Shown: positions 1 through 64,000 of the stretch, one piece after another
How the letters are laid out: every line of letters starts with the position of its first letter
How positions within the stretch are numbered: position 1 is the first letter of the stretch
DNA from: Escherichia coli
GTDB taxonomy: Bacteria > Pseudomonadota > Gammaproteobacteria > Enterobacterales > Enterobacteriaceae
DNA length: 64,000 nucleotides
Reading direction: 5' to 3' (one strand)
NCBI RefSeq assembly: GCF_041248615.1
Contig: NZ_CP158425.1
The notes under the pieces: model-generated
Database searches by the model: none
Seen by the model: only the letters and a program-made list of their open reading frames with translations
Told to the model about the DNA's origin: nothing
Program-made: the position numbers and the translations under genes

Positions 1-876
1 ATGATTAAAAACAACGAGTTAATCCATCCTTTTGACGTAACCAGTAATGAATCAGGTAAGACTTATCAACTGACGCCTAACTCGTCCAAGTCGGTTCAGC
101 CCGTGGCCCTGTTGAGATTGAGTGTATTTACCCCTGTCGGCACAAAAGAAAACCGCGACCGAAACTTTGAAGTTGATGCCTCTGATGAGCTTTCGTGTAT
201 GGAAATTGCAAGATCGGAGGGTTATGACGACATCAAGATAACTGGTGTCAAACTATCTATGTCTACCGACTTTAAGTGCTGGCTCGGGATCATCATGGCT
301 TTCAGTAAATATGGTTTTACTTCCGAGAAGATTACCCTGACTTTTAACGAGTTTGCGAAGATGTGTGGTATCAGTTCAACAAACATCAACAAACGAACTC
401 GTGCGCGCTTTAAAGAGTCATTAATGAACCTTGCATCGGTAGTGCTTGCCTTCTCAGACTCTCGGAGTGGTCGGTTCACAGTAACGCATCTGGTGCAGAA
501 GGCTATGATTGATCCAAAAAGCGATACTGTTGAGTTGGTTGGGGATCCTTCTATGTGGGAACTGTATCGTTACGACCATAAGACATTGTTAAGCCTTCAG
601 GTTCTATACATTTTGGCTAAAAAAGAAGCTGCGCAATCTCTCTATATTTATTTTGAAGCAATGCCAGCTGGTACGTTGTTCGTTAATATGAAACGGTTGA
701 GGGAAAGGTTGCTTCTTACAACCCCTATTCGTACGCAAAACCAGATAATTCGTAAAGCAATGCGGGAACTTGAATCTATCGGATATCTCGATTATCAAGA
801 AGTTAAGAAAGGTCGCGACATACAATTTCAGATCTTCAAAAGAAGCCCTAAGCTGGCCCTCGCCAAACAAGGTTGA
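1..876 (+). CDS. repA: Iteron-type plasmid replication initiator RepA (RepFIB/RepHI1-like); ORF begins at window base 1, so the true N-terminus may lie upstream
   Basis: 291-aa ORF with motif pattern recalled from RepFIB-family initiators (AEGYDDIKITG, KKEAAQ, IGYLD); iteron-like repeats follow the stop. Confidence 0.75.
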   Translation: MIKNNELIHPFDVTSNESGKTYQLTPNSSKSVQPVALLRLSVFTPVGTKENRDRNFEVDASDELSCMEIARSEGYDDIKITGVKLSMSTDFKCWLGIIMAFSKYGFTSEKITLTFNEFAKMCGISSTNINKRTRARFKESLMNLASVVLAFSDSRSGRFTVTHLVQKAMIDPKSDTVELVGDPSMWELYRYDHKTLLSLQVLYILAKKEAAQSLYIYFEAMPAGTLFVNMKRLRERLLLTTPIRTQNQIIRKAMRELESIGYLDYQEVKKGRDIQFQIFKRSPKLALAKQG

Positions 877-1104
877 AAGCTACCAGGTATGCACTGGTTA
901 TAACATGCTGAAAAATAAGTTATTTATCAGTGCTATGCTTAGTGCTTCTTTTACTACTGGTCTTACATCTCGGCTTAATGTGCAAAAAAGTAACTTTTCA
1001 AACGAACTCCTGACTATTCATCTGTATGCCTTTCTGGCTCAAGCGTACATGCTAGCCCATTCATTAAATGCCGTGGAGCAAGATGGTTTCGTGCGCACTC
1101 TATT

Positions 1105-1610
1105 CACGTGAATGCCTTTTGTGGATTACGCCTCTTACATTCATACAAATGCTTTTGATGTCGGTATCCCAAAAAATCATTCATTGAAATGCTTTTGTTT
1201 GCCACTGTATCCCGAGCATAGCTATGCAGTGGTATAAAAAGGCATTTTGGTGAATGGCATTAGGTCGAATGACACACAGTACAGCTTTGTTAAGAGCGAG
1301 AATGGTCCAAGACATCTATGACATTGGGCATCAGAAGGACTATGTGTTTGATATGAGATCAAAAAAATATCAGAAGCATCACAACTCCAATGGCATTCAA
1401 AGAAATGCCTTTGTTTTGTTAGTACACCAAACAACCCAAAATTCATGCAGTTATATCAAAGACTCATTCGCAAAAGGACTCAGCCAGAAAGCATTTGCTT
1501 AAATAGCATTGGCCAAAAGCATTCGAATGAATGATGTTCATATGGACAAGACAAAGTCCCACTCACGCCCAGAGGTGTAAAAGGCATTTAGATGAATGAC
1601 GCACCGGCCG
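1105..1610. repeat. Iteron-like repeat cluster downstream of repA (candidate origin/incompatibility repeats)
   Basis: At least 8 copies of a core AAATGC(C/T)TTT or AATGGCATT in both orientations, e.g. tgaatgccttttgtgg, acaaatgcttttgatg, tgaaatgcttttgtttg, aaaaggcattttggtgaatggcatt, caatggcattcaaagaaatgcctttg, aaaaggcatttagatgaatg. Confidence 0.5.
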
Positions 1611-1997
1611 AGGATTGTATGTAGTTTCTCCAACTGATAGTTGCCGAACCAGGGAGCACAGTGATATGCGGCCTTCTCAGAATCAAGAGATAGATATTAA
1701 GGGAACAAAAAAGATTAGATATGAAGCTTAGTTACCTGCCCGATATCTAGTTAGAGCTTTTCAAACCATCAAAAGTGACTTTTATGCTTGAGGAGTCTCA
1801 TCAGCTTCAGGATTGAGCTTAACGTAATCTTACCCCCTCCCCTCTTTCAAACTTTTACTAAGCGTTCACTGGTACTTTTCAAAGATTATGCTTTAGGCCC
1901 CTTTGCTTAAAAATTCACCAATCGCTAAACGTTAAAAAAAGGGGGTTTATGCGAACGGAAGGATCGGAATAAAAAAGTATTATTCATTCGCGTTTAC

Positions 1998-2378
1998 GTG
2001 AACTCAAATCTACACGGAGTAATTATGGAACTTTCTTTAAATATTGGCCTTAGTGAAAAGAAATCTAACACGGCTGCACTTTTTAAAACAAAAAGCGCAA
2101 AAGTGATTTTGTTTGTTCTGCTGACCGTGCTTTTTTGCGGTCTGGCATATGCGGGTTCAGATGATGGGGCACTGGGAGATATTTGGTCATACATGAGTGA
2201 AAGTATGACTGGAGCTCCGGGCAAAATTCTGGCAGCCGCGATGTTGATCTCAAGCGTATATTTCTCTGTCCTTAAGCCTAACCCGGGCCTGGCACTGGTT
2301 TCATTATTCATGATGCTGGTAATGGCCAACGGCGAGAAAATTATCAGCACCTTTATGGATGCTGGCGTACCGCTGTAA
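1998..2378 (+). CDS. trhA: F-type conjugative pilin precursor (TraA/TrhA-like); alternative start at 2025
   Basis: 126-aa ORF, first gene of the transfer operon; long leader then hydrophobic mature domain typical of propilin; followed by TraL/E/K/B/V/C-like genes. Confidence 0.55.
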   Translation: MNSNLHGVIMELSLNIGLSEKKSNTAALFKTKSAKVILFVLLTVLFCGLAYAGSDDGALGDIWSYMSESMTGAPGKILAAAMLISSVYFSVLKPNPGLALVSLFMMLVMANGEKIISTFMDAGVPL

Positions 2379-2395
2379 TTTATTGTTAATCATGC

Positions 2396-2746
2396 ATGAG
2401 GGGGTTCATCCCCCTCTCTGGATTTTTAATGAGTAAGCAGAACGACGTTCCTCAGCATACCTATAGATTCCCTTTCAGGATCAACATGCCTCTACTGATT
2501 TTGTTTTGGGATGCAAAAAAAATAGGGCTTGCATTCATTCTGGTTGCATTTGGGAATATCTTCGAATGCTTCGGGTTTTCTGTTGTAGTAGCGGTTGTAT
2601 ATTGGATTGCGTATAACAAAGCAGCTGAGTCAGGAATAAGAGGATTGCTAAAACACAGACTCTGGTGGCTCGGTTTTTTGCCAGGTAAAGCAGTTTTTAG
2701 TAGCCGTTATTTCAACGATCCATTTATCAGAGATTTGTATTCTTGA
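2396..2746 (+). CDS. trhL: TraL-like pilus assembly membrane protein (probable start at 2429, MSKQ...)
   Basis: YRFP motif followed by a TM segment as in F TraL; position immediately after the pilin gene. Confidence 0.55.
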   Translation: MRGFIPLSGFLMSKQNDVPQHTYRFPFRINMPLLILFWDAKKIGLAFILVAFGNIFECFGFSVVVAVVYWIAYNKAAESGIRGLLKHRLWWLGFLPGKAVFSSRYFNDPFIRDLYS

Positions 2747-2757
2747 TGGAGCTATGA

Positions 2758-3546
2758 ATGAAAATGCTAAGTGGCATTAACATCCCTTTTTTCAAAAAAT
2801 CTAAAAAGGATGAAAACGGTGATCTTGAACAGTCATACGTAAAGAAAGATGAAAGTGCTAAGGGACGTTTTTTGGACATTAAAAAACGATTTAGCCCACA
2901 AGCTGAAGCGTCAGGTGCTGGAATTACATACAGCGCCCTGATTAATCGTGATACAAAACTTATCCGCATTAATACTGTTTCAATAGCCGTCATTGGGTTA
3001 TTGGTTGCAAAGATTCTTTTTTTCACTGACCCAGTGACGATTGTTACCCCTCCAAACATGAATGAAGAGATCACGGTTGTTGGTAACAAAGCATCGGAAT
3101 CTTATAAAACACAATGGGCTCTCTTTTTTAGTACCCTTTTAGGGAATATTAATCCAACTAATATTTCCTTTGTGACGGCCTATGTCCTCGATGCCCTTTC
3201 ACCTGAACTACAGGCTAAAACGAGTGAGTCTTTACAGGAGCAGATAAATATCATGCAGGCTCGTGGTGTTGAGCAGACCTTTAAGCCTAATGATATTTAC
3301 TTTGATCCAAAAAATGACATGGTCTATGTCTGGGGTACCAAAACGACTCGACTTGTAAATGTTCCGGACAAAACTGAATCATCGAAATGGACTTATGAAT
3401 GGGTTCTCGGGATGAAAAATGGTCGCCCAAGAATTGCATATGTAAATCAATATTCCGGAACACCGAATATTAAAAAAATTACGATAAACGGCAAAGAGCA
3501 ACTGGCAACGCTGGATAATCCGCCACCGTCTACAGGTAACAAGTGA
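2758..3546 (+). CDS. trhE: TraE-like pilus assembly protein
   Basis: 262-aa ORF with N-terminal TM anchor and periplasmic domain; conserved F-type order pilin-L-E-K-B. Confidence 0.55.
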   Translation: MKMLSGINIPFFKKSKKDENGDLEQSYVKKDESAKGRFLDIKKRFSPQAEASGAGITYSALINRDTKLIRINTVSIAVIGLLVAKILFFTDPVTIVTPPNMNEEITVVGNKASESYKTQWALFFSTLLGNINPTNISFVTAYVLDALSPELQAKTSESLQEQINIMQARGVEQTFKPNDIYFDPKNDMVYVWGTKTTRLVNVPDKTESSKWTYEWVLGMKNGRPRIAYVNQYSGTPNIKKITINGKEQLATLDNPPPSTGNK

Positions 3547-4817
3547 TGATTAAAAAAAAGGGCTTAGGGTTCAACGCAATTACCGCATTGATCATGCTCA
3601 CGACTTCGAACTGCGTAATCGCTGAAGAATACCAATTGCCAGCAACAATTAATAACCCGGTTGTAATGCCAGTTGGTGCTGACGGATTTCAGAATGGAGC
3701 TGCAAAAGCCATTATTCCGGGTCAAGCTGGTTCTGAACAGTCAGGTGCACAAACAAACCTTAGTGAAGCCGGTAATGCGCAGGGACAAAAACCTACAACT
3801 GATCTCCCTACCGTGCAACTTTCCCCAGCCAGCAATGCTTCGCCTGCGGTAAGCGCTATTACTGGAGCATTATCAAATAATCCTAGTCTCCCCGGATTTG
3901 ACGCACAGACCCGCTCTGGTGCAATTGATAGCTATGGGAGACCAACAGGTACCTCTTCCCAGCAGAATGCAACCAATGCGACCGCCACGTCAAAAGCCGA
4001 TGAACTTTATGTCGAAGCTCGTAACCGATATAAAGAAGTTCAGCGTGTAAATGTGCCGCCTGGTGGGAATGTGGTACTGCCAGTTTCACGAGGACTTCAA
4101 AACAGAATATCGACCAGCTTCAAGAATGCTTCTGTCAGCACTTCTACCCCTGCTGAAGAGGCAAGCATATTTGTTAATGGTGGCGATGTCTTTATTTCAA
4201 CTAATACCGATAAACCAATCGGGATTATGTTGTCGGAAGATCAGGTACCTGAATCGACCTATAACCTGACCCTGGTACCGCTTGATGTTCCCGGTGCGAT
4301 GATTTCAGTTACTACATCTTTAAGCCCATCTATGCAAGCCAAACGTGAAACCTCATTGGATAAGCAAAACTATGAGGAAATGTTGGCCCGCTCCCAGTCA
4401 GAAGAACTGGCTCCATCGGATCCAAAACAAGACGATCATAAACAAAGAATCATTGATTTATTGACTCCTGTGGCTCTTGGTGAGGTCCCTTCAGGATTCA
4501 GTTTACAACAGGACCGACTTTCTCGTATTCCTGCGTCAGAGCAGTCCCCATGTAACTTTAATATGTATGCAAAGCTCGGTCAGAGACTGGTTGGCTCACG
4601 TGAACTTATTGATGTAATTCTTGTGAAAAACGATAAACCATACGGTCAAATCGTTGCTGATCAGCAGTGTATGGCAGAAGGCGTTATTGCAAGTGCTTTA
4701 TTTGATAAAGCATACCTGCAACCGGGAGAAGAAACAGAGCTTTACATAGTCCGGGATAAATTGTTCAAGGAACGCGAGGCCCGGGTTACAACCAGACCAA
4801 GTCTAATCAGAAAATAA
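3543..4817 (+). CDS. trhK: TraK-like (VirB9/secretin-like) protein
   Basis: 424-aa ORF with signal peptide and Ser/Thr/Gln/Ala-rich linker; start overlaps the TraE-like stop (coupling); position in operon. Confidence 0.55.
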   Translation: MMIKKKGLGFNAITALIMLTTSNCVIAEEYQLPATINNPVVMPVGADGFQNGAAKAIIPGQAGSEQSGAQTNLSEAGNAQGQKPTTDLPTVQLSPASNASPAVSAITGALSNNPSLPGFDAQTRSGAIDSYGRPTGTSSQQNATNATATSKADELYVEARNRYKEVQRVNVPPGGNVVLPVSRGLQNRISTSFKNASVSTSTPAEEASIFVNGGDVFISTNTDKPIGIMLSEDQVPESTYNLTLVPLDVPGAMISVTTSLSPSMQAKRETSLDKQNYEEMLARSQSEELAPSDPKQDDHKQRIIDLLTPVALGEVPSGFSLQQDRLSRIPASEQSPCNFNMYAKLGQRLVGSRELIDVILVKNDKPYGQIVADQQCMAEGVIASALFDKAYLQPGEETELYIVRDKLFKEREARVTTRPSLIRK

Positions 4818-4818
4818 T

Positions 4819-5280
4819 ATGGGAAAAGTTACTTTGCCTGCTCTGCTTGGGGCCACCGTGATTGGTTTTGTCGTATTTGCTTTAACCAGCTTTTACTACA
4901 GGTCAGAATATATACCAAAAAGGAGTGTATTAATCGTTCCGGACGCACCCATTAGTATCGAAGATGGCAGTAACGCTTTTCCCGTTCAGACAGTAATAAT
5001 GAACGATCCAACTCTTATTGATAAATTTGTAGGAGAGGACAATATTAATGAGGAGAATGCTTTTGACTATCACAAAAGTAACGTTTTGGAACCTAATTAC
5101 AAACATGAAATATCTAGAACGAGCCAGATAGATAAAGCTGAAATGAATCATCCATCTGTTCGTGAAAACTGGGCCAGAGCAGGTGATCCCTATATCGTTC
5201 CTCAGATGTCTGACAGCGAACGAAATCTAAAAATTAAACGATTCCAGAAACCTACAAGTGGAGCTAATCATGGACATTAA
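4819..5280 (+). CDS. Hypothetical membrane-anchored protein
   Basis: 153-aa ORF with one N-terminal TM helix, tightly packed between the TraK-like and TraB-like genes. Confidence 0.4.
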   Translation: MGKVTLPALLGATVIGFVVFALTSFYYRSEYIPKRSVLIVPDAPISIEDGSNAFPVQTVIMNDPTLIDKFVGEDNINEENAFDYHKSNVLEPNYKHEISRTSQIDKAEMNHPSVRENWARAGDPYIVPQMSDSERNLKIKRFQKPTSGANHGH

Positions 5281-6625
5281 AAAGGCCTGGGAAAATAAGA
5301 CCGTCAGACTTTCTGTTATTGGCGCTCTGCTGGTAGTGATTGTTTATATTATTAGCCAGTCTATTTTTTCCACACCAGTTAAGAAAGAAAAGAAAACACA
5401 GAAAAAAGACATGCAGACCAATTTGTTGTTAGATGATTCGCAAATGAACAAATTGAGTAATGAAGAAAGCCAGAAAGTATATAAGGAAATGGTTAAGCAA
5501 AACCGACTTGATCAAAATGCGGCGAAAGAGGACCGCGAAAAAGCAGAAAAAGCCCAACAGGAAACTAAAGCCCAAGTTGCAAGTTTAACTTCTCAACTTC
5601 AGCAACTGTCTCAGCAAATTAATGATATGCAGACTAATCGAAACGGCAATCGTAACTTGGATGCTGGTAGTTCGCGTAAAACGATTAATGAGCAGGCACC
5701 GGCAGCTCCTTATCAGCTTAATGCTAATGCGCCGATTAATGGCGTAAACCCTAATTACGCGTCTATCACACCTACGCGTAATAGCCCGATGAGAACAATC
5801 ACACAAAGTTCCATTAAGACTAATGGTACCGATGGTGTCATTCAGGTTATGCCCGTGTCTGAAAACAGAATCAAGGAAGGCAGAGAGGTCATTGCAGGAG
5901 ATAAAGCGCCTACTCGGACTGTACGAGGTGATGGTACTGCGCCAGTTGATAGCAAAGCGCGGCATGCTGCCCGAAAAGATGAAATGTTTCTTCCGGCAAC
6001 ATCTATTATCACTGGTGTTCTGATTACCGGGCTTGAAGCGCCTACAAGCCTTTCTTCCAAATCAGAACCAATGCCAGTAACAATGCGTATTAAAAAAGAT
6101 GTCATCATGCCCAATAATTTCACCATGGATTTGCGTGACTGTAACCTTCTGGGTTCAGCTGTTGGTGATTTGGCGTCACAGCGTGCTTACATACGTGCCA
6201 CTTCTATCTCTTGTGTTAATTCAAAAGGGAAAGCTTTTGACGTAAAACTGGAAGCATATGCTGTAAGTGAAAATGACGGAAAAAATGGGATCCGAGGCAC
6301 GCTTATCAGCCGAAATGGTAACGCAATTGCAGGAGCTGCATTTGCCGGTGGACTTTCTTCACTTGCCGGTAGCTTAAGCCCCAGTAAGGTATCTTCACTT
6401 AACATCGACCCTAATTCACAGGCTCAGTATCAGTCCCCTAATTTTGGTGCACTTGGGGCATTAGCCGGGGCTGGTGCAGCTCAAGGTGGCCTTAATCGAC
6501 TCGTCGATTACTACACCGCAATTGCAGAACAACAGTGGCCAATCGTAGAAATTAGCCCTGGCCGAGCTATTACATTTGTCGTTCAGACCGGAACTACAAT
6601 TCCAACGAATCTGACCAGTCGCTGA
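5258..6625 (+). CDS. trhB: TraB-like (VirB10-like) protein
   Basis: 455-aa ORF: N-terminal TM, Lys/Glu/Gln-rich coiled-coil region, Gly/Ala-rich C-terminus; position in operon. Confidence 0.65.
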   Translation: MELIMDIKKAWENKTVRLSVIGALLVVIVYIISQSIFSTPVKKEKKTQKKDMQTNLLLDDSQMNKLSNEESQKVYKEMVKQNRLDQNAAKEDREKAEKAQQETKAQVASLTSQLQQLSQQINDMQTNRNGNRNLDAGSSRKTINEQAPAAPYQLNANAPINGVNPNYASITPTRNSPMRTITQSSIKTNGTDGVIQVMPVSENRIKEGREVIAGDKAPTRTVRGDGTAPVDSKARHAARKDEMFLPATSIITGVLITGLEAPTSLSSKSEPMPVTMRIKKDVIMPNNFTMDLRDCNLLGSAVGDLASQRAYIRATSISCVNSKGKAFDVKLEAYAVSENDGKNGIRGTLISRNGNAIAGAAFAGGLSSLAGSLSPSKVSSLNIDPNSQAQYQSPNFGALGALAGAGAAQGGLNRLVDYYTAIAEQQWPIVEISPGRAITFVVQTGTTIPTNLTSR

Positions 6626-6632
6626 GGTTTAA

Positions 6633-7115
6633 ATGGATAGTTTAGAAAAAAAAGAATCGACTGAATCAGCTGGACCTGAAATCACTAAAAAAATGGTGCG
6701 AGAAAGGACAACAAAAAAAATTACCTTCGAAATTGATATTGAAAAAATATTGAAGTATTTATTTTTCTTCGCCTTTGCCGTTTTGGTCATTATTTATGGT
6801 TATAAAGGCTTTATGAATGTTTACGATTACTTCAATAAACAATCACAGCCTTCGTACAAGATTGCAGTGCTTGACATGCCTGAATTACGTAAGGAATTTT
6901 TCAAGCATCACGGAGGCCGTACTGCTGACAATGATAGAACTCAATTCGAAGAATATTTCAGAACATTAATGAAGATCTACCGTGACCGTGGCTATTTAAT
7001 TATTGATGCAACGCTTGCCGTTACTGTACCGGATAGTGTTGAAATCGTCACTTATATGGAACTTGAAGATAGCTCTGAAGCGGTACAATCAAGTTCTTAT
7101 AATGCAAAGAAGTAG
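6633..7115 (+). CDS. Hypothetical membrane protein
   Basis: 160-aa ORF with a central TM segment (YLFFFAFAVLVIIYGY). Confidence 0.4.
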   Translation: MDSLEKKESTESAGPEITKKMVRERTTKKITFEIDIEKILKYLFFFAFAVLVIIYGYKGFMNVYDYFNKQSQPSYKIAVLDMPELRKEFFKHHGGRTADNDRTQFEEYFRTLMKIYRDRGYLIIDATLAVTVPDSVEIVTYMELEDSSEAVQSSSYNAKK

Positions 7116-7986
7116 AGGGCACCCAATAGTGAAAAAGTTACTTTTCCCTTTAATGGCGGCTTTCGCCATTATGGCGAATACGGTCACTTATGCTTCAGAG
7201 CAGGTCCTAACTAATAGTGATGCTGCTGCGTTAATGGCAAAGGCAAAGGAAGGCGGCGTTTCACCCAGTCAGATCTCGGGTGCGTTATCAAAAATGAAAG
7301 GATATAAACCTAAGGATGCCATATACATTCCTTCTGGTGGGCTATACCTCTTTCAGGACGAGCGTTCGCAGCTAATGGCAGTAACGACCGATGGCCGATA
7401 CTCCCTTACTGGGGGAAGCCTTGTTGATGTAATTAAACGTAAACCTGTTCTGACTGTAGAAGAAATCAGAAATTCCTATTTTATTAGTCTTGATGAGGCC
7501 CCCTTCCCTCTGGAAACTGTAGCGTCCATTCATCTGGGAAATTCAAAGCTTAAGAGACAAGCAGCCATTTTCTTAACACTTGATTGTGACGGTTGCATGG
7601 AACTTGTTAAGAAATTTTATGCAGATCGGGACAAGTATCGGATAGATATTGTTTTAGTTCCCTCACCCGGTGAGCCAAAAGAAGAGCTTAGAAGGCTCTG
7701 GTGTAGTAAAGAAAAAGGAAAAATAAACAACCTCGATATTCTTCGTTGGCTAATGGGAAGCAAATCCGACATTGAAAAAAGATTGCTCTCTCAAAAAGAA
7801 GCAGAAGAATGTCCGGCGGAACCTTTGGTAGCGTCATTGATGCTCGCAGGAATTTATAAATTGCAGGGTGTACCTTCAGTTGTCAGACAGGATGGTTTGG
7901 CTGGTAATGGCATTCCAAAAGATTTCGACTACTGGTTGAACCAAAGCGTTGAACCTCTCTTAAAAAATCCATTTGAGACAAATTAA
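7102..7986 (+). CDS. Periplasmic thiol:disulfide interchange protein (DsbC/TrbB-like); ORF-track start 7003 overlaps the upstream gene, ATG 7102 or GTG 7129 more likely
   Basis: Signal peptide (KKLLFPLMAAFAIMANTVTYA) and a CxxC motif (CDGC) in a ~300-aa periplasmic protein inside a transfer operon. Confidence 0.5.
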   Translation: MQRSRGHPIVKKLLFPLMAAFAIMANTVTYASEQVLTNSDAAALMAKAKEGGVSPSQISGALSKMKGYKPKDAIYIPSGGLYLFQDERSQLMAVTTDGRYSLTGGSLVDVIKRKPVLTVEEIRNSYFISLDEAPFPLETVASIHLGNSKLKRQAAIFLTLDCDGCMELVKKFYADRDKYRIDIVLVPSPGEPKEELRRLWCSKEKGKINNLDILRWLMGSKSDIEKRLLSQKEAEECPAEPLVASLMLAGIYKLQGVPSVVRQDGLAGNGIPKDFDYWLNQSVEPLLKNPFETN

Positions 7987-7995
7987 GGCTAGTTT

Positions 7996-8946
7996 ATGAA
8001 CATCAAAAGATTGGTACTCAGTGCTCTGGTTGTAGGTACATCCTCATATCTTACGGGGTGCTCCATCGGGAGTTCCGAATCCGAATGTCCAGGCATTGAA
8101 AAGGGCGTTATCTGTAAAGGTCCTCGCGAAGTTATGGAGTTAACTAATAATCGAGATGATCTGTCTGCACTTGCGGGGGAAGAGTCGGAATCGGGAAAGG
8201 AGAAATCGGCTGTCAATGACAGCCGTTATCCAACTGAAATTAGCCCTCCAGGGGAAGTCAAATATCCACAGTCTACAACCCTTAAAAATCAGCCTGTGGC
8301 TTATTCAAAAACCGAAATTAAGCCAGTTGGTCAGTTACCTGTCATGTACGATAAAACTTTAAAAATGGGTGCCCCTACTTCATCCATTGGACCACGGCCT
8401 ATTTCTGGTGTACCGGTTAATTCAAACGTAAGGATGACTAGCAGTTATAGCACTGCCTCTTCAGCTGGTAACCCTTTCGTTCATCCGGCTGCGGAAGTCG
8501 TTAAACAAACAAGCTATCCGGTTTCTGCTGGAAATGCACCACGCTACGTTGCACCTAATTCTGATATCAGCCCTGGCAAGGATATGTACTCTCTTTACAA
8601 TGGCCAGCCCGTTAACCCTACTCTCAACACTGGGCAGATCCAGCAATACCGTTCGCAAGGTTATAAACAAGCTGTAGTGGCTCCTGAACCACTTGCTGTT
8701 CTGCAACAGGGGAAAGTAATGAGAATTACTTTTGCACCTTATACCGATGATAACGATGCGCTTAATCTTCCCGGCTACGTTTATGTCAACGTAAAACCGC
8801 AAACATGGATTGCTGGCAAGAATTCGACCTCAAACCCAGCTCGCATAGTTCCTTTAGAAGTACAGGATGCGGCCCGGGAAAATATGCAGCAGCAACAAAA
8901 AGCAACTAAAGCTGTCTCTTCGAACGGCATTGTTAGACAACTGTAA
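7996..8946 (+). CDS. trhV: TraV-like outer-membrane lipoprotein
   Basis: Lipobox (LTGCS) after the signal peptide; Pro/Ser-rich; lies between the TraB-like and TraC-like genes. Confidence 0.55.
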   Translation: MNIKRLVLSALVVGTSSYLTGCSIGSSESECPGIEKGVICKGPREVMELTNNRDDLSALAGEESESGKEKSAVNDSRYPTEISPPGEVKYPQSTTLKNQPVAYSKTEIKPVGQLPVMYDKTLKMGAPTSSIGPRPISGVPVNSNVRMTSSYSTASSAGNPFVHPAAEVVKQTSYPVSAGNAPRYVAPNSDISPGKDMYSLYNGQPVNPTLNTGQIQQYRSQGYKQAVVAPEPLAVLQQGKVMRITFAPYTDDNDALNLPGYVYVNVKPQTWIAGKNSTSNPARIVPLEVQDAARENMQQQQKATKAVSSNGIVRQL

Positions 8947-8954
8947 GGTCAAAT

Positions 8955-11636
8955 ATGGAAGCTATCAATAATTACAATAGCGGTTTAAATCGCCATCAAT
9001 TAGGTGGGTTTATCCCTGTTTACGATCAATTAGCAGGGACTCACTATTTTTTGATTGATGGCAACAGATTAGGGTTTATGTTTATCTGTAATCCATCACC
9101 TGGAGTTTTTGATAATCAGCAAGATGTTCTTGCTGAAATGTTCAAAATGGATTTTCCTACAGATACTGTCTGTCAAATATCTCTGACTGCATTGCCAGAC
9201 TTGACTTTACAGCTTAGTGCTTGGTCAGCTGTGCGAGGTGGGCGTATGACTGGGAACGATAAGCTTAAAGCAGATCTGCTTAATGGTTATCAGTTGGACT
9301 ACTACGACAGAAGTATGCATAAGCCTTTAAAACCTGATCATGATAACCTTATGTTGAGGGATTTTCAGGTATGGATCTCGCTATCGATTCCTTTACAGTC
9401 TGCCCTTCCTACCGAGCTGGAACATTCGCGTATCGATTCACTTTACTCTGAACTTGTAAGTAAGTTAATTACGATTGGACTGCATCCGTTTAAGGTCGAT
9501 GCAGAAAACTGGCTCTATTGTATAGATAAGGTCGTAAACCCCGGAAAGAACTCTCGGTGGGCTGAAGGTTTTATAGACGTTAACACTATGAAAAGGCTTA
9601 ATGAACAAGTTAACGTTCCCGGCCGTAAGTATACAGTCACAGAAAATCATTTCTCATCAGTCACACAAAGTGACGACGAATCTGAGCATCGTTACTTCAA
9701 ACAACTTTCCGTTGTAAAGTTTCCTGAATACGTCAATTTCGGTTGTATGTATGAGTTAGTAGTTAACTGGATGCATGGACGTAAGACAATTTTCAGCCCA
9801 TTTATGATCACTCAGACTGTTCAGTTTGCCGATCCGCTCAAGTTGTCAAAAGAAAACGTCCGCTACAAAGCAATCACTAATAAACAGGCAAGTATACCTT
9901 CAGTTGTCACATTCTGCCCTCGCCTGCGGGATATGGATAATGACTACATGGCCGTAACTCGCGAGCTTGAGGATGGCGCAAAGCTTTTAAGAGGGTATCT
10001 TACTTTCACTGTTATGGGTAGTAATGCCAATTCTGTGCAGACAGCAGCTAACGATCTCAAATCCTTTTACCTCGAAAGCCGGGTCAAAGTAGCAGATGAT
10101 TCCTTTATCGTTTTCCCGTCATTTATGTCATGTCTGCCAATGTGCAATGACCCAAAGACAATTTTCGACCTTGACCGATCCGAAGTAGTGAGCAACACCG
10201 GAGCGGCTCATATGACGCCGATCTTTGGGCCCTGGAAAGGTAATACAGATAGACCAGTACTGAGTTTAGTTTCTCGTGAAGGTCAACTCATGGGACTTGA
10301 TATTTTCAAGACTTCTGCAAGCTATAACATGGTTATTGGTGCAACGTCAGGTGCAGGCAAGTCATTCTGGACAGCATATCTAATCAATAACTATCTTGGA
10401 GCTGGACCGCGATCTAATAACCTCGTTCATTATCGCTCAACATTTAAGCATTTTTTAGAAAACGAATACCCAGATGATGATCCTGATGGTGCTCAAGTTT
10501 TTGTAGTGGACGTGGGGCGTTCTTACCAGGGGATTGCGGAACAATATACAAACAGTCAATTTATTGATTTCGGTAAAACCCCTGACTTCACCCTAAATCC
10601 CTTTGCCTTCCTAACTGACATCACTGTTAACGACGATGTATTTAACGAAGCACCTGAATTTACCGGTGAATCAACTTCAAACGATGCAGAAAAAGACAAA
10701 GTTGCTCAGACCATAATGGTTCTGAATCAGCTAAAAATTATGGCTTCAGAGAAAGGCCTTATCGATGATTATCAACAATCAGTGATGCTTCAGCTTATTG
10801 CAGAAGAGTACCAGGAATCCAGAAAATCAGGTCGGACCGGTTCAATAACCGGCTTTGCTCTGCGTTGCAAGAAGCATGAAGACAAACGTATAAAGGATAT
10901 TGGGGAGCAACTCGGAGCATGGTGCGAAGGTGGAATTTATGGGCACCGGTTTACCGATACGTTGCCTCCAATCAACTTCGACAGCAGATTTATTGTTTTG
11001 GAACTGGAGGAGCTAAAAGGCACCCCCCACCTTCAGACAGTTGTTTTAATGTCTATCATTCAGGCTGCTCAGCATGCAATGTTCATCAAAAAAGATGGGC
11101 GTCGTCGCTTGTTCATCCTAGATGAAGCTTGGGAGTACATTCGTCCTGATAATTCATCAGGTGCCGGAAATCAATCAAACCAATTCTTCTCTTCCTTCCT
11201 CGAAGCGGCATGGCGTAGGTTCAGGAAAACAAACTGCGCTGGCATCTGTATCACACAGTCGTTTGAAGATTATTTTACTTCTTCTGTTGGCCGGGCCCTG
11301 ACTGCTAACTCGCCTTGGAAGATAATCATGAAACAAGAAAAAGAAAGCATTGAAGCAATGAAGGCTAATAAATATTTTTCTACTTCAGATGCAGAATATG
11401 AACGAATGAAAAATATTCGTACAGTCAAAAAGGTGTTTTCAGAGATGTTAGTCAGGTTCGAAAACTTCCAAGAGATCTGTCGGTTATACGTAGACCGGAA
11501 AATGGAGCTTTGTTTTACTACGGATAGTGCTGACAGGAGTAAATTATGGGAAATTCAAAGCCGCGAGAATTGTAGCTATGGCGAGGCAATAGAAATTCTC
11601 TATGCTCAAGAAGTAGCAGCGGGTTTGGCCGCGTAG
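8955..11636 (+). CDS. trhC: TraC/VirB4-family type IV secretion ATPase
   Basis: 893-aa ORF with Walker A (GATSGAGKSF) and a DE-type Walker B region (FILDEAWEY); size and operon position typical of F-type TraC. Confidence 0.9.
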   Translation: MEAINNYNSGLNRHQLGGFIPVYDQLAGTHYFLIDGNRLGFMFICNPSPGVFDNQQDVLAEMFKMDFPTDTVCQISLTALPDLTLQLSAWSAVRGGRMTGNDKLKADLLNGYQLDYYDRSMHKPLKPDHDNLMLRDFQVWISLSIPLQSALPTELEHSRIDSLYSELVSKLITIGLHPFKVDAENWLYCIDKVVNPGKNSRWAEGFIDVNTMKRLNEQVNVPGRKYTVTENHFSSVTQSDDESEHRYFKQLSVVKFPEYVNFGCMYELVVNWMHGRKTIFSPFMITQTVQFADPLKLSKENVRYKAITNKQASIPSVVTFCPRLRDMDNDYMAVTRELEDGAKLLRGYLTFTVMGSNANSVQTAANDLKSFYLESRVKVADDSFIVFPSFMSCLPMCNDPKTIFDLDRSEVVSNTGAAHMTPIFGPWKGNTDRPVLSLVSREGQLMGLDIFKTSASYNMVIGATSGAGKSFWTAYLINNYLGAGPRSNNLVHYRSTFKHFLENEYPDDDPDGAQVFVVDVGRSYQGIAEQYTNSQFIDFGKTPDFTLNPFAFLTDITVNDDVFNEAPEFTGESTSNDAEKDKVAQTIMVLNQLKIMASEKGLIDDYQQSVMLQLIAEEYQESRKSGRTGSITGFALRCKKHEDKRIKDIGEQLGAWCEGGIYGHRFTDTLPPINFDSRFIVLELEELKGTPHLQTVVLMSIIQAAQHAMFIKKDGRRRLFILDEAWEYIRPDNSSGAGNQSNQFFSSFLEAAWRRFRKTNCAGICITQSFEDYFTSSVGRALTANSPWKIIMKQEKESIEAMKANKYFSTSDAEYERMKNIRTVKKVFSEMLVRFENFQEICRLYVDRKMELCFTTDSADRSKLWEIQSRENCSYGEAIEILYAQEVAAGLAA

Positions 11637-11666
11637 AGTAAATATCTTCAAGCAAAAACAATTAAA

Positions 11667-11697
11667 CCAGATGTCTCATAAGAATCTGGTTTTTTAT
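11667..11697 (+). terminator. Intrinsic terminator candidate after the TraC-like gene
   Basis: Stem CCAGAT/ATCTGG (11667-11672, 11684-11689) with 11-nt loop, followed by a T-run. Confidence 0.45.
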
Positions 11698-12060
11698 TGT
11701 ATGCCTTAAGTAAACAAATGAGGTTATGACTTAATGAGTTCATCACTGTGCTGCAAATTTTGGTTTTATAATTAATATGGCTTAAAAACAGTGACATAAT
11801 TACAAATCGCATTTAGGTTGTGTACGCATTAAGTAAACAAAATTTATAACATCAATACTGACTTTATAAGATGAAATTCACGTAAATTACATTTTTGTTT
11901 ACCAAAGGTAATCAAAGGAGCGCGGCATTATTAGTGAAAACAGATCACTGGTGTCATATTGCATACAAAACTTAATATCCTTTAATCATTCTTCTAAAAG
12001 TTTAATATTAACGCTTTGGTTTATGAAAATTTATCCAATTTGCTCACCGAAGACTTTTAA

Positions 12061-15000
12061 CTTATTTAACCCCCTTTATCGCCAATCTGTGATTTTCTAA
12101 TGTTAGCCTACAGTTCTAGGGCCCTTGCTCCCATGATGCGAATCCTTCCACCTAATAAAGATTAACGCCTCATTCCTGTATGCCGGTCTTACGACGCCAG
12201 TGCACGGACAATTTTTGGTCATCACAAGGCCAGGCGGGAGATTTAATCAGGGCGTGGTGTTCCTTTGCAGCAGCTGCGGCACTGTAAGCCGAAGGCGGAA
12301 TTAACTCCTTTATCGCCATCTGGGGACGTCATTAGGGGTACCCCTTTTAACTTGCTCAGGACCATTAAGCTAAAATTCCGGATAGTGATTGACGTAAGAT
12401 TTAGGCTAAGCAGGTAAAGTGATCCCCGCTCCCGGGGTGACCACTTTATACAAAAGGCCGATCGGAAGATTGTCCTTAGGGAAATATTCCTTTAACACAG
12501 CACGGGCACTTACTGCCGCTGCCGGATTTAACCCCCTTAATCGCCAAACTGGGGTACTGTCCTGATGCTGGCCTTCCGTCCTGGGCAGGGTTGCTAACAC
12601 TTGCTCCCATGATACGAAATGCGCCAGCTGATACAGATTAACGTCTCATTACTCCATGCCGGTCTGCCGAAACTGGTGCATAGCTTTTTTCGATATTCGC
12701 ATGAACAGACGCTTGATTTTTTCAGGTTGTAATATACCTGAGCAGCATCTGAAGGCACTTTCAGTCGCTGTCAGATTTAACCCCCTTAATCGCCAAACTG
12801 GTGTTCTGTCCTCATGCAGGCCTTCAGTTCTGAGCTGGGTTGCTATCACTTGCTCCCATAATGCGAAATGTACCTGCTGATACAAATTAACGTCGTATTC
12901 CTGTATGCCGGTCTGCCGACACCAGTGCTCGGGCTATTTTCGGTCCTAACAAGACCTGGCGAGAGATTTAATCAGGGCGTGGTGTGACTGAGCAGCAGCT
13001 GGGGCACTGTTATCCGCTTGCAGATTTAACCCCCTTAATCGCCACACTGGGGTTCAGTCCTGATAGTGTCCTTCCGTCCTGGGCTCGGTTGCTAACACTT
13101 GCTCCCATGATACGAAATGCGCCTGCTGATACAGATTAAAGTCACATTACTGCATACCGATCTGCCGACTCCGGTGCATGGCTTTTTCCGATAATCACAA
13201 GGACGGACGGGTGATTTTATCTTTGCATAGTATGTCTGAGCAGCATCAGAAGGCTCTGTCAGCCACTGGCAGATTTAACCCCCTTAATCTCCAAACTGGG
13301 ATCAGTCCTGATAGTGTCCTTCCGTCCTGGGCAGGGTTGCTAACACTTGCTCCCATGATACGAAATGTGCCTGCTGATACAGATTAAAATCACATTACTG
13401 CATACCGGTCTGCCGACACCGGTGCATGGGCGATTTCCGACGATCTCAAGAACATATGGGAGATTATATCAGGGAGAGTAGTATGCCTGAGCAGCATCTG
13501 AAGGCACTGTCAGCCGCTGTCAGATTTAACCCCCTTAATCGCCAAACTGGTGTTCTGTCCTCATGCAGGCCTTCAGTTCTGAGCTGGGTTGCTATCACTT
13601 GCTCCCATAATGCGAAATGTACCTGCTGATACAAATTAACGTCGTATTCCTGTATGCCGGTCTGCCGACACCAGTGCTCGGGCTATTTTCGGTCCTAACA
13701 AGACCTGGCGAGAGATTTAATCAGGGCGTGGTGTGACTGAGCAGCAGCTGGGGCACTGTTATCCGCTTGCAGATTTAACCCCCTTAATCGCCACACTGGG
13801 GTTCAGTCCTGATAGTGTCCTTCCGTCCTGGGCTCGGTTGCTAACACTTGCTCCCATGATACGAAATGCGCCTGCTGATACAGATTAAAGTCACATTACT
13901 GCATACCGATCTGCCGACTCCGGTGCATGGCTTTTTCCGATAATCACAAGGACGGACGGGTGATTTTATCTTTGCATAGTATGTCTGAGCAGCATCAGAA
14001 GGCTCTGTCAGCCACTGGCAGATTTAACCCCCTTAATCTCCAAACTGGGATCAGTCCTGATAGTGTCCTTCCGTCCTGGGCAGGGTTGCTAACACTTGCT
14101 CCCATGATACGAAATGCGCCAGCTGATACAGATTAACGTCTCATTACTCCATGCCGGTCTGCCGAAACTGGTGCATAGCTTTTTTCGATATTCGCATGAA
14201 CAGACGCTTGATTTTTTCAGGTTGTAATATACCTGAGCAGCATCTGAAGGCACTTTCAGTCGCTGTCAGATTTAACCCCCTTAATCGCCAATCTGGGATT
14301 TTCTGATGTTAACCTACAGTTCAAGGCCCTTGCTCCCATGATGCGAACCTTGCAACCTGATAAAGATTTAAGCCTCATTCCTGTATGCCGGTCTTACGAC
14401 TCTAGTGCACGGGGACTATTTTCGGTCATAATAAGACCTGGCGGGAGATTTAATCAGGGCGTGGTGTGACTGAGCAGAAGCTGGGGCACTGTCAGCCGCT
14501 GGCAGATTAAAACCCTTTATTCGCCATCTCAAGACGTCATTATGGGTAGTCCTTTTAACTTTCTAAGGACCATTAAGCTTAAACTCCGTTTAGAGAATGA
14601 CGTAAGATTTAGGCTAAGCAGGTTAAGTGATCCCCGCTCCCGGGTTGAACACTTTATTCATCGTACGAGCGAAAGATTGTCCTTCGGGAAATATTTCTTA
14701 TACACCGCTCGGGCACTTACAGCCACTGGCGGATTTAACCCCCTTAATCGCCAAACTGGGGTACTGTCCTGATGCTGGCCTTCAGTTCTGGGCTGGGTGG
14801 CTATCACTTGCTCCCCTAATGCGAAATGTGTCTGTTAATACAGATTAACGTCATTTTCCTGCGTGCCGGTCTGCCGACACCAGTGCACGGCCTTTTTTCG
14901 GTCATTACATTACCGGGCAGGAGATTTTATCAGGGCGTGGTGTTACTGAGCAGGAGCTGGGGCACTATCAGCAGCTTGCATATTTAACTCCCTTAATCGC

Positions 15001-15640
15001 CAAACTGGTGTTCTGTCCTCATGCTGGCCTTCAGTTCTGGGCTGGGTTGCTATCTCTTGCTCCCATAATGCGAAATGTATCTGCTGATACAGATTAACGT
15101 CATATTCCTGTATGCCGGTCTGCCGACACCAGTGCTTGGGCTATTTTCGGTCATAACAAGACCTGGCGAGAGATTTACTCAGGGCGTGGTGTGACTGAGC
15201 AGCAGCTGGGGCACTGTCATCCGCTTGCAAATTTAACCCCCTTAATCGCCAAACTTGGGTTTTGTCCTGATGCTGGCCTTCCGTTCTGGGCGGGGTTGCT
15301 ATCACTTGCTCCCATCATGCGAAAAGTGCCTGCTGATACAGATTAACGTCATATTCCTTCATGCCGGTCTGCCGACACAAATGCACGGGCTTTTTTCGGT
15401 CCTTACAATACCGGGCAGGAGATTTAATCAGGGCGTGGTGTGACTGAGCAGCAGCTAGGACACTGTCAGCCGCTGGCAGATTTAACCCCCTTAATCGCCA
15501 CACTGGGGTTGCCTCCTGAAGTTGGGTTTCAGTTCTGGGCTAGGTTGCTAACTCTGCTCCCATAATTCGTAGTGGGCCTACTCAAGAGATTAACACCTCA
15601 TATCTTTAGACTGGACTGACGACAACGATTCACAGTTAGG
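12061..15640. repeat. Tandem array of about 14 direct repeats of ~249 bp with nested higher-order duplications
   Basis: The motif GATTTAACCCCCTTAATCGCCA(A/C)ACTGG recurs at about 12524, 12773, 13022, 13271, 13521, 13771, 14020, 14268, 14732, 14982, 15229 and 15478, with diverged copies at about 12062, 12300 and 14505. A 749-bp block is near-identical at 12650-13398 and 13399-14147, and the 12061-12600 flank is echoed at 14270-14810. Confidence 0.9.
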
Positions 15641-15973
15641 AAACGTAAATCAGCACACCGGTGAGATAGATTTTAGGGTCTAAGCAAGAAATAGGGTAGG
15701 CGTGAAGATTCATTAATGGAGCTCATAACGTCAAAGCGTAGAGAAGTCGACAAGAATCGTGGTTTAAAAAGAATGAGCATTAGGTATGGACTAGAGAGTC
15801 TGAGCTCTCATCTGCAAGTTAAGCTCACAAAAAATCATAAAAAAGTAAACAAACATTAGCTTAGGATTGAAACAAAGGATAGAATTGTACGTATAACAAT
15901 GAAATGGACGCATTATGCGTAAAGTTTACATATATGCGTAAAAGTCGGTTTTCAGTGCAAAAAGGTCATAACC

Positions 15974-17227
15974 ATGAATTTACTTGAAAAGATCGCCCTC
16001 GTTGGTCAGCGCATGAAAAGCGAGCAGATTTCTCTTAAGGAATCTCTGATGGCTTCATCAAGAGTATCTGTTTCTGATGATAGTGTTGATGGTGTTGATA
16101 GACTGATCTACAACCACTGTTTAAATAAAAAAAATCTCTCTGATTTTTTTGGGAAGTCACGAGTAACGTTCAATAAAATACTTTCGGACTTAGAAGAAAA
16201 AGAAGTTGTTGGTGCACCTATTTATCAAAACAAAAATCATCTTTACACCCGCTGGGATGTTCAAAAAATAATGGATGCCCTGGGTTATCCCAAGTACCGC
16301 GATCATTACTTTAGCAGAGCTATTGTTACTCAGAATCATAAAGGCGGTACAGGGAAAAGCACTACATCTGTAGCTTTAGCAGTAGCAGCTGCTTTAGATC
16401 TACAACTGAATGCACGTGTATTAATGATCGAATGGGACCCACAAGGTTCGATTGGAAGCAGCATGATTCAAAGTGTCTCAGAAGATGATGTCTTCCTTAC
16501 AGCAATTGATGCAATCCTTGGAATTTATGAAGAAAATTCTGAGTATAAAAAATATTTAGATTCAGGATTCTCTGAAGAAGAAATCATCACTAATATGCCT
16601 TTTTCAACGCATCTGCCAAACTTGGACGTGATAACGGCATTTCCGACAGATGCTCGTTTTAAAGATAAATACTGGCAATGTTCTAGAGAAGAACGAACGT
16701 CTTTGTTACTACGTTTCAAGGAAGTTATCTTACCGGTACTGAAGCAGAACTATGATTTGATTATTATAGACACTCCACCTGAAGATTCACCTTTGATCTG
16801 GGCTGCTGACGAAGCGGCCGATGGGATTCTTGTCGCAGTGTCACCACGTGAATATGATTACGCCTCTACTACAGACTTCATGCTTACAATAAGTGAAAGG
16901 TTTAAACAATCACCAAGTAAGGGCGATAATTTAAAATGGTTCAAAGTTCTTGCTGTCAATGTTGATGACAAAAGTCCATATGAAAGAATAGTTTTGGATA
17001 AATTAATCAGAACTGTTCAGGACCTTTTGATGTCCGCTAACATAAAAAATTCTGAAGCATTTAAGGCAGCTGCTTCCAAAGGGCGTACAGTGCTTGATAT
17101 CAAAAAATCAGAGGAACTTTGTTCCGCAAAGCAACTTGATGTCGCAGAAGAATCTGTATTACAGGTATATCAACAATTTATAAATGAAATAAAAAGTTTT
17201 TCAGCTAAGCAAGGAGTTAACGCATGA
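15974..17227 (+). CDS. parA: Type Ia partition ATPase ParA (SopA/P1-ParA-like, N-terminal HTH extension)
   Basis: 417 aa; deviant Walker A (KGGTGKST) preceded by a ~110-aa N-terminal domain; translationally coupled to the downstream ParB-like gene. Confidence 0.9.
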   Translation: MNLLEKIALVGQRMKSEQISLKESLMASSRVSVSDDSVDGVDRLIYNHCLNKKNLSDFFGKSRVTFNKILSDLEEKEVVGAPIYQNKNHLYTRWDVQKIMDALGYPKYRDHYFSRAIVTQNHKGGTGKSTTSVALAVAAALDLQLNARVLMIEWDPQGSIGSSMIQSVSEDDVFLTAIDAILGIYEENSEYKKYLDSGFSEEEIITNMPFSTHLPNLDVITAFPTDARFKDKYWQCSREERTSLLLRFKEVILPVLKQNYDLIIIDTPPEDSPLIWAADEAADGILVAVSPREYDYASTTDFMLTISERFKQSPSKGDNLKWFKVLAVNVDDKSPYERIVLDKLIRTVQDLLMSANIKNSEAFKAAASKGRTVLDIKKSEELCSAKQLDVAEESVLQVYQQFINEIKSFSAKQGVNA

Positions 17228-18228
17228 GCGATGAGCAACATATCGGGAATGATAAATCTCGATATTTAAACGCACCAAAGCGGACAGAAGTCGGTCACCG
17301 TTCAGGTCTTGCGGGTTTGAAAACAGCACCTCGCATAAAAAAGTTATTCACTCTTCATAAGGGCCGAAGACTTGAAGCGGAACATGTGATTGTTCCAGCC
17401 CAGAGAGTGGAGAAGGAGACCTTAGTCCATCCAGCAAACCCACGAAATCAAGAAGCCCTTACAGATTATTCTGTTAGAGATATTCTTAAGCAGATTGAAG
17501 AAAGAGGGGTCGATACCGAAGGGATCGCTGTAAAAAGAGATGGGGTTTATTTATTAATAGAAGGAAGTCGCAGACGTTTCTGCTGTATAAAGGCAGAAAA
17601 GGATCTCCCCCTGTGGGTACTACCGGATGAACTAACCGAAGATGATATAAATTCAATTATATCCGCAGCACAAACATCTCGAAAATTTTCATATAGAGAA
17701 GTTGGGTTTCAATTTATCAAGAAAATGGAAGAAAAGGGATTTTCTACTAATGAAGAACTCGCAGCATATCTTGGGATTAGTCATGTATCGGTAGCCAAAA
17801 GAATCCAGGCGGCCCGTATTGACGAAACATTGATCTCTTTATTCCCGGATTATGAAGGAATACCGAACTCCTATTATAGTCGCTTGTCTCGTTTACAGAA
17901 ATATGTGCAAAAAAATCTATTTCCTTTAGATGAAGTAATAGATAATGTTAAAGAGGAAACAAAAGATTTAGACATTGGAGATCTCCAAGTTGCCCAAAAA
18001 GTTGTAATGGAGAAAATCACACAATCTGTGGAAAGTGTTTGTGAAAAATCTTATTCCACAAAATGGGAAACAAGTGATCTTATTACTTTTGATAACAAAG
18101 ATAAGTATGCAAGAATCAGTAAAAACAATACTGGAAGAAAAATTCGCATTGAATTCAATAGGATAAGTGCGGGTTTTATTAAGGAGCTAGAGGAGTTCAT
18201 AAAAGAAAAATTAAAAGTATCAGAATAA
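17224..18228 (+). CDS. parB: ParB-like partition protein (centromere-binding)
   Basis: 334-aa ORF overlapping the parA stop by 4 nt; size and operon context typical of type I ParB/SopB. Confidence 0.7.
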   Translation: MSDEQHIGNDKSRYLNAPKRTEVGHRSGLAGLKTAPRIKKLFTLHKGRRLEAEHVIVPAQRVEKETLVHPANPRNQEALTDYSVRDILKQIEERGVDTEGIAVKRDGVYLLIEGSRRRFCCIKAEKDLPLWVLPDELTEDDINSIISAAQTSRKFSYREVGFQFIKKMEEKGFSTNEELAAYLGISHVSVAKRIQAARIDETLISLFPDYEGIPNSYYSRLSRLQKYVQKNLFPLDEVIDNVKEETKDLDIGDLQVAQKVVMEKITQSVESVCEKSYSTKWETSDLITFDNKDKYARISKNNTGRKIRIEFNRISAGFIKELEEFIKEKLKVSE

Positions 18229-18233
18229 ATATT

Positions 18234-18258
18234 GAACTGCATCTTTATGATGCAGTTC
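18234..18258. terminator. Bidirectional terminator candidate between convergent parB and the minus-strand operon
   Basis: Perfect 10-bp inverted repeat GAACTGCATC / GATGCAGTTC around the loop TTTAT. Confidence 0.45.
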
Positions 18259-18289
18259 ATATGATTTATATTTTTAATTTCTTGTTATA

Positions 18290-18679
18290 TTAATATGGGG
18301 TGTGCGCAGGTTCAGACATATAAGGTCTTAGTTCTATATGAACAGAAGCGCCATTCCCATCATTTACTACGTTTAAAGGTGCTTTGCCCGGCAATGACAT
18401 AGTTGCAACGTCAGGTCCAGAAACAGCAAAATTATTTTCTGCTGAAGGCATTACTGTAAAAATCTTTATAGCAACATTTTCATGTCTAAATAAAGAAATC
18501 CCAAAAGTAGAACCAGCTTCGGTATTGCTCACGTCCACAACCACAGGGGTTTTTCCTAGATATTCATTAGTTAGTATGTTTTTTACTAATGCCCCTTCCG
18601 GGACAGTATAGATACGGTATGGATATGCTAAAACTGAGTGACAAAAACATAATAAAATAACAATTAATGTTTTTTTCAT
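18290..18679 (-). CDS. Hypothetical exported protein
   Basis: 129 aa with signal peptide (MKKTLIVILLCFCHSVLA); last gene of a four-gene minus-strand operon with overlapping junctions. Confidence 0.45.
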   Translation of the reverse strand: MKKTLIVILLCFCHSVLAYPYRIYTVPEGALVKNILTNEYLGKTPVVVDVSNTEAGSTFGISLFRHENVAIKIFTVMPSAENNFAVSGPDVATMSLPGKAPLNVVNDGNGASVHIELRPYMSEPAHTPY

Positions 18680-19197
18680 AGATTATCCTCATTCAAAAAT
18701 AAAAGATATAACTCTTGAAAATCGTGGTTATTAATTAGGTCCGCTTTTCCGGGAAAATCGTAACTAACAGAAAATAAAAGAGAAAGAGAATCTTTTCCTT
18801 TTGCTTTGGGAGAGATTCTGCTAAAAGCACGGTTAATAAACATAAGTTGATCTTCATTGTTGAAGCAAAGTCCAAGCATTCCAACCGTAGGAACTACGAA
18901 TGTGCTTACGCTGCCTGGGGGCAAAAGTTGCTTACTACGGGCATTGTAAGCACAACGACTACCACCTAGCGTTAGGCCTGAAAGCTCAATAAAACTTCTG
19001 GTTCCATTCTTGGCGACAAGCCAAACATCAGTTCCTGAACTTTCGACACGTAAAGTAACTTTTCCGTCAGTAAAGGCCTCACTTTTATTGTATAGAATAG
19101 GGTCAAAACCAACTGTCGGGAGTTCTTCGATTTTACTTTCTACTGACTGACAACCAGTCAGTAATGCAAACAATAAAAGTGTGATAACTTTAATCAT
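18676..19197 (-). CDS. Hypothetical lipoprotein
   Basis: 173 aa; lipobox LLTGCQ after the signal peptide; 4-nt overlap with the downstream gene. Confidence 0.45.
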   Translation of the reverse strand: MIKVITLLLFALLTGCQSVESKIEELPTVGFDPILYNKSEAFTDGKVTLRVESSGTDVWLVAKNGTRSFIELSGLTLGGSRCAYNARSKQLLPPGSVSTFVVPTVGMLGLCFNNEDQLMFINRAFSRISPKAKGKDSLSLLFSVSYDFPGKADLINNHDFQELYLLFLNEDNL

Positions 19198-20026
19198 CCC
19201 GCTTCCTTAGATTGTTTTTGGCGCTGGTTATAAAAGATAATGATTCACCGGGGTAGAGAATTGTTTCTTTCGTCCAATAACCATAACCACCGAGGATATC
19301 TTTTCTTTTCTCAATATAAACCGGTTCAGAAAATTCTAAATGTTGATATTTCGGAAGAGATAAGATTTTATATTTTACTTGTCCAACTAAGAGGTAATTC
19401 TTCTCTTTAGGATTGATGGTTACTGAATTACCAACACTTTGAGGTATGTTAAGTTTTTTTATATTTAGATCAGAATCGTCAGGAACGGACACTTGATCAT
19501 TAGATGTCTTTCCGGGAAGAGTAAACCCTTTACCCTGATCCGGTCCAAAGATGGCAATTACATCTTTGTTGTTTCTTGTGATCGAAACGATAGCCTGAAG
19601 GGGCGTATTAGCAAGGTCATTTATAAACGATATAGTTATACTTGATTTAGGCTCGACCCAAACAATGCTTTTTCCGGATGTGCCTTCGCTTAATGCAATT
19701 TTTTCATTTAGTAAGATTTTATTTTTGGCAATGATATTATACTCAAGTTTCGGTATCACCATAAAAAGTGATTCTTTATTTGAAACATTCATGATTTCTA
19801 AGAAATTGGTTTTGGTCATGCTGGTCTTTAGAGCAGGCCTATATTTACCATTTATAAACCACCTTCCGTTTATAAGCTCCGCTTTAGCAGATATAAGTGA
19901 ATCACTTTTCTGAGCGGCAGAAGAAAAAGCATCTTTTCTTTGCTCTTTCTCTTGATGTGGTGCAGCTGCTGCGTGAAGATGCAAAAGTAATGTTGAAATT
20001 GAGATAATCTTCCATTTTATCTTCAT
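19190..20026 (-). CDS. Hypothetical exported protein
   Basis: 278 aa with N-terminal signal peptide; overlaps neighbours at both ends. Confidence 0.45.
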   Translation of the reverse strand: MKIKWKIISISTLLLHLHAAAAPHQEKEQRKDAFSSAAQKSDSLISAKAELINGRWFINGKYRPALKTSMTKTNFLEIMNVSNKESLFMVIPKLEYNIIAKNKILLNEKIALSEGTSGKSIVWVEPKSSITISFINDLANTPLQAIVSITRNNKDVIAIFGPDQGKGFTLPGKTSNDQVSVPDDSDLNIKKLNIPQSVGNSVTINPKEKNYLLVGQVKYKILSLPKYQHLEFSEPVYIEKRKDILGGYGYWTKETILYPGESLSFITSAKNNLRKRDD

Positions 20027-20970
20027 CTTGTTACCTCAATGTTGTTTTCAATCGAATCGAGTTCTAAAGGATAGGTTTTAAGTGAATAAAACTTGTTTGT
20101 TGTTTGTATTAGCTGATGACACAATAAAACTGGATTGTTCTTCATGATTATTTCTACTAATGTAAGTGCTGGTGAGTCAGTTGGCGGTATACCCGGAGCA
20201 ACTATTACCTGGTCTTCTAATTTTGACATATAGAGTGATCCAGTATTTATATGTAAACAATTACCGATCAGTACTGGAAGATTGTTTTGAGTACGACCAT
20301 GGGCTTTTCGAATGCTGTTTACAGGATTCCTACCTAGGACCATAAGGTTGACGTCATTTATCATCATTGGTATTACGGCATGGTCCATACCGAATAGAAA
20401 CTGGCTCTGAAAAATATTCACATTGGCATAGTTGAATGCTTGAAGCGCATTATAAGTATCAGTGAATGATGTGCGGATAGGGGCGTAATCAGAAGGGCAA
20501 ACCCCAATTTTTATATCGCCTTTGAGTAAAATCTGCATCATCGTACCAAGCTGGGTATTAAGAAGTTTTTTTACCTCTTCCTCTAAATAGTAACGATTTA
20601 CAGCTTTATGCCACTTTCCGCCCATTACACACCATCTCTCATTGAGGTATGTGCTGGGGTAAAATGTTCTCCGGTCTTTGTTTAATGGTAACAATTTTTT
20701 TAACATTTCTTCTCCGGCTCCGGCAGCTGAGAAATGCCTCACAAAACGTCCATCGAAAAAGCCACTGTTTATCGCCTTCATCAACTCTATGGGTTCCGGC
20801 CCATAGTCAAACAAATTTCCAGTAGAGAAAATTACTATCTCTTCTTCTGGCTTTGTAACTGATTGAATCAAGTTGCACAGCGCAGAGTAATGTCCATGAG
20901 GATCTGCCAGAAAGAAAATCCTTCCCGAGAAGTTTGTAAGGTCTATAGTTTGGACGTGCTCAGCTGCCAT
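20023..20970 (-). CDS. Calcineurin-like metallophosphoesterase (PrpA/ApaH-type phosphatase fold)
   Basis: 315 aa with D-x-H-G (LADPHGH) and GNLFDYG (GDxxDRG-like) metal-binding motifs; first gene of the minus-strand operon. Confidence 0.65.
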   Translation of the reverse strand: MAAEHVQTIDLTNFSGRIFFLADPHGHYSALCNLIQSVTKPEEEIVIFSTGNLFDYGPEPIELMKAINSGFFDGRFVRHFSAAGAGEEMLKKLLPLNKDRRTFYPSTYLNERWCVMGGKWHKAVNRYYLEEEVKKLLNTQLGTMMQILLKGDIKIGVCPSDYAPIRTSFTDTYNALQAFNYANVNIFQSQFLFGMDHAVIPMMINDVNLMVLGRNPVNSIRKAHGRTQNNLPVLIGNCLHINTGSLYMSKLEDQVIVAPGIPPTDSPALTLVEIIMKNNPVLLCHQLIQTTNKFYSLKTYPLELDSIENNIEVTR

Positions 20971-21333
20971 AAATTCCTCTACGTATGTTTACATCGATGA
21001 TACGGTATTTCGAGCTATGATTTTTTTACATAAAGGCGTCATTTTGGATTCTAAGCCTAAGGACCTTTGTTACTTACTGGTAAAGGCTCCAGTCCTGGCT
21101 CTCAAACAGTTCATACTTAGGATGCAAAGTAACTTTCTGATTATAATTGGCTCCTTTATAAACATGTTTACTTCATGAATACAGGATATTTAACGGTAAT
21201 GTATTTAAAATGGAAGGATGCTGAAATAACATAGAGTTACGTATTTTTTTAATAGTGTTGATGTTGATAATAGGTCACCATTAATGTATAAAGTTAATAT
21301 CTAATATGGTCCTATTAATAAAAGAGAGTTTTT

Positions 21334-22371
21334 ATGGCTGAACTATTAAAATCTGAAAGTCCTGTTTCACAATCATTGCAGGATATCACTGAAGCTTTAA
21401 AAATCGTTGTCGATGATGGAAGTAAAGCTGCAAAACTGGTTTGTCTTAATGAAAGAAACGAATTAGTTCCCTTGCTCACACAAAATAGTTTTGTTCCAGA
21501 TTTCCGTGTTCGCCATGAGGGTCTCAATCCTTTTAACTATCTTATTGATGGGCTGGAAAGGTTTTCGCATCACAGCGAATCTAGTAACTCACTGGAATCG
21601 ACTGATGTATCTCACCAATACGATGAAATTAGCCGGTTAAATGTTCACCATGCACTTCATGCTTCTGGTTTAGTTCCTCAGGATGTTCACCTCTTTGTTA
21701 CTTTACCTCTTAGCCAGTTCTATACTGCTTTAGGGGAAACGAATATTGAAAATATTCAGAGAAAAAAAGATAACCTGATGAAACCAGTTGAGCGTTATCT
21801 TGACGGTAAACGCTATTCTTTCAACGTTTTGTCTGTGACTGTTTTCCCTGAATCTTTACCAGCTGTGACCCGGGCAGATGAAATTGAGGATATTGCTTCA
21901 TTTGAATCAAGTTTGGTAATTGATCTTGGTGGTACTACTCTTGATGTTGCAAGTATTACTGGGCAATTAGAACAGATTTCGAAAGTAAAAGGTTTTGACC
22001 GTATTGGTTGTTCTATTGTTTACGATGAGATCAGCAGGTATCTTGAATCTGAGAAACTGAATACGAGTAATGCTTACATTCATCATCTTGTTGATAATCG
22101 TCATGATAAATCAGCTTTGAAGGTTGCAGAGGACAAGCGTGACGGTGTTTTTGATGCGGTAAACTCTGCGGTACAGAAGTTGCAAAGTAAAGTAATCAGA
22201 GCGGTTACACAAGTCGAAGAGAGGCCTCATAATGTTTTCCTTGTTGGGGGAGGTTCATATCTCATCGAAACAGCTATTCGTAAACATTTTGAAACGGCTA
22301 AAGTTATCATGGTAGACAATCCGCAGTTCGCATTATCTTTGGCAATTGCTGATACTATTTATTCAGAATAA
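21334..22371 (+). CDS. parM: Actin-like partition ATPase ParM/StbA (type II)
   Basis: 345 aa; actin-fold phosphate motifs (VIDLGGTTLDV, FLVGGGS). Confidence 0.8.
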   Translation: MAELLKSESPVSQSLQDITEALKIVVDDGSKAAKLVCLNERNELVPLLTQNSFVPDFRVRHEGLNPFNYLIDGLERFSHHSESSNSLESTDVSHQYDEISRLNVHHALHASGLVPQDVHLFVTLPLSQFYTALGETNIENIQRKKDNLMKPVERYLDGKRYSFNVLSVTVFPESLPAVTRADEIEDIASFESSLVIDLGGTTLDVASITGQLEQISKVKGFDRIGCSIVYDEISRYLESEKLNTSNAYIHHLVDNRHDKSALKVAEDKRDGVFDAVNSAVQKLQSKVIRAVTQVEERPHNVFLVGGGSYLIETAIRKHFETAKVIMVDNPQFALSLAIADTIYSE

Positions 22372-22382
22372 TGAGCTAGAAC

Positions 22383-23021
22383 ATGGCTAAAAACCCTATC
22401 TCAAATAAGGCAGATAACGACCGGATTCAGATCCGGTCTTTCTGGATATCCGAAAGAAAAGCACCCTATGTTTATAGTTTCTTGAAAAAAACAGAACTTT
22501 CTCATAGGGGTGACCAACTGGATTTAATTAGGTCGGCTATTAGTACCGGGTTGGTATTGAATAATTTATTTCCTGACTTGGCAAATTTTATAAATGGTTT
22601 AAACGAAAGATTAACACTTGCAGATCTTAATAGGTTTCTGAATGATGGAAATACTATAGATACTGAACCTAAGCCTCCTATTAATGTATTGCTAGAGAAT
22701 GTCTTAGATCAAAAGTTTAAGGAGTATTTAACACCTCTACAATTAGATAATTCAAAGCAGGATTCTGTTTCTGTAAAAGAAACCTTCCTTGTACAAAAGG
22801 AACATGCCTGCTTTGGTGTGAAGATTGAAAATGAGGGAAGCGATACCTCTATACCATCTGAAAGCCCACTTTCTTCAGATGCATCCAAAATTTCAAAAGA
22901 AAAGTCCATTTCCGCTGTGGTGCCAGTGCTAGAAAAAGTATCGGATGAAAATCAAACCGCCTCCATAAGCATAAAATCTAAAGCTAAGGCAAACAAGCGA
23001 CTGGCAACTTTGGCAAGATAG
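22383..23021 (+). CDS. parR: ParR-like adaptor of the type II partition module (assignment from position)
   Basis: 212-aa ORF 11 nt downstream of parM; basic C-terminal tail; no independent motif evidence. Confidence 0.45.
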   Translation: MAKNPISNKADNDRIQIRSFWISERKAPYVYSFLKKTELSHRGDQLDLIRSAISTGLVLNNLFPDLANFINGLNERLTLADLNRFLNDGNTIDTEPKPPINVLLENVLDQKFKEYLTPLQLDNSKQDSVSVKETFLVQKEHACFGVKIENEGSDTSIPSESPLSSDASKISKEKSISAVVPVLEKVSDENQTASISIKSKAKANKRLATLAR

Positions 23022-23072
23022 GTGAGAGACAGTACAATCGACTTCTGAGTTCCAACTTGTCTTACCAGGAAA

Positions 23073-23101
23073 GCCAGCATACTTGCTGGCCTTTTTTTTT
23101 G
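23073..23101 (+). terminator. Intrinsic terminator after the ParR-like gene
   Basis: Stem GCCAGCA/TGCTGGC with loop TACT, followed by 10 T. Confidence 0.6.
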
Positions 23102-23425
23102 TTATAATAATTTCAGGCTTCACCTGGGTATGTAAAATTACTGTTAATGAAACGGTATTTTAGGTTAATTTGGGTGCTGTTACAGGAAGTGCGGATTTTT
23201 CCTAAATTTGTAAAAAACCTAAGAATTATCTTAATAAATCTGGTACTTAATTATTATTTTACTTATAAAGTCTCTGTGCTTTAATGGTTATGTAAGGATT
23301 TTTTGATACCCTTATACCCGATGGACCTAAGGTCACTGACAACGATGTTCATGTAGAATCTTCGTTTCTGTAATCCCTTTTGTTCTTGTCCCAAATGTTT
23401 GATTATTATAATAAAGGCTGATCGA

Positions 23426-23878
23426 ATGCTATCTCGCAACTCACTAATACATGGTTTACGCCGAGACCAGTTAATCGGAGTTCTGACTATTTCAGAGTTT
23501 CCGGTAGTTATGGTAGAAAGCCACTTCATTCAGTCTGAGGTTATGGGAATAAAACCCGTAATTTTTAATATTGATGAGCTTCTTGTTTCTATATCCCCAA
23601 TTTCCTCTCTTAAGTTCGATTGGGAGTGGGCCCCAGTTGATACAATACTCATTGAAGTTATCATTCCACCTGTAGAGTCAGACCTTGTAAGTGCAGAAAA
23701 TGACTTCCTCCGTGATTCTGGTATCGGCCATATCCAGTGCGAGCCTGGCGGAGCATCAATACGACGTACAGTTACCTTCGTTGGTGGAATAACCGCTGAT
23801 AACTTACTGTATCAGTTGAGGCTTATGTGCGTAAGTGCGTTAAAACTTTTAGGAGAGGAACTGGGGGATGAAGTCTAA
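23426..23878 (+). CDS. Hypothetical protein
   Basis: ORF 23399-23878; likely start at M10 (23426). Confidence 0.35.
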   Translation: MLSRNSLIHGLRRDQLIGVLTISEFPVVMVESHFIQSEVMGIKPVIFNIDELLVSISPISSLKFDWEWAPVDTILIEVIIPPVESDLVSAENDFLRDSGIGHIQCEPGGASIRRTVTFVGGITADNLLYQLRLMCVSALKLLGEELGDEV

Positions 23879-24293
23879 GATTAGATATGTTTTATCTGGT
23901 TTTGTTGTGATATGTGCATTTGCTGGAGTTTATAAAATCCTAAACAATGTTCCGGTTAAACCTGACCTTTTGGACTTCACTGGAAACACATTTAAAAAGA
24001 CATCACTCTTCCTGCCATGTGATAAAAGCTCGCCTTCTTTAAACATTAAAATTGCTGATAACGAGAAAATCGTGATCAACGGCATCGCTTCAAAAGTAAC
24101 TTTTGTTGAAAAGGCTGACCCCGTCAAAAGCCCTGGTTTTTGTGATGATCTTGATCTAAACAATTCTCGCCTTGTACATACGGCATCTTACAGCATGGTG
24201 ATTTCTGAAACCAAAACAGGATATACACTCTCAAATTTCAAGCATCTTGCCGATGATGAATCATTAGGTGGTATGTGGTTTTATCAAAAGTGA
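23868..24293 (+). CDS. Hypothetical exported or membrane-anchored protein
   Basis: 141 aa with hydrophobic N-terminus (LSGFVVICAFAGVY); overlaps the previous stop. Confidence 0.4.
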   Translation: MKSKIRYVLSGFVVICAFAGVYKILNNVPVKPDLLDFTGNTFKKTSLFLPCDKSSPSLNIKIADNEKIVINGIASKVTFVEKADPVKSPGFCDDLDLNNSRLVHTASYSMVISETKTGYTLSNFKHLADDESLGGMWFYQK

Positions 24294-24301
24294 CTTTTTA
24301 T

Positions 24302-24856
24302 ATGGCAACTTCAGACTTCTCTCTTAAAAACCATAATGTAAAAGCTTTTGGTCAGGATGCAGCACTTGTCATTGAGATGAACAATGAAGATGTTAGCTCA
24401 TCAAAACCTTCACCTTTTTCAAATGAGATTGATAATTATTATCTTACATTGCACGTCGCTCCGAGGAACGCCAAAAAAGATTATGACTGGGGCTCAAACC
24501 GTTCTGTACTTCTAAAATTGTCGACGAATGAAGTTATGCAGATGGCATCTGTATTTCTTAGAATCATGCATACTTTAAAAATTGATAAGAGGAAAACCTC
24601 ACATCATGGCCACGTCGTATACAAAAATATAAGCGTTACCCCAAACGAGAGGGGCGGTTTGTTGTTATCAGCAGGGATAGTTCCAGTCGATAAAGACGGC
24701 TTAAAACCCTTCATGCACATGGTCCCCGTCTCACAAATGGACTGCGTTAAAATTGGCCTCTACATACTTGGATATCTTGCTCAAAAAACGCCTTGGGTAA
24801 GCTCCGAGTCTATAATTACCGCGCTTCGCTTATCTGAAGCCAAGAATTCAAAATAG
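24302..24856 (+). CDS. Hypothetical protein
   Basis: ORF 24275-24856; likely start at 24302. Confidence 0.35.
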   Translation: MATSDFSLKNHNVKAFGQDAALVIEMNNEDVSSSKPSPFSNEIDNYYLTLHVAPRNAKKDYDWGSNRSVLLKLSTNEVMQMASVFLRIMHTLKIDKRKTSHHGHVVYKNISVTPNERGGLLLSAGIVPVDKDGLKPFMHMVPVSQMDCVKIGLYILGYLAQKTPWVSSESIITALRLSEAKNSK

Positions 24857-24975
24857 CGTATTAACATACGGAATACATGGAAAAATACAGGTTTTTTTAA
24901 ATGTTATACGAACGGATATTTCTGTTTTTCATCGTAAAGTGAGTTTAATTTTGCTCAGAAAAACAGGTATTCGTC

Positions 24976-27900
24976 ATGAGAAAATCAGGTTTAGGTTTAG
25001 CCCTGTTGTTTTCTTTAATTGCTCCGATTAAAGCGGTCTATGCCGAAGCGATTATGATTTCAGGAAAGCTACAGGCTGATTTGCCAGCCGTATCCTTTGA
25101 CCCGGGGCCGGGCGACTTTGTTGCATACGTTAATTCTAACACTATCACTGCCTCAGGTGCAGGCACAGCCTGTAATGTAACGGTTGATGATCGAGCGACT
25201 TCCTCTGTTGATAACCTCGTTTGTTTTTTTGAGTGGTTACCCAATACCTTGGGATTTACTTCTAACGGTTTCACTCTTTCAGGCGTTCCCAACACCACCG
25301 GTGATTTAAAACTACCTTACAAGATTTCTTACTTCTCTGGTTCTGAACGGAAAAAAGTTGAAATAGTAAAAGGTGAATATTCAATCAAAAGTGTGGCACC
25401 GGTAAAACCTACTATCACCGGTCTTAAATCATCCCTGAACGGATTAGTCTATGACGGCTTTTCTTTCAAATCGTATTTAAAGGATGAAGCGATCAAAGAT
25501 ATCGCTGTTTCTGTTGAGCCCCGCAATTATATTCAATACATCTCAATAGGTTCAGGCTCCGCCTGTGAAGTTCCTATTGGCGGAACTTCCTGTACCATTG
25601 AAGTTGGAAGCATTAAGGCCAGTGATACAGATGAACTTTTGGGTTCACGTGATATCACAATTACAGCAAACTCTAAGAATAATTATTTCGCACCTCCTGA
25701 ATCCAAAAAGCTTGTTGTTAACTGGGATTATCGGCCTCCTGTAGTAGACCATACACTTTGGAATTTTACCGATGAGGCTAAAACAATCAAAGTAGGTGGC
25801 CAGGACATCTATACCGGAGCCAAAACCGTTGCTGTGGCCGTTAAGGTACCCCAGCAAGAAACAGAAGGTGAATGGTGGCTCCCAACAGCTATGTCGCTCA
25901 CTATGACTCCGGATGGCGTGTTTAAACCGACGACTAAAGTGACTTTAGATGATGGCACTGAGATTGATTTCAAACAGTCCTGGGCAACCCCTTTACGTAG
26001 AACTTTACAGCCGGTAAGTGGACCTCAAAAAGTCGGTGATGAGTACCTCTATATCTTCGACTTAACGGATCTTATAAACGGGTCCTACGCAGCGACTTTT
26101 ACAGTAGAAAATACGAGCAAAAACTCTTCTACGTACACTGAGCCTGAAAGCAAACTGATGCTGTCTGATAACCCAACGCTTATGGTTCTCAAAGATGGGC
26201 AGGTATTAACTAAACGAGCACCCGTATACTTCCTGAACGAGATTATCGTTGCAGCTTTCCAGGGGCAGGCTGGGGTTGCTGACATAAAATCAGTAACAAT
26301 AGACAACAAAGTAGTTTCGTTAACACCTACAAATTATAGAGGTATTTACTACCTGCCGGTTGGAGACGATTTAGCAGTTAATTCGGATCACGAGATTACT
26401 GTGGTGGCTGAAAACCTTTATGGAAAAAACGTTAATTTCAGTACCGTTTTCACTTATCAACCTACTGGATTCACTCTCAAGAATCTGGAAAAAAACGTAA
26501 CTCTTTACTCGCGTGTACGTCAGTATACGGACCTGCTTAGTCAAACAGCTGGTGATAAATGCACTCTGTTTACCACAGAGGAAAATGCGAATGCTTACCT
26601 CGCCTGGTATGGGGAAAAATCAGATGTTACAGCATGCTACCCTCAGTGGAACAATGTCCCTGATGGGTTGGAGTTCTATTTTAAAGGACGTACCCCGGGT
26701 CTAACTGGATTCTTTAATAAAACAGGTGAGAATCTGCTCGACTATCAAGTCTATATGATTAACGGGAAGGGCTCTAAAGCGGTATCCGCAAGGAATCGCC
26801 GTACTCTGACCACACAATTACCATACAACCCGATCATCTCTTACAAAAAGAATAAAGTCATAGCTGGCATCAATCCGAACACTGCTCTGGCTTATACGAC
26901 CGGGGGGGAGGCCGCTCGAATATTAGCGAAGGTGGTACCAGCTGACGTTACGATGATCGTCTCTCAAAACGGCTCTGAGGCTGTCAAAACGTCATTTAAA
27001 AATCGTTCCTCAAACAACGATGCAACGACCTTTGTACAAAGGGTTAAGGTTGCTGCTGCACCATTGTGGACAAAGAACGTCTTTGACATAGCTGTAGAAT
27101 ACTCAAAGGATCCAGAATTAAGAACTACAGACACACTCAACGTATATACGGTGCCTGATTTCAATATTCGAGCATCGATGGAAGTGGATGACAGAAAAAC
27201 AGCCACATCTCTTGAAGTGCCCTTAAAGGTAACAGTGGGGCGTTATAACAACTCCACACGTAAAAGTGCATTTGACCGTAAAACAATGGGAGAATGGGAC
27301 GTCACGATATACTCGCAAAAAAGTGTATACGGCAAAGATCCAGAAACAGGCCGTTATAAAACTACATACGAAAGAACTGCGCTGACTGAAGCATTGCCGG
27401 TCAATGATGCGGGCATTGTCGAAACCAAGATTAAAATTGAAAATATGGATCTGGGTAATATGCGTCTGGTTGGTGTGGCTAAGGTCAGATCGCCATTCTC
27501 TGATTTTGAAATGAAACGTGAGACCAGTGCTGTAGGCATTCGAATCTATAAAGGTGAGGAACTGGAGGGTAACCTGTCGAAAAGCCTTATTATCGGAAGG
27601 ATCCCACTTAGTACTCTGGTAAGCTTCAAATCTGCCAGTACTGCTAACTCTGACGCACTTGCCCCCACCGAATGGCAGCAGTCCTCTGATAATGGTCAAA
27701 CCTGGAATATGCTTTCCGACATGACCGGAAAGAGAAGTGTAAGTATCAAAAAGACAGAAGTAGGAAAGTGGCTTTATAGGGCAAAAATGACCAATAAATT
27801 CACATCTAAGGTTTCCTACACAGATGCCTTAACGGTAGTTACCTACAAGCAGCCTAAGCTCAGTATAGATGTGACAGACATTCTTCAGGGCTCAGATGTA

Positions 27901-29280
27901 CCTGTAACCCTGCTTGATAACGATGAGCCTATACCAGCAGGCACCGCTGAGGTTCTCTGGTCAGAGGATAAAGTCAACTGGGTGCAGGGAGATACAACTT
28001 ACACTGTGGCTTCAGCTGATACCCTACCGTCTACGATTTATGCCCGGATGCGTTACCTTGATTCCGATGAACTGGCAGAGGAGTCTTCATGGAAGGAAAC
28101 GTCTGCTCGGTTGGCAGCCGCAAAACCCAAGCGCCTTTCTGTCTCGGTAACGGGGGTTTCTAAGGTAGAGGTTGGTCAAAAAGTTACTTTGGAAGGTAAG
28201 TTCACGAACCCTAACAGTAAGTACCAGAATGGTAATAACGTAGTTGAAGAATGGAAAACACCGGATGGCCAGACATTTAAAGGCTCTACACTGTCTGTTA
28301 CCCTTACTGAGCAAATGTTGGATAAACAGGGATATGCTGCTTTTGAATACAGTGCATGGTTAGCGGACAATAAGGAGAATACGGTTTCTACCCGTAGAGT
28401 TTCTGTCAAATCGTGGGTTTATAAATTCCCCGAAATGAAAATAAGCTCCAAACTTAAATACGACATGGCACCGACCACCCTACGCGTTGCGTTGAGCGGT
28501 ATTAAGGATGGAGACTATCCTGGTGTTACTTATTCCCGAGAATGGATTTACGACAAAGAGAATCTGGTAATCACTAAAGATGAAGGTGACACCAAAGAAT
28601 TTACAATTGAAAATCCTGGCAAATATACATTGATGGTTGTTTTCAAAGATAACCGCAACAATGAACAGCGTATCGAAAATACCTTTGTTGTCGATGAACA
28701 AACGCCAATGAACGTTGAGATGACACCCAAGTTCTCTAACAAATATATGAGAGCTCCACTCGATGTAACCTTAAGGTCAAACATCAAGCTATCTCATTCG
28801 GCGGACTCGATAGATACGGTCACATACAAGGTGAACGGTGAGGTAATACCCAGCGGCAAAAATTATTGGGCTCAACTGATTTCGGGTTTAAAAGAAAAGA
28901 AATACGAGATCACAATTGATGTTGTTAGTAAACTTGGACAGAGAGGTTCAGCATCTGTTGAGTTTGATGTCGTTAAAAACGCAGTGCCTAATTGTACATT
29001 GAGCTACACGGAAACCAACCTAAGCTGGAGCTTTACCAATAAATGTGATGATACTGATGGAAAAATGGTTAGATATGAATGGTTCATCAACGGAGAATTA
29101 AGGAACGTTTTCGGTAGTACGGCTACACTTTCTAAAAACCTTAACCGTGGTAAGCAGGACATAAAAGTAATTGCTTATGATGATAGTGGAGACTTTGCAA
29201 CGCAGCACGTGACAGTTTTCGGACCGGCTGAAGAGGCAAGTAAGTCTGAAAACACTGTATCAATACCAAGCAGTGAGTAA
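24976..29280 (+). CDS. Giant exported protein (1434 aa), beta-rich and Thr/Ser/Val-rich, consistent with tandem Ig-like domains as in IncHI RSP-type proteins
   Basis: Signal peptide (LALLFSLIAPIKAVYA); long Thr/Ser/Val/Asn-rich sequence without TM segments; position inside the transfer region. Confidence 0.6.
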   Translation: MRKSGLGLALLFSLIAPIKAVYAEAIMISGKLQADLPAVSFDPGPGDFVAYVNSNTITASGAGTACNVTVDDRATSSVDNLVCFFEWLPNTLGFTSNGFTLSGVPNTTGDLKLPYKISYFSGSERKKVEIVKGEYSIKSVAPVKPTITGLKSSLNGLVYDGFSFKSYLKDEAIKDIAVSVEPRNYIQYISIGSGSACEVPIGGTSCTIEVGSIKASDTDELLGSRDITITANSKNNYFAPPESKKLVVNWDYRPPVVDHTLWNFTDEAKTIKVGGQDIYTGAKTVAVAVKVPQQETEGEWWLPTAMSLTMTPDGVFKPTTKVTLDDGTEIDFKQSWATPLRRTLQPVSGPQKVGDEYLYIFDLTDLINGSYAATFTVENTSKNSSTYTEPESKLMLSDNPTLMVLKDGQVLTKRAPVYFLNEIIVAAFQGQAGVADIKSVTIDNKVVSLTPTNYRGIYYLPVGDDLAVNSDHEITVVAENLYGKNVNFSTVFTYQPTGFTLKNLEKNVTLYSRVRQYTDLLSQTAGDKCTLFTTEENANAYLAWYGEKSDVTACYPQWNNVPDGLEFYFKGRTPGLTGFFNKTGENLLDYQVYMINGKGSKAVSARNRRTLTTQLPYNPIISYKKNKVIAGINPNTALAYTTGGEAARILAKVVPADVTMIVSQNGSEAVKTSFKNRSSNNDATTFVQRVKVAAAPLWTKNVFDIAVEYSKDPELRTTDTLNVYTVPDFNIRASMEVDDRKTATSLEVPLKVTVGRYNNSTRKSAFDRKTMGEWDVTIYSQKSVYGKDPETGRYKTTYERTALTEALPVNDAGIVETKIKIENMDLGNMRLVGVAKVRSPFSDFEMKRETSAVGIRIYKGEELEGNLSKSLIIGRIPLSTLVSFKSASTANSDALAPTEWQQSSDNGQTWNMLSDMTGKRSVSIKKTEVGKWLYRAKMTNKFTSKVSYTDALTVVTYKQPKLSIDVTDILQGSDVPVTLLDNDEPIPAGTAEVLWSEDKVNWVQGDTTYTVASADTLPSTIYARMRYLDSDELAEESSWKETSARLAAAKPKRLSVSVTGVSKVEVGQKVTLEGKFTNPNSKYQNGNNVVEEWKTPDGQTFKGSTLSVTLTEQMLDKQGYAAFEYSAWLADNKENTVSTRRVSVKSWVYKFPEMKISSKLKYDMAPTTLRVALSGIKDGDYPGVTYSREWIYDKENLVITKDEGDTKEFTIENPGKYTLMVVFKDNRNNEQRIENTFVVDEQTPMNVEMTPKFSNKYMRAPLDVTLRSNIKLSHSADSIDTVTYKVNGEVIPSGKNYWAQLISGLKEKKYEITIDVVSKLGQRGSASVEFDVVKNAVPNCTLSYTETNLSWSFTNKCDDTDGKMVRYEWFINGELRNVFGSTATLSKNLNRGKQDIKVIAYDDSGDFATQHVTVFGPAEEASKSENTVSIPSSE

Positions 29281-29297
29281 TAAATTTTTAAATATAA

Positions 29298-29326
29298 AGC
29301 CGGGACATTTTGTCCCGGCTTTTTTA
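29298..29326 (+). terminator. Intrinsic terminator after the giant protein gene
   Basis: Stem GCCGGGAC/GTCCCGGC with loop ATTTT, followed by 6 T. Confidence 0.65.
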
Positions 29327-29557
29327 TGCCCAACAATTGGACCTTTGAAAAATTAATACCGGAAAGTAACTTTGCTACAAAGGTATCTTTCATGGCCGCT
29401 AACAAGGCTGCGTCTACATGCTGAGAAATTAACATCCTTATAGGTGAATATTAGGTTAGTTTGCAGACTTCCGAGCGTTGAAAAACATGGATAATAGTTA
29501 CTTGGATAGAGGTGTATCTACTTAGTAAAAATATTCTTCAGTGCTAGTGAGAAAAAT

Positions 29558-30070
29558 ATGAGCGACTACATACCTAAAAAGAGAGGGCTGCTTATACTGG
29601 ATTGGTATGTCCCCATTAATATTTTATTGCTGATTCTCGTTATGTGTGTCTTTTTCACCCGTTATACATTTGGATACGGTTTATTGAATGGGTGCCTGCC
29701 TGCTGATTTTTATATGATTGATCATTCGGATAAAACTATTAAAACTGGTGAACTCATAGCTTTCAACATGCCGAAATCGGTTCGTTTTATCCCAGAAAAT
29801 GAACGAGTCATAAAAATTGTTGCCGGTGTGGGCGGTGACAAACTCAAAGTAACAATGGATGGGGTTTATAACGGGGACAAATTTTTTGAAGCTAATGCAC
29901 GTCGTATTTCAAAGAAATACAGTATTCCGTCCATTTTGATTGAAAAAGAATTGATAATTCCTGAAGGCGAAGTTTTCCTAATTGGGCAAACCGATCACTC
30001 ATGGGATTCCCGTTTTTGGGGAACAGTAAAGCTGAATTCAGTAATTGGGAAAACATATGCGATCTTTTAA
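29558..30070 (+). CDS. trhP: TraF/signal-peptidase (S26)-like pilin-processing protein
   Basis: 170 aa; N-terminal TM; C-terminal stretch resembles the LepB/TraF fold (IIPEGEVFLIGQTDHSWDSRFWG); overlaps the start of the TraW-like gene. Confidence 0.5.
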   Translation: MSDYIPKKRGLLILDWYVPINILLLILVMCVFFTRYTFGYGLLNGCLPADFYMIDHSDKTIKTGELIAFNMPKSVRFIPENERVIKIVAGVGGDKLKVTMDGVYNGDKFFEANARRISKKYSIPSILIEKELIIPEGEVFLIGQTDHSWDSRFWGTVKLNSVIGKTYAIF

Positions 30071-31568
30071 TGTAAATAAAAAATATTTACCAATACTTCC
30101 TGGACTTGCGTTATGTGCAGTTTTAAGTAATACAAATGCAAGCACTGAGTATCAACATGATGCTGACCTAATCGCTCAGCAAGCAAAAGGGCTTGGCGCT
30201 CAGGCTAAAGGTGCACAGCAGCCAGATGGGGCTCTTAGCCTTGATGCTACGCTAAATTCACCAGATGTGCAGAAGTACATTGCGCAAGCTGAAGCACTCA
30301 AAAAAAACCAGGACCTGAGCAGGCAAACAAACCGTGGTTACGTGCCCGGTATGAATGCGGATAGTGTTCAAGCAGTTATAGACCATACCCAGGCTATAAG
30401 GGCCCAAAGTAATAACTCTGATGCTGTCAACGATATAATTAGAAGACGTGATGAAATTCAGGAAAACGCCAGCCTTAATGAAGCGGCTCTGAAAGCTGTG
30501 GAAAATAAGCCGGAAGTCATGCGAGGACAATCTAAAAATATCGAAAAATTGTTTGGTTCCTCGGGCATCACAGCTGCTGACTTCGAAAGAAAAATGGATA
30601 GCACACGTGAAGAAGCACTATCAACTGAAAATGGTATAACGATCTTTGCTTCATTTAGCTTACCGGATTATGTACTGGAAGACCTTTTACGTACGGCCTC
30701 AGAGCATAAAGCTCGTGTAGTTTTCAATGGTCTAAAGAAAGGAACTACTCGGCTACCAGAGACACAGGCAGCAATAAACCAAATGATTGTCAAAGGAAAA
30801 TTTGAATCTCCTTTGATTACAATTGATCCTGATAGCTTCAGTCAGTATCAAGTAACTCAAGTACCGACAATTATTTCTCGGGAGCAAGCTCGTTTTGCAA
30901 AAATGGTAGGGTCCTTCAACGTTGAGTTTTTTCAGCGAGAACTTGCTAAAAAACCCGATCAGGACATTTTTCCTGTTGCTGGTACGATTTATCCCGTTGA
31001 AGAAAAGAGCATCATTAAAGAACTGGAAGAACGCGCACAAAAATATGACTGGGAAGGTGCAAAAAAAAGGGCCGTTGCGGACACCTGGAAAAATCAATGG
31101 ATGGTCGATCTCCCTCCTGCCCAGGAACACAAAGAATTTTTAATTGACCCTACAGTGAGGGTCACTCAGGACGTAAAAGATAAGCAGGGCCGTGTAATAG
31201 CTTCCGCCGGTGAGTTGATTAATCCACTTTCGAGATTTCCTCAAAACCTGACGATGATAATTTTCGATCCACTCAATCCGGGCCAGCTGGTATGGGCTGA
31301 GCAGCAGTATCGACAACGTCTGGGTAGTGGAAAAGTAATGCCAATGTTTACCCGTATCCAAAAAGATAATGGATGGGATCACCTAAATGATTTACGTGAA
31401 AAATTTAACGGTAAGGTGTTTAAAGTAAACGAACAGATTATCTCACGCTTTCAGATTAAAAATACACCTGCGCTTATAACTACTGACCAAGATAAATTCC
31501 GGATCACCCTGTTTAGCGAGGCAGAAGTCCGTGGAATCGGAGCCCCAAATCTTTCAGAGGAAAAATAA
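30045..31568 (+). CDS. trhW: TraW-like pilus assembly protein
   Basis: 507 aa with signal peptide; operon position between the peptidase-like and TraU-like genes. Confidence 0.5.
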   Translation: MGKHMRSFNVNKKYLPILPGLALCAVLSNTNASTEYQHDADLIAQQAKGLGAQAKGAQQPDGALSLDATLNSPDVQKYIAQAEALKKNQDLSRQTNRGYVPGMNADSVQAVIDHTQAIRAQSNNSDAVNDIIRRRDEIQENASLNEAALKAVENKPEVMRGQSKNIEKLFGSSGITAADFERKMDSTREEALSTENGITIFASFSLPDYVLEDLLRTASEHKARVVFNGLKKGTTRLPETQAAINQMIVKGKFESPLITIDPDSFSQYQVTQVPTIISREQARFAKMVGSFNVEFFQRELAKKPDQDIFPVAGTIYPVEEKSIIKELEERAQKYDWEGAKKRAVADTWKNQWMVDLPPAQEHKEFLIDPTVRVTQDVKDKQGRVIASAGELINPLSRFPQNLTMIIFDPLNPGQLVWAEQQYRQRLGSGKVMPMFTRIQKDNGWDHLNDLREKFNGKVFKVNEQIISRFQIKNTPALITTDQDKFRITLFSEAEVRGIGAPNLSEEK

Positions 31569-31706
31569 TATGAAACTCGGATTTATTATAGGCGCTCTCT
31601 TTGCAACATGGCTGACGCTAAATTATCCGGACCAGATGAGAAGTTATTTTACCAAAGCCGTCGACTATATCGAAAGTGTTGCAACATTTATTACATCCAA
31701 GTGAGC

Positions 31707-32768
31707 ATGATGGTGAAAAAATTCAAAAAGTTACTTTTAGAGTTCATTGTAGCAGTTATGCTTTCGCTTTCTATACCTGGTATGGCTATGGCAGCAGATG
31801 CTGGAGTCCCTGGGGCTATGTGTCAGTCAGCTGGAGTGTGGCAGGGCTTGATTAAGAATATCTGTTGGAGCTGCATTTTTCCCATGAGGATAATGGGCAT
31901 AGGGGCTGCTCCAGAAGGCGCTGCACCTTCACGTCCGGGTTGCTACTGCACAGATCAGAACGGCGTACCGGAAATAGGTTGGCAATTGAGCTTCTTTCAG
32001 CCGGTGAAGATTGTAGAAGTTGTAAAGAGCCCCTGGTGCAGCCCCTTTCTTGAAGGCACGATGCTTCAAAAATCGCAGTTTGATATTGGTAAAAGCAACA
32101 CTAATCAGCCAATGACAGCAACTGAAGCCGGATTTTACGATGTTCATCTTTGGGAGTTCCCAATCATGACAATGCTCAAATTACTGATTATTGGCGAGTG
32201 CACTGCTGAACCCTATATAGATGCCAGCCTGACCTATATAAGCGAAGTGGACCCTATGTGGGAAAGTGATCTGCTTACACTCGTCCTGAATCCCGAGGCA
32301 GTAGTTTTTGCAAACCCAATTGCCTCAATGGTGTGCGCTGCTGACTGTGTAGCAGTAACAGCAGGAAAGGATAATCTCGCTGCATACTTTTGTGCCGGAT
32401 GCGATGGCAACCTTTACCCATTAACCGGCCACATTTACGCAAATGATGACGCTGTAAGGACGAGTTCACTGATTACCCAGCGTCTTCTGACAAAACTACA
32501 TCGCCAAGGCATGCTGATGCGAACGATGGGAGCAGACGCAATGTGTGAGAAAACGTGGGAATACTTTACACCACGTTCCCAGTATCGGCTTTCAATGCTT
32601 TTCCCTACTCCTGAGGCGAAGGGACCGGATTGCTGTCATCGTCTTGGTGATTCGGTACACGACTGGTCAACCCTTAAAGGTGGGCGCAAAAAAATAGGCA
32701 ACGATAATTATGTCTATATGTTGTGGCGTTACAATGACTGTTGTGTTCGCTACGTTCCAGGTGTTTGA
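31707..32768 (+). CDS. trhU: TraU-like protein (ORF track extends to 31608; signal peptide begins at MMVKKFKK)
   Basis: Signal peptide then a Cys-rich periplasmic domain (more than 15 Cys), as expected for F-type TraU. Confidence 0.55.
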   Translation: MMVKKFKKLLLEFIVAVMLSLSIPGMAMAADAGVPGAMCQSAGVWQGLIKNICWSCIFPMRIMGIGAAPEGAAPSRPGCYCTDQNGVPEIGWQLSFFQPVKIVEVVKSPWCSPFLEGTMLQKSQFDIGKSNTNQPMTATEAGFYDVHLWEFPIMTMLKLLIIGECTAEPYIDASLTYISEVDPMWESDLLTLVLNPEAVVFANPIASMVCAADCVAVTAGKDNLAAYFCAGCDGNLYPLTGHIYANDDAVRTSSLITQRLLTKLHRQGMLMRTMGADAMCEKTWEYFTPRSQYRLSMLFPTPEAKGPDCCHRLGDSVHDWSTLKGGRKKIGNDNYVYMLWRYNDCCVRYVPGV

Positions 32769-32786
32769 TTTCTAAGGAGAAAATAA

Positions 32787-35700
32787 GTGAAACTTAGAAA
32801 AACAATCACCTCAGCGATTATTGCATCAATGGTTGCCAATACTATGAGTTGGGCTTTTTATGTCACACTCATAAACATGGTAATGACACCACGTGTTTAC
32901 GCTGCTGACGCTATATTTGACCAGCTCGAAAATAATTTTAACCTTGCAAATCCTAACGCAAATCGCAATGCAACCACCAGTGCTCAGGACATTGTGGAGA
33001 AATACAAGAACGCGGATTCAGGCGAGAATGTCAGTGGGAAGATCACCGAGAAATACGTGGGTAAAGCCGAATCCGCTAATCTTAATCTCGGGAAGTATGG
33101 GGCAGGGAACTCTAATGAAAGTGTCATGAAAAATGCCGCATCCGATGGAAAGTCTATTGGTAGCGCCGTACAACTGCCGAGTATGTCTGGAGGGACAATC
33201 AATTCAAACTACACCAAGGAAGGGGCAAAGCTGCTCTCTCGTGATGCTAATGGCAACATTGGTATAAGCAGTAATCCCAATACTACTCCTGGAACCAAAA
33301 CAAATACGGGAGAGATTTTCAGCTCAGAGCAAAAGCACAGCGATATAAAGTTCAACGCCGCAGATCGTTATGGGGATGAGGATGGCTTTGTTAACGATAT
33401 AAAGAATCGGAAAAGCCAGTTATTTGATGCTCAAAGTTATGATGGCGTTGCCTACCGCACCCTCGTAAATGCTAACAAGGACAACCCGGCATCGTCTGTA
33501 AAGCCTAACGATCCCATGTTTACTGCGGGGAGAAATGAGATAACCAATGCTGTTGCTGGTACTGGAAACTGGCTTCAGAACTGTAATGTTGAGACCTCCA
33601 AAAAAACAGTAACCACACACTATCCTGATTACAAAGAGTTCTACTGTAACTCGCCTAAGCAAGATAACTTCAGCAGCTGCACGATAACTCGTGACTTCTC
33701 TGTTCCTGTATACATTTCAGGCGGAAACGGAGACATGTCGATGTGCGGCGATAATTGTGTGCGTATATGGTTTGGTCGCCGTGATGACAACTACTGGAGT
33801 GACGGGGTATTTGATAACGAACTGACATTAAAATTCCATCCGGATGCAAAATTGGCCTCAGCAAAGATTGTTAACGCGGAGTGGGATGACCACATGCGGG
33901 TAACACTTGATGGCACGCAGATTTTTGCTCACATAGATGGTGCATATCGAGAAAGTGACTATCCGGCTCCAAAGGGATCTTGGGAGTTAAAAAAATCGTG
34001 GAAACTCGACAAAGTATACGATGTAACTGAAAAGGTCAGAAAATCAGTTTATGAAGAACCTGATCGTGAAGTGACAATGGCATCCAGAGTCTGGGTTGGT
34101 GGGGGAGGTGAAGGGTACTTTGAGGTTGAGCTGACGTTTGAAAATATGAAGCTCGAAGATAAGCACGTCCAGGAACCAGCTGGTTGTTACGATGCTGTAC
34201 AAACACCAAATACATTCTGCCGTTTCGATCGGTTTAAAGATATGGATGTTGGCACGAAGCGGCTTCCGGAAAGCGTGCTTTCTATGGCAAAGCCGCTGTA
34301 TGAAGGCGATAAAGGCTTTCTTACCTGGAAGACTAACCTTGAAGGCTATTTTTGTGATCCATTGGCTAAAGACAAGATTTGCTCTTATGACGCTAGTGGG
34401 AAAATTATGAAAGACGCTAATGGAAAGGACCTCTGTTACAACTACGAAGAAATTAAGAGTATGCCTGATGCATGTAGTTCTTATAAAAATGATGCAGCAT
34501 GTGTACTCGATAAACAAACATGTGCAGAGGGTTGGTTCGATGAGGGCACTAACAGCTGCTACATGTATGAACAGAAATACACCTGTGACAGAGGTAAGGA
34601 TGTAGTTCGTGAGGTTGAATCTTCTACAAATGCCTGTGTTGGCATGATCCCATGTTCTGGAGGAACATGCGAAACTGGGCCAAAGGAAGAGAACAACGAT
34701 TTTGGAAAAGTTGCGGCTTATTCAAACATGGTTCAGTACATGCAGGGCGAAGCCAAATGCGAAGACCCTAACGATGCCAATTCCTGTTCTGTCTTTGAAG
34801 GAAAACCTGAATGGTGTGGTCGTTCAGTAGGCTTTGTAAATGGCCTGGCAAAGACGGACTGCTGCGAAGCACCGCAGGGAACCGCAGGAGCACTTGAAGG
34901 TATCATGCTTGCCGGATCTATGATCAGAAACACTAACTGGACCAGAGTTAATGCTCAGCTAATAAAATGGACCGGCGGTGATACAGGTACATGGGCTTCT
35001 ATGTCCAATGCGGTCGGTGAGTGGACTGCATCAGCTGGTAAAACAGTAGGGCAAATGTGGAACAATGTCACGAGCTCCTTAACGAGCGTATATGAAAACG
35101 TCGCTGGTAATCTAAGCAGGGCAGTTGGGTCTTCCGCAACTTCTGGAGGGGCAGGAGGTGCTGGCCAGTTGGCACAGGAAACAATGTCCAGCTTCGGTAT
35201 AGGTCAGCTTAAGCAGATGGCAATGAAGAAAGCCTACGAATTGCTACCAGATACAGTTCGAGACTTTGTCTTTAAGAACGTTGCTACTACCGGAGGAGAG
35301 GTTGTCTTCTCGGCTGCGGTTCAAAACTTTATGCTTGCATTAAACGTGATCGGTTGGATTTATACAGCCTATCAGGTCACTAAAATGCTTTTAGAAATGT
35401 TGGTAGCATGCGACCAGAAAGAGATGGAAGCTTCTATTCATAAGAATCAAAAATCCTGTTTTACATTAGATACGGAACGATGCGTCAAATATCTGAATGT
35501 TGGTTTCACAAAGAAATGCGTTAAAAAAGCAACAGACATGTGCTGTTATAATTCCATGTTGTCACGCGTTATTATGCAACAAGCTTATCCGCAATTAGGA
35601 ATAGACCCTGTCGCCTCTAATTGCGTGGGGCTATCAATAAAGCAAATACAGCAACTGGATTTCGATAAAATTGATCTGACGGAGTGGATTAATGATGCAG

Positions 35701-35975
35701 TTCAGGTAGGAGAAGTTCCTGATCAATATTCAAAATTCTCCGAAGAATCAATTGTGGAAAACTTACCATTCCAGAATGAGAACTATCAACTTCCATCAGA
35801 ACGTACCAAGGAAGCAATGGGCGGTGAAGAAAATATGATAAAGGCCAGACAAGAAAATGCTCAGGCTATAAAAGAGGAAAATGTAGATTGTAGCTATTTA
35901 CCTCGACCGGCCATATGTGAGGTAGGTTCAACTACGCTGGATCCGGTTACGGGCAAGCAGTTGCCGAAATATTGA
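32787..35975 (+). CDS. trhN: TraN-like mating-pair-stabilisation outer-membrane protein
   Basis: 1062 aa; GTG start with strong RBS (AAGGAGA); very Cys-rich C-terminal half; last gene of the operon. Confidence 0.6.
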   Translation: MKLRKTITSAIIASMVANTMSWAFYVTLINMVMTPRVYAADAIFDQLENNFNLANPNANRNATTSAQDIVEKYKNADSGENVSGKITEKYVGKAESANLNLGKYGAGNSNESVMKNAASDGKSIGSAVQLPSMSGGTINSNYTKEGAKLLSRDANGNIGISSNPNTTPGTKTNTGEIFSSEQKHSDIKFNAADRYGDEDGFVNDIKNRKSQLFDAQSYDGVAYRTLVNANKDNPASSVKPNDPMFTAGRNEITNAVAGTGNWLQNCNVETSKKTVTTHYPDYKEFYCNSPKQDNFSSCTITRDFSVPVYISGGNGDMSMCGDNCVRIWFGRRDDNYWSDGVFDNELTLKFHPDAKLASAKIVNAEWDDHMRVTLDGTQIFAHIDGAYRESDYPAPKGSWELKKSWKLDKVYDVTEKVRKSVYEEPDREVTMASRVWVGGGGEGYFEVELTFENMKLEDKHVQEPAGCYDAVQTPNTFCRFDRFKDMDVGTKRLPESVLSMAKPLYEGDKGFLTWKTNLEGYFCDPLAKDKICSYDASGKIMKDANGKDLCYNYEEIKSMPDACSSYKNDAACVLDKQTCAEGWFDEGTNSCYMYEQKYTCDRGKDVVREVESSTNACVGMIPCSGGTCETGPKEENNDFGKVAAYSNMVQYMQGEAKCEDPNDANSCSVFEGKPEWCGRSVGFVNGLAKTDCCEAPQGTAGALEGIMLAGSMIRNTNWTRVNAQLIKWTGGDTGTWASMSNAVGEWTASAGKTVGQMWNNVTSSLTSVYENVAGNLSRAVGSSATSGGAGGAGQLAQETMSSFGIGQLKQMAMKKAYELLPDTVRDFVFKNVATTGGEVVFSAAVQNFMLALNVIGWIYTAYQVTKMLLEMLVACDQKEMEASIHKNQKSCFTLDTERCVKYLNVGFTKKCVKKATDMCCYNSMLSRVIMQQAYPQLGIDPVASNCVGLSIKQIQQLDFDKIDLTEWINDAVQVGEVPDQYSKFSEESIVENLPFQNENYQLPSERTKEAMGGEENMIKARQENAQAIKEENVDCSYLPRPAICEVGSTTLDPVTGKQLPKY

Positions 35976-35979
35976 AGAA

Positions 35980-36001
35980 GGGGCCGTTAGGCCCCTTTTT
36001 T
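35980..36001. terminator. Bidirectional terminator between TraN-like (+) and the lipoprotein gene (-)
   Basis: GGGGCC gtta GGCCCC hairpin followed by 6 T. Confidence 0.6.
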
Positions 36002-36003
36002 AA

Positions 36004-36876
36004 TTACTTGGCTTTCAATGTTTTTTCTGGGAAGCCTTTTTTACCGTATTCACCGGTAAAGAGGTAATAATCTTTTCCGTTGATGGAGGCTGCAACACCC
36101 CCTGGAGTTGTTGTATTTGGGCTATCAGAACGGAAAATGATACCCGAAAAATCAGCGCTTGTTTCGTTTCCTTTAAATGGGATGAACACATAACGAATTA
36201 CAGCGTAATCACCAGCGGGAAGGTTTAGCTGAGGAATTTCGGTTCCTGTTGCGGGGCGAATCGCCTGAAAGCTGTACATTGAATCTGTAGGGAAAACATC
36301 AGCATCAGGCTTAGAGGGCAGATCACAGGTACTCCATTTATTGACGACTGCCATATCAATTTTACATGTGGCCAGAGCTGCTTTCTGTTTTTCAGGGTTG
36401 TATCCAAATGAGGCCTGAGTTGCTTTTGTATGCTCAAAAACATACTTAGCTCCTTCACGTACCAAACTTTCATCATTGTAAGGCAATTTTTTTGGATTGG
36501 GGACGAACACTAGGTATTGATTGACCTGGATGTATTCGGCGTCAGAAGAACTGTACAAAGAGCCGAGGCTCATGATCCCAAAACCTTTTAGACCGCCTGT
36601 TACGTAGCCCATCGAACTATTGATGAGATACTTAGAAAGAAAGTTGTCGGCATCCCCTCCAGGAGTAACCTCTTGCTCCTTAAAATTAACGTCGAAACCA
36701 GCAAACGAATAGGCATTCTTGGCGACAGAATCATTTGCTTTAGCATGCCAGTACTGGCCGTGACTGTACGCATTCAGAGCGGTGCCTGGCGTAGTGCCGG
36801 TGTCACCGGCACAACCCGATAGGGAAAAACCAATGACGACAGAAGAGACCAGAGATACTAAACGTAAAAGTTTCAT
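36004..36876 (-). CDS. Hypothetical lipoprotein
   Basis: 290 aa; lipobox LSGCAG after the signal peptide. Confidence 0.5.
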   Translation of the reverse strand: MKLLRLVSLVSSVVIGFSLSGCAGDTGTTPGTALNAYSHGQYWHAKANDSVAKNAYSFAGFDVNFKEQEVTPGGDADNFLSKYLINSSMGYVTGGLKGFGIMSLGSLYSSSDAEYIQVNQYLVFVPNPKKLPYNDESLVREGAKYVFEHTKATQASFGYNPEKQKAALATCKIDMAVVNKWSTCDLPSKPDADVFPTDSMYSFQAIRPATGTEIPQLNLPAGDYAVIRYVFIPFKGNETSADFSGIIFRSDSPNTTTPGGVAASINGKDYYLFTGEYGKKGFPEKTLKAK

Positions 36877-37055
36877 TTAAAGCCCTTTTTGTAATGTCTT
36901 TTGGAGATGGAACCATTATTCCATAGTCACGCGTTTCACAAACAACCTGATTGCATAAAAAAGGAAAAAAAGTGATTTCCAGTAGAACCAGCAGTACACA
37001 AGAAAAGCGCTTTTATAAAAATGTATAATTATTAAAACGAAGTAATGAGGTTGAA

Positions 37056-38840
37056 ATGGGTAAGCCAACAGAAGAGCAAAGACCTGTTATCGAGAATGCT
37101 AGCGCAAACAATATGGTGATAGCAGCGCCTGGATCAGGCAAATCATTCACCATGATAGAAGCGGTTATATCGATTCTCAAAAAGTATCCATATGCAAGAA
37201 TCGGGATGGTGACCTTTACTCGCGCTGCAACAAACGCACTTGCAGCAAAGTTACAAAAGCGATTGAGCAAGAAGGATCTTGACCGGGTGCTGGTGGATAC
37301 TTTTCACGGACTCGTTAAGAAGCAACTGGACATGATTCGCTGGCCGGGAAAGATGTTGATAGGGCCAGCACAGAGATCTGTCATTCACCGGGCTTTGAAA
37401 GAATCCGGTGTAACGATGAAGTTTGCTGAAGCTGAATTCGTTATTGATGCTATCGGCAGAGAAATGGATACGGATGTGATTTCAGTTCGGCATAACAGAC
37501 AACAGATCCATTTATTTAATACCTATCAGGCGTTATGCCAGAAAGACCATGTGGCGGACCTCAATGCTCTTTCAAAATTTGTTGTCGGTCAAATGCATTC
37601 GGGAAAAATGCGCACGTTAGATTTGACACATTTGATAGTAGACGAAGTTCAGGATACTGACTCTATACAATTCTCATGGATAGCATTGCATACAAGAGCT
37701 GGAGTCTATACGAGTATAGTTGGAGACGATGATCAGGCCATCTACTCCTTCAGATCCTCAGGAGGAGTCAAAATATTTCAACAGTTTGAAAAACACTTCA
37801 GACCTAACATATTTTACTTAAACACATGCTTTAGGTGTGAACCTGAAATTTTAGAGGTGGCCGGAGCACTGATAGGAAAGAATGTTTACCGTTATGCCAA
37901 AGAGTTACGCTCGGCAAAAAAGGGAGGAGGAAAGGTCACTTTTCGTTCATATGTAGATATGGAGGAACAGATACAGGGTATTTTAAGCCTTATAAATCAG
38001 GATCCACATGGATGGGCAATTCTAAGCCGCAATAATGCTCACTTGGATGAGCTAGAAAGTTTGATCGAACAGCCAGTAATTCGTTACGGAGGTAAATCAT
38101 TCTGGGATGAAAAAGAAACAAGCGATGTGTTAAGCCTTATGGCCTTTTTCCGACAATCAAATGATCCTCGCTTAATGAAGAGAGTATTGGCATTGTTTGG
38201 AGAACAGGAATCAGTTTTGGATGATGTGGCATTGAGTATGAGAGGAAGAAAAGTTACTTTTGGCGACCTTGCCATCCCGGAGGACAGTTCTCTCGAAACA
38301 AAAACATTACATTCAAACTTCGTGCGCTTTACCCAGGAAAGTACTGATAAAGTTGAGATAGCAAAACGTTTCGCCAACCTTACGAAATGGATGGAATCGT
38401 CGTCAATCAAGATGAGGAGTAATAAAGGTACAGCAACCTTAACAAAAATTGCTTTAGACACTTGTAAACAGTGGGCAGAAAAGACTGGTTGGATGAATAT
38501 GATCAATCGTGCTGCTGCAATGTCATTAGGCCCTAGGAAGAAGGACGAGGAATACAGCCCAGAGAAAGTAGTCCTATCAACCTTGCATGGTTCAAAGGGT
38601 CTTGAGTGGAATAAAGTAATAATAATGAGTTGTAATGCGGATCAGATACCAAGTAAAAGATCAGTTGGGGAGGAGGCAATAGAAGAAGAAAGACGTTTGC
38701 TTTATGTTGGATTTACGCGTGCAGAAAAGCAACTTTTTGTAATGTGGTATGGTGACCCTTCTTTCTTTTTAAGAGAATGCAGTGAAGAAAAGATAAAAGA
38801 AGCAGCTAATATTCGAATTTCTCCAGTTTATACAGAATAA
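37056..38840 (+). CDS. UvrD/Rep-family (SF1) DNA helicase
   Basis: 594 aa; Walker A (AAPGSGKSF), DExx (LIVDEVQDT), and C-terminal UvrD motifs (STLHGSKGLEW, VGFTRAEKQL). Confidence 0.75.
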   Translation: MGKPTEEQRPVIENASANNMVIAAPGSGKSFTMIEAVISILKKYPYARIGMVTFTRAATNALAAKLQKRLSKKDLDRVLVDTFHGLVKKQLDMIRWPGKMLIGPAQRSVIHRALKESGVTMKFAEAEFVIDAIGREMDTDVISVRHNRQQIHLFNTYQALCQKDHVADLNALSKFVVGQMHSGKMRTLDLTHLIVDEVQDTDSIQFSWIALHTRAGVYTSIVGDDDQAIYSFRSSGGVKIFQQFEKHFRPNIFYLNTCFRCEPEILEVAGALIGKNVYRYAKELRSAKKGGGKVTFRSYVDMEEQIQGILSLINQDPHGWAILSRNNAHLDELESLIEQPVIRYGGKSFWDEKETSDVLSLMAFFRQSNDPRLMKRVLALFGEQESVLDDVALSMRGRKVTFGDLAIPEDSSLETKTLHSNFVRFTQESTDKVEIAKRFANLTKWMESSSIKMRSNKGTATLTKIALDTCKQWAEKTGWMNMINRAAAMSLGPRKKDEEYSPEKVVLSTLHGSKGLEWNKVIIMSCNADQIPSKRSVGEEAIEEERRLLYVGFTRAEKQLFVMWYGDPSFFLRECSEEKIKEAANIRISPVYTE

Positions 38841-39234
38841 TTCGATATGGGCATTTACTTATGCTTAAAGCTATAGTATAAAAACAATGAGCTTAAATAT
38901 CAGCTCCCAAATTTGAGTAACTTTGCTTAAAGTTACTTTCGCGTTAAGCGTTGATTTAGCCGTGAAAAGCGGCCAGCTTAAACAAGCTGTAAGACACCAC
39001 CGGCAAAATGTCACCTTTGTCGCTGGTGCACTTCCCATGCCTGAAAAAGGCAATCTGAATTTACCAAACCGTAACTAATTTAGCTCCTCCTGGAGCTATT
39101 TTTGTTGCGTACTTCTAATGCCAGATAGTATAAATCAGGCGGTTCATAGCTTACGGGAGATGAATGACAGGCTTTGCCTTCGTGTTGAAACAAAAAATTG
39201 TTTCTTCCTTCTTACTATATATAGGTGACCCCAA

Positions 39235-40107
39235 ATGTCTAAAAATAAAGCTCGCAGTAAAGCCCTTCATCAAACCTTTAGTGAAATTATTCCAGAGATG
39301 GATAAGGCGCTAAACAAACAGCTCTTAGAAGTTCTGATGAAATATACAGAACGTGATAATGAACTGATTGTTATTTTGAATGAGGACGGCCCAAATATCA
39401 TTGAACTTAAGTCTCTTAAGCCTGTGTCTTTGTTGGCCGAAAAGCTTTCTGCTTATTCAAGCTATTATCATGTGGATGTTGTGGAGCTCGTGGTCAAGAA
39501 AATTGATTTCGAAGGAGCTTATAAGCTTCTTAAAGCTTCCCCAGATGTACCACTTTTTAAAAGCTTAACTGAACTGGATAAATATCTTGTTGAGGAGTTT
39601 GAAAAATACGGATTAAATTCATTTCTTGACGTGGATAATCTGGATTACTCACTTGAAAAAGCCAGTGAACTCAAAAATGAGCAGTTAATAAATTGGGTTT
39701 CGGACATCATTTGCAAACGTGAAAAATTAACTTTACGTAAGCGTTTTGATGTCGCAGTAAAGGCCCACTACGAAAATGTAGAAAAAATGTATGATACCAT
39801 TCGTCCGTTAATGAAAAAACTGGGTTTCCCAGAAGATCTCATGACGCACACCTTTAGTGAGTTAAGCGTTTTTGAAACTAAAGGATGGGACCATGCAATA
39901 AAATCGAAAATTGAGACTCTCGCTAAGCGTGAAACTCAATATTTAGATGATGCGGCTAAAGCAGAGAATCGACGTCTTGTAACAGAGAAGTTGGAGAACT
40001 CTTTAGCGATTGCACCAACTAAACCAACAAGAAATTGGTTACATATTGCCGGAATTGCCTGTTTGGTAGTCTGCACGTTCATGTATGTAACTAATAAATT
40101 TATTTAA
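39235..40107 (+). CDS. Hypothetical tail-anchored protein
   Basis: 290 aa, mostly charged/helical, with a single C-terminal TM (WLHIAGIACLVVCTFMYV). Confidence 0.4.
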   Translation: MSKNKARSKALHQTFSEIIPEMDKALNKQLLEVLMKYTERDNELIVILNEDGPNIIELKSLKPVSLLAEKLSAYSSYYHVDVVELVVKKIDFEGAYKLLKASPDVPLFKSLTELDKYLVEEFEKYGLNSFLDVDNLDYSLEKASELKNEQLINWVSDIICKREKLTLRKRFDVAVKAHYENVEKMYDTIRPLMKKLGFPEDLMTHTFSELSVFETKGWDHAIKSKIETLAKRETQYLDDAAKAENRRLVTEKLENSLAIAPTKPTRNWLHIAGIACLVVCTFMYVTNKFI

Positions 40108-40164
40108 TCCTGTTAAGGGGGAACCCTAACGGGGCTTCTCTTTGAACAAATCGAGGAGCGGAAA

Positions 40165-40542
40165 ATGTCATATCTTGAATATATCAATGAAGTAAAAGTG
40201 TCCGGGATAGTTATCAGTGCTGTGGAGAAAAAAATGACTGACCAGAGTATAGGTTTGTTAATAAAGCTCAAAAATAGGATGAAGACAGAAGTTGATGGTG
40301 AAATCACTGAGAGAGAATTTTCAGTTCAAATCAAGGTGTCGCCTGAAATGTATTCAACCTGTTTCACTGGTATAAATCAGGGTGATGAGTTGATGGTCTC
40401 CGGTTATATTGTTGTCGATACTATTATGATTGAAGGGAGAGAACATCCTCTTGACTACATGAGAGTGGTAGCAACAAGTAAGTTGGCTCACATACCTAAA
40501 CCTCTAAAAGGTTTTGGACAAAGTAGCTTTAATCAGATCTGA
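40165..40542 (+). CDS. Hypothetical small protein; possible OB-fold ssDNA-binding protein (weak)
   Basis: 125 aa; alternating beta-strand pattern reminiscent of SSB/PriB; no firm motif. Confidence 0.3.
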   Translation: MSYLEYINEVKVSGIVISAVEKKMTDQSIGLLIKLKNRMKTEVDGEITEREFSVQIKVSPEMYSTCFTGINQGDELMVSGYIVVDTIMIEGREHPLDYMRVVATSKLAHIPKPLKGFGQSSFNQI

Positions 40543-40562
40543 CATTAAACCCACCCTAAAGG

Positions 40563-40593
40563 GGAGAAATCCCTTCATGGGATTTCTCCTTTT
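40563..40593 (+). terminator. GC-clamped hairpin plus T-run 10 nt upstream of the next start codon
   Basis: GGAGAAATCCC ttcat GGGATTTCTCC then TTTT. Confidence 0.5.
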
Positions 40594-40602
40594 GGAGTCC
40601 CC

Positions 40603-41580
40603 ATGAAACAAAAATTTAGGGCTACTGCAATAAGTAGTAATCAACTTAGTTTTTTTTCTATACTCGATATAGATGAAGATGAAATAACGCAAATAGTTGA
40701 TTCACCCAAAGAGCATTTAAATGATGCTTACACGTCCGGATTAAACTTTAAATCAGAAGAAAGTAACATTTCTGAGATAAATTATGATTCTGAAAGGCGT
40801 GAAAATCACCTTTATGAAAAATCCAAATTACTTAAAAATCAGATTTTGCATACAATTAATTTTGCAGCAGAAACAGATTATCTATATACGGTTGAAGAAT
40901 ATAACCCAGATTTGGGTGGTCTGGTAATAGAATGGACCCCTGAGGATGTGTATGTTGTTTTTCTATCCGCTATGGAAGAGTCTTTGGAAATCATTAAAGA
41001 ACTAGTGTTGAGGAGAAAGTTATTCTTCAAAGATGACAATGGTAATATCACAGTGAATCCACTTTTAGAAGCTGAAACACGGTGGTATATGTCAAAATCA
41101 TTTGAATACACTTGTTTATCTCATGGACTTGATGCATGTGAATTTAGAGCGGAATTAAAATCATGGCTCTATTATCATTCGCATCGTTCGATTAGTGAAA
41201 ACACGAAATTAGCTGAATGCAGGAATGATGATGAAATCATTTTGCATGATTGCAATGACGATATGGGCTGGGACATCTTCTTTGATCAGGATTATTTAAT
41301 GTCAGAAAAAAAACTGGCTGTTAAATGGACTGACAGGGAAATTATGGATGTTTACATAAAAGCTTTTAAATCCACATTAGAGTTGTTTGACGAGCTTGTT
41401 TCATGTGATCTGTTAACTAAACGAAACGCTTTTGGCAAGTTAGAAATCAATCCAATATTCGAAAATCATTTTGAATGGATCATGTCTGAAGCTTTTGAAA
41501 TAGTGGGAAATCATCTTGGTTATAATGTGCCTCAAATCAGGAAACTGATGGCAACTATTTGCCAAATGAATCTCAAATAA
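40603..41580 (+). CDS. Hypothetical protein
   Basis: 325-aa ORF with SD-like GGAG upstream; no recognisable motif. Confidence 0.4.
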   Translation: MKQKFRATAISSNQLSFFSILDIDEDEITQIVDSPKEHLNDAYTSGLNFKSEESNISEINYDSERRENHLYEKSKLLKNQILHTINFAAETDYLYTVEEYNPDLGGLVIEWTPEDVYVVFLSAMEESLEIIKELVLRRKLFFKDDNGNITVNPLLEAETRWYMSKSFEYTCLSHGLDACEFRAELKSWLYYHSHRSISENTKLAECRNDDEIILHDCNDDMGWDIFFDQDYLMSEKKLAVKWTDREIMDVYIKAFKSTLELFDELVSCDLLTKRNAFGKLEINPIFENHFEWIMSEAFEIVGNHLGYNVPQIRKLMATICQMNLK

Positions 41581-41637
41581 AATGCCACTGGCAAACATCT
41601 GCCAGAGGGCGGTGTTTGCATTTTACCGGAGTTAAAA

Positions 41638-42696
41638 ATGTCTAATGCCGCTATGAAGTTAAATGAAACATCTTCTGATGCTTATGAAAAATTAGAAGCT
41701 CTTCTTTCCCCGGATGTTATAAAGTTAAAACATTATGTGGATAAAGGTGAGTATCTTTTAGTTCTAGCAAAGGACCTTTTTGGTATTCCAGAAATGGATC
41801 CAAAGATGGCTGTGCCTGTTTTCAAAACTAAAACCTCGTATCGAGCTCCGCTGAACAAAGACTACATACCAAATCCCCGAATACTTGAACAAGTGGTTAA
41901 ACTGCTTATCAGTCCGGATATAGATTTAAGTGTGTGTCTTAAAGGTGAGTCCGGTTCTGGCAAGACTGAAATGGTAATGTACATTAGCCACATGATGAAT
42001 TGGCCGCTGACAATTAAGCAGATCAACAGCAATATTCGAGTTGATGAGCTTGAAGGTGAGCGCAGTCTTAATGGTGGTAATACAGGTTTTGTACACAGCG
42101 ATTTGGTAACGGGATTTCGTAATGGTCACCTCATTCTTCTGGATGAAGTGGACAAAATCGATCCTGATACGGCAGCAAAACTTCACATGCCCATTGAACG
42201 TAAGCCCTGGTCACTCAGTGCTAATGGTGGTGAGGTTATAACTGCTAATGGCTACACGCGATTTATTGGTACTGCAAACACAAACATGAGTGGAGGCGCT
42301 CGCCGGTTCGTTTCTTCTCAACGTCAAGATGCAGCTTTTATAAAGCGGTTCTTGATAGTTGAAATGGAGAAGCCCGACAAAGTTGCTTTAACCAATGTGC
42401 TTACTAAACGATATAGCTCTTTGCCTTTTCAGGTCATTGAGAAGTTCGTAAGAGTAGCGATTGCAGTAAATGACTCTGGTACAGAAGACAGTGTGATGGA
42501 TATTCGTCAATTAGTAGCTTGGGTTGGCACGTCGATGACGTTAAAAACCTTTAGTCTTCTTGACACTTTCAAAATAGCTTTTGCTTCTGCTTTACCTTTA
42601 CATGTGGTCGATCTTGTTCTTCAAGCTATAGATCTTTCTCTTGGCGAAGACAAGGATAAATCGCTGGAGTATTTCACAGCAAAAAAGTCGAGTTAG
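41638..42696 (+). CDS. AAA+ ATPase of the MoxR/CobS-like class
   Basis: 352 aa; Walker A (GESGSGKT), Walker B (ILLDEVD), downstream arginine-rich segment; size typical of MoxR/CobS. Confidence 0.7.
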   Translation: MSNAAMKLNETSSDAYEKLEALLSPDVIKLKHYVDKGEYLLVLAKDLFGIPEMDPKMAVPVFKTKTSYRAPLNKDYIPNPRILEQVVKLLISPDIDLSVCLKGESGSGKTEMVMYISHMMNWPLTIKQINSNIRVDELEGERSLNGGNTGFVHSDLVTGFRNGHLILLDEVDKIDPDTAAKLHMPIERKPWSLSANGGEVITANGYTRFIGTANTNMSGGARRFVSSQRQDAAFIKRFLIVEMEKPDKVALTNVLTKRYSSLPFQVIEKFVRVAIAVNDSGTEDSVMDIRQLVAWVGTSMTLKTFSLLDTFKIAFASALPLHVVDLVLQAIDLSLGEDKDKSLEYFTAKKSS

Positions 42697-43031
42697 ATGG
42701 GATTTGTTATGAAACCTCTGATATTTGTATCTCAGAGTTATCCCATCTTGAATTTAGTGCGTTTTTAAGTACGGATGGTGCTGCTACCATTGCTATAGCA
42801 AAAAACGGAACTAATTTTACTGGACTTATGCAACTGAATAACGACTATTCTTTATTGTTTTATCATGATGGTAAAATAAATATGGAAGGTCTGATTAAAC
42901 AAATGGAATTAAAAGGTTATATGTATCAGGGAGCAATGGGCAATGATGATGTTGTTGCTGAGTTTCCCGGTATTCTTTTAATTTCACCAGAGAAGCTTTA
43001 ATATCAACCCTATCGGGAAATCTTTCCCGTT

Positions 43032-43054
43032 GGGGAGGGTTTCCCCTTTTTTTT
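43032..43054 (+). terminator. Hairpin plus T8 element upstream of the 43065 gene
   Basis: GGGGA ggg TTTCCCC then 8 T, preceded by the perfect palindrome CGGGAAA tc TTTCCCG (43014-43029). Confidence 0.45.
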
Positions 43055-43064
43055 GGAGAAACCC

Positions 43065-44192
43065 ATGACTTTAAATACTTCAATGCTTAACAAAGTATCT
43101 GCAAAACAAATCTCTGAGAATTTTGCAAAATCATATCCAGATTTACTGGAAGGTGCAGTTATAACAAAAATTGAAATAAGTGGCTGTCAAGGATCGCGTC
43201 GAACCGATAAAATCGATTTGTCTTATGATGGAGATGATATTACGGATCAAAAAAGCGTATCTAAAAGCGAAGTACGCTGGATTGACATAAAAGCCCTTAG
43301 CTTCAAAAGTACGATTACCAGCAGAATATCAACTCTTTGCTCACGCTTGTGCATCCGCTATAGCAATATGTGGATTTTACCAGTATCCAGTATGGAAGAG
43401 TTTCTGGAAGGGGCCCAAGAGATTGAACGAGAGTTTCAGGCAGGTATTCAAAACGTTGTAGACAATTATGAGATGCATATTGAGGCTGAAAAAAATAGAA
43501 GCCCAAGAATGTCTTCTTTGATTGATCAGTTGAAATTAACTAAAGATGATTTCATAAAATCCTTTAGATTTAATATTGCTCACTTTATTCCTTTTACGCC
43601 TATTAGCGTTGAAGGTGATGAAACCCAGGACTACTATCAGGAACAATTGATAACAGATCTGGCAGAAGAAGCAATGAAGGTTTATGAAAAAATTAGCAAA
43701 AATAACAATTTGCGCTCAAGTACTATTGACCGACTGAAGCAAATGCAAAATAAGATCATTAGCTTCATGTTTATACATAAAGAGGCGGCAGTACTTGCAG
43801 AAGCTATAAAACACATAATGAATAATTTACCTAAAGGTGCCATTTCTGAACCTCGCGACGTTGCGGTGTTACAGCAGTGGTTTTATTTCATGAGTGATGC
43901 TTCAATGTTAAAGCGTATTATTTCAGGAGAGCAAAAGGTTACTGACTGGTTGGAATCTATTACCAGATCATTTAATCAAAGCTCACAAACAGAACCGAAC
44001 GCGCTACAGAACACAGGTATTGAAGCTATTTTAGATTCAACAAATGTGTTCCAGGTTGAACCTGTCGTAGAGAACGATATAAATAACAGCACGTTTTCAA
44101 ACACTGATCCTGTAGCTGAACCTGAGAAATCAGTTTCGCAACAGGAAGACAATGTTGAAAATTGTTTTGATATCGAGCTCAAAGGCTGGTAA
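43065..44192 (+). CDS. Hypothetical protein (ORF-track start 43053 is TTG; ATG at 43065 preferred)
   Basis: About 375-aa ORF between the AAA+ and vWA genes; RBS GGAGAAA. Confidence 0.4.
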   Translation: MTLNTSMLNKVSAKQISENFAKSYPDLLEGAVITKIEISGCQGSRRTDKIDLSYDGDDITDQKSVSKSEVRWIDIKALSFKSTITSRISTLCSRLCIRYSNMWILPVSSMEEFLEGAQEIEREFQAGIQNVVDNYEMHIEAEKNRSPRMSSLIDQLKLTKDDFIKSFRFNIAHFIPFTPISVEGDETQDYYQEQLITDLAEEAMKVYEKISKNNNLRSSTIDRLKQMQNKIISFMFIHKEAAVLAEAIKHIMNNLPKGAISEPRDVAVLQQWFYFMSDASMLKRIISGEQKVTDWLESITRSFNQSSQTEPNALQNTGIEAILDSTNVFQVEPVVENDINNSTFSNTDPVAEPEKSVSQQEDNVENCFDIELKGW

Positions 44193-44219
44193 CTGTTTGC
44201 TTTATTAAAAACCCCAGAT

Positions 44220-44254
44220 GGGTACTTCACCATCTGGGTGAGTACCCCTTTTTT
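44220..44254 (+). terminator. Hairpin plus T-run with an overlapping alternative stem
   Basis: GGGTACT/AGTACCC stem followed by T6; interdigitated with CCAGATGG/CCATCTGG (44214-44221, 44230-44237). Confidence 0.5.
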
Positions 44255-44269
44255 ATAAAGAGGTATTCT

Positions 44270-46288
44270 ATGAAATTAGATCTTAAATCATCACCGCGCC
44301 ATATTAAGCGTTTACAGAATATAGCAAAAGTCATTAGCGGCTTAGGCGATGTAAGAGTTGTAATAGACGACAATACCAAAGGACCGTATTTTGATCCTGT
44401 AAATAAAGTTTGTGTTTTACCAAACGGCGATTATAGCGATGATGACTTTGTCAGTCTGATTGAAGGTTTTACCTGTCATGAAGCTGGTCATGGTCGCTAT
44501 ACCGACAGCGAGGTTTACAGTGACGCCTTTAATAGTGTTCTCAAGTCATCTGAAGGGTTTACACGCTTCGATGACGGAATGAATGCAGAGTTTGAGAGCC
44601 TCGCTGAGAAACGTAAAGCTTATAGCAGGGCAAAACGTCTTACCGGGCTTATAAATCTGTTCGATGATGTACAGATGGAAGAGAAGGTTGGTAACGATTA
44701 TCCGGATGCAAAGCGGCGGCTTGCAGCCACTTACGCACTGATGGTTAAAGCCGGAAGGATGACTCCTGATATATCTTCTCGTCCGGAAAATCCTGTCCTA
44801 TTTATTGAGTGGTATCTGCTTAACTCATTGCGAGTAAAAGTCCTTCAGCAGGCAGGTCACAAAGAAACACTCGATCCGTTTTTTGACTATGCCCAAAAGA
44901 TACTTTCTCCAGTAATTTCTGATGTTGAGGAAATTTTTCATGATGCTCTTGGTTGTGAAAATACTCAGGGCTGTGAATCCCTTGCTCGTAAGACCCTGGC
45001 TCTTTTAGAGAGACTGCGGGATGAGGCAAGGGAACAACAGCAGCAGACAGAGCAGGAGGAGCAGGAGGCATATGATGAATCCGAGACCGAGACCGATACC
45101 GATACCGATACCGAATCAGAAGATAAATCGCTTGAGTCGACTGATAGTCGTGAGGATGATTCTGAGGACGATAGTGAAGGTCAGGCAGATACTTCCGATA
45201 ACTCTGATCTTGCTCAAGAGGGATGTTCTGAGCCTTCAGAACTTGCTGAAGATAACGAGGGAAATAATGAACCCACCGGTGGCAATCCCACAGGTGATAA
45301 CATTATTGAAGACGATACTGATGCGATTAACCCTTCCGAGAGTGAATCAGATGAAGCCAGTTCGACTAACGTTGAAGATGAAAGTAACTTTTCATCGGCT
45401 CAATGGGAGATACTGGCAGATTTGTTGGATGCCTTTCTTGGCAGTGATGAGGATAGCGAAGATTATCACGATGCTTTGGCTAAAGAGATTGAAGGTATTG
45501 CATCAAAAGTATCCGATGACGTGAAAGCCGAATTCGGTGCTTCTGAATGGGATATCCCTGATCTCCTTATCGATTTGAATGTTTACAATGAGGCTTTGTC
45601 TCTGAGTCATTCAATCGGTAGCGACTTGTCTGTTTTACAGCAGGTTAAAATGCGTGGCCGAAACAAAACTCATGAGCGTGGAATTACCTTCGATGGAAAT
45701 CGATTAATTCTGTCACCAATGGGAGTTCGTGATGTCTTCAGAGCTCAAAGCGAATCTAAAAATAGAGGGCATGTTGGCCTCGTATTAGTTCGTGATATTT
45801 CAGCGTCAATGGCTAATGATGAAAGATATATTCATGCCATTAAGTCAGATCTTGCTTTATCGATGGCCGCTGAAAGTTTGTCAAAAATGCATGTCTCCAA
45901 TATAGTCTTTCCCTTCAAGGAAAGTGAATTTGAGATTATCAAAACGTTTGATCAAAGCGTTGAGGAATCTCTATCGAAATTCACTCTTGGATGTAAGGGT
46001 TATTATACCCCTACGGGATCGGCTTTAATGGCAGCTGTTGATCTGTTACTTGACAGCCAATTCGATAGGAAAATAATTTTTCTTATAACTGATGGTTATC
46101 CGAATAAATCGGAATTTACTATCGGCGAAGTTATGGAAAAGGCTAAATGTAATGGAATAGAAATCGTTGGTGTTGGTATTAAGACTGATGAAATAATTGG
46201 TTTTGAAACGGACACTTTCGTAACAGTTGATGATACTTCTTTATTGTCTATTGAAGTCAGTAAGCTAGTTCATCAAATACTTTCTTAA
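44270..46288 (+). CDS. vWA-domain protein with long acidic low-complexity linker (CobT-like partner of the AAA+ ATPase)
   Basis: 672 aa; C-terminal MIDAS-like DxSxS (VRDISASM) and later TDG motif (LITDGYPN); central Asp/Glu/Ser/Thr-rich region of about 130 aa. Confidence 0.65.
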   Translation: MKLDLKSSPRHIKRLQNIAKVISGLGDVRVVIDDNTKGPYFDPVNKVCVLPNGDYSDDDFVSLIEGFTCHEAGHGRYTDSEVYSDAFNSVLKSSEGFTRFDDGMNAEFESLAEKRKAYSRAKRLTGLINLFDDVQMEEKVGNDYPDAKRRLAATYALMVKAGRMTPDISSRPENPVLFIEWYLLNSLRVKVLQQAGHKETLDPFFDYAQKILSPVISDVEEIFHDALGCENTQGCESLARKTLALLERLRDEAREQQQQTEQEEQEAYDESETETDTDTDTESEDKSLESTDSREDDSEDDSEGQADTSDNSDLAQEGCSEPSELAEDNEGNNEPTGGNPTGDNIIEDDTDAINPSESESDEASSTNVEDESNFSSAQWEILADLLDAFLGSDEDSEDYHDALAKEIEGIASKVSDDVKAEFGASEWDIPDLLIDLNVYNEALSLSHSIGSDLSVLQQVKMRGRNKTHERGITFDGNRLILSPMGVRDVFRAQSESKNRGHVGLVLVRDISASMANDERYIHAIKSDLALSMAAESLSKMHVSNIVFPFKESEFEIIKTFDQSVEESLSKFTLGCKGYYTPTGSALMAAVDLLLDSQFDRKIIFLITDGYPNKSEFTIGEVMEKAKCNGIEIVGVGIKTDEIIGFETDTFVTVDDTSLLSIEVSKLVHQILS

Positions 46289-46303
46289 TAAACTCTACCC
46301 AAT

Positions 46304-46332
46304 CGGGGCAAAAGGCCCCGGTGGGTCTTTTT
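46304..46332 (+). terminator. Hairpin plus T-run after the vWA gene
   Basis: CGGGGC aaaag GCCCCG with outer ACCCA/TGGGT arms, then CTTTTT. Confidence 0.5.
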
Positions 46333-46359
46333 GCTCCATGAAGGAATAAGGAGCAAAAT

Positions 46360-46581
46360 ATGACTCAGATAAAAACTTACCGTGTAGAACATGAAAAAGT
46401 CGGTGCGATGCATAAAGTCCGTATTTTCGGACGTGTTGGTGAAGTTATAAGCAATGATAGCCCTCAGGAAAGAATCTTCCGCGAAGTCACTATAGCGGAG
46501 GGTAATAGCCAGCAGGCTGCGTTACTTGTAGATAACTACATACAGCGTCTTGAGAATAATGGCTTCACGACTGAAGCATAA
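46360..46581 (+). CDS. Small hypothetical protein
   Basis: 73 aa with good SD (AAGGAG) 7 nt upstream; bracketed by hairpins. Confidence 0.35.
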   Translation: MTQIKTYRVEHEKVGAMHKVRIFGRVGEVISNDSPQERIFREVTIAEGNSQQAALLVDNYIQRLENNGFTTEA

Positions 46582-46586
46582 ATGTT

Positions 46587-46610
46587 GAGGGCCCCCGGGC
46601 CCTCTTTCTT
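46587..46610 (+). terminator. Hairpin plus T-rich tail after the small gene
   Basis: GAGGGCCC cc GGGCCCTC then TTTCTT. Confidence 0.5.
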
Positions 46611-46694
46611 AAATTCTGCGTTGTGGGTTTCTCCCTGTCTTCTGCACCGCAGAAGGCATTGAGAAACTCACAATGCCAGATAAGAGAGATCATC

Positions 46695-47927
46695 ATGACT
46701 TATGCATCCCCGGCTCTTCGTCGTAATCCACAGGAAGTATCTGAACACTTTATTAAACTCGTTCATGCTCGAATTGCTGAAGTGTCTGGCTGGAAGTATA
46801 TATTCGAAAGAATACCTGCTTTCAAAGACGCTTGTGCAAAAGCCCCGAGCCAGGTTCCTTGCCCGTTTACTGGCGCAGGGAAATCGAAGTTTCGTTTCCG
46901 ACAAAAAGACCTTTATACCGGATGTGCGATCCATAATGACTTTCCGGTAAATGAGTTTTGCGACGGAATTGATGTTCTGGCGAAATATTATGAATTAAGT
47001 AAAACGCAGACTTGCAAAAAGATTCTCTCAGATTTTTTCGGGATGGATCTGCATGCTCCGTTAACTGACGCCGACATTGAAAATGAACGACGCTATAAAT
47101 CAGCAGTTCGTGCCACAGAAACTCTTGACCGAGAGGAAGTGGCAAAGCGAATGCGAAAACTTGATGTGATGTATCACTATACCGGTGAAATCAAGCCTAA
47201 TACTCCTGTTGCTTTGTACCTCCGTAATCGTGGGATCTCCCGCTTACTGAGTCACTTACCAAAGGATTTAGGCTTTAATAACCGGATCTACTATTGGGAT
47301 AAAGATAAGCAGAAATCGATTATCTATCCGGGAATGATTGCGATCTATCGTGACACCCGAGGTCGGCCTCTGACTATTCATAGAACATACGTAGACAAAA
47401 ATGGTGATAAGGCACCTGTAGAAAATCCAAAGCTGATGATGAAGCCTCCTGCCGATATGACAGGTGGCTCAATTCAGTTGTTTGACCCTCACTATGATTC
47501 AGGTAGTTCGACCTGGACACTGGGAGTGGCTGAAGGGATCGAGAACGCGCTTTCTGTTGTAGAAGCGACTTCAACACCATGCTGGGCAGCCAGCTCCGCA
47601 TGGTGCCTTGAAAACGTTACTGTTCCTGATTTTTTACTGCCTCCGCCGGATGTAAAATCTATAAACTTTTATATCTGGGCGGATAAGGATATTGCTAACT
47701 CACAAGGCACTCGTGCCGGTATTGAAGCTGCTCAGCGACTTCAAAGCCGCATGGTTGAGTTTTTGGCTAAACGATATCCCGCATCAAAGCTGACAATTGA
47801 AGTCTTCGAACCAGCACAAGATATTCCTGATGGGAAAAAGGGTATCGACTGGAACGATGTTCTCCAGTTAACAGGGCAGGATGGATTCCCGATTCACTGG
47901 GCTCCTGAATGTCTTAATCAGCTGTAA
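46695..47927 (+). CDS. DNA primase-like protein (zinc-binding N-terminus plus Toprim-like C-terminal domain); ORF track extends to 46623
   Basis: CxxGxGKxKFRF-type zinc-binding motif (CPFTGAGKSKFRFRQKD...CAIH), recalled as similar to P4-alpha/TraC-type primases; acidic Toprim-like segment (YIWADKD...GTRAGIEAAQRL); RBS AGAGAG before ATG 46695. Confidence 0.55.
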   Translation: MTYASPALRRNPQEVSEHFIKLVHARIAEVSGWKYIFERIPAFKDACAKAPSQVPCPFTGAGKSKFRFRQKDLYTGCAIHNDFPVNEFCDGIDVLAKYYELSKTQTCKKILSDFFGMDLHAPLTDADIENERRYKSAVRATETLDREEVAKRMRKLDVMYHYTGEIKPNTPVALYLRNRGISRLLSHLPKDLGFNNRIYYWDKDKQKSIIYPGMIAIYRDTRGRPLTIHRTYVDKNGDKAPVENPKLMMKPPADMTGGSIQLFDPHYDSGSSTWTLGVAEGIENALSVVEATSTPCWAASSAWCLENVTVPDFLLPPPDVKSINFYIWADKDIANSQGTRAGIEAAQRLQSRMVEFLAKRYPASKLTIEVFEPAQDIPDGKKGIDWNDVLQLTGQDGFPIHWAPECLNQL

Positions 47928-47931
47928 CAAC

Positions 47932-47965
47932 GATAACTCCCCCGCTTTTTGCGGGGGGGGTTATC
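47932..47965 (+). terminator. Long GC hairpin after the primase-like gene
   Basis: GATAACTCCCCCGC ttttt GCGGGGGGGGTTATC. Confidence 0.4.
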
Positions 47966-48005
47966 TTATCAATATTATATTTTAAAATTGTATTGATAAG
48001 ATAAC
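47960..48005. promoter_or_regulatory. Perfect 14-bp inverted repeat with 18-bp AT-rich spacer (operator-like)
   Basis: GTTATCTTATCAAT (47960-47973) and ATTGATAAGATAAC (47992-48005) are exact reverse complements. Confidence 0.4.
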
Positions 48006-48197
48006 CGCTTTCCTTCGTGATAATTACCTGCCTTTAAGGTCTTTTCACGGCTGAGATGCTTGCTCAGTTAAATAAATGTGCGGTACTACTGGCTATGGTC
48101 GGTTGTATGACATGGTTATTCCATAAACTATTAAAACCCATAACGGGAGTATTACCGTTATGGTGATGCTCGTCGTTTTACATCGGAGAGCATTTTA

Positions 48198-48719
48198 ATG
48201 AATTTTCAAATTAACGAAGTTTTTAATAAATTTGCTGCTGTTATAAAATCGCGCATCGTCAATGAACCATCGTCATGCTATTTGCTGCATGATAATGAGA
48301 TAGATATAACGATTTTGAAACATAGCATATTAGAAAATGACAGAAACCTGTTGTACGTAGTTCGTCCTTCAGGAACGTGTTTGTTGCGTTGTGACAAATA
48401 TTTCTATCCGAAATATTATCTTCGTTGCCGTGGAGATTATAAGTCATTCATATATGTCCATCTTGATCTACATAGTGGTGAAGCTAAAGAAATCACATGG
48501 GAGCAAGCAGACGATATGCTGTCTAGTCCAGGAAAACCCCCATTAAAAGGGAATCTTGGACGATTTGAGTATATAAAAGTTGTGGTTGAGGACCTTCGTA
48601 TTCGAGGTTACGCTGATTATCTTCCTGCGTATAATCTTGATGACCTTCGCCGTTTTGCCTTACAGGACGACCGCCCATCCCTTGTCAGATACATTGGCAA
48701 TGTCATGGCAACGGTCTGA
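48198..48719 (+). CDS. Hypothetical protein
   Basis: 173-aa ORF upstream of the paralogue array. Confidence 0.35.
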   Translation: MNFQINEVFNKFAAVIKSRIVNEPSSCYLLHDNEIDITILKHSILENDRNLLYVVRPSGTCLLRCDKYFYPKYYLRCRGDYKSFIYVHLDLHSGEAKEITWEQADDMLSSPGKPPLKGNLGRFEYIKVVVEDLRIRGYADYLPAYNLDDLRRFALQDDRPSLVRYIGNVMATV

Positions 48720-48797
48720 TTGATTGCTAATTGATTTACATATTTTCCCTGATGGCCAACCTGCATCAGGGAGGCCTCAATAACGAATGGAGGCTGT

Positions 48798-49676
48798 ATG
48801 AAGTTAGCTACGGACCTGGTAAAAGCTATTTTGATTAGAAATGGCGTTGAACCAGTAAATATAAGCGAATCATCTAAGTTATCTTTGAAACAACCACTGA
48901 CAGAACTTAAATTCAGTTTATATTTGCGAACTGAGCATTTATCTCACTTCCTACCCGGTTATGTTTATTCTATAAAAGAATGTCCACTGTCATATGACAT
49001 CGGGATCGAAATTCAGAAAATCTTCGAAAGTTTACATTTGTTAAACGAAGAATTTGAATCCCTCGGTTTTGTTTCTGTATGGATAGAAATGCATCAAAGC
49101 ATTTTTGAACAAAGTCGGTTTAAGAAAAGTAACTTTACTTTTCGGGAGGAAGAGGTCGAGCTTGCTAAAGGGCTTGTTTGTTCTCACAATTCACAAATAA
49201 GTAATGCGGCTTATTTCTGGCTTCAGCACTTTGAGGAGTTTATGATTTATGTTCGTAATAAGCTTATCGACCTCTTTCGAGAGGCCTATGACCTGATCCT
49301 TGGAATGCAGCAAGTATTTTTCATTCGGGAAAAGGAAGAGCTGTTGAAAACTATAAGTTATGGCGATGAGCTGTATGAGGTGAAATTCATGGCGGCTGAG
49401 CTTTACTCTATCGAACAGAACTTAAAGTGTTCTGAATCGATAAGTACAAAATCTCAAGCTTCGGCATATATTAACCGCATCCGTGAGTTTGTGCGTTCGG
49501 GGTGGAGGCAGGGCTATATAGTCTGCCATCATAAGCGAAGTAATCAAATTTCATCATTGTCATTACCGATGTACTTGAAAGATACGTCAGGCCGAAGTGC
49601 TCGAAAGCGAGTAAAACGTCTTATATCTTCTACAGTTTGTGGTAGAAATAAAGATTTAGGTCTTACAGATTTTTAA
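48798..49676 (+). CDS. Hypothetical ~300-aa protein, member 1 of the tandem paralogue family
   Basis: 292 aa; N-terminus (LVKAILIRNGVEPVNISES) shares a pattern with the four following genes. Confidence 0.45.
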   Translation: MKLATDLVKAILIRNGVEPVNISESSKLSLKQPLTELKFSLYLRTEHLSHFLPGYVYSIKECPLSYDIGIEIQKIFESLHLLNEEFESLGFVSVWIEMHQSIFEQSRFKKSNFTFREEEVELAKGLVCSHNSQISNAAYFWLQHFEEFMIYVRNKLIDLFREAYDLILGMQQVFFIREKEELLKTISYGDELYEVKFMAAELYSIEQNLKCSESISTKSQASAYINRIREFVRSGWRQGYIVCHHKRSNQISSLSLPMYLKDTSGRSARKRVKRLISSTVCGRNKDLGLTDF

Positions 49677-49694
49677 TTAAATTATACCCATGTG

Positions 49695-49730
49695 GGGATC
49701 ACACCCCATATGGGAGTGATCCCTTTTTTT
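49695..49730 (+). terminator. Hairpin plus T7 between paralogues 1 and 2
   Basis: GGGATCAC/GTGATCCC stem then 7 T; overlapping near-palindrome CCCATGTGGGG / CCCCATATGGG. Confidence 0.55.
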
Positions 49731-49746
49731 ATTGAGAGAGGATCAC

Positions 49747-50682
49747 ATGAAAATTATCGAAAAAATCATTAATGCCTTTTTGGTTGTTCAACATAAAAAA
49801 ATACAGGTTAAAAACATTACATTTTTAGACAATGGGCAGGGCATGTTCTCTGGTATGTCTTTTGATGCTGATGTTTCACTGGAGTTTATGTATGAATCAG
49901 CAAAAGCATATAGTTCTTGTTTCTTTGATATTCCCTTTCCAGGTTTTGAAGATGCAAATCTGGAGGAAATTACGAAATTTCAATTAGATGCTTTGAAGCA
50001 AAGAAAGAATCATTCTTTCTTTGTTAACCATTTGAGGTTTCCTATAGTTTTAAGGGAAGGGTGCAAAATCGAAAGAGGAGAAGTCTATTCAATTTCGAAT
50101 TGCACTTATAATAAAGAAAGATTGCAGTATCTTTTTTCTCAGGATATTTACGGTAAGTTGTATAATTCCTTAGAGAAAGAATTAAGCTCGTTTTTCTCAT
50201 TTATCAATGTTGAGGTGCACGAGTTGTTAAAAGATGCTGTATGCTTTGCATTAAAAATCCTGAATAAGATATCTTTGGATACACCTGAAAGACTTATTAA
50301 AGCTTTTAATTATCGTGACTGGTATTGTAGTTACGATGTTGAGCTTTTTAGGAAAGGCTTACCTGGTCATATTCTGGAAGAGCTCATTGCTCCAGATATC
50401 TTACTTTCAGACCTTAACGGTTGTAGAAAAATACTTAGAAATGCAAAACGATTTCTAAATGGACATACACAAACCAATTGTGTTTATATTAAATATGAAT
50501 GGTGGTTGGGGCCTGTTGATACCTCACACTCAGCTAAGTTGATGTCTGACAAAGAAATTAATAACCGAAGTGACTTGAAGAATTTTTCAAAGGTCTTTTT
50601 CAAAGAGTGTTTAAGTTCTGGTAAGTCGGAATATGAAAACCATCTTAGTGAAAAAGAACATGCGCTTCGCTATAATTATTAA
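49747..50682 (+). CDS. Hypothetical ~300-aa protein, paralogue family member 2 (ORF-track start 49732 is TTG; ATG 49747 preferred)
   Basis: N-terminus KIIEKIINAFLVV...ITFLDNG follows the family pattern. Confidence 0.45.
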   Translation: MKIIEKIINAFLVVQHKKIQVKNITFLDNGQGMFSGMSFDADVSLEFMYESAKAYSSCFFDIPFPGFEDANLEEITKFQLDALKQRKNHSFFVNHLRFPIVLREGCKIERGEVYSISNCTYNKERLQYLFSQDIYGKLYNSLEKELSSFFSFINVEVHELLKDAVCFALKILNKISLDTPERLIKAFNYRDWYCSYDVELFRKGLPGHILEELIAPDILLSDLNGCRKILRNAKRFLNGHTQTNCVYIKYEWWLGPVDTSHSAKLMSDKEINNRSDLKNFSKVFFKECLSSGKSEYENHLSEKEHALRYNY

Positions 50683-50750
50683 TTAAAATTATTTTCTCCC
50701 ATAGGGATTTCTCCCTATGGGAGAAATCCCTCTATTAAGAGGGTATTGAA

Positions 50751-51671
50751 ATGAATGCTATACAAAAGTTAGTTGAATCTATTCTTGTTAAAATGGGTTT
50801 TGTTGGCGCTGTAGTGGAAAATATATATTTGGATTCAAAACCATTTCGGCATATTCGATTTGTGGCTGATATTCCAGTAATATCTTTTCTACCTCATTTG
50901 GTGAAATATCTTAAGGGTGCAGACCATCTTTACAGTGGTAACGATGATTTGCATCCTCTTTTCATTTATTTTTCCGAAGCGGCTACATTAAAAGCAGGTC
51001 CTGTAAATCTCGCGAACTTTCGTTTTGAAGTTTCTATAGCTTCAACTCATTTACGACTGGTCTCAGAGCAGCCTGATTTGCTTTTCAAAGGATTTAACCG
51101 GGATAATCTAGAATACGTTTATTACCGCTCAGATTTGGCCTCTAAGGATCTTATACTAGGCCTTGTTGAACACGGTTCTCCTTTCATAAAACATCTACAT
51201 GGACTTATACAAAAGCGAATTTTAAACGAGTTCTCTCTGATTTTTTCTGTTCTTGAAAAGATTTTAGAAAGCGCGAAGCCACAAATTCTTGCTTGCTTCC
51301 ATAGTGTTGATTATGAAATGAACGTAAAAATAATAGCCGAAGCTATACCTGAAACTGTATCTAATCAGATAGTCACATCTGATTATATAGTTAATTCTAT
51401 ATCAGATGCGGACAAGTTTATAAATCATGTTCGTCGCTATTTAGCAGGCAGGGTAATGAAGAGGCGGATATACGCTGAATTAGATGTTTGTGAAGAAACA
51501 TCAAGTATTTCACTAGTGAACTTAGGATGCTTTACGTCTCCTCTGCTCGTTACGGAATATCAAATGTTTAAGCCACACTCTTCAGGGTTATATCGAAAAG
51601 CTATAAACAACTCCTTAAAACAGTTCAAACCAGAAATGCATGTACCTTCTGAAGAACTCTTTTATAATTAA
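50751..51671 (+). CDS. Hypothetical ~300-aa protein, paralogue family member 3
   Basis: 306 aa; N-terminus IQKLVESILVKMGFVGAVVENIYLD. Confidence 0.45.
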   Translation: MNAIQKLVESILVKMGFVGAVVENIYLDSKPFRHIRFVADIPVISFLPHLVKYLKGADHLYSGNDDLHPLFIYFSEAATLKAGPVNLANFRFEVSIASTHLRLVSEQPDLLFKGFNRDNLEYVYYRSDLASKDLILGLVEHGSPFIKHLHGLIQKRILNEFSLIFSVLEKILESAKPQILACFHSVDYEMNVKIIAEAIPETVSNQIVTSDYIVNSISDADKFINHVRRYLAGRVMKRRIYAELDVCEETSSISLVNLGCFTSPLLVTEYQMFKPHSSGLYRKAINNSLKQFKPEMHVPSEELFYN

Positions 51672-51737
51672 TCTAACCCATCCGGGAACCTGCTTCCCGG
51701 TGGGAAGCACTTCCTTTTTAGTCATGAGGTAGTGTAA

Positions 51738-52676
51738 ATGTTTAAAGAATCTGACCACGTGGAATTTGTTAGTGCCTTTCTTTATCAAAATTTAGGCCTT
51801 AATGTTTCCGCTGACGATATAACCGTTCAATTATCTGATACTTCGTTCGACAAAGTAACCTTTGATTACGATGTAGATATCGATAATTTAAATTGTATGT
51901 TGGATCTCTACATATCTGAGCTAATAAAGCACAACGCATCTTACTCCGATTCTATTCTTTTGAAACAAAAAATAATTTATTTTCTTGGAGTATTTAAGAA
52001 TTTCGGATTTTTTACGTTTGATATTCGCGGATATAGTAATACTTTAAGCCCAGTTAAAGTTATTGATATTGTTTCAATGATTATTAATGACTGTGAAGAG
52101 TTATCTAAAGCTAATTCTTCTACTGATGCTATAAGAAATCTTTATCTCGATAAAATGAAGGTGGATGGGAAAGTGTTAGTTGCGAAATTTGCACTTAAAC
52201 AGTTTTTTCATTCCGACTTTGGTGACTTTATCTCATTTGTCGAGAAAAGAATTACAGATTGTCTTAATGAAACTTTAAGGATTATCAAAGCTGTTGAACA
52301 TGGCTTTGTACGTGTAGGGCAGCATAAGATTAATCGCCGTATTAATGATGACTTAAAGTTATGCATTGATTTCAATACTGATGATTATCCGGCAAATATG
52401 CCAGATATATATATTAAGTTTAACGATACATTTGATGGGAACGGGGCGTTATATTGTGACAATGATGCCCTCATATCCCTCTATACCGATGTTGCTTCAA
52501 TTATCAATGTGCCGGTGATGATGGAAGTAAGATTGATCAATAAAAGAGGGCGTGTTGTCTGTGATTCTTCGCATTCAACTTACGTATCTCTCGAAAGTAA
52601 TGACCGATACAGAGTAACTGATCGCACATTACTAATAACTGAAGCTTTTGACGATTTTCGTAACGCGTCTCAATGA
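51738..52676 (+). CDS. Hypothetical ~300-aa protein, paralogue family member 4
   Basis: Clearly paralogous to member 5 (VDGKVLVAKFALKQFFHSDFGDFISFVEKRIT versus VDGQVMIARFALQQFWDTHFIGLITFVSESIT); same upstream context GAGGTAGTGTA(A/T)ATG. Confidence 0.5.
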   Translation: MFKESDHVEFVSAFLYQNLGLNVSADDITVQLSDTSFDKVTFDYDVDIDNLNCMLDLYISELIKHNASYSDSILLKQKIIYFLGVFKNFGFFTFDIRGYSNTLSPVKVIDIVSMIINDCEELSKANSSTDAIRNLYLDKMKVDGKVLVAKFALKQFFHSDFGDFISFVEKRITDCLNETLRIIKAVEHGFVRVGQHKINRRINDDLKLCIDFNTDDYPANMPDIYIKFNDTFDGNGALYCDNDALISLYTDVASIINVPVMMEVRLINKRGRVVCDSSHSTYVSLESNDRYRVTDRTLLITEAFDDFRNASQ

Positions 52677-52847
52677 TCCTTTTGCTTCAGTCCAAAAAAG
52701 TAACTTTGGTTGGCTGAAGACACTTGTCTATGACAATGTAAAATCTGTCGCTGGCATCTTCTTTTAGCTTAACCAAATTTTTATCTAACCCAGTGGGGAA
52801 GTCGCTTCCCTTCTGGGGCACTTCCTCTCAAATTCGAGGTAGTGTAT

Positions 52848-53804
52848 ATGACACATTCATCTGATGATAAAAACTATGTCCGAGCAGTTCTGAGTTATCT
52901 TGGCATAGATTTTGATGAGGCGGATATAGTATTAAGTGTTTGCCATTGTCAAAGTGACGAGCTTTCTTTTACCTGTAATATCAAAGCTATTGAACTCAAG
53001 AATGCTGTTGATTTATATGTCGATAGTATCTCTGAGAATGAAATAGAAGCTTTAAACAGAGAATCTTTAAAATCGCGACTCTGTTACTTTCTTGAGGTGT
53101 TTGACGCAGTCTCTGGTCAGTACCTTGAAATTTCAGGAAAACACTTTGCAACTAGTCGTTTTGAATATGATGATGTTTGTAGTGAAGTTCTTAGCATGTC
53201 TAATGATGTTTCTCAGTCGAAAGGTTATGACCGGGATGAATATAACAGACTGATGCAGGTTGATGGTCAGGTTATGATTGCCCGTTTTGCTTTGCAACAG
53301 TTCTGGGATACTCATTTTATTGGACTAATAACATTTGTATCTGAGTCTATAACATCGAGCCTCTATAAAGCTTATGAAACTTTTAGTGATATTAGTTTGG
53401 CTTGCTATAAACTGAGTGAATATTCTTATTCACGCTCTATCAACAGTGAATTGACCCTTAATATTTCACTTAAAGAAAATGACTTCTGTGAGGACCTATC
53501 TGATTGCTATATGGAAGATGAGGCTTTACCTTCTGGTAGGGTAATTTCTCGACGCAACAATGACTCCATAATAAGTATTTATGAGAGCTATGCTGCGGCT
53601 TCTTATATTCCGATGATTGCATCTTTGGAAGTCGTTGATGAATACGGCGAAGTGGTTACTGACCTCTGCCATACCGTTTATGTTTCAGAGTTAACCGGTG
53701 GGCGGATTAAAATCCACGACCGTAATGACTTAGTATCTGAAGTTTTCGATAACCTAAGAAATTTAAATCTTGCAGTTGGAGATTCAGTTTCACAAGCTGC
53801 TTGA
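52848..53804 (+). CDS. Hypothetical ~300-aa protein, paralogue family member 5 (ORF-track start 52842 is GTG)
   Basis: Paralogue of 51738-52676 along the whole length. Confidence 0.5.
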   Translation: MTHSSDDKNYVRAVLSYLGIDFDEADIVLSVCHCQSDELSFTCNIKAIELKNAVDLYVDSISENEIEALNRESLKSRLCYFLEVFDAVSGQYLEISGKHFATSRFEYDDVCSEVLSMSNDVSQSKGYDRDEYNRLMQVDGQVMIARFALQQFWDTHFIGLITFVSESITSSLYKAYETFSDISLACYKLSEYSYSRSINSELTLNISLKENDFCEDLSDCYMEDEALPSGRVISRRNNDSIISIYESYAAASYIPMIASLEVVDEYGEVVTDLCHTVYVSELTGGRIKIHDRNDLVSEVFDNLRNLNLAVGDSVSQAA

Positions 53805-53843
53805 TTCTTTCCCTGATTTTGATTTTTTCTCACATACTCTTAT

Positions 53844-53867
53844 GGCACGGTTTCCGTGCCTTTTTTT
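53844..53867 (+). terminator. Intrinsic terminator closing the paralogue operon
   Basis: GGCACGG ttt CCGTGCC then 7 T. Confidence 0.65.
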
Positions 53868-54036
53868 GCCTCGCTTACAAGCGTCTACTCCTCTTCTACC
53901 TATCCCACCTTACATCACCACTTAAAATCTATCTTTCTAATTCCATTATCCTTTTCGTAGCCTCTAATGCTCTGGTATGAACATACTCTTTAAACTCAAA
54001 AAAGTGCTATTAACGAAAAAAAATCCCTAAAGAGAT

Positions 54037-54342
54037 TTGTATACTGTTCTCAACCAAGGAGAGCTCATGAATGAACTAAAATCCAAAAACGAGAACAGTA
54101 CCAAAAGCAACTTTCCCCCGGTTGATAATCAGTTTTGCTTTTACCATGTTGATTTCAGCATAGAACGACTACTTTCTACGGCCGAGGATCTCCAGCTTGA
54201 GTACATCTTCCAGAAACCTGGAAGTGAAGTAAGAAAGGATTTGGTTGAGCGATTTGAACGTGGAGAGCGCTTTGTTACAGCTTCACACTGTGACAATTTC
54301 TGTGAAATCCTTGGTTGTCAAGGCCATCAGGAAAATGCATAA
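54037..54342 (+). CDS. Hypothetical protein
   Basis: 101-aa ORF. Confidence 0.3.
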   Translation: MYTVLNQGELMNELKSKNENSTKSNFPPVDNQFCFYHVDFSIERLLSTAEDLQLEYIFQKPGSEVRKDLVERFERGERFVTASHCDNFCEILGCQGHQENA

Positions 54343-54386
54343 ACCCATAAACCTACATTTCCACTTTTAAGGATGTTCACTAAAGA

Positions 54387-54977
54387 ATGATTGGAGAAAG
54401 TATTTTTGACTGGGTAATTTACGGAATATCCATTTTGATATTTGCCTCAGCACTAATTGAAGGAAAGACAACTCGCTACCCAGCACTTTTTTTCTATGGG
54501 AGTTTAATTTTAATGTTAATCCTGATAGTTGCTGGAGGCCTTAACTGGTGGTTCTACAGGTCAAAATATGGCGCAGTAATCGTTATCTTCACAGTGGTTT
54601 CTTTACTGATGACTCGATTCCGCCTGGTCATATATAAATTAAGATTAAGAAAGTTAGTTTCAGAGATCAGATTTCGTATAAAAACGGGTTTTCGTATAAT
54701 TCTTGTTTTGTCGGATAATGAGGATGAGCGTAATGTTCTGCTGTCTATGCTTAGCAACGTATTGCCAGAGCAAACGCTTATTCACACGCGTGATGCTCTC
54801 GGACCTCATTCAGGGCCTATCCTAAAAGCTCTTGAGCTACATCATCAACAGGGAACAGGTTACATACTCGTCTGTGAACAACAAATCTCAGCGCGTACGT
54901 GGTTGAGTATCGTAGAAAATGGGAAACCTGATACATCTATAGCTGTTAATTTTCATTCGATCCCAGAAATGGAGTGA
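54387..54977 (+). CDS. Hypothetical membrane protein (3 TM helices plus cytoplasmic domain)
   Basis: 196 aa with hydrophobic N-terminal half. Confidence 0.4.
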   Translation: MIGESIFDWVIYGISILIFASALIEGKTTRYPALFFYGSLILMLILIVAGGLNWWFYRSKYGAVIVIFTVVSLLMTRFRLVIYKLRLRKLVSEIRFRIKTGFRIILVLSDNEDERNVLLSMLSNVLPEQTLIHTRDALGPHSGPILKALELHHQQGTGYILVCEQQISARTWLSIVENGKPDTSIAVNFHSIPEME

Positions 54978-54984
54978 TTTTTCA

Positions 54985-55242
54985 ATGAGTAGAACCGTTT
55001 CACAAAGTGTCACAGAAGATTGTCTTTTTGATACCCGCACACAAGTCAGATTACAACTAAGTCGAAGCGTTCATAAAACGCTGGCATCTGCTAAAGAAAT
55101 TTTACAGGGAAGGGGGGTTGATTCGGTCTCTATTGAAGATCTTGTGCGAGCCTGTCTTGAAGAGAACCAGCCAATTGATCTCGCCTCACTTTACCTTGAA
55201 AATCTCTTAAAACAGAAAGGTACCAGCATTTGCGATTTTTAG
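54985..55242 (+). CDS. Hypothetical small protein
   Basis: 85-aa ORF 7 nt after the previous stop. Confidence 0.3.
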   Translation: MSRTVSQSVTEDCLFDTRTQVRLQLSRSVHKTLASAKEILQGRGVDSVSIEDLVRACLEENQPIDLASLYLENLLKQKGTSICDF

Positions 55243-55315
55243 TGTTTTCAAACCTATTAGATAAAATGCCGGTTGTGTTTATATAACATCAATAATTTCA
55301 TGCAACAGGTAAAAC

Positions 55316-55852
55316 ATGAGTACTCAAAAGCAACTTTCCAGAACAACCGGCACTGAACGTATGTTTAAGGAAGAGCTGGCGTTATCCTTAATTTGTTGGG
55401 TTTTCACCAGTCCATTTACCAACTGGACCGATAAAGTCTTCAGTGGTATTGAAGTTCCGTCTGAAGGACCGTCAACATTACTGGGTGAGGCTGAAAAATT
55501 CTTTCGTTTTGTCGTTAATGAAGAAGGCTACGACGCAGGAAGGGCTGCTCTTGGTCTTGACCTATGTTGTTTTTCACTTCCGTCGTGTTTGTTCCCGGAC
55601 GCTGCCCTGTCTGAGGAAGAGGTTATGAGTAAGTTAACCGGAGAAGTTATCCATGGGATTCTTCTTTCCTTACCTGAATTTATTGATATGCCAGAAGTGC
55701 TCGCTTACCAGGTCAGGGATGAAATTCTTGCTTTTAACACTCGCTGTGGAGACGGGATCTTTCATGGTTGGAACACGGCTTCAGAATTGTGGAAGTTTGA
55801 AATCTTTCCCCGCACCACCATCATGATGCAGCATACTTCGGCAATACATTAA
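55316..55852 (+). CDS. Hypothetical protein
   Basis: 178-aa ORF. Confidence 0.35.
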   Translation: MSTQKQLSRTTGTERMFKEELALSLICWVFTSPFTNWTDKVFSGIEVPSEGPSTLLGEAEKFFRFVVNEEGYDAGRAALGLDLCCFSLPSCLFPDAALSEEEVMSKLTGEVIHGILLSLPEFIDMPEVLAYQVRDEILAFNTRCGDGIFHGWNTASELWKFEIFPRTTIMMQHTSAIH

Positions 55853-55868
55853 AATTAGGCGGGGCAGA

Positions 55869-56315
55869 ATGCATAAAAAACTTTTTCTTCTCGAATGGAA
55901 ACCCTGTCAGAGCCGCGTATGGGCCGGTTGGATGGCCCTGTGGTTGACTATCAGTTTTCTGATGTTATCTGCCTTGCTTATGACAGATCATCTCCTGAAC
56001 AAAGTCATCCTGCCGCCAACATGGTTGTTGATCTGGTTTTCGCCAATGCTGGGGTTTTTGATAAAAGTTCGCGTCGTCGAAACTCAACATTTCCTGGAGC
56101 ATGACCTCTGTGTTGCAGGTTTCTCTTTTTACCGCTGGAAGAGGTTAGTTTCTCCCGGGCTTTGGTCAGTTGACTGTATAAATGGTCGTTTTCGCCTCAA
56201 TCGGATCACCCAGGTGGGTAAGACTATCCACTATCCATGGCGTCTCCATTATCATCCTTTGTTCATGAGCCCTATCGAACATAAATCGCATGCTGTGAAA
56301 GCTGTTTCAAAATGA
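55869..56315 (+). CDS. Hypothetical membrane protein
   Basis: 148 aa; two hydrophobic segments, Trp-rich. Confidence 0.35.
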   Translation: MHKKLFLLEWKPCQSRVWAGWMALWLTISFLMLSALLMTDHLLNKVILPPTWLLIWFSPMLGFLIKVRVVETQHFLEHDLCVAGFSFYRWKRLVSPGLWSVDCINGRFRLNRITQVGKTIHYPWRLHYHPLFMSPIEHKSHAVKAVSK

Positions 56316-56387
56316 CTTCTTTAGAGGTTTACATGACATTTATGTTCTGCAAGGTCAGCCAGGGCAGCAAAATTGATTTGAAATAAC

Positions 56388-57368
56388 ATGAGCCTGGAGA
56401 AACGTATGAGTTATGACGATTTGCCCTATTTTCGTGACCAGATTCTGGAACGTATCGACTCGCTTAAGTGTTTTCTTTCGAACACCCCCCCGCTGATGGC
56501 AAACCTGATGACTGTCTCCACCGTATCTCGAACAGAAGAGCGACTGAAGCAGGTTAAACCCATCAGGGTTAGTGTTAAAGACGATGCTTCGGTTGAGGAA
56601 ATTATTCAGGCACTTACTGACATCTGTGTGGATGACATAGAGTCATTAAGTCATGATTCCACCAAAGTGACCACTAAATACCCGGGTCTTATCATTGTCC
56701 CAGAAAGAGCAGATCTTCTCGAAAGCTTGATCACATCTATAAATGAAGCAAAAAATGATTTTGCTGCGGCAATGAGGCGTATCGATAATAAAAAGAATGT
56801 CCGTTTTGATAAAGTGCACAAGAAGCTCCCGGGCCTTGTCGCTATGCACTCAACAAGAAATGTCCTTTTCATCAAGTCCCAGCTTAAAAAAGTTACTTTT
56901 TCATGGCGGCTAAACCGAAACCAGGAAGTTAAAACAGCAGAGCAACTTGTGAGTTTGTTGGAGCGCAGGAGAGCCTCAGAAGTAAAAAATGTAGCAACTA
57001 CCAATTTGAATGTCGTGTCTAATATCGATAAGGCTTTACACCGTCTTGAATTTCACCCACTGAAGCAGGGCGAATCTTATCGCCTTTGTCGAACTAACTC
57101 TTTCCCTGTTCCGATTGCTCACATTTTTGCATTTAGGCCTGAAGGGCAGGAACGAAACGGGAATAAATATGCTGAGACTGATTATTCAGTAGTAAAAGCA
57201 TCCTTGCCCATTTTCGCAGCAGGCAACATACCTCAATTAAAAACGCTCTCTGACTGGGCTCCTGAAAACAGCCAGGGCCCGTCCAACCAACGGAAGCTGA
57301 GCCTGAAATATACAGAACTCGTGCCGGGGGCTGAGCTGGGCATTTTCATTGTCAGCCCCGAAAATTAA
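56388..57368 (+). CDS. Hypothetical protein
   Basis: 326-aa ORF. Confidence 0.4.
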   Translation: MSLEKRMSYDDLPYFRDQILERIDSLKCFLSNTPPLMANLMTVSTVSRTEERLKQVKPIRVSVKDDASVEEIIQALTDICVDDIESLSHDSTKVTTKYPGLIIVPERADLLESLITSINEAKNDFAAAMRRIDNKKNVRFDKVHKKLPGLVAMHSTRNVLFIKSQLKKVTFSWRLNRNQEVKTAEQLVSLLERRRASEVKNVATTNLNVVSNIDKALHRLEFHPLKQGESYRLCRTNSFPVPIAHIFAFRPEGQERNGNKYAETDYSVVKASLPIFAAGNIPQLKTLSDWAPENSQGPSNQRKLSLKYTELVPGAELGIFIVSPEN

Positions 57369-57377
57369 GGAACAACA

Positions 57378-58283
57378 ATGCAATGGATTTCCACAGCCAG
57401 CCAGAAAATCGATGAGCGTCTCTATCGTGTCTGCGTCTGGGTAAAAAAATATCACGCTGATGCGATTAACCGCGTTGTGCTTACCGTTGATCTAAGTAAA
57501 GCCCGACATGACCCTGACGAGGACCAGGTAAGAGCAGAGCTGCTGTGCGGCCATTATTTTTTGCTTCGTAAGGAAAACGCTTCGAACTCTGCGCCTGACG
57601 ATCAAAAGTTTGCTTTCCTGCCTGACGGGCGCAATCTGTGTTGGCAGACCGCAACCCCGGTGCTTCAGCATCTCCTGCTCAATAAAAACGTTCCTGAGTC
57701 GCTGAGGTTGCTTACGGACTACATACATATGCGTCTGGCCAGGCTGACAATGGTACCAATGTCCGGAACCATCATGAACGAGGCTCTGCTGGACAGCATC
57801 AGCTGGGTTAAGGTGGATTTGACCTACTTCTGGCAGTATGAACAGCTCAGCTCTCATCTGGGACCCATCCAGATAACCCACAAGGCACTAGTACGCTTCG
57901 GGCATCTGGCAAAGAATGATGAAAACTCCAGTGCCATAAGAATCCTGCGTCAGCGTCTGTCTTCAGAATTCTTACAAGAATTTCAGATGGCTGAGGATGA
58001 GCTAAAGCGCAAACAGTCGTTGATGGGCACCATGGACGTGAAAATGCTGTTTCATGCTCATTACCCCAGCCAGAAGATGCTGGTGGCTCGATATAAAAAT
58101 GGTTGGGTAATGGTGGATTGTTTTCTGTTTCATCATACCAAACCTAAGAAAAAAGCAAAAAACAAAACTACTGTGGCTAAGCCTCAACTTAAAGAGACTA
58201 AAAGAGAAGGGAGTGAAAATGGAACTGGGCATTATGGTGTGCATCGTGTTGTTACTCTCCGTGGCGGCGGCGTGGATCAGTAA
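57378..58283 (+). CDS. Hypothetical protein
   Basis: 301-aa ORF 9 nt after the previous stop. Confidence 0.4.
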   Translation: MQWISTASQKIDERLYRVCVWVKKYHADAINRVVLTVDLSKARHDPDEDQVRAELLCGHYFLLRKENASNSAPDDQKFAFLPDGRNLCWQTATPVLQHLLLNKNVPESLRLLTDYIHMRLARLTMVPMSGTIMNEALLDSISWVKVDLTYFWQYEQLSSHLGPIQITHKALVRFGHLAKNDENSSAIRILRQRLSSEFLQEFQMAEDELKRKQSLMGTMDVKMLFHAHYPSQKMLVARYKNGWVMVDCFLFHHTKPKKKAKNKTTVAKPQLKETKREGSENGTGHYGVHRVVTLRGGGVDQ

Positions 58284-58563
58284 TAAGACAGTTGATTTGC
58301 TCGAAAGATTCTATTTCAAGCGTCCGCTGAGCATGGAGTACGCGGCATGGCTACGTGTAATGTGTGCAGGCTTGTTATTGGTTTTTATTCAGGTTGCTCC
58401 ACAATTTACACTTCTGTATACCCTTAAACTTGTCACGCTTATTAATCTTGGAATCCAGACAATGAAATTAAATGGCGTGTACAAATATAAAAGAACGGGA
58501 ATTTTGCCTCCGGGAGGGGCACTCTCTAATCTCACCAGACTTAACCCGTTCAAGAAAAAATAA
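58213..58563 (+). CDS. Hypothetical small membrane protein (overlaps upstream gene; true start may be internal)
   Basis: 116 aa with two TM segments. Confidence 0.3.
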   Translation: MKMELGIMVCIVLLLSVAAAWISNKTVDLLERFYFKRPLSMEYAAWLRVMCAGLLLVFIQVAPQFTLLYTLKLVTLINLGIQTMKLNGVYKYKRTGILPPGGALSNLTRLNPFKKK

Positions 58564-58584
58564 AGTTATGCGCCCGTGAGGGCG

Positions 58585-59775
58585 CTATTCATCAAAGGCA
58601 TTTCGCATAAGCTTGATCATTGCTTTTTTACCAGCTTCAATATTACGAATGTAGCGCATAACCATTTCTTCATTCGACCAGTTCCCCATTTCCATAATCT
58701 GTGGTAGCGAGTAACCTTCAATATTTAGCTGTATCGCTCCGCCTACACGAACGCTGTGCCCTGTCCAGTAACGAGTTTTAGTCTCATTTGGATAAAGCTC
58801 ATTCCACATCTCTTTAAATGCTCGTAAAAGGGAATTTTTGCTGAGCATACCGGCATCGTCCACAGTGTCTTCTTCATCTTCATCTTCATCGTTCAGAAGA
58901 CTTTGCTTAGCACGATAGGGTAGGTTATGCCTTTTAAGAAGTTCAGATAGCTCATTCCCCTTACTCCGAAGCTTCCAGCCGGGTGGCATATAGCCTGTAT
59001 CATGGAAATTTACGGCCTGGAAAAGGAATTCATCCGGATGACTGTGCTGATCCATTTTCACGAGGTTCATCAATCTCAAGAGGCAGTTAGTTAACTGACG
59101 TGTCAGCCGGTAGGTAAGAAGTGTACTAATGTTCGTTTTTGTACGGTATACCGTCAGGTTAAATTCACCGGTCATACTATCCAGAGACAGATCTTTCAGA
59201 CGTATACGTCGAATTTCGGATGAACGGAGCAGTGTTTCAAAGCCTGTCCAGATCAGGCACAGGTCACGAAGTTTACGAACTGAGTTTGTAGTACTGCGTA
59301 ACTTTATCAGAGCCTTGAGATCGCCAATAAGAAAGGGAGTTGCCTGTTTAGTCGTCTTTCGCTTCCGGGCTTCCGATTGTTTTAAGGCTTCCAGCATGTA
59401 CCATGCTTCAGACGTAATAATCCCGGGCAGGTTAAGCCCTTTTTTATGGATACTATTTAAGGCCTGAAGACAGCTGTTTATGCTGCTTCGTGACAATTTG
59501 CCTTCAAGATGCCCCATAAACGCAAGCAGAGCGTCCTCAGACACGGGGAGCGAACTTACTGGCCAGTCTGTATGCAACCGGGCATTCGCCAGATACCATT
59601 CGTTCCATACTCGTAGCCAGTGCAGATAGGTTTTAGCAGTGTTGTATCTCAGATGGGAAAAGTAACGGATCAAGCGTGAAAGCTGTTTATCATGGTTGCC
59701 GAACGTTTCCAGCTGCTGATGCAATTCGCTTTCCGAAAACTGTCTGATCACTGATTGATTCTTCATCCTGCTCAC
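58585..59775 (-). CDS. Tyrosine site-specific recombinase (integrase/resolvase family)
   Basis: 396 aa; C-terminal catalytic pattern (HSVRVGGA... nucleophile Tyr in MVMRYIRNI); SAM-like N-terminal domain; GCGCCC gtga GGGCGC hairpin at its 3' end (58570-58585). Confidence 0.75.
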   Translation of the reverse strand: MSRMKNQSVIRQFSESELHQQLETFGNHDKQLSRLIRYFSHLRYNTAKTYLHWLRVWNEWYLANARLHTDWPVSSLPVSEDALLAFMGHLEGKLSRSSINSCLQALNSIHKKGLNLPGIITSEAWYMLEALKQSEARKRKTTKQATPFLIGDLKALIKLRSTTNSVRKLRDLCLIWTGFETLLRSSEIRRIRLKDLSLDSMTGEFNLTVYRTKTNISTLLTYRLTRQLTNCLLRLMNLVKMDQHSHPDEFLFQAVNFHDTGYMPPGWKLRSKGNELSELLKRHNLPYRAKQSLLNDEDEDEEDTVDDAGMLSKNSLLRAFKEMWNELYPNETKTRYWTGHSVRVGGAIQLNIEGYSLPQIMEMGNWSNEEMVMRYIRNIEAGKKAMIKLMRNAFDE

Positions 59776-59930
59776 CGGGATACACTGGTTTTAATTACAG
59801 GTCATTTTAGCACTCATGTACCTGGTTATGAACAGGGTGGAAACAACGAAAAAGGTTGTGAAATCGTTAGGCTTAAGTGAAAAATGATATTAAGATTATC
59901 CTTGGCCAGTTGAGGCCTGTCTAAAGAAGG

Positions 59931-60149
59931 TTGATTATGTCTGACACAAAGCAGTCTTATTTAATGAAATTCCGTAAGTGTAGTTCGTTCGAAACGCTCG
60001 AAAAAGTATTTGAAAGGTTATGTGAAAAAAACTCGGGTGTCGCCTCTCTTGAAATTTCTGGTGCTTATGATCATCGTAAAGCCGAACTGACAATGAAAAA
60101 GTTATATGACAAAGTTCCTGCGAGTGTGTGGACCTTTGTTCGCGAGTAA
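59931..60149 (+). CDS. Hypothetical small protein
   Basis: 72-aa ORF divergent from the recombinase; GCCCC tttc GGGGC hairpin downstream (60203-60216). Confidence 0.3.
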   Translation: MIMSDTKQSYLMKFRKCSSFETLEKVFERLCEKNSGVASLEISGAYDHRKAELTMKKLYDKVPASVWTFVRE

Positions 60150-60509
60150 TTATTAATATTGGCACAACAAAAAGACTGTGCCTGGATTTGAAAATAGTTT
60201 ATGCCCCTTTCGGGGCTAAAGGCATTGTAATAGCCTGTCTTTTAAAGTTGTTTATTAAGTTCGGAGAAAAACTTTAATCATAAGCCAAGCCCACTGCTAA
60301 ATACATCCGATATTCTCCTTCATTTTATTAGAAGTGATAAAAGTTACTTTACCTAAACTTCTCTCTCAATATTTGTAAGGCTCTCATTTGATTTTTGTCA
60401 AACATTAATCTGGAAGACGGAAAAATCATTTCTTTTAATACGTTTTACAGAAATCCTCCTCCGTTATTTCGGATATAGTTTGAATCATTATCAAAAACGG
60501 GGTGCAGCC

Positions 60510-61592
60510 ATGCGTAAGAGTTATACATTTGGTATTCCATTTGGACTCCAGCGTGAATCAGGACTCTTTTTAGATATTACAGAGGTCAGCCGGGGTATTG
60601 ACTGTAACTGCATCTGCCCCGCTTGCAAAACTGATCTGTTAGCAAAGCAGGGGGAGGTCAAGCTTTGGCATTTCTCACACAGTACAGCTGTAGCCGGTGA
60701 CTGTGATGGTCTGATGGAAGCCATCCGGGGAAAGATTATTGAAGTCATCAACGAGCACCAGGTTCTTGGTTTCCCAAATCTTCTCGCTGGCGACGATGGT
60801 GGGCCGGTTTCACTGAATGAGGTTAGTGGAAGCGGCAGTATGTTCGGAGGCACAGCTGATCTGTTCGTAAAGGTTAATGATTTATGTGTGGCCGTCTTTC
60901 TGGACAGGGATCGCAGCATTTCAGAGAAGTTAACCTTTGACCATCTTCATCCTTCCGAAAGAGTTGCCGCATTGCGTATCGATCTTCCTGATATTGAATA
61001 TGAAATCAGTCAGGTGCAGCTCGGGCGACGTAAAACAACATACAGTGAGTGCATTGAAAGCCTGATCATTGATGAGACCAGTTCCCGGGAATGGCTATAT
61101 CATCCATTAATGCATGAACTTGAATCTGAACCTCTTCAGGAGTATCGGGGACGGGAGCCTTCAGAGGAAGGGCCTCTTCTTCAGCGCCTTGCTGACTGTA
61201 AGATGAAATTGCCTGATATCCTTCCGGGCAGTCATAACGCGCTAGTCAGGTTACAGCAGGATACGATTGTATGTCTGTGTCGGTTAACGGTTCGGGCTTA
61301 TGACATCGCTCAGACCGATGAATTTCCTTTGTTCCTTCGCTATTTCAGGTTGCACTGCCTGGAAAACAGCGAACATGTCAGTTACGAAAGACTGATCTGC
61401 TGGCAGGAAATGATTTCAAAAACCCAGGAAGGCCAGTCCTTGACACAAAACGAACTTGAATATCTTCATGAGATTGTCCGCATCGCCTTTTACAATCACC
61501 GGCTTAACAATGTCAGTATTTCAGATGTTAAAAACCATGACACTGGAAAGAAGAGCGGCAGGGTAGAGTCACAAAACTATTCACTTTTATAA
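60510..61592 (+). CDS. Hypothetical protein with N-terminal zinc-ribbon-like motif
   Basis: CNCICPACK...HFSH near the N-terminus; ORF track starts at 60480. Confidence 0.4.
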   Translation: MRKSYTFGIPFGLQRESGLFLDITEVSRGIDCNCICPACKTDLLAKQGEVKLWHFSHSTAVAGDCDGLMEAIRGKIIEVINEHQVLGFPNLLAGDDGGPVSLNEVSGSGSMFGGTADLFVKVNDLCVAVFLDRDRSISEKLTFDHLHPSERVAALRIDLPDIEYEISQVQLGRRKTTYSECIESLIIDETSSREWLYHPLMHELESEPLQEYRGREPSEEGPLLQRLADCKMKLPDILPGSHNALVRLQQDTIVCLCRLTVRAYDIAQTDEFPLFLRYFRLHCLENSEHVSYERLICWQEMISKTQEGQSLTQNELEYLHEIVRIAFYNHRLNNVSISDVKNHDTGKKSGRVESQNYSLL

Positions 61593-61758
61593 ATAACTTG
61601 GGCTTTGCGCATTAAACCCTTGCCGCAGGCGGTGTACCGCATATCCGGCACAGACAGTCAGTTTTTTCTGGCAGCTTAAATTTGACACTGCTTAATATAG
61701 TGATTCATTAAACAGGTTCAGTATGCTGCCAGAACGTTTTAGTCGTAATGGGCGTCCG

Positions 61759-62741
61759 TTAGTTTTCAACTAACTGAACGACGACCAGCCTGCCGCCTTC
61801 CTCCTTTGACAGAACAAACTGAGCGTTATTCGTCAGTTCAATTTTTTCCCCAATGGCAATCTGTCGTTTATCCGGTAATGACATAAGCCCATTTATGCCT
61901 TCATTTACTAACCACCACTGATCGTTATGGAAAACAAAATACCCAACTCGTTTCCTTTGTGCATCGGTTGTGCGCTCATTTGGCGCAATGAGGCGATTCA
62001 CATGCCACGCATAGATTGACTGCCCGCTCCACACCATCAACCGGTGGTCGTCAGGACGATAACTGCCTTCCTTTCGGGATGAATATAAATTTAGAACCGG
62101 TAATTTACCCTTGTATGGCGTACCGCAGTAGGGACAAACCGGCTTTGTCTTACCTGAGAAAACGTACCATTTCTGTTCACACGCCTTGTTCTGGCAGGGC
62201 TGTATCAGATCGACTGTTTTAACCAGGGCACTTTCCCACTCATCGGCGGTCGGGCGTTTATTGGCATCGTGTAAGCCATCAATAAAGGCGCGTTCAAACA
62301 AAGGCGTCAAATAAGGGCCCATGATGGTGTAAGGAATTTTCTCCGGGTCAGCCCAGGGCAGTGAAAAGGAGGATAGCTGACTGACTTTGACTGCATTGCT
62401 TTTGTCTGTCGGATGTTCAATGAAGAGTGCCTTCTCACCCATAGATAAGGTCTCATCACGTACTTCATCCGACATGTCATGTATTTTTCCGCCACGTAGC
62501 GGATGACGGAAGAACAGATACATGTAGATAAGCACCGACAGCGCATGACGGTCAGTAGAAATGCTTGGCAATACGCGGTTCGGATCCTCTTTGGAAAGAT
62601 GGCTGGTTTTCACCACTTCCGGAGCGATAAAATCCGGGGTGCCCACGACGTCGGGAGGATACTTTCCAGGGACAACCAGGCCGTCTACGTCAATGATGCA
62701 GGCATGTCCCATTTCTGGATCGATAAGCACGTTTTTATAGG
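61759..62741 (-). pseudogene. Protein-kinase-like gene (Hanks-type C-lobe motifs) whose 5' end is interrupted by the IS30-family element
   Basis: Catalytic-loop/DFG/APE-like motifs in order (NVLID, IIDVDG, GTPDFIAPE); no Gly-loop or VAIK N-lobe; the first ~36 codons of the tracked ORF (62742-62850) run into the IS end. Confidence 0.45.
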
Positions 62742-63845
62742 CTGAATTTACAATCCAAGTGCAACAAAAAAAGAAGTACTCATCAACTAGAATATAATTT
62801 TGTTTCCACACAAAAACCATTTCCAAATGATGAGTACTTCCTACCGACATCTTACAATAAACGAGCGAGAAAAGATAATGATTTTACTCGCACAGGGCAA
62901 AAAACAAGCAGAAATTGCCAAAGCACTGGGACGTAGCTCCAGCACCATTTCTCGCGAGCTGAAACGACACGCTCTAGAAAGCTACAGTGCAACGAACGCA
63001 CAAAACAGCTATTTGAAGCATCGTCAAAATAGCAAAGCACAGCGCAAATTAGAGCAGCCTGAATATTTCAATTTGGTGCAAGAAAAGTTTCTGACAGAAA
63101 ACTGGTCGCCCGAACAAATCAGCGCACGATTAAAATTGGAAAAATCTGAATTATCCATTAGTTATTCAACCATTTATCGTGGTATTTATTCAGGGTTGTT
63201 TGATATAGGCGAACGCAAAGCCAGTCGCAAACTGCGCCACAAAGGCAAAACACGGCATACAAAAAATCATCATGAAAAACGTGGCAAAATTCAGATATCC
63301 AACCATTTGAACGACCGTCCCATTTCGGCGCAAAATCGCAGTCGCTTTGGACATTGGGAAGCCGATACCGTACTGGGTAAAGCGGGTGGAGCTTGTTTGC
63401 TGACGCTGACGGAACGCAAAAGTCGTTTTGAGTTGGTGAAGAAAATTCCTGCCAAAAAAGCCGAAGCAGTCCAAAAAGCCATGATTGAATTGCTGGATTC
63501 ACATATATTGCGGTCAATTACGCCAGACCGTGGTAAAGAATTTGCCCAACATCGTTTGGTAACAGAAGCACTGGGTGTAGAATTTTACTTCCCCGAGCCG
63601 CATCAACCGTGGACACGGGGAACGAATGAAAATACAAATGGGTTACTTCGTGAATACTTTCCGAAGCACCAAGACATCAATCAGTGGAGCGAAGTTGATA
63701 TTCAACAGGTGATCAATAAACTGAATTTACGACCACGTAAATGTTTAGGTTGGAAAACACCTTATGAAGTTTACTTCAAAAAATCGTTGCACTTGGTTTG
63801 ACAATTCAAGATACAAATTATAAATACTCTCAAGTGTATATTCAG
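62742..63845. mobile_element. IS30-family insertion sequence (about 1.1 kb); boundaries approximate
   Basis: Contains the IS30-family transposase gene; imperfect terminal inverted repeats beginning CTGAAT at about 62742 and, inverted, ending at about 63845. Confidence 0.5.
62827..63801 (+). CDS. IS30-family DDE transposase
   Basis: N-terminal HTH (TINEREKIMILLAQGKKQAEIAKALGRSSSTISRELKRH); DDE-region signatures (GHWEADTV, WTRGTNENTNGLLREYFPK). Confidence 0.85.
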   Translation: MMSTSYRHLTINEREKIMILLAQGKKQAEIAKALGRSSSTISRELKRHALESYSATNAQNSYLKHRQNSKAQRKLEQPEYFNLVQEKFLTENWSPEQISARLKLEKSELSISYSTIYRGIYSGLFDIGERKASRKLRHKGKTRHTKNHHEKRGKIQISNHLNDRPISAQNRSRFGHWEADTVLGKAGGACLLTLTERKSRFELVKKIPAKKAEAVQKAMIELLDSHILRSITPDRGKEFAQHRLVTEALGVEFYFPEPHQPWTRGTNENTNGLLREYFPKHQDINQWSEVDIQQVINKLNLRPRKCLGWKTPYEVYFKKSLHLV

Positions 63846-64000
63846 TATGGGATTGCGCAATGATTGCCTAATAAAATTTCTGAAATATTTCTGTATCGCA
63901 TAATTTTTTATATCAGATAAATTGTACTGGATTTCTTAAAAAATTGCAGTATAATTGCCGCAATTATCCCACCGTTTATTTTTTGAGTAGTTTCTCATGA

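Follow-up and report, generated by a model that had tools for sequence, protein, structure and literature searches.

Iterons downstream of repHIA in an IncHI2 plasmid: a probable auxiliary, incA-like locus of the RepHIA replicon

The repHIA–trhA interval and its repeats

The DNA analyzed here, called the window, is a whole 64-kb stretch of an R478-type IncHI2 plasmid that begins at the ATG of repHIA, the same codon at which the R478 record (NC_005211) begins. Positions 1–2400 of the window were 99.25% identical to positions 1–2400 of R478 (blastn) and matched hundreds of IncHI2 plasmids (from Escherichia, Salmonella, and Enterobacter) at 100% identity. The same 2400 bp matched 1119 PLSDB records, 1116 of them at an identity of at least 99%, and MOB-suite typed the matching records as IncHI2A, MOBH, and MPF_F. 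The repHIA gene, whose stop codon occupies 874–876, encodes an initiator (RepA) of the Rep_3/P1-RepA family, with Pfam matches to Rep3_N (WH1, E = 6e-7) and Rep3_C (WH2, E = 2e-4) and with 44.6% identity to phage P1 RepA over 92% of its length (E = 1e-66). No match to RepA was found in NCBIfam or, using phmmer at E values up to 1, among PDB sequences. On the other side of the interval, trhA is followed by trhL, trhE, trhK, and further Tra2 genes.

The near-identity to R478, together with the adjacency of trhA and the Tra2 genes (Pfam matches to TraL and TraE on the 3′ side), places the region in the RepHIA replicon, which older literature names RepHI1A(R478). Going by the title of their article, Page, Whelan, and Colleran (2001) reportedly described RepHI1A(R478) as an autoreplicative region of R478. 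The gene order repHIA, iterons, trhA is common to the window and R478, and the repHIA region of the window is effectively the same element as that of R478, from which it differs by a few SNPs and by two compensating 1-bp indels near 1610 and 1898. This pair of indels, located in non-conserved spacer DNA, sets the lineage of the window apart from the R478/Enterobacter lineage. The replication genes of IncHI2 plasmids are given in the literature as repHIA and repHI2 (PMC5034289), and in R27, repHIA (R0036) adjoins trhA (R0034) (PMC7366339).

The features of the interval are listed below with their coordinates in the window, their strand, and the basis of each assignment (PWM: score with a 21-bp weight matrix).

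1–876, + strand: repHIA, encoding a 291-aa iteron-type initiator with Rep_3 WH1 and WH2 domains (ORF and Pfam)
1015–1035, + strand: iteron 1 (TATTCATCTGTATGCCTTTCT; PWM 25.7 bits)
1058–1077, + strand: degenerate iteron (CATTCATTAAATGCCGTGG) with a spacer 1 nt short and without the TTT tail (repeat family D15 and by eye)
1101–1121, + strand: iteron 2 (TATTCACGTGAATGCCTTTTG; PWM 26.3 bits)
1120–1128, − strand: DnaA-box-like site (TAATCCACA, 8/9), the sole one in 850–2050, which could be due to chance
1138–1158, + strand: iteron 3 (CATTCATACAAATGCTTTTGA; PWM 29.0 bits)
1178–1198, + strand: iteron 4 (CATTCATTGAAATGCTTTTGT; PWM 29.9 bits)
1236–1256, − strand: iteron 5 (CATTCACCAAAATGCCTTTTT; PWM 29.3 bits), oriented like the set upstream of repA
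1251–1271, − strand: degenerate iteron (CATTCGACCTAATGCCATTCA; PWM 10.7 bits), overlapping iteron 5
1387–1407, − strand: degenerate iteron, a partial inverted copy overlapping iteron 6 (weak PWM match)
1394–1414, + strand: iteron 6 (CATTCAAAGAAATGCCTTTGT; PWM 28.9 bits)
1485–1505, − strand: degenerate iteron (TATTTAAGCAAATGCTTTCTG; PWM 11.7 bits)
1513–1533, − strand: iteron 7 (CATTCATTCGAATGCTTTTGG; PWM 29.2 bits)
1578–1598, − strand: iteron 8 (CATTCATCTAAATGCCTTTTA; PWM 30.6 bits)
1599–1907, no strand: spacer, not conserved between IncHI1 and IncHI2 (no blastn alignment), with IS sites in other IncHI2 plasmids
1908–2024, + strand: block conserved between IncHI1 and IncHI2, the presumed trhA leader/promoter region (blastn of 1908–2384 to pHCM1, 71%)
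2025–2378, + strand: trhA (H-pilin), first gene of the Tra2 AC operon (ORF; TraL and TraE Pfam matches on the 3′ side)

A sequence-only reading of this DNA had described a dense cluster of AAATGC(C/T)TTT-core repeats, in both orientations, 3′ of the repA stop codon at 1105–1610. This cluster was recovered both by counting the 10-mer and with the 21-bp weight matrix. Seven exact matches to AAATGCYTTT were found in the 64 kb, five of them at 1147–1589 and on both strands, when 1.11 were expected per window and seven were reached in none of 100 shuffles. The repeat alignment that had been proposed for defining the unit length yielded a longer unit of ~21 bp, yCATTCAnnnrAATGCyTTTtg, of which the 10-mer is the 3′ part and which has an internal dyad symmetry (CATT-N6/7-AATG). 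All seven zero-mismatch matches to ATTCANNNNAATGCYTTT fell inside 1102–1597. Eight canonical copies, scoring 25.7–30.6 bits, were detected with the weight matrix on the + strand (1015, 1101, 1138, 1178, and 1394) and on the − strand (1236, 1513, and 1578), along with three weak copies on the − strand (1251, 1387, and 1485), and no score above 12 bits, hence no strong copy, was obtained in the rest of the 64-kb window. The matrix was derived from the eight downstream copies and is thus circular for the window itself; it also recovered copies outside its training set, namely four upstream of repA in another IncHI2 record and ~22 in IncHI1.

Between repHIA and trhA, there are thus eight canonical and four degenerate copies in both orientations, which span 1015–1598, so that the limits first given for the cluster have to be slightly widened. 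The copies are irregularly spaced (37–158 bp) and of mixed orientation, and the array starts 139 bp past the repA stop codon. The last iteron ends at 1598, 427 bp ahead of the trhA start codon, and ~310 bp of non-conserved spacer separate it from the block upstream of trhA; the earlier description of the cluster as directly abutting the transfer-operon promoter was therefore overstated. With a simple scan, no + strand sigma-70 promoter and one weak − strand match were found upstream of trhA. No features were present under the cluster in the PLSDB/RefSeq gene tables, which leave out repeat features.

Iteron 6 and the partial inverted copy at 1387–1407 form a hairpin with a 6-bp stem followed by TTTGTTTTGT (window 1392–1417). 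Together with its T-run, the hairpin resembles a + strand terminator situated in the interval that separates repHIA from trhA (1392–1409 in the scan).

Two other readings of the repeat region were rejected. Two ORFs, 770–1111 (113 aa) and 905–1111 (68 aa), overlap iterons 1 and 2; neither had an IncHI1 counterpart (tblastn), a Pfam match, or a PGAP call, and the ATG at 905 is CTG in the R478 lineage (A905C). A structured RNA was likewise discarded, as the Rfam matches were below threshold and attributable to chance only (mir-208, 24 bits versus a gathering score of 56; group I intron, 15.5 versus 50).

Origin features on the two sides of repA

As the window begins at the repA ATG, the upstream DNA was taken from a complete IncHI2 record (L002). 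Using the matrix derived from the downstream copies, four tandem iteron copies spaced by 21–23 bp were found at L002 4864–4949, 52–137 bp upstream of the repA ATG, with scores of 25.6, 15.2, 7.8, and 19.9 bits. The downstream repeats therefore match the cognate origin iterons in sequence. The DNA ahead of the upstream set has six GATC sites within a 160-bp segment, a match to the IHF consensus, and a stretch of 82–85% AT. A promoter scan of L002 4500–5050 revealed no sigma-70 consensus for repA.

By contrast, the DNA downstream of repA (850–2050) contained two GATC sites, no IHF-consensus match, and no 40-bp window with at least 80% AT. The sequence-only reading had suggested a search for DnaA boxes and an AT-rich unwinding region; downstream of repA, it returned one 8/9 DnaA-box-like site and no AT-rich 40-mer, whereas features of this kind were found upstream. 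Origin-type features all sit upstream of repA, and none occurs in the downstream cluster besides the single DnaA-like site. The downstream array is thus located outside the minimal origin, lacking a DUE, a Dam cluster, and a DnaA-box array, and it does not have the make-up of an iteron-type origin (oriV/oriR), given its irregular spacing, its mixed orientation, and the lack of an AT-rich element or Dam cluster.

The presumed RepHIA origin maps to ~4720–4950 in L002 and to ~1220–1450 in two other records (L003 and L004). The block upstream of repA is conserved between IncHI1 and IncHI2. In IncHI1, it opens with the tandem DnaA-box-like sequences TTATCCACG and TTTTCCACA, ahead of AGATCAA repeats, while the matching IncHI2 boxes are degenerate (TTATCATTG and TTTTCAACA). 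Because of this degeneracy, the IncHI2 origin is assigned chiefly from its tandem iterons, Dam cluster, and AT-rich stretch.

Related replicons

The IncHI2 RepA is 86% identical at the amino acid level to that of the IncHI1 plasmid pHCM1. The RepHI1A replicon of R27/pHCM1 has the same iteron consensus, with four tandem iterons, a GATC cluster, and DnaA-like boxes upstream of repA and, as in IncHI2, downstream iterons between repA and trhA; in total, ~22 motif copies flanked repA in IncHI1 when scored with the matrix. Downstream of repA, three forward copies are followed by ~15 reverse copies with a period of 43–44 bp. The IncHI1 downstream array is thus regular and comprises ~18 copies, whereas the IncHI2 array is irregular and has eight canonical copies, and the DNA between the iterons cannot be aligned. 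Indeed, no blastn alignment with IncHI1 was obtained for window 877–1907, apart from short matches through individual iterons. Despite this, CATTCAnnnAAATGCyTTT is kept in both IncHI1 and IncHI2, and the persistence of the motif while its flanks have diverged past alignment argues for selection on the motif itself. From its irregular spacing and its lower number of copies than in IncHI1, the IncHI2 array could be partly eroded.

Within IncHI2, nine SNPs distinguish the window from the R478 lineage in 877–1609, and none of the nine lies in an iteron, a weak result (p about 0.05–0.1). The cluster was present at an identity of at least 95% in 1118 plasmid records (at least 99% in 1101 of them), and in 1083 of the 1118 a single unbroken match accounted for at least 80% of the query.

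The layout was also compared with that of phage P1. In the curated P1 record, DnaA boxes, five Dam sites, and five incC iterons carrying PrepA are followed by repA and by nine incA iterons, which are annotated as "RepA binding", three of them facing one way and six the opposite way. The oriR/incC, repA, incA order of elements and the mixed orientation of the downstream iterons are the same as those found here, and the initiators are homologous. The two systems differ in that the P1 iteron sequence (GATGTGTGCTGGAGGGAAA) is unrelated to the IncHI2 iteron, the origin contains five iterons in P1 and four in IncHI2, and incA starts at the repA stop codon, with nine copies in 285 bp, whereas in IncHI2 a 139-bp gap precedes 8–12 copies over ~585 bp. 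Replication of P1 does not require incA, which exerts incompatibility and, by titrating RepA and by handcuffing, acts as a negative control of copy number.

Two more distant relatives that were compared are a Salmonella megaplasmid and IncFIB(K), whose RepA proteins are 62% and 46% identical, respectively, to that of the window. Each has its own iterons on both sides of repA and in both orientations. This two-sided distribution indicates that the layout is a family trait, in which the downstream set corresponds to incA. In RepFIB (P307) and IncFIB(K), with a RepA ~45% identical, iterons likewise flank repA on both sides and in both orientations; the IncFIB(K) iteron (ATTGACTGCGGTATG) differs from that of IncHI2. 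The analogy with RepFIB-type replicons drawn in the sequence-only reading is sound, given these RepA identities (~45% to IncFIB(K) and 44.6% to P1) and the published grouping of RepHIA and the RepFIB RepB in one homologue cluster (PMC6312765). IncHI2 RepHIA shares the RepFIB architecture but is not a member of RepFIB proper, as its RepA is only ~45% identical, its iteron sequence is another one, and the plasmids are typed as IncHI2A and not as IncFIB.

Function of the downstream array

The best explanation of these data, to which we give a probability of roughly 0.78, is that 1015–1598 is an auxiliary downstream iteron locus of the IncHI2 RepHIA replicon, an incA-like element involved in copy control and incompatibility. 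On the best reading of its position and layout, the array would correspond to P1 incA and to the RepFIB downstream repeats. The view that the repeats are iterons of the adjacent initiator agrees with the presence of the same motif in the tandem set upstream of repA and with its retention in IncHI1. It had been proposed that they mark either an origin or a copy-number control element; the control function is better supported than the origin function, since the DUE, Dam, and DnaA-array features are found upstream only. We infer RepA binding, negative copy control, and incompatibility from homology and analogy.

According to this model, RepA monomers produced from the adjacent gene would bind each ~21-bp unit, and the downstream array would soak up RepA (titration). 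Through handcuffing, RepA may also couple the array to the four iterons of the origin upstream of repA, either in cis or on a sister plasmid. Initiation would then become less frequent as the plasmid concentration rises, which would keep the copy number low, and plasmids carrying the same iteron, IncHI1 included, would be subject to incompatibility. Cross-titration between IncHI1 and IncHI2 is expected from their shared iteron consensus and 86% identical RepA proteins, and this fits with the classical scheme, in which HI1 and HI2 are grouped as incompatible.

Natural insertions bear on the importance of the locus. IS1B was found in repA at 674–682 in otherwise intact IncHI2 plasmids and, in other IncHI2 plasmids, ISVsa5 lies within the iteron cluster at 1273–1282, a 291-bp element within the last iteron at 1592–1597, IS3-family elements at 1658–1663 and 1672–1675, ISApl1 in trhA at 2087, and IS421 at 2401–2412. 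The insertions in repA and in the cluster of otherwise intact plasmids show that the RepHIA replicon and its control locus are dispensable in plasmids with another replicon. Such dispensability is consistent with the presence in IncHI2 of RepHI2, a second replicon with 76–81-bp iterons, and the replicons of R27 were reported to be redundant (PMC4853401). The R27 "incC" study concerns a RepFIA-like replicon and not RepHIA. The repHIA–trhL interval as a whole is a recurrent IS target in other IncHI2 plasmids (loci L002 and L006–L011).

The natural IS insertions in repA and the cluster would also be expected if the array were a decaying remnant of an IncHI1-type 44-bp array with little effect on copy number, RepHI2 being the dominant replicon in IncHI2. 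Such decay could account for the eight canonical copies as compared with ~18 in IncHI1, for the loss of the 44-bp periodicity, for the four degenerate copies, and for the degenerate DnaA boxes at the IncHI2 origin. We nevertheless consider it unlikely, as the eight canonical copies retain every core consensus position and contain no between-lineage SNP, the cluster is uninterrupted (at least 80% coverage) in 1083 of 1118 records, and the title of Page et al. (2001) calls RepHI1A(R478) autoreplicative, which points to an active replicon. Tolerance of IS insertions within the cluster speaks as well against the cluster being the origin, or a second origin, of the RepHIA replicon, at which bound RepA would open the DNA and load the helicase, an argument that is weakened by the second replicon. 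This function appears quite improbable from the composition of the cluster, which has no 40-mer with at least 80% AT, two GATC sites only, no IHF match, and irregular copies in mixed orientation, and from the presence of the classical features upstream, where they form a block that IncHI1 and IncHI2 have both conserved and that follows the arrangement annotated for the P1 oriR. The many RepA-type iterons of the cluster and the DnaA-box-like site (8/9) that abuts iteron 2 at 1120–1128 would be compatible with an origin, and some iteron plasmids do have their origin downstream of rep.

Finally, the repeats might be sites for another protein unrelated to RepA, such as one that regulates the trhA transfer operon or acts in partition, since the cluster has repA on one side and the thermoregulated trhA operon on the other and the internal dyad of the unit (CATT-N6/7-AATG) resembles many regulator operators. 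However, the tandem set of the repA origin/promoter region is built from the identical motif, relatives with 46–62% RepA identity and different iterons have the same two-sided distribution around repA, and no copy was found close to any other tra or par operon of the window, which together make this proposal hardly credible.

In R27 at 25 °C, repHIA expression was reported to be 2.4-fold lower and that of trhA 14-fold higher (PMC7366339). It is conceivable, though very unlikely, that an IncHI1-type array of ~18 regular copies (44-bp period) was remodelled in IncHI2 into eight irregular ones, one of which forms the terminator-like hairpin, and that the array, when loaded with RepA, serves as a roadblock or boundary separating repHIA from the trhA operon, which responds to temperature in the opposite direction. 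If so, replication control would be coupled to the expression of transfer functions, or cross-incompatibility between IncHI1 and IncHI2 would be altered.

The RepHIA replicon has already been cloned and described, and its architecture is of the textbook P1/RepFIB type. The main value of the present analysis lies in the exact coordinates and in the comparison with IncHI1, with a modest practical gain and unchanged concepts. IncHI2 plasmids play a major part in the carriage of resistance genes, mcr-1 and mcr-9 among them, and more than 1100 sequenced plasmids contain the region. Telling origin iterons from control iterons is relevant to replicon typing, to the prediction of IncHI1/IncHI2 incompatibility, to the construction of mini-replicons, and to the design of plasmid-curing tools based on iteron decoys or CRISPR.

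Other repeats were observed elsewhere in the window. The RepHI2 replicon, with its ~80-bp iterons, was considered and is absent from this region, the sole large tandem array of the window being one with a 249-bp unit. This 3.1-kb array (12504–15594; 12.6 copies, 73% matches, without a sub-period) fills most of the 4.3-kb gap between trhC (8955–11636) and parA (15974–17227), in which no ORF of at least 120 aa was found. The parA gene lies 499 bp, i.e., two units, further along than in R478, indicating that the copy number of the 249-bp unit varies between plasmids, and the array may be a partition site or an incompatibility determinant. A tandem hexamer, CCGATA, is repeated 5.7 times at 45081–45114.

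Follow-up and report, generated by a model that had tools for sequence, protein, structure and literature searches.

The F plasmid (the IncF archetype of MPF_F systems) carries its transfer genes in one long operon, traC and traW/U/N included, without internal partition modules, and makes an acetylated linear pilin without a peptidase of the TraF (RP4) type. In the H system, by contrast, the pilin is cyclic, the peptidase is of the P type, TrbC and TraW are fused, and TraN is about 50% longer. In the IncHI1 reference R27 (Salmonella Typhi, NC_002305), the Tra2 region is published as three transcription units (AC, Z and AN), accompanied by the partition modules Par1 and Par2 (the major and the minor determinant of stability, respectively). 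Published work on R27 further describes TrhA as a cyclic pilin, HtdA as a repressor counteracting the activators TrhR/TrhY, EexB as located in the outer membrane, the Z operon as having roles in entry exclusion and transfer frequency, and RSP as a secreted protein needed for conjugation (PMC6764697); the TraF-like peptidase TrhP (alternatively named TrhF; NCBI, Rooker 1999) has been proposed to be the pilin cyclase. For IncHI2, a published list of core features places parAB and parM-parR 'within tra2'.

Here we analysed a 64,000-nucleotide stretch of Escherichia coli DNA (contig NZ_CP158425.1, hereafter the window), of which positions 1998-35975 are, as judged by sequence comparison, almost certainly the Tra2 conjugation region of an IncHI2 (R478-type) plasmid in an essentially reference-like form. 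The region is a known one, the Tra2 of IncHI2 resistance plasmids being well described, and it is ordinary, since more than a thousand sequenced plasmids carry it with hardly any change. The identities of its genes, their order, lineage and conservation are established by the present analysis: the complete set of 29 genes (repHI2A to trhI) recurs in matching order and orientation in R478 (the IncHI2 reference, Serratia marcescens, NC_005211; protein identity 95-100%, DNA identity 97.5-98%, with scattered point differences), and all 29 have counterparts in order in R27 at 41-96% protein and 71-75% DNA identity. Gene content and order in R27 are identical to those of the window (Par1 with an upstream array, the Z operon, Par2, htdA/F/K, rsp, and trhP-W-U-N-lipoprotein gene-trhI).

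Transfer genes of the AC, Z and AN blocks

The first block (AC, 2025-11636) runs in the order trhA-L-E-K-(htdO)-B-(htdV-htdT)-V-C (percentages here and below are identities to the plasmid or protein named):

2025..2378, plus strand: trhA, H-pilin precursor (NF041281 TraA_gammapb, E 2.6e-8, below cutoff; 100% R478, 65.8% R27 TrhA)
2429..2746, plus strand: trhL, TraL family (PF07178 TraL, E 1e-7, above cutoff; 97.1% R478, 71.4% R27)
2758..3546, plus strand: trhE, TraE family (TIGR02761, E 2e-16, below cutoff; 100% R478, 74.3% R27)
3546..4817, plus strand: trhK, TraK secretin-like (PF23536 TraK_C, E 2.6e-5, just below cutoff; RefSeq name; 99.5% R478, 79.7% R27)
4819..5280, plus strand: htdO, IncHI-specific, inside the AC operon (NF041317 HtdO equivalog, 213 bits, cutoff 150; R27 counterpart R0030 htdO (AC))
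5270..6625, plus strand: trhB, TraB/VirB10 family (NF010289 TraB, E 4e-34, below cutoff; 100% R478, 86.5% R27)
6633..7115, plus strand: htdV homologue (53.9% to the R27 ORF at the R0028 htdV position; no match in the HMM family search)
7234..7986, plus strand: htdT, DsbC-like disulfide isomerase by RefSeq name (81.2% R27 htdT; 23.7% to the IncC DsbC-family gene adjoining traC)
7996..8946, plus strand: trhV, TraV lipoprotein (TIGR02747, 45.8 bits, cutoff 44.75; 99.4% R478, 80.1% R27)
8955..11636, plus strand: trhC, TraC/VirB4 ATPase, closing the block (TIGR02746, E 3.8e-132)

The HMM matches confirm F-type identities (TraA-like pilin, TraL, TraE, TraK, TraB, TraV and TraC); several of them score under the curated cutoffs, which is to be expected if this branch of the F type is divergent. 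The longest open reading frame of trhA begins with GTG at 1998 and the RefSeq start is at 2025; in the encoded protein an AYA/G signal-cleavage site and the C-terminal tail are conserved. By homology, the AC block would provide the pilin and the core of the F-type (MPF_F) type IV secretion/pilus machine. The IncHI-specific genes htdO, htdV and htdT, interleaved in this first block, had been missed by the sequence-only reading.

On the opposite strand, a four-gene operon headed by a metallophosphoesterase gene matches the Z tra operon of R27 (trhO, eexB, lipoprotein gene, trhZ):

20023..20970, minus strand: trhO homologue, metallophosphoesterase, heading the operon (PF00149 Metallophos, 24.4 bits, cutoff 21.5; 72.0% to R27 ORF 20184-21155, R0015 'trhO (Z), phosphodiesterase')
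19190..20026, minus strand: eexB homologue, entry/surface exclusion (44.5% over 85% to R27 ORF 21155-21994, R0016 eexB (Z); signal-like N-terminus)
18676..19197, minus strand: lipoprotein gene (57.6% to R27 ORF 21987-22508, R0017, listed as 'Lipoprotein (Z)'; lipobox LLTGC at the N-terminus)
18290..18679, minus strand: trhZ homologue, last gene of the operon (78.1% to R27 ORF 22505-22897, R0018 trhZ (Z); N-terminal signal-like sequence)

This divergent operon would confer entry/surface exclusion and raise the transfer frequency. The third block (AN, htdA to trhN) is followed by two genes that lie just outside the span considered here and within the conserved block:

23426..23878, plus strand: htdA, transfer repressor, heading the block (100% R478, 84.6% R27 R0012 htdA)
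23868-24293, plus strand: htdF (50.7% R27 R0011)
24302-24856, plus strand: htdK (51.9% R27 R0010; weak sub-threshold Whirly match)
24976..29280, plus strand: rsp, 1434-aa Ig-like protein (99.4% R478, 83.5% R27 R0009; Big_3_3 at residues 356-497, sub-threshold)
29558..30070, plus strand: trhP, S26/RP4-TraF-like peptidase (TIGR02227, 52.7 bits, cutoff 47; TraF_Ti, E 5e-9; 77.6% R27 R0008 trhP)
30057..31568, plus strand: trhW, TrbC-TraW fusion (TrbC_Ftype at residues 195-278, TraW at residues 307-484; 80.5% R27)
31713..32768, plus strand: trhU, TraU (NF010297, E 3e-61; 95.9% R27)
32787..35975, plus strand: trhN, long TraN for mating-pair stabilisation (full-length match to NF011459, 2530.8 bits, cutoff 1267; 87.8% R27)
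36004-36876, minus strand: lipoprotein gene, R0004 homologue (lipobox LSGC; 76.2% R27)
37056-38840, plus strand: trhI, UvrD/Rep-type helicase (helicase HMM matches; 82.0% R27)

Within this block the F-type genes restart at 29558 as peptidase-trhW-U-N and end with the trhN stop at 35975, with HMM matches to an S26/TraF-type peptidase, a TrbC+TraW fusion, TraU and TraN. The order trhN-lipoprotein gene-trhI is common to R478, R27 and an IncHI-like Klebsiella plasmid (pGH44TC_fusion, NZ_MN543575; IncHI3/IncHI5-type by repFIB-like typing). On the R27 model, HtdA would act as a repressor counteracting TrhR/TrhY (with htdF and htdK following it), the secreted Ig-like RSP would be needed for conjugation in liquid, TrhP may cyclise the pilin, and TrhW, TrhU and TrhN would contribute to pilus assembly and mating-pair stabilisation. 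Operon structure and phenotypes are thus carried over from the R27 literature by homology, at identities of only 41-58% for htdO, eexB, the parR-like gene, htdF, htdK and the lipoprotein gene. A second point missed by the sequence-only reading is that the F-type gene set in the window is incomplete (TraF/H/G are missing): Tra1 (relaxase, oriT, TrhF/H/G), in which the literature locates TraF/H/G, lies outside the window, and no TraF/H/G homologue is annotated in 1-66 kb of the E. coli plasmid record NZ_CP022165.1, which differs from the window by 1 base across 1998-35975.

Partition modules and the tandem array

Two partition modules, a type I (Par1, preceded by a 3.5-kb array) and a type II (Par2, placed after the Z operon), lie between trhC and htdA:

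12064..15594, plus strand: non-coding tandem array region upstream of parA (249-bp units, 13 of which carry one 21-nt box, ATTTAACCCCCTTAATCGCCA)
15974..17227, plus strand: parA (Par1), Walker-type ATPase extended by 115 aa at the N-terminus (PF13614, E 2e-20, and PF01656; 99.8% R478, 89.2% R27 parA, R0020)
17224..18228, plus strand: parB (Par1) (PF08775 ParB, E 4e-11; 99.1% R478, 71.5% R27 parB, R0019)
21334..22371, plus strand: parM (Par2), actin-type ATPase (PF06406, E 1e-66, and PF21523, E 2e-60; 80.2% R27 R0014)
22383..23021, plus strand: parR-like gene, putative Par2 adaptor on grounds of position and homology (41.6% R27 R0013 'ParR-like'; no family match in the HMM search)

A bidirectional hairpin (18233-18259) separates parB from the trhZ homologue, and a hairpin with a T-run (23073-23090) lies downstream of the parR-like gene; an iterated parC-like centromere was looked for upstream of parM and not found. 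Tandem Repeats Finder reports a period of 249 bp in 12.6 copies at 12504-15594, and all 13 occurrences of the 21-nt box (0.01 expected) are on the plus strand. R478 shares both the 249-bp unit and the box, but its trhC-parA spacer is 499 bp shorter, a difference equal to two additional units in the window (13 boxes against 11). In R27 the same box occurs 23 times at 52-54-bp spacing and has the orientation to parA that it has in the window, whereas the flanks have diverged and nothing outside the box can be aligned.

We consider that the array is probably the Par1 centromere, the 21-nt boxes being candidate ParB-binding sites. A protein-binding site fits better than coding sequence because the box alone is conserved between IncHI1 and IncHI2, while unit length (52 as against 249 bp) and flanks differ. 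Distinctly less probable, although deserving serious consideration, is that the array is instead an incompatibility/copy-control iteron field, a decayed coding sequence or a nucleoid-protein binding region; its length is unusual for a plasmid centromere, and the original R27 annotation holds three unnamed ORF numbers (R0021-R0023) between parA and trhC. Against these alternatives, the open reading frame list contains no ORF of at least 80 aa in 11637-15973, and the box is found neither beside the rep gene nor elsewhere in the window. Furthermore, in pGH44TC_fusion, where parAB have been relocated, an array still adjoins parA, and the box (a different one, of 18 nt) changes together with ParB (47% identical).

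The interval between trhC and trhP

The sequence-only reading had described F-type genes in canonical order, interrupted after the TraC-like gene by about 18 kb (with the repeat array, parAB, a phosphoesterase operon, parMR and a giant protein) and resuming with peptidase-like, TraW, TraU and TraN genes. This description is borne out by the open reading frames and the HMM matches: every element was located; trhC ends at 11636 and the peptidase gene begins at 29558, which leaves a gap of 17,921 bp that additionally holds the three small htd genes; and both R478 and R27 show the interruption with matching contents. Its heading of a split operon calls for refinement, as the R27 equivalent comprises the three units AC, Z and AN and not one split operon. 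The only non-transfer modules in the gap are parAB with the array, and parMR; the term 'cargo genes' fails for the phosphoesterase operon (the Z tra operon), the giant protein (RSP, conjugation) and htdA/F/K, and about half of the interrupting DNA consists of known transfer genes. Promoter-like matches numbered 32 against 43.5 +/- 7.6 by chance; with no excess, they lend no independent support to operon boundaries in this plasmid.

It might be supposed, as the heading of the sequence-only reading implies, that cargo or mobile DNA (the 18 kb) recently split a once-continuous F-type operon, in keeping with the single operon that holds traC and traW/U/N in F, and with the presence in the gap of partition modules, which are not transfer functions and are missing at the corresponding position in pGH44TC_fusion. 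We regard this as very unlikely, since the annotation of the near-identical record shows neither a transposase nor an integrase nor an IS in 11.6-29.6 kb, and R27 has matching content and order. As R27 has diverged to about 72% DNA identity, the arrangement is older than the IncHI1/IncHI2 split. Moreover, in R27 the Z operon, htdA and rsp either come under tra regulation or are required for transfer, and they are equivalently placed in pGH44TC_fusion: in the latter, the trhA-C block (with htdO/V/T equivalents; TrhC 57% identical) is directly succeeded by Z-operon homologues, and these by genes resembling htdA and htdK, a gene for a giant protein similar to RSP, the peptidase gene, trhW, trhU, trhN, and the genes for the lipoprotein and the helicase, whereas parAB and the array are found upstream of trhA on the other strand and parM/parR have no match within the 42-kb locus. 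Both partition modules are non-transfer modules absent from this place in pGH44TC_fusion, and therefore at least these two were gained or moved at some time. We infer that Par1 and Par2 may have entered an older trhC/Z operon/htdA-rsp/trhP arrangement in the IncHI1-IncHI2 ancestor.

Placement among MPF_F lineages

The assignment of the region to an IncHI-type Tra2, proposed by the sequence-only reading, is upheld by its collinearity with R478 and R27, and sequence comparison narrows it to IncHI2. The replication gene at the start of the window, outside the span itself, serves lineage typing:

1..876, plus strand: replication initiator of the RepHI2A type, RepB family (99.7% to the R478 protein, 86.3% R27 RepHIA)

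Identity of TrhC falls from 100% (R478) through 83.8% (R27) and 57% (pGH44TC_fusion) to 28% (IncC) and about 23% (IncF), although the F homologues share the relative order traA-L-E-K-B-V-C...W-U-N. An IncHI1 (R27-type) or other IncHI affiliation is highly improbable despite the identical gene order in R27, and was rejected by the protein and DNA comparison: DNA identity is 71-75% to R27 as against 97.5-98% to R478, protein identities descend to 41% as against at least 95%, the array unit is of 249 bp like that of R478 and not of 52 bp, and the IncHI-like Klebsiella plasmid has a different layout in addition to its distant TrhC. Membership of a different MOBH/MPF_F lineage, that of IncA/C plasmids or of SXT/R391 ICEs (represented here by IncC (IncA/C2), whose transfer genes are closely related to those of SXT/R391), is virtually excluded by protein identity and synteny: IncC has homologues of TraL/E/K/B/V/A/C, the S26 peptidase, TraW/U/N, DsbC and the giant Ig-like protein (24.5% identical to RSP, with 64% of its length aligned), and DUF3150, VWA and AAA-ATPase genes downstream of traN as here, but its proteins are 24-39% identical, traA comes after traV, a break precedes traC (followed by one short ORF and peptidase-traW-traU-traN), the region is without partition modules, Z operon and htdA (no matches to ParA/B, ParM/R, Z-operon or HtdA/F/K proteins), and the replication gene of the window is RepHI2A. 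The near-identical record NZ_CP022165.1 is typed as IncHI2A/MOBH/MPF_F, the first 18 kb are 100% identical to many IncHI2 plasmids, and 1089 plasmid records contain at least 80% of positions 20001-35975.

Gene layout of the interrupted transfer region

The ORF map, combined with the RefSeq annotation of the near-identical record NZ_CP022165.1, delimited two co-directional blocks of transfer genes, the first extending over 2025-11636 and the second stopping at 35975. The 4.3-kb stretch that follows position 11636 is devoid of ORFs of 80 aa or more, and genes of mixed kinds lie between it and the second block. The trhC stop (11636) and the start of the signal peptidase gene (29558) are 17,921 bp apart, in keeping with the roughly 18 kb that the sequence-only reading had placed after the TraC-like gene, and the gap is taken up by a tandem array, parA/parB, four minus-strand genes (headed by a metallophosphoesterase gene), parM with a small gene, three small genes and the gene of a giant protein (1434 aa, with a weak Ig-like match in profile searches).

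HMM profile searches recovered homologues of all ten F-type proteins TraA, L, E, K, B, V, C, W, U and N, several with scores under the curated cutoffs, as expected from the divergence of the H branch. The TraA-like pilin, TraL, TraE, TraK_C, TraB, TraV and TraC (TIGR02746, E 3.8e-132) were matched in the first block, inside which the IncHI-specific htdO, htdV and htdT also lie; the second block yielded an S26/TraF-type signal peptidase, a TrbC-TraW fusion, TraU and TraN (equivalog matched over its full length, 2530 bits). The observation of an ordered F-type gene set that is interrupted and then resumes is confirmed by these searches, with the correction that the set is incomplete in the window because the TraF, TraH and TraG homologues (none annotated across its span in NZ_CP022165.1) lie in Tra1, where the IncHI counterparts are TrhF/H/G. 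None of the Tra1 genes (i.e. oriT, the MOBH relaxase TraI, the coupling protein, TrhF/H/G and TrhR/Y) is annotated in 1-66 kb of that record. The products of htdV, htdT, htdA and htdF, the parR-like protein, two Z-operon proteins and the lipoprotein at 36004 had no NCBIfam or Pfam match, and Rfam at gathering threshold returned no match anywhere in the window. The Whirly fold of single-stranded-DNA-binding proteins (PF08536) was matched weakly by HtdK (24302-24856), at E 1.2e-4 and 22.4 bits, just short of the cutoff of 23.

In R27, the IncHI1 reference plasmid, Tra2 comprises the three operons AC, Z and AN (PMC7366339). We took the R27 ORF names from the supplementary table to PMC7366339 and transferred them to the window by the count and order of the R27 RefSeq genes together with tblastn coordinates.

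R27 ORFs and names (operon in brackets), with window coordinates of selected counterparts
R0034-R0024: trhA, trhL, trhE, trhK, htdO (4819-5280), trhB, htdV, htdT, trhV, trhC (AC)
R0020, R0019: parA, parB (15974-18228)
R0018: trhZ, minus strand (Z)
R0017: lipoprotein gene, 18676-19197, minus strand (Z)
R0016: eexB, exclusion protein, minus strand (Z)
R0015: trhO, phosphodiesterase, 20023-20970, minus strand (Z)
R0014, R0013: ParM-like, ParR-like (21334-23021)
R0012-R0005: htdA, htdF, htdK, R0009 (rsp, 24976-29280), trhP (29558-30070), trhW, trhU, trhN (AN)
R0003: trhI

The product of 18676-19197 has a lipobox, as fits the R0017 lipoprotein. In PMC7366339 the Z operon is described as coding for an entry-exclusion system, and in the R27 literature EexB is an exclusion factor of the outer membrane, transfer frequency is raised by trhO and trhZ and lowered by htdA, and plasmid stability depends on Par1 (type I) as the major and Par2 (type II) as the minor determinant. 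Furthermore, at 25 C the Z-operon genes are up 8-17-fold when htdA is mutated, and R0009 is RSP, a protein exported via the plasmid's own T4SS and needed for R27 conjugation in liquid (PMC6764697). Non-transfer DNA in the gap is thus confined to the two partition modules and the array, and the other genes were wrongly described as cargo, since the Z operon, htdA and RSP are transfer functions in R27. As the R27 operon map and phenotypes are published, the layout is already known; it carries little weight as a discovery, and its value lies in annotation, in that literature-based names are supplied for genes that RefSeq terms 'hypothetical' (trhA, htdV, trhZ, eexB, htdF, htdK and the parR-like gene) and in that transfer functions are assigned to the phosphoesterase operon and to the giant protein. 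Two points of nomenclature call for care: the peptidase at 29558-30070 is TrhP in Lawley 2003 and Gibert 2020 and TrhF in PMC11722321, Rooker 1999 and NCBI, the latter name clashing with another TrhF, the homologue of F TraF, in Tra1; and htdO of the AC operon is distinct from trhO, the phosphoesterase gene of the Z operon, in spite of their confusingly similar names.

Lineage of the plasmid

By megablast, many E. coli and Salmonella plasmids annotated with IncHI-type Trh names contain 1998-20000 at full length and 100% identity, and 1089 plasmid records contain at least 80% of 20001-35975. The window differs from NZ_CP022165.1, which is typed as IncHI2A (MOB-suite), MOBH, MPF_F and conjugative, by three bases over 1-60942, one of which (25749, in rsp) falls within the transfer region. 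The replication initiator (product of 1-876) is of the RepHI2A type and 99.7% identical to the protein of R478, the IncHI2 reference (NC_005211). From this initiator through TrhI, 29/29 proteins match R478 in order at 95-100% identity (97.5-98% at the DNA level), and the same 29 have counterparts in equal order in R27 (NC_002305), at 41-96% protein and 71-75% DNA identity; htdA is 100% identical to that of R478. When TrhC was compared with all plasmids by tblastn, the identities fell into discrete bands: 1116 records reached 99% or more, 282 lay at 80-90% (R27-like plasmids among them), Klebsiella IncHI-like plasmids stood at about 57%, and IncC and IncF followed at about 28% and about 23%, respectively. 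On the strength of the R478/R27 identities and the TrhC bands we assign the plasmid to IncHI2, by which the original proposal of an IncHI-type lineage is supported and narrowed. The two partition loci are located between trhC and htdA, as in the IncHI2 backbone, in which parAB and parM-parR are situated inside tra2 (PMC5034289). The window is identified in this way as IncHI2 plasmid backbone. This lineage disseminates multidrug and colistin resistance (PMC6764697), its core determinants in the literature include a second replicon (repHI2C/repHIA) and the ter (tellurite) cluster, and its conjugation is thermosensitive with an optimum at 22-30 C.

The competing assignment, to an IncA/C or SXT/R391 lineage, was addressed with an IncC plasmid serving as the plasmid relative of SXT/R391. 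Its order is traL-E-K-B-V-A, an ISEcp1-blaCMY-2 insertion, a giant Ig-like gene, dsbC-traC, a short ORF, an S26 peptidase gene, traW, an EAL gene, traU and traN. In this organisation traA comes last in traLEKBVA, whereas trhA comes first in the window, and traC is separated from the peptidase gene by one short ORF as opposed to 17.9 kb. The proteins common to both are 24-39% identical, and a search of the IncC plasmid with the ParA/B, ParM/R, Z-operon and HtdA/F/K proteins of the window gave no match. On this comparison with IncC we reject the IncA/C-SXT/R391 organisation and retain the assignment to IncHI2.

Some likenesses to IncC were nevertheless seen. A 5.5-kb Ig-like-domain gene stands just upstream of dsbC-traC (13602-19088 of the IncC locus), and 64% of the RSP length aligns with its product at 24.5% identity; from this similarity, the giant Ig-like protein seems to be an accessory common to MOBH/MPF_F systems that differs in position. 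Moreover, genes for an AAA ATPase, a DUF3150 protein and a VWA-domain protein follow in equal order downstream of the transfer genes in the window (41638-46288) and in the IncC locus (32045-40037), which suggests that synteny between IncHI2 and IncC is conserved beyond the tra genes.

After 60943 the window departs from NZ_CP022165.1, where an IS66-family element is annotated just beyond the divergence (60973-63383); the window therefore derives from a different, closely related IncHI2 plasmid. Among otherwise identical IncHI2 plasmids, NZ_CP023143.1, NZ_CP026936.2 and NZ_KX129782.1 have an IS421 element inserted in the stretch 2-20 kb, and NZ_CP095787.1 has an IS3-family insertion in the stretch 20-36 kb; rsp is missing among the annotated features listed for the latter, in which the insertion might represent a natural rsp disruption.

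Partition modules and the repeat array

ParA (417 aa) has its ATPase domain from residue 115 onwards (PF13614, PF01656), i.e. it is of the Walker type with an N-terminal extension, and ParB matches the P1-type ParB domain (PF08775, E 4e-11), both as in type Ia ParABS (P1/F-like). ParM is an actin-like ATPase (PF06406, E 1e-66; PF21523, E 2e-60) as in type II ParMRC (R1-like), and the 212-aa parR-like protein encoded downstream of it is 41.6% identical to the R27 'ParR-like' R0013, with no family match. No convincing iterated parC-like repeats were found upstream of parM (20950-21350), nor between parR and htdA, where, as upstream of parM, there were only short two-copy matches that are probably due to chance.

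The tandem array consists of 12.6 units of 249 bp (12504-15594). A 21-nt box, ATTTAACCCCCTTAATCGCCA, recurs in 13 copies within 12064-15499 (expected by chance 0.01), all on the plus strand and mostly 249 bp apart, and is absent from the rest of the window. The R478 locus holds 11 copies (12064-15000), and its trhC-parA spacer is 499 bp shorter than that of the window, equivalent to two units fewer. In the R27 locus (25650-27792) the identical box occurs 23 times at a spacing of 52-54 bp and in equal orientation relative to parA, and the two arrays do not align outside the box. In the IncHI-like Klebsiella plasmid pGH44TC_fusion (NZ_MN543575), parAB is relocated upstream of trhA, its ParB is 47% identical to that of the window, and the array beside parA holds a different 18-nt box (19 copies) and no copy of the HI1/HI2 box. 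Because the box is conserved amid drifting surroundings, stays with parAB and changes along with ParB, we consider the array a candidate ParB-binding centromere of Par1, a reading that we favour with some confidence. A full-text literature search for the box or its complement found no paper, and the centromere role may already be published. It is a long shot that the 3.5-kb array, as a Par1 centromere whose box is identical in IncHI1 and IncHI2 despite a five-fold difference in unit length (52 vs 249 bp), would constitute an undescribed partition-based contributor to incompatibility among IncHI subgroups and, more speculatively, that both partition loci, placed among HtdA/TrhRY-controlled tra operons, would link plasmid positioning with the assembly of the transfer apparatus. 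At 15908-15942, which is 30-60 bp ahead of the parA start, a paired TATGCGTAAA element accompanied by a small palindrome may serve as the parA operator; its counterpart upstream of R27 parA is TATGCGTAAACTTTACGCAT repeated 2.3 times (25381-25426 of the R27 locus).

The Klebsiella plasmid also bears on how the arrangement arose. In its 42-kb locus the genes next after trhC are homologous to the Z operon (26-43%), htdA, htdK and rsp (51%), parAB is not between trhC and the peptidase gene, and ParM/ParR have no match. Since the Z operon, htdA and rsp follow trhC there without partition modules, the simplest reading, set against this one outgroup locus, would be that trhC, the Z operon, htdA-rsp and trhP-N represent the older IncHI arrangement, and that Par1 with its array and Par2 are later arrivals, which came to flank the Z operon in an ancestor shared by IncHI1 and IncHI2.

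Proposed working of the transfer region

By analogy with R27, the AC block would supply the pilin and the envelope-spanning F-type machine. In TrhA both the AYA|G cleavage site and the C-terminal tail are conserved; the R27 pilin loses five C-terminal residues and is then cyclised (PMC11722321), and the RP4-TraF-like peptidase (29558-30070) is the proposed pilin cyclase (PMC11722321). If the R27 scheme applies, TrhW, TrhU and TrhN would complete pilus assembly and mating-pair stabilisation, RSP would promote cell contact, and HtdA would counteract the activators TrhR/TrhY, encoded in Tra1.

A bidirectional hairpin (18233-18259) lies between the convergent parB and trhZ stops, and a hairpin with a T-run (23073-23090) downstream of parR, both consistent with the published operon ends. 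Terminator-like sites numbered 20 (14.3 +/- 4.1 in shuffled sequence), and the promoter consensus scan gave no more matches than the shuffled expectation; with promoter-like matches at chance level, we infer the operon structure of this plasmid by analogy with R27. Farther downstream, 56406-60149 codes for a Tus-like replication-terminus-binding protein, a tyrosine recombinase and a regulator of the Hha/YmoA family; Hha-family proteins work with H-NS, by which R27 conjugation is repressed at non-permissive temperature (PMC7366339).

Follow-up and report, generated by a model that had tools for sequence, protein, structure and literature searches.

The transfer gene trhC and the partition gene parA of IncHI2 plasmids are separated by 4.3 kb without annotated genes, most of which is a tandem array. 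The AT-rich DNA in front of this array contains a short motif in several copies, which raises the question of what these copies are and whether they serve the transfer operon, the partition locus or neither. The window, i.e., the whole stretch of 64,000 nucleotides that was analyzed, forms the initial 64 kb of a conjugative resistance plasmid of the IncHI2 group. Over the query region, identity to NZ_CP022165.1 (pM160133_p1; 233,149 bp; replicon IncHI2A; relaxase MOBH) is 100%, and more than 1,100 PLSDB plasmids from Escherichia, Salmonella, Enterobacter and other hosts match this region. IncHI2 plasmids are important vehicles of mcr-1, mcr-9 and carbapenemase genes, and the parAB/parS module, which is embedded in the transfer region, underlies their stability.

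The gene trhC encodes a TraC-family ATPase (8955-11636, + strand, from the list of open reading frames and the annotation of the identical record NZ_CP022165.1) and lies within the Tra2 region. In IncHI Tra2, trhC is the final gene of the AC transfer operon (PMC7366339). The same record annotates parA at 15974-17227 and parB at 17224-18228. The IncHI2-specific spacer between trhC and the parS array (11637-12060) begins at the trhC stop codon and comprises 424 bp with 28.5% GC; a description of it was not found in the literature searched.

Three related elements in the trhC-parS spacer

The original prediction placed two direct copies of TTAAGTAAACAAA at 11706-11718 and 11829-11841 and an inverted partial copy, TTGTTTAC, at 11895-11902, and all of these coordinates are exact. 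The elements are, however, longer than first noted, existing as three copies of approximately 22 nt, two direct and one inverted. Copy c1 (11697-11718, + strand; TTGTATGCCTTAAGTAAACAAA) starts one base past the T-tract of a terminator, and c2 (11820-11841, + strand; GTGTACGCATTAAGTAAACAAA), located 123 bp downstream of c1, is identical to it at 19 of 21 positions. Copy c3 (11894-11915, - strand; TTGATTACCTTTGGTAAACAAA) is identical to c1 at 17 of 22 positions and is self-complementary at 17 of 22; read on the + strand, c3 is TTTGTTTAC-CAAAG-GTAATCAAA, and the reverse complement of c1 matches c3 at 15 of 22 positions. The spacings between successive copies are 123 and 75 bp.

Dinucleotide-preserving shuffles of the 424-nt spacer (28.5% GC) were used as the null model. 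A 13-nt exact direct repeat arises in 0.8% of the shuffles, a direct pair of 21-mers with 19 of 21 identities in none of 1000, and any non-simple 9-mer in three copies in 2.4%. When c1 and c2 are used as probes, a third match of at least 17/22 is found in 0.4% of the shuffled remainders. The motif is also more frequent than AT-rich DNA of this composition would yield, with three occurrences of GTAAACAA observed and 0.07 expected. The three-copy repeat is thus confirmed as real and is somewhat stronger than first stated.

Some features of the repeat are unremarkable taken singly. On its own, the perfect match of 10 nt in inverted orientation between c2 and c3, GTAAACAAAA/TTTTGTTTAC, does not reach significance, as inverted matches at least this long occur in 72% of the shuffles; 8-mer triplets occur in 16%, and palindromy of the degree seen in the elements is common in AT-rich shuffles. 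Additionally, a scan of a 298-Gb collection for the two-copy pattern returned approximately 12 coincidental matches in unrelated AT-rich genomes. Pure coincidence in AT-rich DNA is nevertheless extremely unlikely to account for the elements, given the shuffle results for the 19/21 pair and the third copy. Moreover, when the whole 233-kb plasmid is surveyed for pairs of 21-mers with at least 19 of 21 identities less than 400 bp apart, such local repeats are found at only seven loci, c1/c2 included. The similarity between c1 and c2 does not extend significantly beyond the block of approximately 22 nt (downstream p = 0.11, upstream p = 0.78), and an old 123-bp tandem duplication was rejected for this lack of significant similarity outside the block. 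Because the copies are dispersed and one is inverted, replication slippage is not a ready source for them.

The spacer contains few other features. An intrinsic terminator of trhC is present at 11663-11696 (+ strand), with the stem AAACCAGAU...AUCUGGUUU followed by a U-tract (-16.6 kcal/mol, z = -3.6; the RNA fold is equalled by 1 of 200 shuffles). Its core stem is 9 bp long, UUUUUU follows directly, and it lies 27 nt past the trhC stop; an A-run upstream of the stem possibly permits bidirectional termination. The sole sigma-70-like promoter match (11772-11800, + strand) consists of TTAATA, a 17-nt spacer and CATAAT. A 54-aa ORF occupies 11648-11812 on the - strand. These features could make the repeats parts of a promoter, a small RNA gene or a small ORF, for which the possibly two-way terminator might also speak, but this is very unlikely. 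Sigma-70-like sites are fewer in the spacer than expected by chance (1 vs 2.3), and the -10 hexamer is CATAAA in the second IncHI2 allele, with the final T lost, so the match is probably non-functional. An Rfam search of the spacer returned no match near threshold, and the ORF is low-complexity, AT-driven and unannotated in pM160133_p1, pOSUKPC4 and 60 records sampled.

Relation to the centromere array and other known sites

The elements were originally described as lying immediately before the repeat array. This is approximately correct: the first parS core occupies 12064-12083, some 150 nt past c3. The array (12050-15711, + strand; approximately 3.6 kb) consists of approximately 15-16 units of 228-251 bp by core count, whereas TRF gives 12.6 copies of 249 bp, and each unit carries one copy of the core GATTTAACCCCCTTAATCGCCA, which is highly conserved across the units. 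ParB is of the P1 type (28% identity to P1 ParB over 306 aa, E = 4e-31; Pfam PF08775), ParA is 25% identical to P1 ParA, and comparison with the annotated P1 parS reveals the B-box hexamer TCGCCA and an A-box-like ATTTAAC in the array core. Since the core contains P1-type boxes and recurs upstream of parA in relatives, with periods of 43 bp in a Buttiauxella plasmid and 52-55 bp in R27, pNDM-CIT-type plasmids and a Plautia-symbiont plasmid, the array is assigned as the centromere. The IncHI2 unit is approximately five times as long as those of the relatives.

The organization of this centromere varies. Within IncHI2, the array copy number differs among records with the same origin, such that parA starts at 14726, 14975, 15473 or 15974. 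R27 contains two blocks of 52-54-bp parS repeats in the interval from trhC to parA (L005, 3553-3760 and 4674-5740), with approximately 900 bp of other sequence between them. A related parAB is found on a Dot/Icm-type (T4BSS) plasmid in a Logan contig (SRR28810157; L015, 7700-7855), where only two parS cores, inverted, precede parA and flank approximately nine GGTG(T/C)A repeats with an 11-bp period. In the type II partition locus of the present plasmid, the DNA upstream of parM (20971-21333) shows no clear parC-type iteron set and only weak two-copy repeats.

A protein-binding or bending site at the edge of the array, bound by ParB or a nucleoid protein, had been suggested for the motif. The protein-binding part appears reasonable, as the copies exceed chance, are dispersed, partly palindromic and in one case inverted, and the local-repeat survey and a palindrome cluster in IncHI1-type plasmids (both below) point the same way; the links to ParB, to bending and to the array edge are not supported. 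The elements contain neither TCGCCA nor an A-box heptamer (ATTTCAC/ATTTAAC), TCGCCA-type cores starting only at 12078, so they are not P1-type parS sites. No copy carries parS boxes, and all other lineages of this ParAB family possess parS arrays without the element. For bending, the obvious comparison is P1 parS with its accessory IHF site, where, according to the P1 record annotation, a host bending protein binds AT-rich DNA adjoining the ParB boxes. The likeness lies in the P1-like ParA and ParB and in the TCGCCA and ATTTAAC of the core. Unlike the P1 IHF site, however, the elements lie outside the array and not between ParB boxes, and no match to the IHF consensus WATCAANNNNTTR, which is usually preceded by an AT-rich tract, overlaps c1, c2 or c3 when at most one mismatch is allowed. 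Within the spacer, one-mismatch IHF matches occur only at 11995-12021, and the window-wide count is at chance frequency (129 vs 116 expected). Homology to P1 parS was also considered and rejected: ACTGACT and GTAAATTAC are common to both sequences, but the alignment with the spacer does not exceed chance (p = 0.22). Relatives with the same parS core do not have the elements.

Another way to connect the elements with the centromere is to regard them as decayed units in which TTAA-GTAAAC is a mutated TTAA-TCGCCA core. The distance from 11829 to 12075 is 246 bp, close to the unit periods of 228-251 bp, which places c2 in register with the period of approximately 249 bp, and the context of c1 aligns collinearly, although weakly, with a unit core. 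Against this, the score of that alignment coincides with the mean of the shuffles, c1 is half a period out of register, and a 15-unit profile HMM (nhmmer, maximum sensitivity, E up to 100) has no match in the left flank, while the same profile does detect a decayed last unit on the right flank. Decayed centromere units are therefore a most improbable origin for the elements.

The type Ia ParA repressor offers a further candidate, in which the elements would be secondary operators; the array would then be bracketed by pseudo-operators (left) and the true operator (right). Operator repeats are known in type Ia partition operons, such as the P1 ParA operator and the SopA sites of F, and the elements resemble these in being short, partly palindromic and present in several copies near a par operon. 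The parA promoter and putative operator of the present plasmid (15886-15941, + strand) contain the perfect palindrome GTAAAGTTTAC and four ACGCAT boxes, of which two are direct and two inverted. A piece of 32-37 nt is shared with IncHI1-type plasmids at approximately 94% identity, and the region is probably the ParA operator. Copy c2 contains TGTACGCATTA, which is the operator box upstream of parA in pNDM-CIT-type plasmids and in Logan contig L017, and its TACGCAT-TAAGTAAAC agrees at 15 of 16 positions, with one gap, with the reverse complement of a segment of the plasmid's own operator, TACGCATATATGTAAAC. The operator palindrome and the occurrence of AAGTAAACA upstream of parA would also fit this scheme.

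Such a role is nevertheless quite unlikely. The score of the c2 match is reached by 18% of shuffles and by 8% of real 424-nt windows, and TACGCATWA occurs four times plasmid-wide, with approximately 4.4 expected from base composition (own calculation). A diverged duplicate of the parA promoter was rejected as the source of the spacer: the alignment of the left flank with the promoter is collinear, yet 38% of shuffles score as well. The position of AAGTAAAC upstream of parA is not conserved in R27 or L017. In contrast to type Ia operators, the elements do not overlap the par promoter but lie beyond the array, 4.1 kb upstream of parA, and their similarity to the operator does not exceed chance.

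A fourth AAGTAAACAAA is present at 15843-15853 (+ strand), 131 nt upstream of parA, as a short core only; alignments to L003 and R27 show that the homologous position differs in other lineages. Of the five occurrences of the 9-mer AAGTAAACA on the 233-kb plasmid, four lie in par-related non-coding DNA, i.e., c1, c2, upstream of parA (15843-15851) and upstream of parM (21165-21173, - strand). The extended context of the latter two is unlike that of the elements and their positions are not conserved in R27; the recurrence in par-related DNA is probably a coincidence.

Replication iterons, which form the second major class of local repeat here, were also considered. Rep-binding iterons can lie outside an origin, as in P1 incA between repA and parA, and the elements resemble these in size (approximately 20 bp), in copy number (several) and in their location in non-coding DNA by maintenance genes. 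The plasmid has two iteron families. The first, CATTCA-N4-AATGCYTTT, belongs to a RepB-type replicon (window 1014-1600; L013, 19015-19098), where approximately 14 copies flank a RepB-family initiator gene (window 1-876). The second, TCACTACCATTGTCAC, is that of RepHI2 (L013, 1400-5400); repHI2 is adjoined by a long array whose 81-bp units each contain two mutually inverted GACAACGGTAGTGA-type iterons (L013, 1400-3250 and 4600-5410). Unlike true Rep iterons, the elements match neither family over the full length, and only the half-site-like TGTATGCCTT is common to an element and a single iteron. Consensus sequences of CpxR, PhoP, OmpR, CRP and KorA-like regulators, compared by eye, give partial and post hoc matches, and none is claimed. 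A plasmid-wide regulator motif was likewise rejected: no other site on the 233-kb plasmid matches any copy at 17 or more of 22 positions, and at 16/22 there are 11 equally good chance matches scattered over it, among them the one upstream of parM.

Distribution of the spacer and repeats in related plasmids

By BLAST, the spacer is confined to IncHI2 plasmids, where it occurs as two alleles (identities of 100% and 96.4%). Diverged copies were sought in PLSDB (near and distant modes), by ParA-based searches, by contig look-ups and by the GTDB-wide scan for the two-copy pattern, which yielded nothing beyond these two alleles and lineages that lack the spacer; besides the coincidental matches given above, the scan recovered the second allele once more, from Superficieibacter and Pseudocitrobacter. 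Neither the spacer nor the element has a homologue in the IncHI1, pNDM-CIT-type, Buttiauxella, Plautia-symbiont and Logan relatives, all of which have parS arrays. In particular, GTAAACA is absent from the array-distal flanks of R27, L003, L006, L014, L015, L016, L017 and L018, and the parS core is present in all of them. Among the IncHI subgroups, the parS core and the 32-37-nt piece of the parA operator are the only conserved non-coding sequences, and the DNA to the left of the array gives no alignment, not even when R27 is compared with the pNDM-CIT type. In the IncHI1 plasmid P-stx-12 of S. Typhi, the same spacer region, approximately 200 bp past trhC, contains an IS1-flanked betT segment (L002, 7349-12227).

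The two IncHI2 alleles differ at 15 of 424 spacer positions (3.5%). Across trhV, trhC, parA and parB, the same alleles show synonymous differences of 3.7% (48 of 1283 sites) and non-synonymous differences of 0.13%, and the spacer taken as a whole changes at a roughly neutral pace. The 66 nt of the elements, where approximately 2.3 differences would be expected, contain none of the 15 (P ~0.08; own calculation, from two alleles only). The missing substitutions are no more than suggestive; the bona fide parA operator region carries three allele differences.

These data bear directly on the possibility that the elements are a non-functional relic, in which a patch of approximately 22 nt was copied twice, once inverted, e.g., by template switching or short-patch conversion, within a neutral AT-rich spacer that only holds a terminator and separates two operons. 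Such a relic is a close rival of the binding-site reading, and we regard it as a serious possibility, albeit one that is somewhat improbable. It accords with a spacer divergence equal to that of the flanking synonymous sites, with the lack of a homologue in parS-bearing relatives and of enrichment elsewhere on the plasmid, with the failure of every known consensus to fit and with an absence of substitutions that does not reach significance. However, it would be unusual for two independent, short and dispersed copying events, one of them in inverted orientation, to fall within 220 bp, and the similarity is limited to sharp islands of approximately 22 nt. Two further observations against a relic come from the comparable repeats of the plasmid, most of which are functional binding sites, and from the IncHI1 lineages, which have a non-random palindrome cluster at the same position.

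The first of these rests on the seven loci of the local-repeat survey. Apart from c1/c2, they comprise two parS clusters, two RepHI2 iteron clusters, one gene for Ig-like domains and one intergenic pair, so that 4 of the 6 other loci are known protein-binding repeats, which indicates that non-coding local repeats on this plasmid are mostly protein-binding sites. The intergenic pair, the sole one outside parS, the iterons and the Ig-like-domain gene, is the direct repeat CAACCAACTTTTGCACGAAAC / CAACCAAGTTTTGCACAAAAC, whose copies are 46 bp apart (L010, 43976-44045; plasmid 107976-108045).

The second concerns the AT-rich stretch that lies 300-600 nt past trhC in R27 and the pNDM-CIT-type plasmid, each of which contains 4-5 palindromes of the form GGTT-N(3-11)-AACC (R27, L005, 3218-3468; L003, 7433-7743; consensus approximately ATGGTT...AACCAT). 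None of 2000 shuffles reaches these counts, and the motif is almost absent from the rest of those loci. To our knowledge, this cluster after trhC has not been described. Because the motif is common to DNA that is otherwise unalignable, the cluster is suggested to be functional. It resembles the elements in its location, an AT-rich stretch past the trhC terminator, in being strongly non-random and in its spacing (about 60-160 bp), with 4-5 sites compared with three. The sequence, however, is unrelated: GGTT-N-AACC was not found in the IncHI2 spacer, which has the c1-c3 family instead. A cluster of binding sites after trhC may thus be a general IncHI trait with a lineage-specific sequence.

The Buttiauxella plasmid (L014, contig SODY01000009.1, 7129-13538) reveals which neighbor such stretches accompany. 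Its parAB and 43-bp parS array are inverted with respect to trhC, such that parB and trhC converge on a gap of 592 bp, which is AT-rich and contains ATGGTT/AACCAT motifs and the 9-bp inverted repeat TATGGTTCT...AGAACCATA. The palindrome-bearing AT-rich stretch adjoins the 3' end of trhC, and the array lies elsewhere, on the far side of parAB. The post-trhC AT-rich stretches therefore go with the end of the transfer operon and not with the edge of the array, contrary to the array-edge placement proposed at the outset.

Possible role at the transfer/partition junction

The copies exceed chance, are partly palindromic, are confined to this locus and follow a good terminator. In light of these properties, the best explanation is that the three elements are cis-acting sites at which a single DNA-binding protein, sequence-specific, probably dimeric and restricted to the IncHI2 lineage, would bind. 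That they are lineage-specific candidate sites for a dimeric protein at the tra/par junction is proposed tentatively, with confidence that falls somewhat short of even, and both the binding and its effect are inferred from sequence comparison. The binding-site reading has to accommodate the lack of a predictable binding protein nearby, of an IHF match and of the element in other par lineages. The small proteins encoded in the vicinity gave no DNA-binding Pfam or NCBIfam match. One related record names the 160-aa protein encoded between trhB and htdT (window 6633-7115) a "transcriptional regulator", but this label looks doubtful, as the protein matches no DNA-binding family and contains a membrane-like segment that is clearly hydrophobic.

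With spacings of 123 and 75 bp, a protein bound to the three partly palindromic sites would assemble into a small nucleoprotein complex, located outside the centromere proper. The most plausible job of this complex would be to mark or insulate the point where the transfer operon meets the partition locus, possibly by backing up termination of the AC operon or by limiting spread out of the centromere array.

In a more specific version, the elements and the GGTT-N-AACC palindromes of the IncHI1-type plasmids would both be sites of a lineage-specific protein that bounds the transfer operon against the partition locus. The complex would act as a roadblock that stops ParB clamps from sliding out of the large parS array into the tra genes and silencing them or, equally, that keeps read-through from tra from disturbing the centromere. 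It would then be a dedicated insulator, with a DNA specificity that co-evolves with each IncHI lineage. As a whole, this version is quite unlikely.

If the elements are a relic, nothing follows. They are in any case a small, lineage-restricted detail, and the parS array and the palindrome clusters after trhC are more informative. If the elements do bind a protein, they would represent a cis-acting site at the junction of transfer and partition, in DNA that is unannotated in the records examined, and, together with the palindrome cluster of the IncHI1-type plasmids, would hint at an unstudied, lineage-specific component of these plasmids.

What the first reader, a model, noticed from the sequence alone, without database searches (positions are those of the whole stretch)
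12061..15640. About 3.6 kb mosaic array of ~249-bp tandem repeats between the TraC-like gene and parA
About 14 units of ~249 bp each begin with the near-invariant 28-mer GATTTAACCCCCTTAATCGCCA(A/C)ACTGG and have a conserved ~150-bp half and a more variable ~100-bp half that exists in a few recurring variants. A 749-bp block (three units) is duplicated almost exactly, and the array's 5' flank is echoed about 2.2 kb downstream, indicating ongoing unequal recombination or gene conversion. Its position just upstream of a type Ia parAB operon makes a centromere or incompatibility role plausible, but the unit length is much greater than typical parS repeats, so an array of small RNA genes or protein-binding landing pads is equally possible.
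Basis: seen in the sequence. Interest (0 to 1): 0.7.

Follow-up and report, generated by a model that had tools for sequence, protein, structure and literature searches.

The report
IncHI2 plasmid centromere repeat array
The 3.6-kb repeat array is most likely the centromere of an IncHI2 resistance plasmid: 15 copies of a 21-bp site resembling the phage P1 partition site, spaced unusually far apart (249 bp), which the adjacent ParB protein would bind to segregate the plasmid at cell division.

Summary
Window 12063-15640 carries 15 head-to-tail units, all in one orientation. Thirteen are about 249 bp and two are degenerate 'odd' units. The array lies between trhC and a type Ia parA-parB operon on an IncHI2 plasmid, and the same sequence is found in dozens of independent complete plasmids.

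The functional element is probably a 21-mer, ATTTAACCCCCTTAATCGCCA, not the 249-bp unit.
- The identical 21-mer occurs about 29 times at 52-54-bp spacing upstream of parA in an IncHI1 plasmid, and 11 times at 54-bp spacing in a K. grimontii plasmid.
- More distant ParB relatives (45-55% identity) have single sites or arrays of 38-, 66- or 67-bp units next to parAB. Their sites share the same layout: short inverted arms, a C5 spacer, then TCGCCA or a variant.
- The arm sequence changes together with the ParB helix-turn-helix.
- ParB matches the P1 ParB DNA-binding fragment, and the 21-mer aligns with the P1 parS A2-A3-B2 core.

The other ~228 bp of each unit occurs only in IncHI2 plasmids, diverges faster than flanking non-coding DNA, and shows no coding, promoter, Rfam or RNA-covariation signal. 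Copy number ranges from 10 to 20 units among plasmids.

Verdict: this is a Par1 centromere (parS array), a new variant of a known kind. ParB binding has not been tested experimentally.

The parts
8955..11636 (+). trhC (TraC-family conjugation ATPase), the last Tra2 gene before the array; context only
   Evidence: ORF; annotated 'TraC family protein' / TrhC in identical plasmids
12063..15640 (+). The whole array: 15 direct units forming the proposed Par1 centromere (parS array). It has a higher-order layout: [u01 short, u02 odd, u03-u09 canonical] then [u10 short, u11 odd, u12-u15].
12064..12084 (+). Site 1 (u01): ATTTAACCCCCTTTATCGCCA, 1 mismatch to the 21-mer
12299..12318 (+). Site 2 (u02, odd unit): degenerate box AATTAACTCCTTTATCGCCA with a one-base deletion; TCGCCA is kept
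12526..12546 (+). Site 3 (u03): exact 21-mer ATTTAACCCCCTTAATCGCCA
12775..12795 (+). Site 4 (u04): exact 21-mer
13024..13044 (+). Site 5 (u05): exact 21-mer
13273..13293 (+). Site 6 (u06): 1 mismatch, in the box-B-like hexamer (TCTCCA)
13524..13544 (+). Site 7 (u07, identical to u04): exact 21-mer
13773..13793 (+). Site 8 (u08, identical to u05): exact 21-mer
14022..14042 (+). Site 9 (u09): 1 mismatch (TCTCCA)
14270..14290 (+). Site 10 (u10, short unit, paralogue of u01): exact 21-mer
14506..14526 (+). Site 11 (u11, odd unit, paralogue of u02): degenerate, 4 mismatches (ATTAAAACCCTTTATTCGCCA)
14733..14753 (+). Site 12 (u12): exact 21-mer
14982..15002 (+). Site 13 (u13): 1 mismatch
15231..15251 (+). 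Site 14 (u14): exact 21-mer
15480..15500 (+). Site 15 (u15, last and truncated or diverged unit): exact 21-mer
15831..15973 (+). Probable par promoter and ParA operator region. Apart from the 21-mers, it is the only part of the trhC-parA gap with detectable similarity to IncHI1. It contains the palindrome ACGCATTATGCGT (15908-15920) and the direct repeat TATGCGTAAA (15914-15923 and 15933-15942).
   Evidence: 74% identity to pMAK1 and 75% to the K. grimontii plasmid. The operator role is inferred from what is known of type Ia ParA autoregulation.
15974..17227 (+). parA: type Ia Walker ATPase of 417 aa with an N-terminal extension
   Evidence: V. cholerae ParA2 7npd, E=4e-37; P1 ParA 3ez2, E=2.8e-12
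17224..18228 (+). parB: P1-type centromere-binding protein of 334 aa. It has a GSRRR arginine patch, a helix-turn-helix, and a C-terminal PF08775 dimer / box-B-binding domain.
   Evidence: 1ZX4, E=3.6e-16, residues 150-330; PF08775, 207-330, E=9.1e-11

Best explanation
The array is the centromere (parS array) of the IncHI2 Par1 partition system encoded directly downstream by parA and parB.

Each unit carries one 21-bp ParB site, ATTTAACCCCCTTAATCGCCA. The site has two short inverted A-box-like arms (ATTTAA / TTAAT) around a C5 spacer, followed by the hexamer TCGCCA, which is identical to P1 box B. This is the layout of the right-hand core (A2-A3-B2) of phage P1 parS.

Inferred mechanism. ParB dimers bind the arms through the helix-turn-helix and bind TCGCCA through the C-terminal dimer domain. 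ParB then spreads from the 15 loading sites to form one large partition complex. The type Ia ParA ATPase moves that complex over the nucleoid. ParA also represses the par promoter at the operator between the array and parA.

The remaining ~228 bp of each unit is most likely lineage-specific spacer. It would be kept similar among units, and constant in length, by unequal crossing-over and gene conversion, which also change the unit number.

What is shown and what is inferred. Shown: the anatomy, the family-wide association of the site with parAB, the matching changes between site and ParB, and the homology to P1 ParB. Inferred: ParB binding, spreading, centromere activity and incompatibility.
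For: 1. The identical 21-mer recurs with a different unit length. IncHI1 pMAK1 has 29 sites (26 exact) at 52-54-bp spacing upstream of parA. A K. grimontii IncHI1A-type plasmid has 11 sites at 54-bp spacing. Their ParB proteins are 71-73% identical to this one. Apart from the 21-mer and the promoter region, the trhC-parA gaps of IncHI1 and IncHI2 share no detectable similarity.

2. More distant ParB relatives (45-55% identity) also carry sites of the same layout next to parAB.
- Providencia: single sites AAAACAACCCCCTTGTTCGCCA upstream of parA and AAAACCACCCCCTTGTTCGCCA downstream of parB.
- IncHI5 pK92-qnrS: 41 units of 67 bp upstream and 14 units downstream, AACAACCCCCTTGTTCGCAG.
- K. pneumoniae pKP059: 23 units of 66 bp.
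- Serratia symbiotica: 3.6 units of 38 bp, AAACACCCCCTGTTTGCCCA.

3. The arms change while staying inverted complements: TTAA/TTAA, AACAA/TTGTT, AAACA/TGTTT. They change together with the ParB helix-turn-helix region: SHVSV[AS]KR, ES[VI]RKR and TSINKR, against AKVTRA in P1. The TCGCCA to TCGCAG change coincides with GRK[IV]R.EFNR to GQKVSFEFKR in the C-terminal domain.

4. ParB residues 150-330 match the P1 ParB(142-333) chain of 1ZX4 at E=3.6e-16. Pfam PF08775 is matched over its full length.

5. The annotated P1 parS boxes are A = ATTTCAC/ATTTCAA/GTGAAAT and B = TCGCCA. The P1 A2-A3-B2 core, ATTTCAAGGTGAAATCGCCA, aligns with the 21-mer, sharing ATTT.A at the left and AATCGCCA at the right.

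6. The box is the most conserved part of the unit, nearly invariant across 25 distinct units from 4 lineages. It holds the fewest differences between positionally equivalent units of two lineages: 4 of 109 fall in the first 25-bp bin.

7. All sites point the same way, and none occurs elsewhere in the 64-kb window.

8. Only about 60 bp separate parB from the next, converging ORF, so there is no room for a P1-style downstream parS.
Against: - There is no experimental evidence here for ParB binding or centromere activity. I could not read the R27 Par1 paper (Lawley & Taylor 2003, PMC154067) or the R27 and R478 sequence papers.
- The match between ParB and site variants rests on only four sequence groups that are also phylogenetic groups, so shared ancestry alone could produce it.
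- The site departs from P1 parS in several ways. There is no IHF consensus. The spacer between arms is 5 bp rather than 3 bp. The site lies upstream of parA rather than downstream of parB.
- The interior shows locally conserved blocks. AGATTAAC at about +111 is present in nearly every unit, and an AGATTTAAT-like motif sits at about +191. Pure spacer does not explain these.
- Two units (u06, u09) carry TCTCCA instead of TCGCCA.
Confidence: 0.85

Rival explanations
1. Each 249-bp unit is a composite centromere module. In addition to the 21-bp core, the interior carries functional elements: accessory A-box-like half-sites or a site for a second protein. These would shape a wrapped or looped ParB complex, so the interior is needed for full activity and is not just spacer.
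For: An AGATT(T)AA-type motif recurs in the same orientation at about +0, +111 and +191 in most units. The pattern AGATTT?[TA]A[ACT] occurs 27 times on the + strand and 0 times on the - strand, against a mean of 0.29 in shuffles, although the units are not independent samples. GATTAA at about +115 is invariant across 25 distinct units from four lineages, and the block TTGCTAxCACTTGCTCCCAT is well conserved. P1 parS also uses extra A boxes (A1, A4) beyond its core. The 249-bp period is kept in every IncHI2 lineage examined.
Against: IncHI1 arrays carry the identical core in 53-bp units with no such accessory motifs. Providencia has single sites. The odd units u02 and u11 and the short units u01 and u10 lack or alter the interior. 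Positionally equivalent interiors differ by about 11% between lineages, while neighbouring single-copy non-coding DNA differs by about 4%. A constant period is expected from in-register unequal crossing-over alone. There is no IHF consensus.
Confidence: 0.2
2. The units are small RNA genes, or the array is transcribed to give unit-length regulatory RNAs.
For: Units are of sRNA size. Some contain a weak terminator-like hairpin followed by a T-run, for example 12657-12678 and 13163-13176.
Against: No Rfam match at E<=1 over 11500-16100 on either strand. Three promoter-like sites were found against a mean of 7.4 in shuffles, and none recurs once per unit. RNAalifold on 15 units from three lineages gave only about -20 kcal/mol over 259 columns, with a covariation term of -0.11 on the + strand and +0.18 on the - strand. 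The only part conserved across plasmid families is the 21-mer.
Confidence: 0.04
3. The repeats are replication iterons or a replication-linked incompatibility locus bound by a Rep protein, unrelated to ParB.
For: Direct repeats in one orientation are typical of iterons, and IncHI plasmids do use iteron replicons.
Against: No rep gene lies next to the array. Sites of this family sit beside parAB in plasmids with different replicon typing: IncHI1A, IncHI2A, IncU/rep_cluster_1254, IncFIB, or no typed replicon. The site arms change together with the ParB helix-turn-helix.
Confidence: 0.03
4. The array is a decayed repetitive protein-coding gene (249 = 3 x 83 codons), or it is an assembly artefact.
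For: The period is divisible by three. PGAP annotates occasional short 'hypothetical protein' ORFs inside the array in some records.
Against: Every canonical unit has at least one stop codon in all six frames, and the longest open stretch in the array is 100 codons. IncHI1 units are 52-54 bp, which are not all multiples of three. The identical 3.7 kb is present in at least 39 independent complete plasmids, and length variants differ by whole units.
Confidence: 0.01

Closest known systems
Phage/plasmid P1 parS (P1par family, type Ia ParABS)
   Same: ParB is homologous through both DNA-binding modules (1ZX4 match, residues 150-330; PF08775). The 21-mer has the order of the P1 A2-A3-B2 core: inverted A-box-like arms followed directly by box B, with the identical hexamer TCGCCA and the shared flank AATCGCCA. 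ParA is a long type Ia ATPase.
   Different: P1 has a single ~80-bp site downstream of parB, with an IHF site and extra A1, B1 and A4 boxes. Here there are 15 tandem sites upstream of parA and no IHF consensus. The spacer between arms is C5 rather than 3 bp. The A-box is ATTTAAC rather than ATTTCAC. ParB is only 28% identical to P1 ParB.
F plasmid sopC (12 tandem 43-bp repeats, each with one SopB-binding inverted repeat); from established knowledge, not tested here
   Same: A type Ia centromere built as a tandem array of direct repeats. Each repeat carries one short binding site for the centromere-binding protein, and the array lies next to the par operon.
   Different: The unit here is 249 bp rather than 43 bp. 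The array lies upstream of parA rather than downstream of sopB. The ParB type and site sequence are different.
IncHI1 (R27/pMAK1-type) Par1 locus
   Same: Same gene order, trhC - array - parA - parB. ParB is 71% identical. The 21-mer is identical, in direct orientation upstream of parA.
   Different: The unit is 52-54 bp, with about 29 sites in two blocks, and there is no sequence corresponding to the IncHI2 interior. From memory, Lawley & Taylor 2003 showed that Par1 is the main stability determinant of R27. I could not read that paper to see what it says about the repeats.
IncHI5 / IncHI3-like Klebsiella plasmid parAB-associated arrays (pK92-qnrS, pKP059)
   Same: ParB homologues (47-48% identity) are flanked by long tandem arrays. 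Each unit has a site of the same layout: AACAA-C5-TTGTT followed by CGCAG.
   Different: The units are 66-67 bp. Arrays lie on both sides of the operon (41 + 14 units). The arm and box-B sequences differ.
Vibrio cholerae chromosome 2 ParA2/ParB2-parS2
   Same: ParA's best solved relative is V. cholerae ParA2 (7npd, E=4e-37). It is also a type Ia system.
   Different: From memory, parS2 sites are dispersed 15-bp palindromes and not a tandem array. ParB2 was not compared here.

Membership tests
P1par-type (type Ia) partition system | ParB has a helix-turn-helix (A-box reader) and the P1-type C-terminal dimer / B-box domain | tested here: met
   1ZX4 P1 ParB(142-333) matched over residues 150-330, E=3.6e-16; Pfam PF08775 matched at 1-125 of 126 positions, E=9.1e-11
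P1par-type (type Ia) partition system | Long ParA (~400 aa) with an N-terminal regulatory region, encoded directly upstream of parB | tested here: met
   417 aa. Aligns from residue 63-64 with ParA2 7npd (to 396; E=4e-37) and with P1 ParA 3ez2 (to 315; E=2.8e-12). parA and parB overlap by 4 bp.
P1par-type (type Ia) partition system | The centromere contains inverted box-A heptamers next to a box-B hexamer (TCGCCA in P1) | tested here: met
   ATTTAA-C5-TTAAT-CGCCA against P1 ATTTCA-AGG-TGAAAT-CGCCA. TCGCCA is exact in 13 of 15 units. This is sequence resemblance only.
P1par-type (type Ia) partition system | IHF-binding site inside parS | tested here: not met
   No WATCAANNNNTTR match anywhere in 12063-15640
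P1par-type (type Ia) partition system | Single parS located downstream of parB | tested here: not met
   15 sites lie upstream of parA. About 60 bp separate parB from the next, converging ORF, and no 21-mer occurs there.
P1par-type (type Ia) partition system | ParB binds the site, and the site confers partition and incompatibility | not testable with these tools
   Needs EMSA or ChIP, and stability and incompatibility assays
Tandem-repeat plasmid centromere (sopC-like organisation) | Direct tandem units, each with one short site for the centromere-binding protein, next to the par operon | tested here: met
   the same organisation is seen in relatives
Tandem-repeat plasmid centromere (sopC-like organisation) | Short unit (tens of bp) made up mostly of the binding site | tested here: not met
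   The unit is 249 bp, of which 21 bp is the conserved site. Relatives have units of 38-67 bp.
Structured small-RNA gene array | Per-unit promoter and terminator, conserved secondary structure with covariation, or a match to a known family | tested here: not met
Replication iterons | Adjacent to a rep gene or origin, and varying together with Rep | tested here: not met
   No rep gene nearby. The sites follow parAB across plasmids with different replicons.

The most novel reading that the evidence does not exclude
The IncHI2 unit is a new kind of composite centromere module. A P1-like A2-A3-B2 core and two phased accessory half-sites (about +111 and +191) would let ParB wrap or loop about 250 bp of DNA per unit without IHF, producing a regularly spaced, nucleosome-like partition complex. 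Separately, because the core is identical in IncHI1 and IncHI2, this shared centromere would contribute to the incompatibility that defines the IncHI group, which (from memory) is usually attributed to the shared RepHIA replicon.
Probability: 0.15. Interest if true: 0.55.

Novelty: new variant of a known kind. Interest (0 to 1): 0.4.

Why it matters
IncHI2 plasmids are major carriers of mcr-1, mcr-9, carbapenemase and heavy-metal resistance genes in Enterobacteriaceae, and how they are stably inherited has been little studied. A defined 21-bp ParB site gives a concrete target for three uses: plasmid curing or incompatibility-based displacement, ParB/parS labelling of these plasmids in live cells, and correct annotation of a 3-6 kb region that is left blank or filled with spurious small ORFs in more than a thousand database records.

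The comparison across families also gives a natural series for study. One ParB family uses single sites, or arrays of 38-, 53-, 67- and 249-bp units, with matching changes in protein and site. That series can be used to ask how site number and spacing affect partition-complex assembly, and how P1-type specificity evolves.

The repeat also explains a practical problem. The locus is a hotspot for copy-number change and for assembly collapse.

Tried and rejected
- Small-RNA array: rejected. Rfam gave no match at E<=1, promoter-like sites were not enriched, and RNAalifold on both strands gave weak energy and no covariation.
- Coding or decayed coding repeat: rejected. Every unit has stop codons in all six frames.
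- The 249-bp unit as three or more decayed short units: not supported. Local alignments between the three segments that start with AGATT(T)AA scored no better than shuffles (p = 0.46-0.72).
- IHF site as in P1 parS: none found in the array.
- Origin of the interior from another element: not found. A sensitive blastn of one interior against 72,556 plasmids hit only the same 1,128 IncHI2-type records. Local blastn against the IncHI1, K. grimontii and K. pneumoniae gaps matched only the 21-mer and the promoter region.
- The site in other contexts. The scan of one genome per species found only 249-bp-spaced arrays in four other enterobacterial genera, together with one 381-bp low-coverage 'Streptomyces' contig that is probably contamination. 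The viral scan gave a single hit inside an ORF, consistent with chance.
- Literature. Lawley & Taylor 2003 (PMC154067) and the presumed PMC id for the R27 sequence paper (PMC105367, quoted from memory) are not held. The R478 sequence paper was not looked up. No held paper contains the motif sequence. Papers on IncHI plasmids that were searched do not describe the repeats.
Full report
**What the window is.** The region is 100% identical over 3.7 kb to many complete E. coli and Salmonella plasmids typed IncHI2A, MOBH and MPF_F. In total 1,128 plasmid records match it. The gene order is trhV - trhC (8955-11636) - repeat array - parA (15974-17227) - parB (17224-18228). Four conserved minus-strand genes follow, then a second partition module, parM.

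**Checking the observation.**
- Tandem Repeats Finder reports a 249-bp period with 12.6 copies at 12504-15594.
Shuffles gave none.
- Relaxed matching and a multiple alignment give 15 units from 12063 to about 15640.
- Units u01 and u10 are a 236-bp variant. Units u02 and u11 are 'odd' units of 226-227 bp with a degenerate box and an unrelated interior.
- The array therefore has a higher-order layout: [short, odd, canonical x7] then [short, odd, canonical x4]. The 85% echo between 12063-12524 and 14269-14731 reflects this.
- The '749-bp duplication' (12774-13522 against 13523-14271) is 95.5% identical overall and exact only over the first 594 bp.
- Among canonical units the first 150 bp are more alike (81-100%) than the rest (65-100%). 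The rest falls into a few recurring classes.
- The array is not an assembly artefact. The identical sequence occurs in at least 39 independent complete records, and length variants differ by whole units.

**What is conserved across plasmid families.** The key result came from the neighbourhoods of ParB homologues found in the plasmid collection.
- IncHI1 plasmid pMAK1 (ParB 71% identical) has the same trhC-parA gap. It is filled with 52-54-bp repeats carrying 29 copies, 26 of them exact, of ATTTAACCCCCTTAATCGCCA, which is the core of the IncHI2 28-mer.
- A K. grimontii IncHI1A-type plasmid (ParB 73%) has 11 copies at 54-bp spacing.
- Outside the 21-mer and about 100 bp of promoter region (15831-15939), the IncHI1 and IncHI2 gaps share no detectable similarity.
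- The IncHI2 interior is found only in the same 1,128 records.

The element under selection is therefore the 21-mer, not the 249-bp unit.

**More distant relatives show the same logic with altered sites.**
- A Providencia plasmid (ParB 53-55%) has one site, AAAACAACCCCCTTGTTCGCCA, 138 bp upstream of parA. A second, AAAACCACCCCCTTGTTCGCCA, lies downstream of parB.
- IncHI5 pK92-qnrS has 41 units of 67 bp upstream and 14 downstream, with AACAACCCCCTTGTTCGCAG.
- K. pneumoniae pKP059 has about 23 units of 66 bp, interrupted by ISKpn34, and 2.4 units downstream.
- A Serratia symbiotica plasmid has 3.6 units of 38 bp with AAACACCCCCTGTTTGCCCA.
- The shared layout is 4-5-bp inverted arms, a C5 spacer, then TCGCCA or a variant.
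- The arms change by paired substitutions that keep them inverted complements: TTAA/TTAA, AACAA/TTGTT, AAACA/TGTTT.
- In the ParB alignment, the helix-turn-helix region differs between exactly these groups: SHVSV[AS]KR, ES[VI]RKR and TSINKR, against AKVTRA in P1.
- The C-terminal strand GRK[IV]R.EFNR accompanies TCGCCA, and GQKVSFEFKR accompanies TCGCAG.
- This is what protein-site co-evolution would produce. There are only four groups, however, and phylogeny is confounded with them.

**Relation to P1.**
- ParB residues 150-330 match the crystallised P1 ParB(142-333) fragment, which contains both the helix-turn-helix and the dimer domain, at E=3.6e-16.
- Pfam PF08775, the P1-type ParB C-terminal domain, is matched end to end.
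- The GSRRR arginine motif is invariant across the family.
- ParA is a long type Ia ATPase. Its best solved relatives are V. cholerae ParA2 and P1/P7 ParA.
- The annotated P1 parS has A boxes ATTTCAC/ATTTCAA/GTGAAAT and B boxes TCGCCA. Its A2-A3-B2 stretch, ATTTCAAGGTGAAATCGCCA, aligns with ATTTAACCCCCTTAATCGCCA.
- From memory of the P1 literature, that right-hand core is the minimal, high-affinity part of parS.
- Differences from P1: no IHF consensus in the array, a 5-bp rather than 3-bp spacer, many tandem sites, and a position upstream of parA. Only about 60 bp separate parB from the next, converging ORF.

**What the other 228 bp is.**
- No Rfam match.
- Fewer promoter-like sites than in shuffles, and none recurring once per unit.
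- RNAalifold on 15 units from three lineages gives about -20 kcal/mol over 259 columns, with a covariation term near zero on both strands.
- Stop codons in all six frames of every unit.
- No internal sub-repeat homology.
- Between the window lineage and an R478-like lineage, trhC, parA and parB are 98.5-99.3% identical and single-copy non-coding spacers are 95.5-96.5% identical. The four positionally equivalent terminal units are only 89.2% identical, with the fewest differences in the box.
- The interior therefore evolves faster than neighbouring non-coding DNA, as expected for filler that is reshuffled by gene conversion.
- Against pure filler, AGATTAAC at about +111 is nearly invariant and an AGATTTAAT-like motif recurs at about +191, both in the orientation of the box. 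They could be accessory A-box half-sites. I keep this as the main rival, at about 0.2.
- The array is also richer in G+C (45-53%) than its flanks (29-42%).

**Dynamics.**
- All IncHI2 lineages examined keep the ~249-bp period and the two short-odd pairs.
- Unit number varies: 10 in pRHB28-C21_2, which has the same ParA and ParB protein accessions as the window lineage; 13 in several lineages; 15-16 in the window and p5ASAL07_294k; and 20 in pF18S019-1. The trhC-parA gaps are 3,089, about 3,836, 4,337 and 5,600 bp.
- pSH111_227 has only three sites. This is either a real deletion between boxes or a collapsed assembly.

**Mechanism proposed.** ParB dimers recognise each 21-mer, with the helix-turn-helix on the arms and the dimer domain on TCGCCA. 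They load and spread over the 3.6-kb array to form one large partition complex. ParA-ATP on the nucleoid moves that complex. ParA also represses the par promoter at the palindrome and direct-repeat operator at 15908-15942, the only other part of the gap conserved with IncHI1. The anatomy, family-wide association, co-variation and P1 homology are shown. Binding, spreading, centromere function and incompatibility are inferred. Confidence is 0.85.

**Novelty.** A tandem-repeat centromere beside a type Ia par operon is a known kind, as in F sopC, and the R27 Par1 system has been studied. I found no accessible paper that gives the 21-mer or describes the IncHI2 array. The older R27 papers I tried to open are not held, and the R478 paper was not looked up. 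Three points appear new or at least unusual: a P1-type core used as a long tandem array upstream of parA; the very long 249-bp unit in IncHI2; and an identical core in IncHI1 and IncHI2, which predicts partition-based cross-incompatibility. I rate it a new variant of a known kind, interest 0.4.

Noticed in passing
window 11664-11695: A hairpin (AAACCAGAT, 11-nt loop, ATCTGGTTT) followed by a T-run lies just after the trhC stop. It looks like the intrinsic terminator of the Tra2 operon, which would shield the array from read-through. The simple terminator scan missed it because the stem is A+T-rich.
   Followed up: no
window 11700-12060: A very A+T-rich spacer (29% G+C) lies between trhC and the array, while the array itself is 45-53% G+C. 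The contrast could matter for H-NS binding on these H-NS-silenced plasmids.
   Followed up: no
L011 (pSH111_227, NC_019114.1) 3636-5018: This IncHI2 record has only three sites: u01, u02 and a u03/u15 fusion. It is either a real recombinational deletion of about 12 units or a collapsed older assembly.
   Followed up: partly
L013 (IncHI5 pK92-qnrS) 1586-4353 and 7068-8030; L005 (pKP059) 1986-3505, 4755-4913, 8194-8349: Klebsiella IncHI5 / IncHI3-like plasmids carry arrays on both sides of parAB (41 + 14 units of 67 bp). In pKP059 an ISKpn34 has inserted into the upstream array. These parAB loci are flanked by large Ig-like-domain protein genes.
   Followed up: partly
L012 (Providencia pPROV050-1) about 4590-4616 and about 7190-7215: Single sites rather than arrays flank the parAB operon, one upstream and one downstream. 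This may be the ancestral or minimal state of this centromere family.
   Followed up: partly
window 18290-21000 (- strand) and about 21334 onward: Between Par1 and the second partition module (parM) lie four conserved minus-strand genes: three hypotheticals and a metallophosphoesterase. The same arrangement is kept in IncHI1 and the K. grimontii plasmid. Their function is unknown.
   Followed up: no
window 12171-12320 (- strand); L007 7186-7347: PGAP annotates short 'hypothetical protein' ORFs inside the array in some records (WP_001424493.1, WP_001371949.1). Given stop codons in all frames of every unit and the non-coding conservation pattern, these are probably spurious calls.
   Followed up: partly
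L019 (Streptomyces cahuitamycinicus NZ_POUC01001015.1, 381 bp, coverage 0.86): A very short, low-coverage contig in a Streptomyces assembly contains the exact 21-mer. It is most likely contamination from an enterobacterial plasmid.
   Followed up: no
L023 7426-7444 (IMG/VR contig): The only viral-contig match to the 19-mer core lies inside an ORF and is isolated. This is consistent with a chance match.
   Followed up: yes
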